Shown: positions 1 to 20,437 of the stretch, piece after piece
How the letters are laid out: every line of letters starts with the position of its first letter
How positions within the stretch are numbered: position 1 is the stretch's first letter
Assembly (NCBI GenBank): GCA_040756875.1
Contig: JBFLYH010000004.1
Span: forward strand, 1-20,437
DNA: 20,437 nt
Reading direction: 5' to 3'
Source: a candidate division FCPU426 bacterium
Lineage (GTDB): Bacteria > Oederibacteriota > JAAXVQ01 > JAUVAV01
The notes under the pieces: model-generated
What the model was told of the DNA's origin: nothing
What the model saw: the letters and a program-made list of their open reading frames with translations, nothing else
Databases searched by the model: none
Position numbers and translations under genes: made by a program

Positions 1-1
1 C

Positions 2-3000
2 CGCGGTCTGCGCCTTCTCGCCCTCGGCTTTCAAGGCGCGCAGCATGGCTTTCATCAGGTCGCGCTCCGCCTTCCGGCTTTCCGGCCTGGCCGCGTACCT
101 CAGGTACGCCTGCACGATCGGGCTGTCACCGCGCTGCAGCAGCGCGCCGAACGCCGTCTCGCTCAGGCCCAACCCTCCCACCACGCTCTGCCAGTAACCC
201 ATGGGATCGGCCTGCATGGCGAGCATTTGCATGCGCCGCGACGGGATCAGATGCATCAGGCGGGTGAGAACGGTCAGCCTGGGCCGCGGTACGGCCGTCA
301 TCTGCTCGATTTCGCCCGTATAGGCGCGGGCCACGACGTTCTCAGGCAACTCGGTCTTCAGCACGTCCGCCGCCTCCAATGCCTGTTTGACCGGCGCCGA
401 CACTTCGTACACCTGCGGGTTCGCCAGGTCCACGCCCTGAAGCTGAAGAGTGGTTACCCGGCCGGTCTTCACGCCGATAATGTTGCGAGACAGATCTTCG
501 CCGATCGTGAATACCTCGGCTTGCTCGGCGCGTGCTTGCCGCGCCAGTTCTCCCCTCAGCGCCAGGCCATCCGCCTGTTCCATGAGCCCCAGGGTCCCGG
601 TCGCCGTGCCGCGGATGGCGGTCAGCACGCGTTCGGCCAGTTCCAGCCGGCTGACCAATCCTTCCACGCCCCGGCGGCCACGCAATCCGGCCAGGGCCTG
701 TTGCACTGCAGCCAACTGCGCCTGGTTTGCAGCCGGCATGGATTGCACGTACACTTCCTGTCCGGCTACGGCCGCAACCGTCTCCACGCGCCGGGCTGCG
801 GCGTTCGCGGAAATGGCCTGTTCGCCTGCGATCAACCGGCTGACCACGCCGTTCGCCACCAATTGCCGCCGTGAAGCCTCCAGCTGCTGGCCTTCGCGCG
901 TCAGTTCGCGCAGCACGGCGGCCAGGCTGCCAGGAGCCACTCCCTGCAACTGTGAGGCAATCCGCATGACCGTTGCCAGGCTCGGCTCCGCGCCTTGCTC
1001 CAGCTCCTGCACCAGCGCATCTTTCAAGGCTTGCAGGCTTTGGTCAGCAGCCAGGTTTTGGGCGCTGGCAGCTTCGCGCAGGTATTCGTCAACCAAACCC
1101 GTCAGCTCCATGGCCGTTACGCCCACCTTCTGGCGCGTCGCCTGGTGCCAGGCTGCCGTCAGTTCACCGGCCAGCAGATTGTCCACGGCCGGCGCTTCCG
1201 CCTCAGCCGGCGCGGCCAGCGAAGGCAAACCAAAGGTTTGCGCCACTCCGTCCCACCGGCTGGCTTGATAATATTGTTCGGCCTGATAACCAGCGATCGC
1301 GCCGAAAAGCATGGCCTGGGTCCGGTAGCCCAGCCTGGCCAACGCGGTGCGCAGGGTGCCGTCCGCGGCGGGCATGGGATCAGCCATCTTGCGCAGCAGG
1401 CTGTCCGGCACGAAAATGCTCGCCCATTCGCCATGATCCGCAGCCTGATAATTCTCCTGATAGGCCCCCAGCAACTGCCCGCGCAGCAGGCGCTGCCAGA
1501 AACCACCCAGCTCCGACAAAGGACGGAACCGGATCTGCTTCACGTTGTATTCCCGCGCCGTGATCCGGTCCGGCAGCACCAGCGTCCGTTTGATCGCCTC
1601 AAACCGCGGGCTCAGATCGTCCACGGCCCTCGCGTCCGCGCGGACCCCGGCGAACACTGCCACCACGGTCTGCAGCAGGGCCAGCCCTGCCAGCACCACT
1701 GCCGCCAGCGAACGCACGGGCAGCCTCAGGTTGAGGTTCCCGGTCCCGCGCCCATCGGTCACGAACAAGACGGTCCGCAACCCGTAGTCCAGCAGCCGCC
1801 CCGGCAGGCTCCTCACCCCGCGGATCGGACGGTTCACGCCTTCAGGCAACACTTCCTGCACCCGCTTCAGTTCCGTCTGCACTGCCTGCCCGGCGGCCGT
1901 GGTTTGGGCCGGGGTTTCCGCAGCCTGGCTGGCCAGGACTTCGGCCGGAATCCGGGTGTCGATTTGCACCGGCGCAGCCGTAACCCCCGGCCTGCCTTGC
2001 GCCGCCTGCCAGCGTTGCACCAGGCCTTGCAGTCCCGGCAGCATCGCCAGCATGCCGGCGATGTCGTTCTTAAACTGCTCGTGGAATATGATCCTTTCGG
2101 CTTCCCGAGGATGATCCCGCTGCAGAATGTCCATGGCCGCCGGATTCGCATTGATGGCGTTCGACCAGGCGATCGCGTCCCAGCGGGCCTGGCGTTGCAA
2201 TTCAGCCATCGCCGCGCCGGGAATCGCGTTCACCCAGGCACGGTAGGCCGGCCCGTCCAGCCTCAGGGCGTCGAAACTCGGGTGGTCCGTCTTCCCTGCG
2301 CCGGCCCAATACACCTGCAACTGGGCTTCCAGCATGGCGTCGCGCACAAAGCGGCCCGTATTCAGGAATCCCAGCGCCCCGACGGCCAGATATCCGCCGG
2401 ACAGCGCGGACAAGGTCATGCCCAGCAGGCTCAAGGCCGTGTTTTCCGCGCCCAGTCCGAGGCTGACCGAAATGCCGAACAGCCCGATCGCGCCCACGGC
2501 CGCCACGCCGGCTGCGATATAACCCCACAGCGCCCGGAAAGGATGGGGCCGGTTGAGATAACTCAGCAAAGCCGGCAAACTGATCAGCGCCGCGCCGGCG
2601 ATAATGACCGTGACCGCGGCCACTCCCAGGCCGCCTGTGACCACGGTGCCGATCACGCCGGCCAGGACCAACCCGAAGCCGGCCAGGGCGCTCCATAAAG
2701 TGACGCGCGACCGGGCGTAGCCGCGGTCATCGAGCCGGGCATCAGCCGGACGCCGGCCGGTCTCCCGGACCGCCGCCTCATGGCCAAAGAGCGAGCGCAC
2801 GTAGTACAGCGGCCCCAGCTCAAAGGTGACCTTGGAAAGCAAGTCCGGCCTGGTGGCCTGCACGTGCCGCAAATAAGCCAGGTTGGGCATGGGCGTGTCA
2901 TTGCCGAACAACGCCGCCCCGTGGCTGGCGATTTCGGAACGGAAGCGCGGATCCGTGTTGGTGATGTGCAGCCAGCCGATGATGTCTTGCATGCTGTCAT

Positions 3001-6000
3001 ACCCTTCCAAAACCCGCGCCAGTATTTCCGCACGCAGCTGATCGCGTTCGGCCGCGGTTTTGGCCTGCATGAATTGCCGGCTCAATTCCGGGTGGCCTTC
3101 CACGATCCAATGCCAGGTGTCGAAAACGATCTGAATGGGGACCGTCGTGCCCGGATGCTTGGCCGCCCAGGCGTCCCGCCAGGCCCGCACTTCGGCCACG
3201 CTGGCCTGGAACATGCCCAAATCGCGCCCCTGGGTCAGTTCGAACACCGGCTCAATCAGCAGGCTGATGTTGTTGGCCACGGCCCGCTCGGCCACGGCCA
3301 TGAGCAGCTCCATGCGGCTCTTGCCGGTCAGGCCCTCTTCGCGGGCGAAGATCTCCAGGAACGGGCCAAGCAGCTCGGTATGGATGATCATCTTCGCTTC
3401 CTCGCCCTTTTCAAACTTGCGGTTGATCAGGGGATAGAGGAGCTCGATATGCGTGTCATACGACACGCCGTGCAGGGTCTGGATCTCCAGCTTTCCGCGC
3501 CGCGCCAGGCGTAAAGCCACTTCCGGCTGGTTGCCGTCGTCGTAGATCTCCGCGCGTTTCAAGCCCAGATACCGGCTGGCCACCCACAGGTAGCTGCGCA
3601 GGAAGGCCGGAGTCAGCCACCGCGCCAAGCGCAGAATCGTGGTGTTTTGCACGGAATGCAGGATCATGGTCGGACTCATGGAGATCCCGCCGCGCTGGAA
3701 AACGGTCCGCAGCATTTCGCGGTCCGAAGCGGACAGCGGGCCTTCTTCGTCAGTCTTGGGATAACGGACTTTCAACTGCGCCTGGCGGGTCAGGTGCCGG
3801 CCCAGCAGGACCAAACCGGCCACTGCCAGCAGGCCGGCGGCCAGACCCGTGGCGCCCACGGCAAAGGCCAGATACATCGCGGCAAAAGCCAGGGCTATGG
3901 CGCCCATGAGCATGACCGTGCCCGTGCTGGCGGCGCGCTGTTCGCCCAGAGCCGTGTCGCTCTGAATGGCCTGCACCGCAGCCTGCGGCGAAGCTTCCAG
4001 AACCGTCCGGTTGACAATGCCCGGATTGTCCGCCATAACCAGGCGGAAGATCTCGATTTCCGGAACCAGCCCATAGGGATCGATCACCCGGCCGCGCTGC
4101 AATTCCACGGGCAGTTTCATATCATCCAAGCGGGAGTTGCCGAAATAGAACCGCTGGACCATGCCGTTCATTTGCCGGTAGAAATCCGTCAGCAAGGGCA
4201 GCAGGCGGCCGCGAATTTCGGATTCCGTAAGCCCTTCGGCGATCCACTGCTGGATTTCAGGCCCGTACACATCCATGGCCAAATGCCAGGGATTCAGGGT
4301 GATGCCGATCGGCGCCTGGGCCGCGGTCTTGCCCGGATGGCGCGCCAGCCAGGCATCCTGCAGCTTGCGCACATGGGCGATCAGGTTGCGCATGTAATCC
4401 GCGCGCGAACGGCCGGTTTCATCCAGCAATTGTTCGCTCCGCCAGCCGATCGTGGTCTCCATCAGGATGACGACATTGGCTTCAGAAGCGCGGTCCAGCA
4501 GCGCCAGTTCCTCTTCGCGCACATCGGCTTGCAGGGCGCGGTCCGTGTGGAAGGCCAGGAAGTCGCGGCTGTCAGCCACGCCCGGGCCGCCTTGTTTCAT
4601 GGAGAAATAATCGTCCCAATTCGGCCAGTGAATATTGTAGGAAACCCGCCCGGGATGCTTCATACCCAAGACGCGGTCAATGCTCTCCACCACCGGGTCG
4701 CCCCAGGCATGGTGGTAGCCTGCCGGCTCGGGCAGCTCGCCCTTGGCGATCATGTCCAGCTGCTCAGGCGAGGCGAACACTTCCATGTTGCGGGAACCGG
4801 TGAAGTATTTGTAATAATCGAGGTAGGTGTGAATCATCCAATTCAACGGCTGGCCGTGGACGCGTTCGCCGACAAAGCCGAACGCCACCGTGGAGGCGCT
4901 GGAACGCCCCAGCATGAACTTGGCCAGGGCCGAATCAGACAGTTGCTGGTAATTGCCGGCTGCCAGGGCCGCGCGTTCCTGCGGCGTGTAATCCACCACC
5001 GGCTGGCGCATGGCCAAGCGCCCCAAGCCCGTGAACAGCACCGCCACCAGAAGGCCGGCCAGGAGCACGGCTTTCATCCGCCGGGTCATGAAAACCACGG
5101 TACCGATCACGACCCCGAGCGTTACGACCACCGCGGCCACTGGAATGGAGATCGCGCCGGTCAAGGCCAAGGCCACGCCAGCCACGATCAGGGACGCTCC
5201 GCCCAAGACAGCCGCCAACTCCGCACTGATGAACCCGGCCTCGCCCCTGCGGGTAGCAGTGGTCTCGCCCCGGTCCTTCGCCGCCTGGGCTTCGCTGTAG
5301 CTGTAGACAATGCGGCCCACTTCATCGATGCCTCTGACGATGCCGTGGTATCCATTGGCTTTTCCCTTCGGCTGCAATAAGTAGCCGATGATTTCCCGGA
5401 TGTATTTGGATGGCTTTTTAAGGTCGACGGCCAACGTATAGATGGTAACGACCTGACCTTGCTTCATTTTTTCATAGACTTGTCTAGCTGTCTGGATAAA
5501 ACCGCTTGTCCGGGTCAAAAGAAACGCCGGAACAAACTCAGGAGCCATGTCCAAAAAGAAACTGGCGTCACGGGTCTTGTCCCACTCATTGGTTTTTTGG
5601 TAAGGGACGGAAGCCAAGGCTGCCAGCAGGTTCGCTTGCCGCAGAGCCGCCGTGGCGATTCCGCTTACCTCCCTGTAGGTTTCCATCAAAATGTATTTAT
5701 TCCTGGCCACTTGCTCGACTGCCAAGGCCGCTTTCATTTCATCATCCGATATGACTTGTTGTTCCACCAATCCCCGGAAGACCCGCGCCAATTCCTGTTT
5801 GCGGTCGCCTGCCAACGAGAACAAGCTCGCCAGGTAAGCTATGGCCTCGCTCCGAATGAATAATTCCCGGTTGGCCAAAGCCTGGACAAATTCGTCACGC
5901 AAGGACTCCATGCCTTTTTCGTCCATGCGCGGCAAGGTCTCGGCCAAGGTCCGATAGTATTCCTGCCAGCCTGCCTTGCGTTTCGCGGTGTCCAGCACCT

Positions 6001-9000
6001 GATTCAGTTTTCCCAATGTCGTTTGGGGCGTTGTCTGGCGCTTGCTGGCATAAACCACGCTGTTATCCGGCAGCTTTCTGCGGGCAAAGCCCGCCATGCC
6101 ATCTGCAATCGCTTTTTCAGAAACCAAGTAGGCGGTTATTTTATAGAAGCTATGCCATGGGACAACCAGGAACAATCCCATCTGACTGATTTCCGACCTG
6201 ATGATCCTCGTCAATTCTTCTTCCGTCACTTCTCTTCCCGCTTCCATATGGGCATCCAAAAGGCGGGCAAGGATGTATCGGCCGGCTGCTTCCTCGTCTT
6301 GTTCTATTTGTTCCTGGGCAAGGTGCGTCAGAGATCCCAGCAGCATATGGATGGCGACATTCTGCGGCGACCCCAGCTTGCCAAAGCTCGGATCCATATA
6401 TCCCCGCATCATGCCCATGCCGGCGGCCAAACCTGGCAGCCAGTTAACCAGCCGGAAATTCCAAAAAGCATGCAGGGCAAAAGCCAGCACGGCACCTGCC
6501 ACCGCGCCCAACACCGCACCCAGGCCCGGCAGAACCACACCGCCGAGGACCAATCCTCCCAACACTAATGCCACCATGCCCAGTGCCAAGATCGACTGCT
6601 GGATAATATGCCGCATGGTCCGCGGCACTTCCCGGTAGGTTTGAATATTCCGGTCATAAATCAGTGCCGTTTTACCGTGCAACGCCGAAAATGAAGCGAC
6701 ATAGGCGCCGCCCAACAGTGCCAGCCCGGCAGCCAGGTTCTCCGGCGAAATCGAGAAAAACAAAGCCAGGCCCAGACCGATCACCGGCAGCATGCCCAGG
6801 TGTTCCTTGGCGATTTTCCCCCAGGTCGGCCGGACGGCTGCCGCTGCCGCCGGTACGGCCGCCTCGGCCGCCGGCGCCGCCTTGAGCCCGGCTTCCATCT
6901 GCCGCAGAATGCCGCCCTCCGCGATCCCCCGGTTCACGATCTCGTCCGCGCGCGCCTGCGTGTTCGCGTTCGAATAGATCCTCAGCTGCGGCGCGTTCCC
7001 CGACGGCCTCACGTGCGCCACGTCGTTGTTCGCAAAGCGCACACGCACCCCGTCCACGAAGTTCACGCTCACCACGCCCGCGAACCCGTCCGCTGCCGTG
7101 AAATACTGCTCCAGCTCCGCCTTCTTCCCCTCCAGCTCCACCCGCAGCGCGGCCCCGGGAAGCAGCTCCTTCACTTCCCCGTCGAACATCTCCACATACA
7201 CCGTCCCGTCCCGGAACATCACCTGCCGCACGTACGGGTCGCTCGGCTTCAGGTTCCTCAACAGCAGCTGGCTCGCCGCCACCGGGAAGTTGTCCAACAG
7301 CCCTGCCTGCGTCGAACGCTGCGGCAGCGCCGCGAAGTCCGCCGACACGCTCCCCGCCTTCGCGCCCGACAGCAAGGCCACCACGATCGGCAGGATCGCG
7401 TCACGCGTCGGCAACGCCGCCAGCTTCTTCCCGAACAGCTCCACCTCCGTCGCCGTCAGGAATCCGCCGTTCACTTCCCACGACACCACCACCGGCGACG
7501 CCCCCTTGTACTGCTTCTCCGCCGACGCTTTCATCACCTTCACCGCCGCGTCCATCTCCGCGATCACGTACGGCGACCCGATCTGCGTCTGCTGCAGCTT
7601 GATCCCCGCGCGCCCCAATTCCGTCGCCACCGAATCGTTCGCGCTGATCGGCACCGCCGCGAAATCCGCCCCCAGGTACTTCGCCACCACGATCCCCAGC
7701 TCGTCTCCCCGGTTGAAACGCCCGTTCTCGTCCACCACGAACGGACGGTCCGAATCCCCGTCCGTCGACACGATCGCGAACGGCCGGTGATCCTGCGCCA
7801 ATGCCCAGAAATTCTCCCGCGTCTCCTGCGTCACGTTCTCCGTGTCCTTCGGAACGAATTTCTCGCTCCGCTGCACCGCCACCACGTCCGCGCCCATTCC
7901 CTTCAATATCCGCACCAGCATGTCACGACCCACTGCCGAGTGCTGTTCCACCACGATCTTCTTTCCTGCCAGTGCGTCCTTCGGCAACACGTCCAGATAC
8001 CGCGCCACGAACTCCTCTTCCGCCGCGTTCGTCCCCGCCGGCAGCGCCACTGCCTTCCCACCCTTGAACATCCCGTTCTCCGCGAACAGGCTCTCGTCCG
8101 CCGAACGCGTCACTTCCTCCGAACGCGCCTTGGCCACTGCCGCCAGGATCCCCGTCTCGTCCGCCTTCAGCACCTCGCCCTGCGGCTTGTTGAACTTGAT
8201 CCCGTTCCGGTCGTCCGGAATGTGCGACCCCGTCACCATCACGCTCGCCAGCCCCCGCTGCATCGCGTAGTACATCACCGCCGGGCTCGGCACTTTCCCC
8301 ACGTTCTCCACTTCGCAGCCCGCGTCGCGGATCCCCTGCGCCACTGCCTCCATGATCCGGTCCGTCGAGCTCCTCAGGTCCCCGCCCACCACGATCCGGT
8401 CTCCCCGCTTGATCTGCCCCGTCGCGATCAGGTACTCCACGTACCCCTTCGTGTTGATGTACACTTCCGCGTCCGTCATGTCCGTGACCAGCCCGCGCAG
8501 ACCCGACGTCCCGAACGCCAGCGGCCGGTTCTTCGTCCAGGCGACGACCTGCGCCACGTTGCGGTTCAGCCAGGCCCGAACGCGCTGGGCCAGGCTGGTT
8601 ATCCCCAAGGTTGCGGCGACGGCCATCAAAAGCATCACCGTGCCGAAAAAGATCGTGGTGACCACGTCGCCGTACACCATCACCGGATCGGTCGAGCTCA
8701 CATTGGCATCGTAGCCCGCCATGAAAGCCAGACCCCAATAAACCATCGTCGTGACAAACGACAACACCGTGATGCCCGACATCACAGAAGCGGCGTTTTC
8801 CGCAATCGCGCGGACCGCAGCCAGGCGAGGCATTCCCGGCGCCAGCGCATTCCTGCGCTGCATAAGCGCCACGGTCAGGGTGCCGGCCAAGGCCAGCATC
8901 CCGGCAAACATCAGCACCGCGCCGCCCACAGCCGCTGCGCCGGCCAGGGTCATCGCTAAATAAGCGCCCGCGATCATCGCGCCCAATCCTGCCACGGACA

Positions 9001-12000
9001 GGCCCAGCGTGCTCATGAACCCCAGCGTCGCAAACCCCGCCTCGCCCCGGCGGCCGGCTTCCGGCCGCATCCGGTTCTGCTGCAGGATTTCAGCGACCGG
9101 CAGCTTGTACTTGCCTTCCCTGAAGAAATATTTCATCCGCGCCAGGTTCTTGCCCACCGTGCTGACCGCGAAGCGCTTCAGCGGCAGGGCCGCGATTTGC
9201 GCGCCGAGGGCTTCGGCCGCAGCCGGATCGCTTTCGGCCAGGCGCAGGGGCTCTTTGGCCTGGAAGTCTTCCATATATTGGTCCACCGTATCCATGCGGA
9301 TGCCTTCGCGCTTATAGAACGCGGCCATCTCTTCAGCCACCTGCGCTTCGGATTTTCCGGTCGCTACCGCCTCCAGCTTGGTCACCGTCTCCTTGAAGGC
9401 GTCGATGGCCGCTCCGTGCACTTCGCGGTCCGCATTGATCATGGCCACCAGTGCGCGCAGCAGCAGCCCGCCCAGGCCCACCCAAATCCGGTCCACCAGG
9501 CCGCGCAGCAAACCGTCCCGGGTCGCGCCCGGATAACCGAGGATGTAGTCCCGGCGCTGCCGGAAGACCCGGAAGAGCATCTCGCTGTTGTCCTGCGGCC
9601 TGACCGTGGATTCGGCTTCCGAAGCCAGCCAGGCGATCGGCGCTTCGACAATGGTTTCGCCCAGCAGTTTCAACTGCGTTAGCAGGGCGGTGTCAATGGC
9701 CATTTGCTGAGGGTGTTGCTTGAAGGTCGATTGCATGCGGCGAAGGACATCAGGCGTGAACATTTTGAATCCCCGCTGCGTGTCCGTGATCCGGCCGACG
9801 ATCGGAATCGTGGAGCGGCTCAGCCGAAGCAGGCCGTTGGCCAGCAGGTTGTACACCAGGCTCTTGATCTTGCGGCCTGTGGATTTCGAGGCCACCACTG
9901 AGTCCGAGGCCTCGCTGGTTCCCACTGCTGCATGCGCGCCCCGGCGGATAGGATCCACCAGTAGGCCGATTTGCATCAAATCCGTGGAAATGTCGGCATC
10001 TGTGTAGGAAACGTACGATTTCCGACCGGGGGTTTCGGCGGCCAGCTGCTCGCCCATCCACAGCATATACTGGATGGACCCGCCTTTGCGGCTGAGGCTC
10101 TCGTTGGCGTATTCCGCCAAAACCGGCGCACTGCCCGGCTGCGCAGCTTCGCGCCGGATGGCGTCCTGCACGCGCACCACCTTGAACCTGAGCTGAAGAT
10201 CGGCTTCCAGGCTCCAGGAACCGAAGCGGTCGCCGGTCGCCCGGCCGGACTGACCGAACAGGGCTTCCAGGAAGACCTGCATCATTTCGCCGGAATGGAT
10301 TTCGATGCCCTGGTCGGACTTGGGGCGCACGGTTTCGAACTCGTCGTCGCTGATGACGAATTCCACGCGCAGATTGGGGTTTCGCTGCAGCAGCTCCTGC
10401 ACCTGGGTGATCTTCATGCGCAGGAAGTCCTCGTTAAAGAGACGCATCTGTTCGCCGTATACTGCAAATGTAATGTAGATCGTGGTCGGTTCGGTCACCT
10501 GCAGCAGGCGCAGCATGGAATCCGCGTTTTTTGCCGCAGCCTTGAACCAGTAGGAAGAGGAAGCGGAGCGGGCCGCGCCGGCGATCGCGTCAAAACCCAC
10601 CGTTCCTTCGGCCGCATGATACAAAAGCGCACTCATCACCCGCTGGCCGTTCAATTCTGCCAGGTTTTTCTGGTCAAACAGGTCCGTGTCCGTCAAGTGC
10701 TCGCGCATGAAGGCCACAGCTTCCTGGTGTCCCTGTTTTTGTTTTTCCTCGAGGGTCTTGTAGAACCGGGTCACTTGAAGCTTGCGGGCCATGTCCGCAG
10801 CCAGGCTGGTTTTGGCCGCGTCGTAGGCGAACAAATTCAGGGCGGGTTCGGCCAGAATCTGGATGGCATTGACCGCCTCGGTTTCCGAAGCGGATGCCAG
10901 GGCTTGGGCCTGGATTTCATCCACGGTAGCGCGCGCGATCAAGGCCGCGGATGCGAGCATCTGTTCCCTTTTCACCCCGTCTGTGCTGGCATGTTCCAGG
11001 GTGAGGTCCTGGATAATATCGACAAACTGCAAGGCTGGATTCTGGTAAGCAGAGGCCATGAGGCTGGCCAATACGGCCATGGCTTCGCCTTCGCTGACGA
11101 ATTCACCGGCTGCCAGCGCCTGGTCAAAGGCTTCCATGAGCTGCGCGAACTCCGCGGGGTCCTTCATCTGCCGGACCTGCCAGCCCAGATCATTGGTCGC
11201 CGCCTTTTTCGCGGCCTGCATGAACACCTGCTTGTCCACTTTTTCTTTCTTGCGTTTGGCCTCGGCCACCAATGCATCATAGTGGCCTGAGGTCAGGTTC
11301 CTGAACCGGATCGCGCCTTCCGTACCCGGCGTTTCCGGTTCCGCAGGCGTGCGCCCCAGCAGGCGGGTGAGCGCGCGACCGATATAAAAACGCAGAGGGT
11401 GGGATTGGTTGAACGCCCAGGCTTGCAGGACTTGGAAGACCGCGTCAATCAGGATCTGCGCGATGGAGCGGATGGGCAGGATCAGCATCCCAACAGCCAT
11501 GCTCATGGGAATGACGTTTTGCAGGACGAAATTGTAAGCAATGGCAATGGGCGCCTTGGCAATGAAGAAATCCATGAACTTCTTGCTTTCGTTCTTGAAG
11601 CTGAACGACTTGAGGGATTTTGCGAAAAAGGTGGTGATGATCCAATACTCGAACATCATCACCACCGTGCCCGCGCCTAAAACCGTGCGCACCCATTTGA
11701 CCGCCCAATCCATGCCTTGCAGGGCCTCGGTCCACCCCAGGGCCTGCGCCAGGCCCGAGGCGCCCCAGCCCGCAGCCGGCGCGGCCCAGTCGATGAAGTT
11801 GAAGATCAATTGGGTCTGGATGCCAAAGGTCAGGCCGATGAGCGTGGCCATGACCGATTGTTTCAATTTATATTCCGGCCGGTCGGATATTTTCTGGCCG
11901 ATGGCGTCCGTAATGCCCGCAATGGCGCCGCCGGTCAGGGCGGACAGGGCGTACGGTTCGATAAGGCGCCAGAATCCGATCAGGTTTTCGGTGCTGAACG

Positions 12001-15000
12001 TTTCCGTATTGCCGAGCAACAGCGCCGCACCCACGGCAATGGCCAGGGTGGCGCCCACGCTGATGATGGCCAGCATGCGGCGGGAGGCGAAGTTTCCTTG
12101 TTTGACCGCCTCGGCCGCGGTCTGCGGCCCGGCGGCAGGGGCTTCCTCGGCTTCGTATTTTTTCGGCTGCGCGGCTGCCATAATGAGCATACTGCCGACA
12201 GGCACTGTCTCCGAAGACCCTTCCACGCTTTGGCTCCACTGGTAGAGCCGCGCGAAATCACCGCTATGCAAAATAATTCGGATGGTATTAAAAAGTCTGA
12301 TTTTGTCGCTGTATTCCGATTTTTCCACCACGGATGCGGTTTTCGGCAACGCGGCGCCATGCTCTACGATGTCGAGACAGACGGCTTCGAAGTGGGCGGC
12401 TGCCTTGGCGGTCAGCAGGCCGTTGGCCAGCGCGCTGCGCACCCAGGAAATGCCGGTGAGCGCCTGATGCTGCAGCTTGGTCTGGCCCGGGGCAAAATAG
12501 CCGCCCACCACGGGATTGAGGCGGTCCACCACCTGATCGAAATCGTTCTTGGCTTGGGTGAAATCCCGCATGCCAATCATAATGGGCTTAAAACGGGGCA
12601 CCTGGGCCAACTCTGGAACCGGCGCCAGGTTGATGTCCATTTCCCGCAGAAGCTGGTTTTTAACCTCGTCTTTTTCCGCAAAAGTGCCTTTCTGGCTGGA
12701 GGCTTCCAGGATGCGGTTGATCAGGTCCAGGTTCAGATCATTGGCCGAGATGTTGGTCAAAGCCAGCATGGCTTCGAAAGAGGTCACGTCCTGGACCATG
12801 AGGTTGATCTTGATGCCCAGCGCCTTGGTTTCGCAGGTAATGGGCAGGATGGCCATCATGAACCGTCCCACCAATTCGTCGCGGTAAATCCACTCGGCCT
12901 GGCCGATGGCGCGGATGCGCCCTGCCACCTGCCGTTCCAGTTGCACGCGCCGTTCCAAAACAGCCTGCGGATCGTCCTGATGGGTTTGCGCGAACTGCAG
13001 CCAGGCATGGTAAGCCTGCTTGATCTCCCGGTCGCGATTGACTGCATCCATGATCGGATCGCGGCCAAGGTGGTTGGCGTTGAAATCACGCTGCAGGATC
13101 ACCATGGCCACGTTTTGGGGGACCGTGAGGGTCTCGCCGCGGCTGTTCGTGAAGGGCACTTGTTTGGTGTAGTTGCTTTTTTCCACAAAACGCGCGCCGC
13201 CCGCCACTTCCAGCAGGTGGCCGCCTGCCTTCTGGGAATAGTGGAACAAGGATTGCTTTTTGTCTTCGAATTCAATCTGCAGGCCCTGCACCCGGTCTTC
13301 CACCTGGGTTTGGAATGCACGGATGGCTTCGAAAATAAGGTCGCGCTGGGCGGTTTTGTCCTTTTCCGCGGAAGCGCGCTGCACCAACTCCATGGCCGCG
13401 TCGCGGCCGGCTTCCAGGGCGCGCTCTTCGGGGGCGAGCTCCAGCACGGTCGAATCCGCGAAAAAGACGCGTCCTTCTCCCACTTTAATCACTCTTTTGC
13501 CGTTGATGTGGACAACCCGGTTGGCTTCCCATTCGCGTTTGATGTCATCCAGCCGGTTGTAGAAAACCACTTCCTGCGGCGTGACCAGAGGCACGAACGG
13601 CGACTGGCCGGTGCGGATCAAGTACGACATGGCACTGGTAGTGAAGGGATCCCCCAGGTCGTCGCCCTGGATGTGGTCCCAAATTTTCCCCTGTTCGATG
13701 ATGCTGGCCAGGCGTTCCGCGTTGCTGACAATGGCCCGGACCAGGAAGCCGTGTCCGCCCACATCCACCACGGATTCGACGAAGTGGCCGGCTTCATCCA
13801 CAAAATGCACCACCACCTGGGTGAGGATGTCCTTGCCGCTGCCCAGCATGCGCTCGATGGCCGTGACCGTGGGCATGCCGCCGATCCATACGGCTCCGGG
13901 CGCGCGCGACGCCAGGAGCGGAATGGTCAGGCCCACATAATGGTAGCCGCCGATTTGGGCCAGCTCGTAGGTGCCGGCCCCCCGGCTTTCCCAGTAAGCC
14001 TTGAAAGCTTCCACCTTTTCCGGCAGCAGCTTGAAAACCGGGGTGATCATTTTGTTTTCCTGGAAAAAGTCCTCCAAAATGCGGCTGCCTTGCCCGGCAA
14101 TGCCGATTTCAGACACTGCCTGGTGTTCGGTCACCTGGACGCCCTGGGCCAGAAACTGCCGGCTCAAATCCGGTTTCTGGGTCACCTCCAGGAAATTGGC
14201 TGACACCAGATCGCCTTCGGCCAGTTGTCCGTCCGAACTGACCACAGTGCCCCGGTTGTTGACTTCGGTCCGGATCTGGGAGCGGGCTTGGGGGCGGGCG
14301 AAGAAGTCCATCAGCAGTTCCGGATAACCCATTTTCAATTTAGTGAAGTAAATGAGCAATTGCTGAGCCTGCCGGCGAAGATCGCGCGATACGGCCATCG
14401 TGGGCAGATAGGGCGCCATCTGCAAGAACATTTTGACGCGTTCCATGGCCGTGGTGAAGGTGTCGTAATTCAGGGCTTGTTTGCTGGCCAGGATGGCCAG
14501 GGCGTCCAGATAGGCGGTGAATTGTTCCTCGCTCAGGCTGCCGGCCGTGGCCAGAGTCAGGAGATTGGTCTGCGCGATTGCCTCCAGCGCGGTTTGGATC
14601 TGCTCCGGAGTGTACGCCACTTCAGCCACACCCGGCAGTTCGGTAATAATGCGCAGGCCCTGGGGGACCTGTTTGATGACCTGGCCGGCAGTCACGTCCT
14701 TCACGCCCAGGAAAGCCCGCAGACCGGGATTGCCCAGGAGCACTTCGCTGTCCAGCAGGTTCTCCAGGGGCAGGCGCTCGTGGTTGACGCCGTCAACCGT
14801 CACCCAGCGCGAACCGAGCTGGAAGTAGGTCTTGCCTTCCACTTCCAGAAGGCTGCCCTGCAGGGTGCGGCCTGCCAGGCTGAGGGTGAACGGCCGCTGT
14901 TTTTTCACGAATTGGGACATGGCCTGGCCCTGGACCGGTTCAGGCTGGCCCATGGCAATGCGAATGCGCACGCGCTTGCCGTCGACGGTCGCCTGGACGG

Positions 15001-18000
15001 TATCGCGGTTTTGCCATATGGATACTGCCACGACCACTGCCAGCACTGCTGCCCCTACGCCGATCAGGACGCCGGACAGCAAGGTGACCGTGCCGGCCGT
15101 AAAAATCATGCTGATGCCGATGGCGGCAGTGACCAGCCCGGCAATGACCGAGGCGGTTTCCACGGTCGCAAACCCCGCCTGGCCCCGACGGGCGGTTTGC
15201 AGACGGCGGTCATGGACTTCGATAATCCTCCCTATGGCCCGTTTGATTTCCGAGTCGCTGGATGTTGCCGCCAGTCTCTCCAAATCCGGCCGCAACACGC
15301 CGTTGATTTCCCCCATCGGCAGCAACTTCGTTTCCATTTCTGCCGCTATGCGTTCCAGGCTCTTCAGCATCGTTTGCCGTATCTTACCGCCTATTTCCAA
15401 GCTGGTGCGGAAAACCCGCAAAAACAAATCGCCCTCCGTCAGGAATTTGCCTTGGGAGTTGCCTATTTCTTCCCAAATCTGCTCAATCATGCCTGTCACC
15501 CAAGTTTGCCGCCGCCCAGCCGATGTTCGAGCAATAAACAAGAGGTCGTCCAGGAGATCGATCTTATTCGAAAGCCTTTGCTGACTCAGAAACATCTCAG
15601 CTTGAATCCGGGCATTAGCGGCGCCGTTTTGGACAAACTGTTCCACATTTGTACGGAACTCCGCTTCACTTCCCCGCTCCCGGTATGGAGGTGTTTCCAG
15701 ACGGTTGTCATGGATCTTCAAAACCCGCGCAGCCGACCGGCGGACTTCCGGATCATTCGCCATGGCCGCCAGCCATTCCAAATCAGCCCGCAACACGCCA
15801 TTGATCTCTCCCATTGATATTATTTTAACGTCGATTTCGGCTGCAAGGCGTTCCAGGTTCGCCAATACCGCCAGTTGCGTCCTGCGGTCCATGCTCATGC
15901 TGGCGCGGAAGGCCGTTAGAATTTTCTCGTTCTTTATAAAATACCGGCCTTTCAAATCCGCCGCTTTTTCCCAGGCCTGTATGACCATCCCGGCAAACCA
16001 CGCCTGCTGGGTTTTGCTCGTGGTTTGAGCTAAAAATGACAGGTCGTCGACCATGTCCATCTTGCCGGGAACATCCTGCTGGGCGTAATAAGCCTCCGCG
16101 GAGGTTTTCGCACCCGTTTCGGACGTTTCGGCATATCGCTGGACATCCGCCAAAAATTGTTTCTCTCTTTCATACATAACTTGGTAGCATTTGATTACCA
16201 TGTCATCCGTCGCATCGCGCTGCAAGGAGTTGATAACCAACGCAGGCAACGCTAACATGAGCAATCCGACGATCAGAATTGAATTGCGCGTTTTTTGATC
16301 TTTTGCAGACACCACCCTCATTACAATTCGCAGCGCAATGACAGTCACCACCAGGGCGCCGCCGATTAAAAGAATTGTTCCTGTCAACAACCCGGTTGCC
16401 CACAAAGTGTAGCCACCGATGCCCAAAGCCGAGAGAATGGCCAGTAAGCGTGCCGCGCTTATTTGGATGAACCCCGCCTGGCCCCCACGGGCGGTCGTGG
16501 TCTCGCCCCGGTCCTTCGCCGCCTGGGCTTCGCTGTAACTGTAGACGACACGGCCCGCTTCATCGCTGCTTTTAACGATACCAAGAAATCCCTTGGCTTT
16601 GGCTTTCGACTGCAATAAATACTCCAAAACCGTTTCAACATAGTCGGACGATTTTTTCAGCTCCTCTGACACGGAGTATTCAGTGACTGCCTGTCCTTGT
16701 TTCATTTTTTCATAGATTTGACTGGCCATCCGTACAAATTTGCCCGTGCGTGATAAAATGAACATCGGAATAAACACTATGTCTAGTCCATCAAGAACGC
16801 CTTCCTCGTTGATCACTGTATACCCTTCAGGGTTGGAATAGGAGGCGGAAGATAAGCTGCCCAGCAAGTTTGTTTGCCTCATGACGGCAGAGGCTGTGTC
16901 ACGCACCTCGCGGTAGGTTTCCAGCAAAACATGCCGATTCCGTGGGATTTGTTCGACTGCCAACGCGGCCTTCAATTCGTCTTCCGACAGGGCTCGGGTT
17001 TCCACCAAACCACGGAAGAGGTTGACCAATTCCTGCCTGCGGTCGCCTGCCAGCGCAAACAAACTCGATAAATAAGCCAAGGCCTCATCCCGGATGGTCA
17101 TTTCCCGATTAGCCAGGGCCAGGGCAAACTCGTCCCGCAGAGATTCCAGGTTTTTCGCGTCCATTCCCGGCAAGGCCTGCGCCAGCGCCTGATAATGCTT
17201 CTGCCAACCCGTGCGGCGCGTTTCAGTATCCAGCACTTGATTCAGCTTCCCGGGCATGGTTTGCGGCGCCGCCTGGCGCTTGCTGGTGTAAATCACAGTT
17301 TGATCCGGAAGGGTTTTACGTTCAAAGCCTGCCATCCCTGTTTTCGCCGCTTTATTTGAAATTAAAAGCTTGGCAACTTCCCCGTAATGATTTTCCGGAA
17401 TGAGGGAGGATAAATCCATTTGCCGGGTTTCGGATTCAATAGCCGCGAACAAGGTTTTTTCCGTGATTTGTTCACCCGCCGCCAAGTGAGCATCCAACAA
17501 ACCGGCCACGAGAAACCGGGCAAAGATTCTCGCCCGGTGCAACTTCGCTTCCTCTGCCGCTTCCTCCGCCATTTCCCCTACTCGATCCATCATAGACATG
17601 GTGACATGCTGGATCGATCCCATTTCTCTGCCGTAAACCGCGGGATTCAAGTATGTTTTTGTCGGATCCCAATACGGGCGCAGAGTTCCCGCGGCGATAT
17701 CAGGCCACCAGCGCATCAGGCGGAAATTCCATCCCGCATGCAGAAATAAAGCCAGCACAGACCCGGCGAGAGCGCCCACGACCGCACCCACGCCCGGTAA
17801 AAGCATTCCTCCCAGGACCAGCCCACCCAAGGCCAGGGTCGCCATTCCCAGTGCCAAGATCGACTGCTGAATAATATGCCGCCTGGTCCGCGGCACTTCC
17901 CGGTATTTTTGTTCTTTCCGGTCATAAACGAGCACTGTTTTGCCGTGTAAGGCCGCGAACGTGACGGCATACATTCCGCCTATAGCCGCTACACCTTCAA

Positions 18001-20437
18001 CCAGATATTCCGGCGACGCCCAATAGAATATCGCTAAACCCAAGCCGATGACTGGCAACAATGTCAGGTTTTCCTTGAGAATCTTTCCCCAGGTCGGCCG
18101 GACGGCTGCCGCTGCCGCCGGTACGGCCGCCTCGGCCGCCGGCGCCGCCTTGAGCCCGGCTTCCATCTGCCGCAGAATGCCGCCCTCCGCGATCCCCCGG
18201 TTCACGATCTCGTCCGCGCGCGCCTGCGTGTTCGCGTTCGAATAGATCCTCAGCTGCGGCGCGTTCCCCGACGGCCTCACGTGCGCCACGTCGTTGTTCG
18301 CAAAGCGCACACGCACCCCGTCCACGAAGTTCACGCTCACCACGCCCGCGAACCCGTCCGCTGCCGTGAAATACTGCTCCAGCTCCGCCTTCTTCCCCTC
18401 CAGCTCCACCCGCAGCGCGGCCCCGGGAAGCAGCTCCTTCACTTCCCCGTCGAACATCTCCACATACACCGTCCCGTCCCGGAACATCACCTGCCGCACG
18501 TACGGGTCGCTCGGCTTCAGGTTCCTCAACAGCAGCTGGCTCGCCGCCACCGGGAAGTTGTCCAACAGCCCTGCCTGCGTCGAACGCTGCGGCAGCGCCG
18601 CGAAGTCCGCCGACACGCTCCCCGCCTTCGCGCCCGACAGCAAGGCCACCACGATCGGCAGGATCGCGTCACGCGTCGGCAACGCCGCCAGCTTCTTCCC
18701 GAACAGCTCCACCTCCGTCGCCGTCAGGAATCCGCCGTTCACTTCCCACGACACCACCACCGGCGACGCCCCCTTGTACTGCTTCTCCGCCGACGCTTTC
18801 ATCACCTTCACCGCCGCGTCCATCTCCGCGATCACGTACGGCGACCCGATCTGCGTCTGCTGCAGCTTGATCCCCGCGCGCCCCAATTCCGTCGCCACCG
18901 AATCGTTCGCGCTGATCGGCACCGCCGCGAAATCCGCCCCCAGGTACTTCGCCACCACGATCCCCAGCTCGTCTCCCCGGTTGAAACGCCCGTTCTCGTC
19001 CACCACGAACGGACGGTCCGAATCCCCGTCCGTCGACACGATCGCGAACGGCCGGTGATCCTGCGCCAATGCCCAGAAATTCTCCCGCGTCTCCTGCGTC
19101 ACGTTCTCCGTGTCCTTCGGAACGAATTTCTCGCTCCGCTGCACCGCCACCACGTCCGCGCCCATTCCCTTCAATATCCGCACCAGCATGTCACGACCCA
19201 CTGCCGAGTGCTGTTCCACCACGATCTTCTTTCCTGCCAGTGCGTCCTTCGGCAACACGTCCAGATACCGCGCCACGAACTCCTCTTCCGCCGCGTTCGT
19301 CCCCGCCGGCAGCGCCACTGCCTTCCCACCCTTGAACATCCCGTTCTCCGCGAACAGGCTCTCGTCCGCCGAACGCGTCACTTCCTCCGAACGCGCCTTG
19401 GCCACTGCCGCCAGGATCCCCGTCTCGTCCGCCTTCAGCACCTCGCCCTGCGGCTTGTTGAACTTGATCCCGTTCCGGTCGTCCGGAATGTGCGACCCCG
19501 TCACCATCACGCTCGCCAGCCCCCGCTGCATCGCGTAGTACATCACCGCCGGGCTCGGCACTTTCCCCACGTTCTCCACTTCGCAGCCCGCGTCGCGGAT
19601 CCCCTGCGCCACTGCCTCCATGATCCGGTCCGTCGAGCTCCTCAGGTCCCCGCCCACCACGATCCGGTCTCCCCGCTTGATCTGCCCCGTCGCGATCAGG
19701 TACTCCACGTACCCCTTCGTGTTGATGTACACTTCCGCGTCCGTCATGTCCGTGACCAGCCCGCGCAGACCCGACGTCCCGAACGCCAGCGGCCGGTTCT
19801 TCGTCCAGGCGACGACCTGCGCCACGTTGCGGTTCAGCCAGGCCCGAACGCGCTGGGCCAGGCTGGTTATCCCCAAGGTTGCGGCGACGGCCATCAAAAG
19901 CATCACCGTGCCGAAAAAGATCGTGGTGACCACGTCGCCGTACACCATCACCGGATCGGTCGAGCTCACATTGGCATCGTAGCCCGCCATGAAAGCCAGA
20001 CCCCAATAAACCATCGTCGTGACAAACGACAACACCGTGATGCCCGACATCACAGAAGCGGCGTTTTCCGCAATCGCGCGGACCGCAGCCAGGCGAGGCA
20101 TTCCCGGCGCCAGCGCATTCCTGCGCTGCATAAGCGCCACGGTCAGGGTGCCGGCCAAGGCCAGCATCCCGGCAAACATCAGCACCGCGCCGCCCACAGC
20201 CGCTGCGCCGGCCAGGGTCATCGCTAAATAAGCGCCCGCGATCATCGCGCCCAACCCTGCCACGGACAGGCCCAGCGTGCTCATGAACCCCAGCGTCGCA
20301 AACCCCGCCTCGCCCCGTCCGGCCAGGGGCCTGGGCTGCTCGGGTTCGACCACCACGCGGTCCCCCGCCTGCCGCACCCGCACGCCCTTGGTCCCGAACA
20401 CCGCCACCACTCCGTTGTCCGTCGTCACCACCGTGCG
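2..20437 (-). CDS. Giant multidomain membrane protein, partial at both ends (>=6,812 aa in window), with sugar-nucleotide and glycosylation enzyme domains separated by TM bundles
   Basis: Manual translation of the frame starting at 20437 runs RTVVTTDNGVVA... to ...KAEGEKAQTA with no stop seen. None of the minus-strand ORFs in the track lies in this frame, as expected if it never closes. The longest plus-strand ORFs (995, 2780, 3647, 6800, 9971, 11717, 14225, 18281) share its codon register, i.e. they are antisense shadows. Recognisable enzyme motifs fall in this frame throughout. Confidence 0.96.
2810..3680 (-). other. Domain: xylose-isomerase-like/AP-endonuclease-2 TIM barrel (sugar phosphate isomerase/epimerase family)
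   Basis: AEIY, QTLHG, MIIH, AVANNISLLIEPV, IQIVFDTWH, IGWLHITN, SHG, VTFE: the typical E, DxxH, HxxD-like and E metal-site pattern. Confidence 0.7.
3995..4900 (-). other. Domain: xylose-isomerase-like/AP-endonuclease-2 TIM barrel, degenerate copy
   Basis: YNIHWP, LAFH, VVILMET, PIGITLNPWH, RFYFGN, TVLE in barrel order. Shares DAWxAxHPG...PIxIxx[D/N]xWH with the downstream barrel. Confidence 0.55.
5219..5251 (-). other. Internal class III signal-peptide-like motif RRGEAG|FISAE followed by TM helices
   Basis: Basic residues, G(-1)|F(+1), E(+5), then LAAVLGGASLIVAGVALAL. Confidence 0.6.
5231..6818. repeat. Diverged continuation of the duplicated cassette, copy A (CPBP-like TMs, helical region, wHTH-like units)
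   Basis: Protein aligns with 16469-18086, e.g. YREVPRTxRHIIQQSILALGM, GKLNQVLDT, ESLRDEF, KAALAVEQ, YEKMKQGQ, VYSYSEAQAAKDRGETT, with many substitutions and a net 30-nt indel. Confidence 0.92.
6431..6812 (-). other. Domain: CPBP/CAAX-protease-like intramembrane segment, degenerate (copy A)
   Basis: FSALH (6677-6691) and HAFWN (6458-6472) in TM helices. The EExxxR motif is absent (IAKEHL). Confidence 0.45.
6819..9049. repeat. 2,231-bp near-identical direct repeat, copy A (4-TM bundle + PMM + Ala/Pro linker)
   Basis: Matches 18087-20317 at an in-frame offset of 11,268 bp. The duplicated ORF-track translations are identical. One synonymous mismatch noticed (8987 t vs 20255 c). Confidence 0.97.
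6881..8524 (-). other. Domain: phosphomannomutase, ManB-type alpha-D-phosphohexomutase (copy A)
   Basis: Same sequence as copy B: FGTSGLRG, TGSHIP (Ser codon 8225-8227), DGDSDR (7745-7762), WEVNGG, RPSGNAP. Confidence 0.95.
9020..9052 (-). other. Internal class III signal-peptide-like motif RRGEAG|FATLG followed by TM helices
   Basis: Same motif without E+5. It coincides with the repeat boundary at 9049. Confidence 0.55.
9545..10490 (-). other. Domain: GT2 glycosyltransferase, dolichyl/polyprenyl-phosphate beta-glucosyltransferase-like
   Basis: ITFAVYGEQMRL, EFVISDDE, RKGGSIQY, YTDADISTD (DxD at 9992-10000), ITDTQRGFKMF (cf. DTQCGFKLF), AIDTALL, IVEAPIAW. Confidence 0.85.
11400..11945 (-). 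other. Domain: Mpv17/PMP22-like multi-TM segment
   Basis: ALTGGAIAGITDAIGQKI resembles Mpv17/PMP22 TM1 (lT.g.l...gD.iaQ.i). It is followed by IGLTFG...IFNFID, further helices and YNFVLQNVIP. Confidence 0.45.
12500..14130 (-). other. Domain: divergent UDPGP-family (UDP-glucose/UDP-GlcNAc pyrophosphorylase-like) nucleotidyltransferase
   Basis: Family motifs in the expected order: IAGQGSRI (cf. AGGxGTRL), GGHGFL (PxGHG), HIQGDDLG (NxDNLG), KAGGHL...FVEK (KGG...llE), FNANHL (FNTNN), LP...GIKINLMVQD, RDFTQAKN (RFxPVK). Confidence 0.65.
15158..15190 (-). other. Internal class III signal-peptide-like motif RRGQAG|FATVE followed by TM helices
   Basis: G|F with E(+5), then TASVIAGLVTAAIGISMIFTAG. 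Confidence 0.6.
15200..16170 (-). repeat. Two tandem diverged ~166-aa alpha-helical (HEAT/ARM-like) repeats
   Basis: KMDMVDDLSFLA...LERLAAEIDVKIISMGEINGVLRADLEWLAAMANDPEVRRSAARVL vs KIDLLDDLLFIA...LERIAAEMETKLLPMGEINGVLRPDLERLAATSSDSEIKRAIGRII. The MGEINGVLR blocks are 498 nt apart. Confidence 0.85.
16457..16489 (-). other. Internal class III signal-peptide-like motif RGGQAG|FIQIS followed by TM helices
   Basis: Same motif without E+5. It marks the end of homology of cassette copy B. Confidence 0.55.
16469..18086. repeat. Diverged continuation of the duplicated cassette, copy B
   Basis: Homologous to 5231-6818 (same conserved blocks). Confidence 0.92.
17702..18080 (-). other. Domain: CPBP/CAAX-protease-like intramembrane segment, degenerate (copy B)
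   Basis: Hydrophobic helices with FAALH (FxxxH, 17945-17959) and HAGWN (HxxxN, 17726-17740). The EExxxR motif is absent (ILKENL). Confidence 0.45.
18087..20317. repeat. 2,231-bp near-identical direct repeat, copy B
   Basis: Matches 6819-9049. Identity breaks at 20318/9050 and at 18086/6818. Confidence 0.97.
18149..19792 (-). other. Domain: phosphomannomutase, ManB-type alpha-D-phosphohexomutase (copy B)
   Basis: FGTSGLRG N-terminus; GDLRSS; phosphoserine loop TGSHIP (Ser codon 19493-19495); metal loop DGDSDR (19013-19030); sugar loop WEVNGG; phosphate loop RPSGNAPQLR. Confidence 0.95.
20288..20320 (-). other. Internal class III signal-peptide-like motif GRGEAG|FATLG followed by TM helices
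   Basis: Same motif. It coincides with the repeat boundary at 20317. Confidence 0.55.
20342..20437 (-). other. Domain fragment: probable C-terminal beta region of a mannose-1-phosphate guanylyltransferase (ManC-like), truncated by the window edge
   Basis: RTVVTTDNGVVAVFGTKGVRVRQAGDRVVVEP resembles the ManC C-terminal pattern (lVatiGvedlvvVdtgDavLV) and precedes a ManB cassette. Only 32 aa are visible. Confidence 0.45.

Follow-up and report, generated by a model that had tools for sequence, protein, structure and literature searches.

The window analysed here (the whole stretch of 20,437 nucleotides, which is the complete contig C4 of a genome of seven contigs and 3.22 Mb) is filled on its minus strand by one stop-free frame of 6,812 codons. 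These codons cover the middle and near-C-terminal regions of a giant gene, and we propose that its product is a cassette-built inner-membrane protein and a cytoplasm-facing multi-enzyme scaffold for hexoses (probably mannose) that has grown by gene fusion, a reading to which we assign a probability of about 55%. Surveys attribute most huge bacterial proteins to NRPS/PKS or surface adhesins (PMC11573180), and membrane-threaded multi-enzyme giants have been described chiefly in Omnitrophota preprints, where their function is unresolved. The same design would here have arisen in a separate, narrowly distributed family of another uncultured lineage.

An uninterrupted frame spanning the contig

The frame was located by an ORF listing with open ends and by translation, which disclosed no in-frame stop in 6,812 codons. 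This agrees with the preliminary description of this DNA, which reported an uninterrupted frame of more than 20 kb and at least 6,812 codons; its strand, which had not been stated, is minus. The frame had also been called invisible in the ORF track, and the sole reason for its absence is that default lists omit frames running off the source. Since the window spans the whole of contig C4, the openness at both edges noted at that time means that both gene ends were cut by the assembly.

2..20437, minus strand: stop-free frame of 6,812 codons (protein P0001), covering the middle and near-C-terminal regions of a giant gene, both ends cut by the contig

Given the base composition, stops should occur about once in 31 codons, which gives a probability of about 1e-98 for a run of 6,812 codons without one; the longest stretch in the other five frames of the window is 828 aa. 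In all ten full blocks of the P0001 frame, GC3 (0.65-0.89) was higher than GC1, and GC1 higher than GC2. The dN/dS ratio was 0.19 over 624 codons between C4 and a paralogue on contig C6, and 0.26 over 515 codons between the two cassette copies within C4. Moreover, an 8,376-aa frame on contig C13 of a relative belonging to another genus (genome G003) is co-linear with residues 4-765, 1727-3794 and 5048-6095 at 45-75% identity and lacks residues 766-1726. The coding GC pattern, the dN/dS values and the co-linear relative show that the frame is a real gene.

Within the duplicated cassette described below there is an exact, in-frame direct repeat of 2,168 nt with an offset of 11,268 nt.

18087..20254, no strand assigned: exact repeat copy 1, residues 62-784 (sequence identity)
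6819..8986, no strand assigned: exact repeat copy 2, residues 3818-4540 (sequence identity)

The preliminary description did not mention this repeat. Contigs from one sequencing run in Logan tile window positions 1-18116. Among the listed pieces, those from position 179 onward agree fully with the window and the first shows a single difference (A>G at position 128); that run may be the assembly's own source, and the tiling is thus not an independent confirmation. Positions 18117-20000 are almost uncovered by these contigs because the repeat unitig was placed only once. This unitig has a depth of 114.6, against about 56 alongside, and a repeat at exactly double depth leaves a single possible path, A-R-B-R-C. 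The ends of C4 lying in paralogue repeats, the 2.2-kb exact repeat inside it and the possible identity of the run used with the source of the assembly could all be taken to indicate an artefact or a decaying pseudogene, that is, a chimeric contig of paralogous repeats that stayed open by chance. However, the negligible probability of a chance frame, the uniform coding signature under purifying selection, the co-linear ortholog in another genus and the second assembly of the reads, with the repeat at double depth, make this scarcely credible.

The head of the gene presumably lies on contig C7, and its stop about 110 codons beyond the contig edge; the join from C7 to C4 is guided by the ortholog and not by reads. 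A chain from the end of C2 through C4 to the start of C5, first proposed from contig-end similarity, was dropped. The C2-end and C5 pieces lack a family head, the family's C-terminal module always lies roughly 85-110 aa ahead of a stop, C7 begins inside a tail, and the N-terminus of the G003 ortholog matches a C7 ORF.

Membrane bundles, sugar enzymes and orphan modules

A Kyte-Doolittle plot (19-aa window) disclosed 26 hydrophobic stretches in P0001, of which three lie inside enzyme domains and the others form 11 bundles. These separate the soluble modules, five of which are identifiable enzymes, so that the alternation of enzyme domains and membrane bundles described earlier was recovered. 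The bundles, defined by hydropathy, are as follows.

19853..20293, minus: TM bundle 1, residues 49-195, about 4 helices
17729..18082, minus: TM bundle 2, residues 786-903, about 4 helices
16217..16474, minus: TM bundle 3, residues 1322-1407
15008..15169, minus: TM hairpin, residues 1757-1810
11426..12079, minus: multi-pass membrane region, residues 2787-3004
8585..9025, minus: TM bundle of the second cassette copy, residues 3805-3951
6455..6805, minus: TM bundle, residues 4545-4661
5009..5239, minus: TM bundle, residues 5067-5143, about 3 helices
3788..3934, minus: TM hairpin, residues 5502-5550
2348..2707, minus: TM bundle, residues 5911-6030
1637..1729, minus: hydrophobic segment, residues 6237-6267

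The 20-aa flanks of the 11 bundles are rich in K/R on both sides (34 K/R vs 25 D/E on the N side, 37 vs 19 on the C side; P0001 average, 0.105 K/R per residue). Phosphohexomutases and GT2 enzymes act on cytoplasmic sugar phosphates and nucleotide sugars. Flank charge and substrate location together suggest that the soluble modules are on the cytoplasmic side, a topology drawn from hydropathy and charge counts only. In several bundles the helix count may be odd (e.g. residues 5067-5143), which would place later modules outside.

Pfam scans of the whole of P0001 and of its pieces yielded no condensation, adenylation, KS, AT or carrier domain, and the sole internal similarities in self-comparison were a duplicated cassette and two weak repeats, not the tandem Ig-like or beta-helix repeats of an adhesin. 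The earlier view that this is neither an NRPS/PKS nor a repeat adhesin therefore holds as far as Pfam sees. The windowed HMM searches and structure prediction suggested at that time were carried out, and identified five sugar-enzyme modules while leaving about four large modules orphan.

18200..19786, minus: phosphohexomutase (PGM/PMM) copy 1, residues 218-746, Pfam domains I-IV (Pfam and motifs)
6932..8518, minus: phosphohexomutase copy 2, residues 3974-4502 (Pfam and motifs)
9056..10552, minus: putative divergent GT2 glycosyltransferase module, residues ~3296-3794, with TDAD at 3479 and TQRGFK at 3553 (profile and motifs)
3938..5005, minus: predicted xylose-isomerase-like TIM barrel 1, residues 5145-5500 (AF2 model and fold search)
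2708..3787, minus: predicted xylose-isomerase-like TIM barrel 2, residues 5551-5910, paralogue of barrel 1 (alignment A3)
16490..17728, minus: orphan soluble module, residues 904-1316 (no Pfam, NCBIfam or PDB match)
5252..6454, minus: second copy of the preceding orphan module, residues 4662-5062, 52-53% identical to it (self-comparison)
15191..16165, minus: two tandem orphan internal repeats of about 166 aa, residues 1425-1749, 34% identical (self-comparison)
12080..15007, minus: orphan soluble module of about 976 aa, residues 1811-2786 (no family or PDB match)

The phosphohexomutase modules carry the Pfam domains in the order I-IV, with I, II and IV above the cut-offs (87.7, 46.9 and 30.4 bits, respectively) and III below it (16.6 bits; cut-off 20.7). 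Copy 1 displays TGSHIP (313), DGDSDR (470), EVNGG (565) and RPSGNAP (721), which we take to be the phosphoserine, metal, sugar and phosphate loops of these enzymes, and all four motifs are also present in copy 2. Domain order and loops are thus those of the alpha-D-phosphohexomutases (PF02878/79/80, PF00408), but here the enzyme is embedded between two four-helix membrane bundles of a giant chain and is present twice. Free-standing frames of 549-565 aa, 51-60% identical to the modules, occur on C7 and in three other genomes (G002, G003 and G007), and ordinary copies were also found on contig C2 of the same genome.

The GT2 module itself had no Pfam match in the scan of P0001 pieces; PF00535 was detected in 16 of its 22 free-standing relatives, and those bearing it, of about 400 aa, are some 30% identical to the module. 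Its profile matched a single PDB entry, a dolichol-phosphate mannose synthase (5mlz, E 3.7e-4), with which the DxD (TDAD) and the catalytic core align, whereas the P0001 module is fused behind a multi-pass membrane region. By sequence likeness, the putative GT2 is closest to dolichol-phosphate mannose synthase.

Neither TIM barrel had a significant sequence match in Pfam or the PDB. The AF2 model of barrel 1 (pLDDT 85, pTM 0.87) aligned in VIA with ketose 3-epimerases and sugar isomerases (Z 12.6-14.7 over 213-239 residues, rmsd 3.4-4.3) and in Foldseek with an E value of about 1e-3, and on this model residues 5145-5500 are assigned the eight-stranded xylose-isomerase-like barrel fold. Barrel 2 had a weak AP_endonuc_2 match (E 0.1, under the Pfam cut-off), and alignment A3 of the barrels contains invariant His and Glu residues. 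The fold is shared with ketose 3-epimerases, sugar isomerases and IolE (e.g. 5h1w) at only 7-16% identity, and the P0001 barrels add an N-terminal extension and a membrane tether.

All the recognisable modules of P0001 (two phosphohexomutases, one GT2 and two TIM barrels) are hence of sugar-enzyme type. The C6 paralogue carries GH99-like (34.5 bits, cut-off 33) and GH130 (56.9 bits) domains which, beside PGM/PMM and GT2, point to a mannose theme. These two domains would fit breakdown as well as synthesis. A search for a nucleotidyltransferase module joining the mutase to GT2 found none.

Modules to which neither a family nor a fold could be assigned account for more than half of the P0001 residues, and the identified enzymes may hence be accessory. 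The residue 904-1316 module was seen in only one of 41 genomes, its own, and the residue 1811-2786 module is about 50% identical to its counterpart in G003. Sequence comparison of the orphan modules with the PDB gave nothing significant, NCBIfam nothing above its cut-offs, and the ESM Atlas no usable match for residues 1811-2786 or for the C-terminal module of the family.

The frame, the selection acting on it, its modules and its family are established by these data, and beyond them we infer the following mechanism. The cassette unit would be a membrane-helix bundle followed by a soluble module, and the bundles would act as hairpins holding the modules at the cytoplasmic face, so that a single chain would gather enzymes for hexose (probably mannose) phosphates and lipid-carrier sugars at the membrane. 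These enzymes might serve in making or recycling envelope glycans. Because relatives carry these modules as individual genes, the chain would have grown by fusion of neighbouring genes.

A lineage-restricted family and the Omnitrophota giants

Members of the family to which the gene belongs begin with an N-terminal anchor and a conserved head (about 500-650 aa), continue with variable cassettes and a conserved C-terminal module (C-module; about 560 aa), and finish in a tail (about 110 aa) whose last residues are AA.

23..1690, minus: family-defining C-module, about 560 aa (homologue search; model)

In complete members, the C-module ends roughly 85-110 aa ahead of the stop. Its model (pLDDT 81) matched no known fold in Foldseek (TM scores up to 0.13), and the top hit of a wide VIA search (Z 6.2) fell on a helical sub-bundle, by which a new fold is not proven. 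The module has 39 relatives among 1.84 billion representative proteins, 28 of which end in AA, and occurs in 14 of the 99 species genomes of the window's phylum, all in two families of one order; in G001 and G003 it is found in frames of 529-590 aa. The tail [GSAD][QST]AA ends nine of the 7,420 frames of the genome, seven of them giants of 2,613-12,551 aa; the head is common to seven tail-bearing giants, and the tail HMM matched only true C-termini plus two untrained ends. The head had no Pfam match below E 0.003. About 7% of the 3.2-Mb genome is taken up by seven complete paralogues with head and tail, one further ORF with the tail and four fragments, and on this account the family must matter to the organism. 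These results show that the family is lineage-restricted and expanded in this genome. The only conserved neighbours of the giants were two Lnt paralogues, beside one giant. Tractability is helped by the conserved ends (head, C-module and AA tail) that mark the family, by the occurrence of its modules in close relatives as parts of fusions and as free genes (natural fusion and fission controls), and by the short junction motif treated below. The enzyme content offers concrete assays (mutase, GT2, isomerase).

Giant proteins with many TM and enzyme domains, some of them PGM/PMM and glycosyltransferases, are described from Omnitrophota in two preprints (West-Roberts et al. 2023; Nielsen & Lui 2026), as the preliminary description had stated in suggesting that this gene may belong to the same class. 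The design fits: with the Archaeovorin-type giants described there, P0001 and its family share extreme length in a single frame, soluble enzyme domains separated by many membrane helices (11 bundles in 6,812 aa; numerous TM regions within a giant frame are a mark of Archaeovorins), glycosyltransferase and PGM/PMM domains, long stretches that lack annotation, multiple genes per genome and the question of cleavage. Membership finds no support, given the absence of a SecA-like domain, a narrow family of its own and an organism that uses T9SS. Most Archaeovorin-type members carry a divergent SecA DEAD/preprotein-binding domain (West-Roberts et al. 2023 preprint), whereas no SecA-DEAD-like domain (PF07517) was found in any giant frame of this genome, although the Pfam model might miss a strongly diverged one. 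PF07517 matched the canonical SecA and, below threshold, one weak candidate (19-21 bits) that proved to be RecG. By their available descriptions, Archaeovorins are set apart from a family with its own head, C-module and AA tail, and are classed as "large" at 10,000 aa or more and "giant" at 30,000 aa or more. They reach 30,000-147,000 aa, as against about 12,500 aa here (at least 6,812 aa for the C4 gene, both ends of which are missing, and up to 12,551 aa for complete paralogues), and no HEAT, TPR or dockerin repeats were detected in Pfam scans of P0001. Taxonomy was rightly judged unreadable from the window; from two indirect indications, the small phylum (99 species genomes in the set searched) and the use of T9SS, the organism probably belongs to an FCB-type candidate phylum and not to Omnitrophota.

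An Archaeovorin-like role at the cell surface, as a weapon or for attachment, in which large outer parts would bind and digest the wall glycans of prey or host cells, could account for the likeness in design to the Omnitrophota giants, for the GH99-like and GH130 domains of the C6 paralogue and for any bundles with odd helix counts. Nevertheless, none of the giants in the genome has a SecA-like domain, and none of the 68 T9SS sorting-domain (Por_Secre_tail CTD) matches of the genome is on C4. The substrates of the mutase, GT2 and GH130 enzymes are phosphorylated or nucleotide-activated and cytoplasmic, and positive charge flanks the bundles on both sides. In addition, the 3.2-Mb genome, scored 100% complete, contrasts with the small genomes of predatory Omnitrophota. 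We consider this explanation decidedly improbable.

A junction motif ahead of membrane bundles

The main rival of the scaffold reading, which we nonetheless think unlikely, is a processed polyprotein: one chain cut at juxtamembrane junctions of the form R-[RGS]-G-[EQ]-x-G-[FS], with every cleavage freeing a membrane-anchored enzyme and the conserved head and AA tail serving in chain handling or processing. The motif occurs five times in P0001, each time directly ahead of a helix bundle.

20300..20320, minus: junction GRGEAGF, residues 40-46, before TM bundle 1 (hydropathy and motif; RRGQRGS in the G003 ortholog)
16469..16489, minus: junction RGGQAGF, residues 1317-1323 (motif)
15170..15190, minus: junction RRGQAGF, residues 1750-1756 (motif; RSGEAGF in the G003 ortholog)
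9032..9052, minus: junction RRGEAGF, residues 3796-3802 (motif)
5231..5251, minus: junction RRGEAGF, residues 5063-5069 (motif; GRGEGGF in the G003 ortholog)

It is kept at three of the four comparable junctions of G003 despite poor conservation of the surrounding linkers, and the junctions are also 72-80% conserved in DNA over 46 nt. Furthermore, the modules are separate genes in relatives and therefore able to work alone, and the West-Roberts et al. 2023 preprint proposes cleavage for the Omnitrophota giants. However, neither the window nor the head yielded a protease domain, and other P0001 bundles lack the motif. Within the genome it is private to the C4 gene, which holds all five significant HMM matches, so that it was rejected as a genome-wide hallmark, and across the order it is not clearly enriched (12 matches against seven for the control in 14 other genomes). 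The HMM of the tail of about 110 aa had no internal match in P0001; since the tail domain does not precede the junctions, these are not simply former gene ends, and their origin as fused former C-termini is weak.

More doubtful still is the extension of this idea in which the giants would be "operons in one reading frame", arising by repeated fusion and splitting of membrane-enzyme genes framed by the head and a ...RRRxxFRSxxQAA-COOH tail. The chain would then be cut post-translationally at R-x-G-[EQ]-x-G-F, and the AA tail would be a tag for a dedicated handling machine (e.g. an unfoldase or a PDZ-type protease). If true, the giants would form a cellular polyprotein system of bacteria whose cleavage code can be read, and the short conserved junction motif is a testable candidate cleavage site.

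Reading frame, selection and assembly

The analysis shows that the gene in the window is genuine and under selection, and that its product is a modular membrane protein carrying sugar enzymes. Its minus-strand frame (positions 2 to 20437, frames being allowed to run off the source) comprises 6,812 sense codons, and a search for in-frame stops by translation found none. Since the base composition predicts a stop about every 31 codons, a frame of this length would arise by chance with a probability of about 1e-98. Contig C4, one of seven in a genome of 3.22 Mb, coincides with the window from end to end, so that the frame is truncated by the assembly at both ends; this bears out the single uninterrupted frame, open at both edges, of the preliminary description. 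Every one of the ten full 681-codon blocks displayed the same coding signature in its GC by codon position (GC3 0.65-0.89, GC1 0.60-0.73, GC2 0.38-0.48). The remaining five frames reached at most 828 aa, and the long plus-strand ones (up to that length; e.g. 11717-14203, 6800-8959 and 18281-20227) are not genes but antisense shadows cast by the GC3-rich gene on the minus strand.

Selection was estimated on two comparisons. A paralogue, open from edge to edge of contig C6 (3-12971; 4,323 aa; GH99-like, GH130 and two further TIM-barrel domains), ends at the same homologous position as the window's protein; their last 624 residues are 72-89% identical and the corresponding codons gave a dN/dS of 0.19. 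For the internal duplication, comparison of its diverged halves over 515 codons gave 0.26. An ortholog, an 8,376-aa frame on contig 13 of G003 (another genus of the same family), is co-linear with residues (res) 4-765, 1727-3794 and 5048-6095 at 45-75% identity, with entire modules inserted or absent between these blocks.

The frame contains an exact repeat of 2,168 nt (100% identity; window 6819-8986 and 18087-20254). The stretch was present in one public run, a groundwater metagenome that is possibly the source sample and hence not independent of the assembly. Logan contigs from this run tile window 1-18116; the listed pieces depicted no differences from position 179 on, and the first has one A>G at position 128. 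The 2.2-kb repeat is a single unitig with a depth of 114.6 against about 56 in adjacent sequence, which fits two true copies and leaves A-R-B-R-C as the sole path, so we consider an assembly artefact very improbable. The repeat lies within a duplicated cassette, the rest of which is 52-56% identical at the protein level, and, judged from this pattern of identity, it looks like a recent gene conversion between both copies.

Modules and their possible arrangement at the membrane

Modules of the window's protein, from N- to C-terminus (minus strand)
Module 1, res 218-746: phosphohexomutase (Pfam domains I, II and IV above cut-offs, III below)
Module 2: orphan of about 413 aa, present only in its own genome among 41 searched
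Module 3: two internal repeats of about 166 aa each (self-comparison)
Module 4: orphan of about 976 aa
Module 5: multi-pass membrane region, then a divergent GT2
Module 6: second copy of the first cassette (100% over 2,168 nt, then 52-56%, protein)
Modules 7-8: two paralogous xylose-isomerase-like TIM barrels (predicted fold)
Module 9, window 23-1690, minus strand: C-terminal module (C-module), about 560 residues

Hydropathy disclosed 26 hydrophobic stretches, three inside enzyme domains and the others forming 11 bundles with modules between them, in agreement with the alternation of enzyme domains and TM bundles first proposed. Pfam scans found no NRPS, PKS or adhesin-repeat domains in the protein, as the preliminary description had held, and over half of the protein is without annotation. 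The phosphohexomutase has all four loop motifs. The GT2 module itself obtained no Pfam score; PF00535 was found in 16 of 22 of its free-standing relatives (about 400 aa), and a 16-sequence profile found a single match among solved proteins, the dolichol-phosphate mannose synthase 5mlz (E 3.7e-4), across the DxD core. The TIM-barrel model (pLDDT 85, pTM 0.87) gave Z 12.6-14.7 (VIA) with ketose 3-epimerases and sugar isomerases, and marginal matches only with Foldseek. The C-module model was confident (pLDDT 81), and structure searches matched it to no solved fold.

From hydropathy and charge, the helix bundles would be hairpins and the soluble modules would lie on the cytoplasmic face. The bundles are rich in K/R on both flanks, and the mutase and GT2 require cytoplasmic substrates, both of which support this orientation. 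If the modules do face the cytoplasm, a single chain would gather enzymes for hexose phosphates and for lipid-carrier sugars at the membrane. A mannose theme is suggested by four elements: the PMM-type mutase, the DPM-synthase-like GT2 and, in the C6 paralogue, a GH99-like and a GH130 domain.

A polyprotein cut at a junction motif would also yield separate enzymes. The motif R-[RGS]-G-[EQ]-x-G-[FS] immediately precedes five bundles and is retained in G003 at three of four comparable junctions; profile searches did not bear it out as a hallmark of other giants, and we regard processing of this kind as unlikely. Contig C7 and the related genomes G002, G003 and G007 also hold the phosphohexomutase as a gene in its own right (549-565 aa; 51-60% identity with the fused copies), which in G003 sits just downstream of a giant ending in the C-module. 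The gene order on C7 is the unfused version of the window's fused arrangement. The remaining alternative, an outward-facing weapon resembling Archaeovorin, the type of huge membrane protein found in Omnitrophota, bears on the earlier proposal that the gene may belong with the giants reported from that phylum and other poorly cultured lineages. As far as the available text of two preprints goes, design and some domain types are shared, but most Omnitrophota giants carry SecA-DEAD-like domains (West-Roberts et al. 2023; Nielsen & Lui 2026), which a Pfam search of the window's genome did not find in its giants. A phylum set of 99 species and 68 T9SS sorting-domain matches in the genome (66 above cut-off, none in giants with the head and tail described below) suggest that the organism belongs to a candidate phylum of FCB type and not to Omnitrophota. 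The proposal is thus supported in general design and lacks support from SecA-DEAD-like domains and from the probable phylum; we find the weapon improbable.

Ends of the gene and its family

Tail-bearing giants
C1:375288-412940
C2:60456-97805
C1:1055290-1085400
C1:760691-787111
C2:1078294-1099182
C3:396737-415210
C2:52442-60280
C3:389904-396647

These eight frames (2,248-12,551 aa) share a basic tail, ...RR..R..[GSAD][QST]AA-stop. Among all frames that end in a stop and have at least 150 aa (7,420), nine end in [GSAD][QST]AA, seven of them being giants of 2,613-12,551 aa; the eighth giant ends ...TGAAA. An AA terminus was found in 28 of 39 representative relatives from other metagenomes (consensus ...RRRxxF[RK]Sxx[QV]AA), and presumably recalls degron or PDZ-ligand ends. 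Seven of the giants have in common a head (about 450-630 aa; 29-42% identity with the C7 frame), which follows an N-terminal anchor and has no relative in Pfam or PDB. Its invariants in an alignment of eight giants (A6; e.g. C7 2571-4475) are QDLHC, EG and GGFH, the spacing of which, we assume, loosely recalls Tiki/TraB/ChaN-type hydrolases. Together with four fragments, the eight frames take up 7.0% of the genome, or 226.6 kb. The 6,963-aa giant has an apolipoprotein N-acyltransferase (Lnt) on either side (C2:1076274-1078028 and C2:1099254-1100957); the two are paralogues with 51% identity.

The C-module was present in 14 of the 99 species genomes: the window's, nine of ten others of its family and all four of a sister family, with none in 84 genomes of 21 other families. 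It resides both in frames as long as 13,678 aa and in frames of 529-590 aa. In every complete paralogue it ends roughly 85-110 aa ahead of the stop, and of the 39 relatives that a search of 1.84 billion representative proteins yielded, most keep this spacing. A tail domain of about 110 aa follows the C-module. A profile built from eight tails matched true C-termini only, plus two untrained ends, the C-terminus of a 5'-open piece on C5 and the start of C7.

Features of contig C7 (1-5844)
First 67 codons: last 67 codons of a tail, ending ...STSVAA, then stop
352-1998: free-standing phosphohexomutase, 549 aa
2436-5843: head of another giant, 3'-open frame

A double-depth unitig of 492 nt extends 284 nt beyond window position 1, and the stop codon of the window's frame is inferred to lie about 110 codons past the contig edge. 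Beginning at its residue 1, the N-terminus of the G003 ortholog aligns with the first 700 or so residues of the C7 3'-open frame, and this C7 frame is probably the head of the window's gene. A first chain model, derived from contig-end similarity, was dropped.

Other large frames in the genome

Giant frames without the head
C2:1101430-1119828: 6,133 aa, repeat-rich
C3:418737-425474: 2,246 aa, repeat-rich
C2:1120118-1134622: at least 4,835 aa
C5:4713-17894: at least 4,394 aa

These four appear to form a separate family of giants in the same region; the two repeat-rich frames are 23-28% identical to one another, and the other two are 97% identical at contig ends. Several further large frames (2,154-3,185 aa) bear T9SS sorting domains; as cargo resembling adhesins, they form a group apart from the head/tail giants.

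Follow-up and report, generated by a model that had tools for sequence, protein, structure and literature searches.

Class III signals, as carried by type IV prepilins, pseudopilins and Flp pilins and cut by prepilin peptidases of the PilD, TadV/CpaA and FlaK/PibD types, consist of a basic stretch ending in an invariant Gly, a Phe at +1 and an immediately following hydrophobic helix. According to the portion of PMC4471445 available here, prepilin leaders comprise 6-26 residues and are removed at the membrane's cytoplasmic side, with Gly-1 "absolutely critical" for processing and Glu5 dispensable. The same portion describes a pilin-type signal on non-filament proteins, the sugar-binding proteins of the Sulfolobus bindosome (PMC4471445). 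Very long open reading frames (ORFs) with many membrane helices and embedded sugar-metabolism domains, including PGM/PMM, have been reported as the "Archaeovorin" giants of Omnitrophota, whose genomes also hold pilus/T2SS-like and class III signal genes (10.1101/2023.11.21.568195, in the part available). Whether a bacterial giant works as a single chain or undergoes cutting, and at which points, is posed there as an open question; the route proposed in that part is autoproteolysis by C39/S8 domains and not a prepilin peptidase (West-Roberts et al. 2023, 10.1101/2023.11.21.568195).

The window analyzed here has 20,437 bp and is the entire contig C4 of a seven-contig genome of a candidate division FCPU426 bacterium. 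It consists of a single minus-strand ORF of 6812 codons with zero stops and both ends open. The ORF resembles the Archaeovorin giants in length, membrane helices, embedded PGM/PMM domains and the pilus/T2SS-like and class III signal genes elsewhere in its genome. It differs in that Pfam finds no SecA_DEAD, C39 or S8 domain in the window, the N-terminal part of the gene lying outside it. Five internal copies of a prepilin-like motif are best explained as the end of the leader in a lineage-specific element some 60-70 residues long. With class III signals these copies share the basic stretch ending in an invariant Gly, Phe+1, the immediate hydrophobic helix and the charge pattern of a cytoplasmic leader; Glu+5 is seen in 8/18 sites of the element. 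They differ from them in lying hundreds to thousands of residues inside the chain, several per chain, and in preceding a hairpin with cytoplasmic domains rather than a single span with a periplasmic pilin head; moreover, the PF07963 and NCBIfam models miss them, and their cleavage is a prediction. As in the bindosome, the signal would sit on enzymatic or binding rather than filament proteins, whereas the bindosome signal is, as far as that description goes, N-terminal and single, on an exported archaeal protein (PMC4471445).

Five internal sites in a giant open reading frame

The translated ORF was searched with the regular expression [RG][RG]G[EQ]AGF. Matches start at residues 40, 1317, 1750, 3796 and 5063, which puts the Phe of the putative cut site at residues 46, 1323, 1756, 3802 and 5069; the ORF itself lacks its N-terminal part (Table 1). 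A preliminary description had listed five copies with Phe codons at 20300, 16469, 15170, 9032 and 5231, each followed by a hydrophobic helix and two of them with Glu at +5. The positions agree exactly with the ends of the Phe codons, the mean Kyte-Doolittle hydropathy of residues +1 to +20 is 1.42-1.88 at every site, and both FISAE and FATVE were found. The core G[EQ]AGF occurs 35 times in the six-frame ORFs of at least 60 aa of this genome (4.13 M residues); a hydrophobic stretch follows it in only the five copies of the C4 ORF, the next best scoring 0.71. Behind site 2 the hydrophobic run gives way to the basic patch MRVVSAKDQKTRNS and behind site 5 to TRRMK, in both cases before a third hydrophobic segment.

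Table 1 Features of the window, positions on the contig; a slash marks the putative cut position
Feature	Position	Strand	Basis
Giant ORF, internal-to-C-terminal piece of a giant multi-pass membrane protein	2..20437	-	ORF reading
Site 1, GRGEAG/F, residues 40-46	20300..20320	-	Regular expression
Hydrophobic block behind site 1, ~4 helices, residues 47-195	19853..20299	-	Hydropathy and positive-inside rule; alignment with G003 and G014 homologues
PGM/PMM domains I-IV, copy 1, residues 218-746	18200..19786	-	Pfam: I, II and IV above cut-off, III below
Repeat copy A, 2231 nt, near-exact, starts at RGEAGF	18087..20317	-	
Site 2, RGGQAG/F, residues 1317-1323	16469..16489	-	Regular expression
Hydrophobic run behind site 2, ~49 residues, interpreted as hairpin	16322..16468	-	
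Site 3, RRGQAG/F, Glu+5 (FATVE), residues 1750-1756	15170..15190	-	Regular expression
Hydrophobic run behind site 3, ~48 residues, interpreted as hairpin	15014..15169	-	
Domain X, conserved 976-residue module, residues 1811-2786	12080..15007	-	Conservation
Site 4, RRGEAG/F, residues 3796-3802; DNA as site 1 from RGEAGF on	9032..9052	-	
Repeat copy B (site 4, four-helix block, PMM copy 2)	6819..9049	-	
PGM/PMM domains I-IV, copy 2, residues 3974-4502	6932..8518	-	Pfam
Site 5, RRGEAG/F, Glu+5 (FISAE), residues 5063-5069	5231..5251	-	Regular expression
Hydrophobic run after site 5, read as hairpin	5087..5230	-	
Conserved C-terminal region of the giant-protein family, residues ~6174-6812	2..1918	-	

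Both PGM/PMM copies have the four-domain PGM_PMM architecture, with PF02878 (E 7e-25), PF02879 and PF00408 above their cut-offs and PF02880 just below, and Pfam detects nothing beyond it in the 6812 residues of the window. Domain X has a homologue in G003 that comes after a phosphomannomutase (PMM), a site and a hairpin. AlphaFold2 on a 3-row alignment of domain X reached a mean pLDDT of 48.8, too poor for a fold search. Residues ~3050-3795 and ~5144-5912 gave no phmmer match among PDB sequences, and the best ESM Atlas scores for the 342-residue region between sites 2 and 3 were 0.80, below a usable level.

The five copies are not independent events, since sites 1 and 4 are the same sequence inside a near-exact direct repeat (nt 6819-9049 differ from nt 18087-20317 at a single position) and the blocks that hold sites 2 and 5 are paralogous, with 50-55% amino acid identity. 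Site 3 shows weak similarity to the region of site 5 (25% identity, E 9e-5). The conserved C-terminal region is 79% identical to its counterpart on contig C6 and 26-27% identical to the giants on C1 and C2, and a C-terminal tail type that is missing from C4 is present on contig C7.

An element at module boundaries of giant proteins

The element begins with a flexible basic linker and continues through G-[E/Q]-[A/G/R]-G/F into an uninterrupted, Gly/Ala-rich hydrophobic run of 45-52 residues, which we read as a two-helix membrane hairpin, and a basic patch. Giant membrane proteins of this bacterial order carry it repeatedly, at the boundaries between modules: 18 distinct internal copies were found in the giant ORFs of four related genomes and in two metagenome proteins. 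Diverged copies are present in P0003 and P0005, both from metagenomes, and in G001, G003 and G014, where giant ORFs carry them. Twelve internal sites from 5 ORFs were aligned. Gly-1 is present in 12/12, and likewise in all further sites found; among the twelve, Glu or Gln at -3 also reaches 12/12, Phe+1 11/12 and Arg at -6 9/12, while the flanks differ. This conservation speaks for cleavage. Since a Gly at +19 is as conserved as Phe+1 (11/12), the Gly conservation in the element may be structural. Glu+5 occurs in 8/18 distinct internal sites versus 1/129 background sites (Fisher p = 8e-8), and in two of the four distinct sites of the window (p = 0.002). This enrichment, too, speaks for cleavage.

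The element is sporadic, with 7 matches in this genome as against 87 hydrophobic-cluster starts in its giant paralogues, and the profile scan of this genome finds it absent from giant ORFs of 12,551, 12,450 and 10,037 codons. At the junction that corresponds to site 3 the homologue P0002 is without the motif, and other junctions in C4, C6 and P0002 carry a conserved pre-helix motif of their own, e.g. HPFRAxxGY. A homologue search with residues 1150-1900 returned the protein itself and, beyond it, no more than a single distant giant, P0002. A profile search of the whole library (1.84 billion representatives) yielded only four matches at E<=0.001, among them the C3 giant of this genome and a spurious repeat protein, so the element is rare; no stand-alone gene starting with the element was found in that search.

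Both ends of the element carry the charge signature of the cytoplasmic side, as evidenced by upstream and post-hairpin flanks that are net positive or neutral at 12/13 sites, in accordance with the positive-inside rule, a pattern that counts in favor of cleavage. The preliminary description had cautioned that three hydrophobic helices between sites 2 and 3 were hard to reconcile with both sites facing the cytoplasm. Hydropathy gives the same count, three segments after site 2 and also after site 5, and if all of them span the membrane then site 3 would lie outside, which argues against cleavage. On the other hand, element sites directly follow a phosphomannomutase in G003 and P0003, and the one in G003 is the orthologue of site 3. 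Phosphomannomutase being cytoplasmic by function, the caveat on sidedness is weakened even though the three-segment count stands.

Likeness to prepilin N-termini

Statistically, no other membrane-helix start in these genomes resembles the element as closely as the type IV prepilin N-terminus does. A first profile, built from 4 internal sites and searched in this genome and 40 relatives (41 genomes), found two true pilins, ARRGQAG/FTLVE in G040 and RRRGETG/FTLIE in G017, in favor of cleavage. A second profile was built from 12 internal sites and searched in all 99 species-level genomes of the phylum in the collection, giving 8 non-training matches at E<=0.001. Five of these belong to giant ORFs with 3660 codons or more, and the other three are pilin N-termini also matched by PF07963; thus, beyond sites in giant ORFs, the internal-site profile retrieves only true pilin N-termini. 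The 36 pilins of the phylum score a median of 11.65 bits with the 12-site profile, and the pilin of this genome 13.1 bits, versus a median of 0.4 and a maximum of 8.3 bits for 129 other sites in this genome with a basic stretch, G/F and a hydrophobic segment (Mann-Whitney p = 1e-17). This separation likewise speaks for cleavage. Finally, the PROSITE N-methylation pattern PS00409 matches once in the 4.48 M six-frame residues of this genome, at an internal site ~8000 residues into the C1 giant ORF whose G001 orthologue matches too; this also favors cleavage.

Curated models behave differently. Pfam and NCBIfam, including the PF07963 scoring that the preliminary description had proposed as a check, give no match at E<=10 for four 52-residue site segments, and PF07963 run over the whole genome at E<=1 detects the pilin and, weakly, Flp, but nothing else. 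With a profile made from 30 pilin N-termini, the pilin and Flp are again all that is found in this genome, the C4 sites being outside its top 40. The sites have Gly-1 and about 21 mainly hydrophobic residues after the cut position, but they lack the N-terminal location and the leader of ~6-26 residues (leader length from PMC4471445, in the part available) of class III signals.

The only PF07963 pilin of this genome starts with MRSCRRPEAG/FTFIEL and is encoded in a PilT-pilin-PilM-PilN-PilO-...-PilQ operon. From -6 to +1 its leader is near-identical to the internal sites (RRPEAG/F versus RRGEAG/F), which favors cleavage, as does the presence of a single A24 peptidase, of CpaA/TadV type, 162-175 residues long and with both catalytic Asp residues invariant. 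Each of the element-carrying genomes G000, G001, G003 and G014 has one A24 peptidase. Strict co-variation of pilin leaders and internal sites was looked for and not found; in G003 the pilin leader reads QEKG/F while the internal sites read EAG/F, QRG/S and EGG/F, a difference at -2 that counts against cleavage. Tad genes and an entire T4aP operon are present in the genome; no pilus genes occur in the window, and in the assembly none of the pilus loci neighbors a giant ORF that bears the element.

Possible cleavage or anchorage

The best reading of these data, which we hold tentatively, is that a prepilin peptidase cuts internally at the element. The element would insert with its N-terminal side in the cytoplasm and fasten sugar-nucleotide enzymes of the cytoplasm, for example both phosphomannomutase copies, to the membrane. 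The single A24 aspartyl peptidase of CpaA/TadV type, which must already process the pilin and Flp of this organism, would act at the cytoplasmic face and cut behind the invariant Gly. The giant translation product would thereby be split into a number of modules that are separate, have their anchor at the N-terminus and start with Phe. Such a role of the A24 peptidase as a polyprotein maturase, whose cytoplasmic-side cuts release membrane-anchored Phe-hairpin enzyme modules in stoichiometric amounts, is a rather doubtful proposal. The preliminary description had suggested such a polyprotein from the motif. Its likeness to class III signals stands, and the profiles, the pilin of the genome and Glu+5 make it stronger than was visible from the window; the remainder is tempered by the curated models, which miss the sites, and by the few membrane junctions that carry the element. 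Against cleavage count the missing Pfam and NCBIfam matches, the sporadic distribution, the motif-free P0002 and a two-helix hairpin that returns to the cytoplasm instead of a single-span pilin helix. Nor did we find a precedent in which thousands of residues lie upstream of the cut position of an A24 substrate. Internal translation starts were considered as another source of separate modules and rejected, since a Met 12 residues upstream occurs at site 4 alone and such starts are therefore not general.

Nearly level with cleavage stands the possibility that the protein stays in one piece and that the element is an uncleaved two-helix anchor hairpin tethering cytoplasmic enzyme modules. The hairpin might descend from a pilin N-terminus, G[EQ]AGF would be a structural juxtamembrane cap, and the recurrence would stem from duplication and shuffling of modules. 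In accordance with this, recurrence in the window is largely duplication, a hairpin with both ends predicted to be cytoplasmic is read at 13/13 sites examined, a second Gly within the helix is equally conserved, standard pilin models fail on the sites, and the element is sporadic among junctions, other types of which have their own pre-helix motif. Simple anchorage, however, leaves the pilin-leader likeness at -6 to +1 without a reason, and equally the invariant Glu/Gln at -3 and the charged Glu+5. Moreover, because the only A24 peptidase must accept RRPEAG/F, an exposed RRGEAG/F at a cytoplasmic helix start would be expected to be cut unless it is shielded, given the specificity described in the available part of PMC4471445.

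The likeness could also serve recognition without cutting, or without cutting alone, if the element were a pilin-like handle that docks the giant or its modules to the T4P or Tad platform via PilM/N/O or TadB/C and couples the enzymes to a filament or secretion machine. The T4aP operon and Tad genes of the genome fit such docking, and T2SS/Tad-like loci and class III signal genes are reported beside Omnitrophota giant genes in the available parts of two sources (10.1101/2023.11.21.568195; 10.64898/2026.06.07.730766). Glu5, enriched here at +5, matters for filament assembly and not for cutting according to the available part of PMC4471445. We nevertheless regard docking as improbable, as a hairpin with large cytoplasmic domains cannot be extracted into a filament as a pilin is, and the pilus genes lie neither in the window nor next to element-bearing giant ORFs. 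Chance or an assembly artefact, with repeats from a mis-assembled contig around a meaningless motif, is very unlikely: the contig is short, ends inside an ORF and contains a 2.2-kb near-exact repeat, but the flanks of the two repeat copies differ on both sides and diverged elements occur in the giant ORFs of G001, G003 and G014 and in P0003 and P0005. In 3/5 copies an RR pair precedes a moderately hydrophobic helix rich in Gly and Ala, which would also suit an internal twin-arginine (Tat) signal directing insertion of a late helix, as in membrane proteins that use both Sec and Tat. This reading is effectively refuted by the absence of TatC from a genome rated 100% complete, the control search being positive in 11/14 genomes; in addition, the RR pair is not conserved (GRG and RGG variants), and an acidic residue stands where Tat motifs have hydrophobic ones.

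For the question of whether and where bacterial giants are cut, the element supplies candidate cut sites at residue level together with a named candidate protease. Should the cutting not be real, the element would nonetheless be a defined and portable module, a membrane hairpin whose likeness to pilins stays unexplained. If the cutting is real, the substrate range of prepilin peptidases would extend from short N-terminal leaders to internal sites, and bacteria would have a polyprotein strategy for assembling membrane enzymes.

A giant open reading frame and its five motif copies

The minus strand of the window, an entire contig (C4, 20,437 bp) of genome G000, is a single reading frame of 6812 codons without a stop and with both ends open. 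The genome (3.22 Mb, 7 contigs, completeness rating 100%) has 41 frames that run for 1500 codons or more without a stop, the longest of 12,551. About 11 of its giant genes have a 550-residue N-terminal domain in common, which starts with a conserved 'ISLLVTLVFVFPYLTWAFE'-type signal-anchor, and several of these close with a conserved tail, '...HRRR.FR..AQAA'. Contigs C4, C5, C6 and C7 are fragments of giant genes, C7 comprising the tail of one and the start of the next. As all four small contigs, like one end of C2 at least, fall within giant genes, we attribute the assembly gaps to repeated giant-gene modules; the breaks of C4 and C6 are at homologous positions in a 79%-identical C-terminal region. 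Pfam detects two phosphoglucomutase/phosphomannomutase (PMM) copies in the window and nothing else. The remainder of the frame matched no Pfam family, and phmmer found no PDB sequence relative of residues ~3050-3795 and ~5144-5912. The one AlphaFold model attempted, of the 976-residue module after site 3, was too poor in quality for use.

The preliminary description reported five copies of [RG][RG]G[EQ]AGF, each followed by a hydrophobic helix and two with Glu at +5 (Gly is -1, Phe +1, a bar marks the putative cut). All of this was borne out: the five copies, here sites 1 to 5, lie where it placed them, the stretch after every one is strongly hydrophobic, and two carry the Glu. G[EQ]AGF is found 35 times in the complete set of six-frame ORFs of the genome, and only these five copies precede a hydrophobic stretch. 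A direct repeat of 2231 nt with a single mismatch (at 8987) comprises a motif site, a four-helix block and a PMM, and since it starts exactly at 'RGEAGF', the sequences of sites 1 and 4 are one and the same. The repeat points to recent gene conversion, or to duplication of the module, with a junction at the motif-coding DNA. The blocks containing sites 2 and 5 are 50-55% identical, and site 3 is nearly without a similar counterpart in the frame. The five copies are thus not independent and represent three to four independent contexts.

Positions of the motif sites and related features in the window and in genomes G000 and G020
Feature	Position	Residues or remarks
Site 1	window, Phe codon 20300	residue 40
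Site 2	window, Phe codon 16469	residue 1317
Site 3	window, Phe codon 15170	residue 1750
Site 4	window, Phe codon 9032	residue 3796
Site 5	window, Phe codon 5231	residue 5063
Direct repeat	window 6819-9049 and 18087-20317	
'HPFRAxxGY' motif	window ~2447-2554	residues ~5962-5997; also contig C6 and P0002
Giant genes with shared N-terminal domain (~11)	e.g. C1:760691-, C2:-97805, C3:-415210, C7:2568-	
A24 peptidase and Flp pilin	C2:160667-161421	
Complete T4aP operon (PilT, pilin, PilM/N/O, PilQ)	C2:524823-534138	separate from A24 gene
L006, signal-anchor match	G020:C168:1313-1450	394-codon ORF

Anatomy and spread of the element

Beyond the gene, profiles built solely from internal sites recovered similar sites in other giant ORFs, but these head a minority of hydrophobic clusters. 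A 4-site profile found further internal sites in giant ORFs of contig C3 and of the related genomes G003 and G014, and a similar one in a giant ORF of contig C1 was recognised by eye. In 12 internal sites aligned in register, Gly-1 and Glu/Gln at -3 are present in all, Phe+1 in 11, Arg at -6 in 9 and a second conserved Gly at +19 in 11. Across the 99 phylum genomes in our collection, a 12-site profile added a second giant ORF of G014 and two (5843 and 8820 codons) of G001, a genome of the same genus. G001 gave no match to the four distinct C4 sites; either that assembly missed the C4-type gene or the gene is strain-specific. Among 1.84 billion representative proteins the profile found two further carriers, P0003 and P0005, both pieces of giant proteins, the other matches being G000's own C3 giant and one spurious repeat protein. 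No gene starting with the element was found in either collection. Since carriers are so few in both, the element is rare and confined to giant proteins of this lineage. The motif observation stands and now covers a family of sites.

At each of the 13 sites examined, an uninterrupted hydrophobic run (45-52 residues in 11, longer in two) and then a basic patch come after Gly-Phe, and the net charge of the 15 upstream residues is positive or neutral in 12. We read the run and its flanking charges as a putative two-helix hairpin with both ends cytoplasmic. At the head of other hydrophobic clusters in these giant proteins stands a second recurrent pre-helix motif, 'HPFRAxxGY', which in P0002, a homologous giant protein, precedes a conserved '...AWS.G.E...HEQF' region.

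Likeness to pilins and the resident peptidase

The proposed prepilin-like character is partly supported: the resemblance takes in the end of the leader, positions +1 and +5 and part of the helix, but not the canonical FTLIELMIVVAIIG helix, and Pfam and NCBIfam models gave no match at E<=10 to any of the four sites. The sole PF07963 protein of G000 sits in a PilT-pilin-PilM-PilN-PilO-...-PilQ operon, and its N-terminus, MRSCRRPEAG|FTFIEL, has RR-x-EAG|F in common with the internal sites. Although no pilin was among the training sequences, the 4-site profile matched two, one with ARRGQAG|FTLVE, and the eight non-training matches of the 12-site profile in the 99 genomes were three true pilin N-termini and five sites in giant ORFs. 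With the latter profile, 36 phylum pilins score a median of 11.65 bits and G000's own 13.1, against a median of 0.4 and a maximum of 8.3 for 129 other basic, Gly-Phe, hydrophobic-tail sites of the genome. Of 18 distinct internal sites, 8 have Glu+5, versus 1 of the 129; the test is partly circular, as sites with Glu+5 went into the profiles and there are orthologues among the 18. Restricted to the window's four distinct sites, it gives p = 0.002. The PROSITE methylation-site pattern matches once in six-frame G000, and this match is in the C1 giant ORF, at its internal site. Conversely, a profile of 30 phylum pilin N-termini matched only the pilin and Flp in G000, the C4 sites being absent from its 40 best matches. 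The likeness is thus real but partial. The 4-site search also matched an unrelated ORF of ordinary size, L006, whose motif-like signal anchor near the start, 'SRRGEAG|KLRASAVFLLLALV', has Lys in place of Phe after Gly. A Tat-type signal was ruled out since G000 lacks TatC.

The expected peptidase and pilus genes are present, on contig C2 rather than in the window. The one A24 (prepilin) peptidase is of the short CpaA/TadV type, adjoins an Flp pilin gene (KNEKG|QGLVEY) and has both catalytic Asp residues, invariant among 22 homologues. The T4aP operon has no PilD-type peptidase of its own. As the sole A24 enzyme of the genome, the CpaA/TadV-type peptidase must serve the RRPEAG|F pilin as well. 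A single A24 peptidase is likewise present in G001, in G003 and in G014, a co-occurrence that does not discriminate because pilins are common in the phylum. The review PMC4471445 places cleavage by prepilin peptidase at the cytoplasmic face of the membrane and describes Gly-1 as absolutely critical and Glu5 as dispensable for it.

Membrane sidedness and fate of the giant chain

The preliminary description counted three helices between sites 2 and 3, hard to reconcile with both facing the cytoplasm. Hydropathy indeed gives three. In G003, however, site 3 has an orthologue that directly follows a PMM domain and precedes the same 976-residue module, so site 3 should by homology face the cytoplasm. 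In P0003, too, an element site directly follows PMM; PMM substrates are cytoplasmic sugar phosphates. The C4-specific insertion has probably been assigned a wrong number of helices, and helix predictions in giant proteins are described as unreliable in passages of West-Roberts et al. (bioRxiv 10.1101/2023.11.21.568195).

We tentatively propose that the hairpins would insert with both ends inside, tethering the enzymes to the membrane, and that the A24 peptidase would cut after the invariant Gly, so that the giant chain would mature into separate membrane-anchored modules. Nearly as probable, in our view, is a hairpin that stays uncut, with the motif as a structural cap that may derive from the N-terminus of a captured pilin. 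In its favour, conserved motifs of their own, such as HPFRA, precede the helices of other junction families; the element stands at only 7 of 87 hydrophobic-cluster starts in the giant paralogues of G000; P0002 has no such motif at its counterpart of the site 3 junction; and so long an upstream chain is without precedent among known A24 substrates.

Compared with a class III signal, the element is alike in sequence logic and differs in its internal, repeated position, in matching no curated model and in the hairpin and cytoplasmic domains downstream. The giant multi-pass proteins described for Omnitrophota in two preprints (10.1101/2023.11.21.568195, 10.64898/2026.06.07.730766) resemble the C4 protein, including an embedded PGM/PMM, and their genomes, like G000, carry pilus or T2SS genes. 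Genes with class III signals are also reported close to the Omnitrophota giants. The SecA_DEAD, C39 and S8 domains of those giants are absent from the 6812 residues of the window ORF by Pfam. The searched passages of these preprints contain neither 'prepilin' nor 'polyprotein', and we found no description of internal prepilin-type sites in a polyprotein in the literature. Overall, the module boundaries of these giant proteins, which carry sugar-nucleotide enzymes, show membrane hairpins that begin with a recurrent and conserved element resembling a pilin leader.

Follow-up and report, generated by a model that had tools for sequence, protein, structure and literature searches.

A dispersed 16-bp repeat in a giant membrane-protein gene probably marks a junction peptide that opens module membrane anchors

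Giant genes of bacteria have been recognised only recently and are largely unexplained. The accessible parts of two preprints (bioRxiv 10.1101/2023.11.21.568195, 10.64898/2026.06.07.730766) describe transmembrane-anchored giant proteins of the Omnitrophota, which are encoded by multi-thousand-residue open reading frames (ORFs), contain many transmembrane (TM) segments and carry cytoplasmic sugar-metabolism domains including phosphoglucomutase/phosphomannomutase (PGM/PMM); a small genome contains many giant ORFs. The accessible part of the first preprint (bioRxiv 10.1101/2023.11.21.568195) leaves open whether giant proteins stay intact or are cleaved. The accessible parts of neither preprint (10.1101/2023.11.21.568195, 10.64898/2026.06.07.730766) mention prepilins, and those of the 2026 preprint (10.64898/2026.06.07.730766) contain no mention of class III, cleavage, junction or recombination.

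The gene analysed here resembles the Omnitrophota genes in all these structural features. The whole stretch of DNA under study, a contig of 20,437 nucleotides referred to as the window, is contained in a single ORF on the minus strand that exceeds 6,812 aa. Relatives contain giant ORFs of 8,376 aa and 9,342 aa, and this 3.2-Mb genome has 28 stop-to-stop ORFs that reach 2,000 aa or more. The bacterium belongs to a phylum other than the Omnitrophota, a relative from the same family being named candidate division FCPU426, and we found no relatives of the modules outside one order.

Short junction motifs are familiar from polymorphic toxin genes, namely VENN in CdiA and PxxxxDPxGL in Rhs proteins. 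Like them, the repeat described below is a short in-frame motif that borders exchanged, unrelated downstream modules, and DNA homology ends there. Unlike polymorphic toxin genes, the gene lacks toxin and immunity modules, we saw no orphan cassettes for it, and the motif occurs several times in one gene, ahead of TM anchors. The gene also resembles cases of intragenic conversion in modular synthases and repeat surface proteins, since a 2.2-kb tract has been homogenised between old paralogs and ends where homology ends; it differs from them in that one tract edge is a 7-residue motif common to non-homologous modules. Finally, the encoded peptide shares with class III (type IV prepilin/Flp) signals the basic residues, Gly at -1, Phe at +1, a hydrophobic helix and, at some sites, Glu at +5, and it is nearly identical to the leader segment of the genome's own pilin. 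Unlike in pilins, the helix is followed by more TM helices and cytoplasmic enzymes, not by a pilin globular domain.

An in-frame repeat ahead of transmembrane clusters

As described in an earlier note on this DNA, which proposed that the repeat may be a recombination site, AACCCCGCCTSGCCCC has exact copies at 9033, 15171, 16470 and 20301 and a copy with one mismatch at 5232, always on the plus strand. The longer matches given there were also recovered (15171-15196 versus 16470-16495, 25/26; 15165-15187 versus 9027-9049, 22/23). In 100 dinucleotide shuffles the mean number of copies was 0.10 and five were never reached. The genome-wide count suggested in the note (3.22 Mb, up to one mismatch) yielded seven places, i.e., the five in the window and two unrelated one-mismatch matches on contigs C1 and C3, and a reversed-pattern control gave no match across the genome. 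The copies at 9033 and 20301 share one 2,231-bp tract, so that the number of independent copies is four, not five.

All five copies lie in a single frame on the coding strand. The coding image is CGG GGC SAG GCG GGG TTy and the peptide is R-[R/G]-G-[E/Q]-A-G-F, of which the 16-mer itself encodes R-G-[E/Q]-A-G-F. This peptide, which we call J, stands immediately ahead of a TM cluster in each case, with hydrophobic helices following directly, at residues 42 (a minimum, the ORF being open), 1319, 1752, 3798 and 5065. In the following list a slash separates Gly and Phe.

20301..20316, minus strand: J(A1), ..AGRGEAG/FATLGF.., followed by a 4-TM bundle
16470..16485, minus strand: J(C), ..ARGGQAG/FIQIS.., followed by TM helices
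15171..15186, minus strand: J(D), ..ARRGQAG/FATVE.., followed by a TM hairpin; Glu at +5
9033..9048, minus strand: J(A2), ..GRRGEAG/FATLGF.., downstream side as in J(A1)
5232..5247, minus strand: J(E), ..TRRGEAG/FISAE.., one mismatch (GCC for GCG), followed by TM helices; Glu at +5

In an alignment of eight J sequences the sole invariant column is the Gly that stands before Phe, and RR or R precedes this Gly at 5/5 window sites. Six-frame translation of the genome contains 38 matches to G[EQ]AGF, and the combination of peptide and TM context was found in this gene only. J precedes only 5 of the roughly 11 TM clusters in the window. An exhaustive search of 1.84 billion representatives with a J profile returned one match, a low-complexity repetitive ORF that we judged unrelated.

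We consider it probable that the 16-mer codes for a junction peptide that opens the membrane anchors of modules, with its identity stemming from intragenic copying, and is not a dedicated site-specific recombination site. The peptide would start the anchor of evolutionary modules that consist of J, TM helices and a soluble domain, within a giant, membrane-tethered protein, rich in sugar-metabolism domains, of an uncultured groundwater bacterium. J is predicted to lie at the cytoplasmic face of the membrane, where RR would act as a positive-inside signal, followed by the invariant Gly and by the Phe that opens the first helix. The topology is deduced solely from hydrophobicity and the cytoplasmic nature of PMM.

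Modules, breakpoints and a converted tract

The features of the gene are as follows.

2..20437, minus strand: ORF of 6,812 codons that runs off the contig on either side and encodes part of a giant modular membrane protein
20321..20437, minus strand: C-terminal tail of upstream module X, homologous to the segment preceding J(A) in the related genome G027
18087..20317, minus strand: near-identical 2,231-bp tract, copy 1 (J, TM bundle and PMM domain; module A1)
18200..19786, minus strand: phosphoglucomutase/phosphomannomutase domains I-IV, copy 1
16490..18082, minus strand: module B1 (TM cluster and a domain without family assignment), paralog of B2, from which it has diverged at synonymous sites as well
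15191..16489, minus strand: module C (433 aa, orphan), with 25/26-nt direct repeats containing the motif on both flanks
9053..15190, minus strand: module D (D1 and D2, about 2,046 aa), with orthologs in G027, G022, G031 and G025
6819..9049, minus strand: near-identical 2,231-bp tract, copy 2 (module A2), a single Logan contig
6932..8518, minus strand: phosphoglucomutase/phosphomannomutase domains I-IV, copy 2
5252..6817, minus strand: module B2, paralog of B1
2..5251, minus strand: module E (at least 1,750 aa), tail sharing 79-80% identity with a paralog on contig C6

Module A has the four-domain PGM_PMM architecture, in which domains I (89 bits), II (48) and IV (32) score above the cut-offs and domain III reaches 18.2 against a cut-off of 20.7, both copies being alike. 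In G027, the segment preceding J(A) follows a stretch that by eye resembles a sugar-1-phosphate nucleotidyltransferase. Modules B, C, D and E, searched against Pfam in sub-pieces, yielded no match above cut-off. Module C contains two internal repeats that are 38% identical; the stretch between them was considered as a degenerate J relic and rejected, as it aligns with the N-terminus of repeat 1. When residues 1250-1830 were compared with giant-length proteins in a large database, the query itself was the sole match. Among shorter proteins, J with its TM helices and D1 matched only a partial G025 protein, J with the 4-TM bundle matched nothing, and neither search found a stand-alone module with an N-terminal J. 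A related-locus search of genome contigs found none with a single protein as query and one, from an uncultured bacterium, with an alignment.

The claim that the motif marks module junctions and homology breakpoints holds both within the gene and against relatives. The sites at residues 42 and 3798 are identical downstream (33/33) and unrelated upstream (9/36), while those at 1319 and 5065 are alike upstream (33/36) and not downstream (11/33). Collinearity between contig C4 and G027 across D2 ends two residues before RRGEAGF, and G022 retains the order D2-J-TM. Furthermore, module order varies among this genome, G027 and G022, and inserted blocks often start with J. As J is the only sequence common to otherwise unrelated modules, homology starts or ends there, and so do duplications, insertions and conversion tracts. 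Synteny also breaks without J, at the A/B boundary and at the A-D1 fusion in G022.

The two copies of the tract (6819-9049 and 18087-20317) differ by a single mismatch, at 8987. Their synonymous sites are 100% identical, whereas the adjoining B modules use the same codon at only about 50-60% of identical residues. Gene conversion, as put forward in the earlier note, accounts for a tract that is identical at synonymous sites next to a module that has diverged there, and this comparison indicates that recent conversion between two old phosphomannomutase modules produced the 2,231 bp. The high DNA identity of J(A1) and J(A2) would thereby go back to this very recent event, and that of the other J copies to shared descent or short-tract conversion.

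The sequencing data used for comparison were assembled Logan contigs from three runs of one study, two of which contain almost nothing of this DNA. Contig depth is 114.6 over the tract and about 50-58 in the flanks. An assembly artefact was rejected as the source of the 2.2-kb repeat, its depth being double that of the four flanks, and the order in the window appears to be the only path that uses each contig once or twice as depth demands. The part of the second repeat copy that is left uncovered reflects the repeat contig being placed only once.

Codon use and the question of recombination

The junctions before modules A, D and E of G027 (modules 52-57% identical) keep the peptide and differ in codons, for example GGC GAG GCG GGA TTT and GGC GAG GGC GGG TTT, and the four J sites of that genome have little DNA identity in common. 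Other codons are also used at J-like sites in giant ORFs of G022, G032 and G023 and on contigs C3 and C1 of this genome. Because relatives, another genus among them, and a second giant gene of this genome encode the peptide with different codons, the selected unit appears to be the peptide and not the DNA.

Peptide constraint and codon bias do not fully explain the DNA identity within the window. The codon-usage comparison proposed in the earlier note, a post-hoc test, gave the same codon in 21/32 pairs where 13.1 were expected (P=0.018). Given the peptide, the probability of the exact 16-mer is 0.007-0.014 per site, and 3/4 independent sites have it. At the two sites flanking module C, the codon is the same for 7/7 shared residues (P=0.001, uncorrected for the choice of the best among six pairs). 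The note had emphasised that GCG GGG is retained although GCC and GGC are common elsewhere. For GCG this did not stand up, as it is not rare: it makes up 42% of the Ala codons of the gene against 38% for GCC, or 38% against 41% when the repeat copy and the motif codons are left out. GGG, by contrast, is unusual (21-26%) and present in all window copies. Codon identity above the codon-bias expectation means that the copies have recent descent or conversion in common; the excess may also reflect a constraint acting on the DNA or RNA, or mean that the identity itself takes an active part in recombination.

At the RNA level, the G-rich GAGGCGGGG could be an internal Shine-Dalgarno-like pause site ahead of TM segments. 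Such an element would fit the excess of synonymous identity, chiefly the GGG of all copies, and the location just before TM helices, but relatives and the genes on C1 and C3 encode the peptide without a G-run, and we regard it as very unlikely.

It is possible, if doubtful, that the 16-26 nt of in-frame identity at J serve as a crossover point, by short homology or microhomology, for duplication, deletion and permutation of modules; this would fit a peptide role as well. Efficient RecA-dependent exchange requires a minimum of about 20-30 bp, and direct repeats of 25/26 nt lie on both sides of module C. The exact coincidence of homology and synteny breakpoints with J, the differing module orders with J at the start of many inserted blocks, and the codon identity above expectation point in the same direction. 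Breakpoints would, however, fall at J in any event, since homology stops at that point and products that lose the frame or disrupt a module would not survive, and the modules of G027 are equally shuffled despite the little DNA identity among its four J sites. Logan contigs from one run listed eight alternative joints with sides of only 20-63 nt, and 0/8 were supported; the two that touch motif copies, one to 16471 (depth 20.3, side 21) and one to 20311 (side 30), are of this unreliable type.

The earlier suggestion of a site-specific crossover site was not supported by the analysis. A recombinase target or the boundary of a mobile cassette could take the form seen here, with copies scattered along module edges and all in the same orientation. 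Yet every copy lies in the same frame of one gene, the peptide is encoded by different codons in G027, G022, G032 and contigs C1 and C3, and the rest of the genome lacks the motif except for the two unrelated one-mismatch matches. Neither dyad symmetry nor inverted arms were found: the longest exact inverted repeat between -40 and +55 of each site measures 0-8 nt and is different each time. The window, to which the recombinase search applies and which ends inside the gene, contains no recombinase and no second gene alongside the minus-strand ORF, and its seven longest plus-strand ORFs match no Pfam family at E<=0.01. We therefore consider a site-specific target extremely unlikely.

Resemblance to prepilin leaders and meaning of the junction

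J could also be an internal prepilin-type (class III) site at which an A24 prepilin peptidase cuts between Gly and Phe and frees separate TM-anchored enzymes from a polyprotein, a reading that we hold to be unlikely. What suggests it is the genome's only N_methyl pilin, which starts MRSCRRPEAG/FTFIE and matches RRGEAG/F at 6/7 leader positions. Similarly, pilin leaders of the phylum follow [RK][RK]G[EQ]xG/F (e.g., RRGQAG/FTLVE), but the pilins with RRGExGF leaders came from the J-profile search, which makes this comparison circular. In the six-frame translation only 3/227 occurrences of [EQ]AGF are followed by a hydrophobic 22-mer, namely the pilin and two J sites, and all three have Glu at +5. 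A third giant gene contains RTNEAG/FTTPE followed by a helix, the only invariant residue of J would be the Gly at -1, and a J-only profile retrieves pilin-like ORFs in other families. The genome encodes one A24 peptidase (PF01478, 66.3 bits), a 171-aa ORF that has both catalytic Asp motifs and adjoins two Flp-like pilins. The giant-protein literature, in the accessible part of one preprint, leaves cleavage open and notes genes with class III signals beside giant genes (bioRxiv 10.1101/2023.11.21.568195).

Profile comparisons do not favour cleavage. The PF07963 (N_methyl) and NCBIfam prepilin models match 0/8 J peptides at E<=10, and pilin-only HMMs detect the genome's pilin at about 1e-15 and no J site at E<=10. 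hhalign places J and pilin profiles in the correct register, but with a probability of 6.5% (P=0.0056). A helix follows all J sites, but Glu at +5 is confined to 2/4 distinct window sites (1752 and 5065), with Gly or Ser elsewhere. Moreover, the J sites are internal, thousands of residues into the protein, instead of N-terminal after a short leader, and the shorter-protein searches turned up no stand-alone homolog carrying J at its N-terminus. We know of no precedent for prepilin-type sites behind thousands of residues. A strict pilin regular expression found no additional typical pilins in the genome, and modelling of a complex between the A24 peptidase and the J(1752) segment, run without controls, scored 0.00, which speaks neither for nor against cleavage.

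If cleavage occurred, which we think improbable, the giant precursor would be processed by the Tad-type A24 peptidase at every RRG[EQ]AG/F on the cytoplasmic membrane face, and J would be both a processing site and a permissive exchange point. In that case one giant gene would supply, as a polyprotein, separately anchored enzymes of a sugar pathway in fixed stoichiometry, and the missing cleavage points of bacterial giant proteins would be at hand.

Ongoing conversion, as documented inside this giant gene, explains why such genes break assemblies. As a junction peptide, J is a concrete short boundary signal that defines modules, marks swaps between genera and resembles the prepilin cleavage site of the host. 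Even if it is a mere topogenic cap, it provides a rule for parsing giant proteins for structure prediction and evolutionary tracing.

A dispersed 16-mer in a giant gene

The 16-mer AACCCCGCCTSGCCCC has four exact copies, at 9033, 15171, 16470 and 20301, and a fifth at 5232 that differs by one base, all on the plus strand, against a shuffle expectation of 0.10 copies. The dispersed repeat claimed by the earlier note is thus real, and the extended identities it gave between copies (25/26 and 22/23) were correct on recomputation. Counting the 16-mer across the 3.22-Mb source genome (G000) with up to one mismatch revealed just two more matches outside the window, both unrelated. The window is contig C4 end to end and lies within one minus-strand ORF of 6,812 codons without a stop and open at both ends; its seven longest plus-strand ORFs matched no Pfam family. 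The sequencing run containing this sequence is labelled as a groundwater metagenome.

Read in reverse complement, the motif is CGG GGC SAG GCG GGG TTy and encodes R-G-[E/Q]-A-G-F. A six-frame search of G000 for G[EQ]AGF gave 38 matches, and the hydrophobic-helix context was found in the window's five alone. With J denoting the junction motif, the modules follow the order X-J-A-B-J-C-J-D-J-A-B-J-E along the gene.

ORF residues 42, 1319, 1752, 3798 and 5065, minus strand: junction sites, with hydrophobic helices next at each
Module A, minus strand: bundle of four transmembrane (TM) helices plus a phosphoglucomutase/phosphomannomutase domain

No family assignment was found for modules B, C, D and E. 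Module C (15191-16489) contains a pair of ~158-aa repeats with 38% identity to each other (E 5e-47), and no homologs of it were detected among giant-length proteins of a 5.8-billion-protein database or in the phylum's 99 genomes.

G000 is a giant-gene-rich genome outside Omnitrophota. Its stop-to-stop ORFs that reach 2,000 aa or more number 28 and total 133,144 aa, or ~12% of the 3.2-Mb genome, and the longest reach 12,551 and 12,450 aa (examples: C1:375288-412940 and C2:60456-97805). Contigs C4 (window 2-210) and C6 (end, ~12760-12971) both break off inside giant ORFs with their last ~70 residues identical, and the two tails share 79-80% identity across ~625 aa; the assembly is broken at repeats common to paralogous giant genes. 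Two further contigs (depths 54.3 and 58.3), which align at window 1553-1889 with 19-29 differences, are paralogous tail-module copies from the same organism.

Gene conversion and codon identity at the junctions

The sites at residues 42 and 3798 are identical in 33/33 nt downstream and unrelated upstream (9/36), while those at 1319 and 5065 agree in 33/36 nt upstream and are unrelated downstream (11/33). The tract 6819-9049 equals 18087-20317 bar one base (8987), and the match ends one base beyond the motif. In Logan contigs from the probable source run, this tract forms a single 2,231-nt contig at depth 114.6 compared to 49.7-57.8 in the flanks and is therefore a genuine two-copy repeat. Within the A-B duplication, the A copies agree at 100% of synonymous sites, whereas in B the codon is the same for only ~50-60% of the identical residues. 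The X-J-A context also occurs in the related genome G027 and the D2-J-TM context (D2 being part of module D) in G022. Because both A contexts are old, the identity of the two A copies reflects recent gene conversion, not recent duplication, and a conversion tract has to stop at the junction because homology stops there. The 16-mer marks module junctions, and this gene is undergoing gene conversion.

Codon tests were post hoc and counted both A copies once, giving four independent sites. Pairs with the same residue used the same codon in 21/32 cases, whereas codon usage within the gene predicts 13.1 (P = 0.018, post hoc); for the G-x-A-G-F core the figures were 19/26 and 11.1 (P = 0.014, post hoc). 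The two sites bounding module C were alike in all 7 of 7 comparable codons, the rare CGT among them (P ~0.001, uncorrected for this being the best of six pairs). For a site that encodes the peptide, the chance of having the exact 16-mer is 0.7-1.4%, yet 3/4 independent sites have it. DNA identity among the copies modestly exceeds coding expectation, amino-acid constraint and codon bias being insufficient to account for all of it, and the copies are linked by recent copying or short-tract conversion. GCG, which the earlier note set against the GCC common elsewhere in the gene, is not an unusual choice, its frequency being close to that of GCC; the unusual codon is GGG.

Resemblance to prepilin-type signals

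Judged by sequence, the peptide could also be an internal class III (prepilin-type) cleavage signal, which we consider improbable. A junction-only profile also matches small ORFs of other phylum families with typical type IV pilin N-termini (e.g., ARRGQAG/FTLVEIL and RRRGETG/FTLIEL), but these RRGExGF pilins are circular evidence because that profile was the search query. The sole N_methyl protein of G000 starts with MRSCRRPEAG/FTFIE, and the genome has one A24 prepilin peptidase, of 171 aa:

G000:C2:160670-163168: Tad-type locus with the A24 peptidase, two Flp-like pilins (..KGQG/LVEY.. and ..QGQS/LTEY..) and a TadE-like ORF

A hydrophobic 22-mer follows [EQ]AGF in 3 of 227 six-frame occurrences, namely the pilin and the sites at residues 1752 and 5065, each with Glu at +5; however, an acidic +5 residue is missing from 2/4 distinct junction sites, and the sites are internal. 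A looser class-III-like pattern was found at 3 sites in the 133,144 aa of giant ORFs versus 13 in 2,984,420 aa of other ORFs. Pfam N_methyl and NCBIfam models matched 0/8 junction peptides, and pilin-only HMMs recovered the pilin at ~1e-15 but no junction site at E ≤ 10. Profile-profile comparison with the pilin aligned the two in the right register, but with a probability of 6.5% (P = 0.0056).

According to a preprint on Omnitrophota giant proteins, their cleavage is an open question with unknown cleavage points, and T2SS/Tad-like systems and class III signal genes lie near giant genes (bioRxiv 10.1101/2023.11.21.568195). This was the sole relevant work found on class III signal peptides and giant proteins; a search combining prepilin peptidase with polyprotein returned nothing relevant. 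A second preprint describes TM-anchored giant proteins with domains including cytoplasmic PGM/PMM, and none of the terms prepilin, class III, cleav-, junction and recombination appears in its main text (bioRxiv 10.64898/2026.06.07.730766). Among the matches listed, the FCPU426 literature consists of surveys, going by titles and abstract starts.

Junctions in related genomes and the level of conservation

Homologs found with module queries were confined to one order within the 99-genome phylum, all inside giant frames. G027 has the order J-A-J-D ... J-E, whereas in G022 it is GT-like-J-TM...A joined straight to D1 (part of module D), with no J or TM between, and a J-like site starts a ~700-aa insert ahead of D2. 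At locus L017 (G022:C28), the phosphomannomutase (PMM) and D1 are fused directly near residue 5373 of a 9,342-aa ORF, and junction motif and TM hairpin are absent; the J-TM element is therefore dispensable between PMM and D1. Loci L015 (G031:C279) and L022 (G025:C283) carry an HExxH-like motif (LIHELAHRRQ / ILRHELYDHLL) in a short conserved segment that follows a TM cluster and lies just ahead of D1, ~60-100 residues before the match to that domain begins; the segment could be a small metalloprotease-like element.

D2 collinearity between C4 and G027 stops two residues ahead of RRGEAGF. The orthologous junctions of G027 read RRGQRGS (A), RSGEAGF (D) and GRGEGGF (E), and elsewhere NSEAGF, with codons unlike the window's. 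J-like sites in G022, G032, G023 and contig C3 of G000 (GQGGF) also differ in DNA from the window copies, and RTNEAG/FTTPE at G000:C1:784628 (residue 7983 of the 8,807-aa ORF C1:760691-787111) has its EAGF encoded by GAG GCC GGT TTC. A TM hairpin comes next there, then a module with 27% identity to the tail of the window. The Gly preceding Phe is the only invariant position. Since the codons differ among relatives and on C1 and C3, the conserved object is the peptide.

Candidate alternative joins in assembled contigs numbered eight, their sides 20-63 nt long and none of them supported; two finish at motif copies with sides ≤30 nt, a kind flagged as unreliable. The 16-26 nt identity itself might serve as a crossover substrate. 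A Logan contig whose depth is 20.3 (compared to ~56 for the genome) matches the motif copy at 16471-16493 over only ~21-23 nt before unrelated sequence begins, and may represent a second organism or strain with the motif in a different context. Against a dedicated DNA recombination site, the window, filled by its one minus-strand ORF, encodes neither the nearby recombinase for which the earlier note proposed a search nor a second gene; the sites lack dyad symmetry; the motif is always in frame and limited to one gene; and the G027 gene is as shuffled as the window's, yet its junctions are not DNA-identical. The earlier interpretation is partly right: it stands for the junction motif and for gene conversion, as seen in the 2,231-nt tract. 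On balance, a feature of the peptide that marks module starts is favoured over a DNA site selected for recombination. The junction system is a variation on known themes: modular giant proteins, junction motifs and intragenic conversion.
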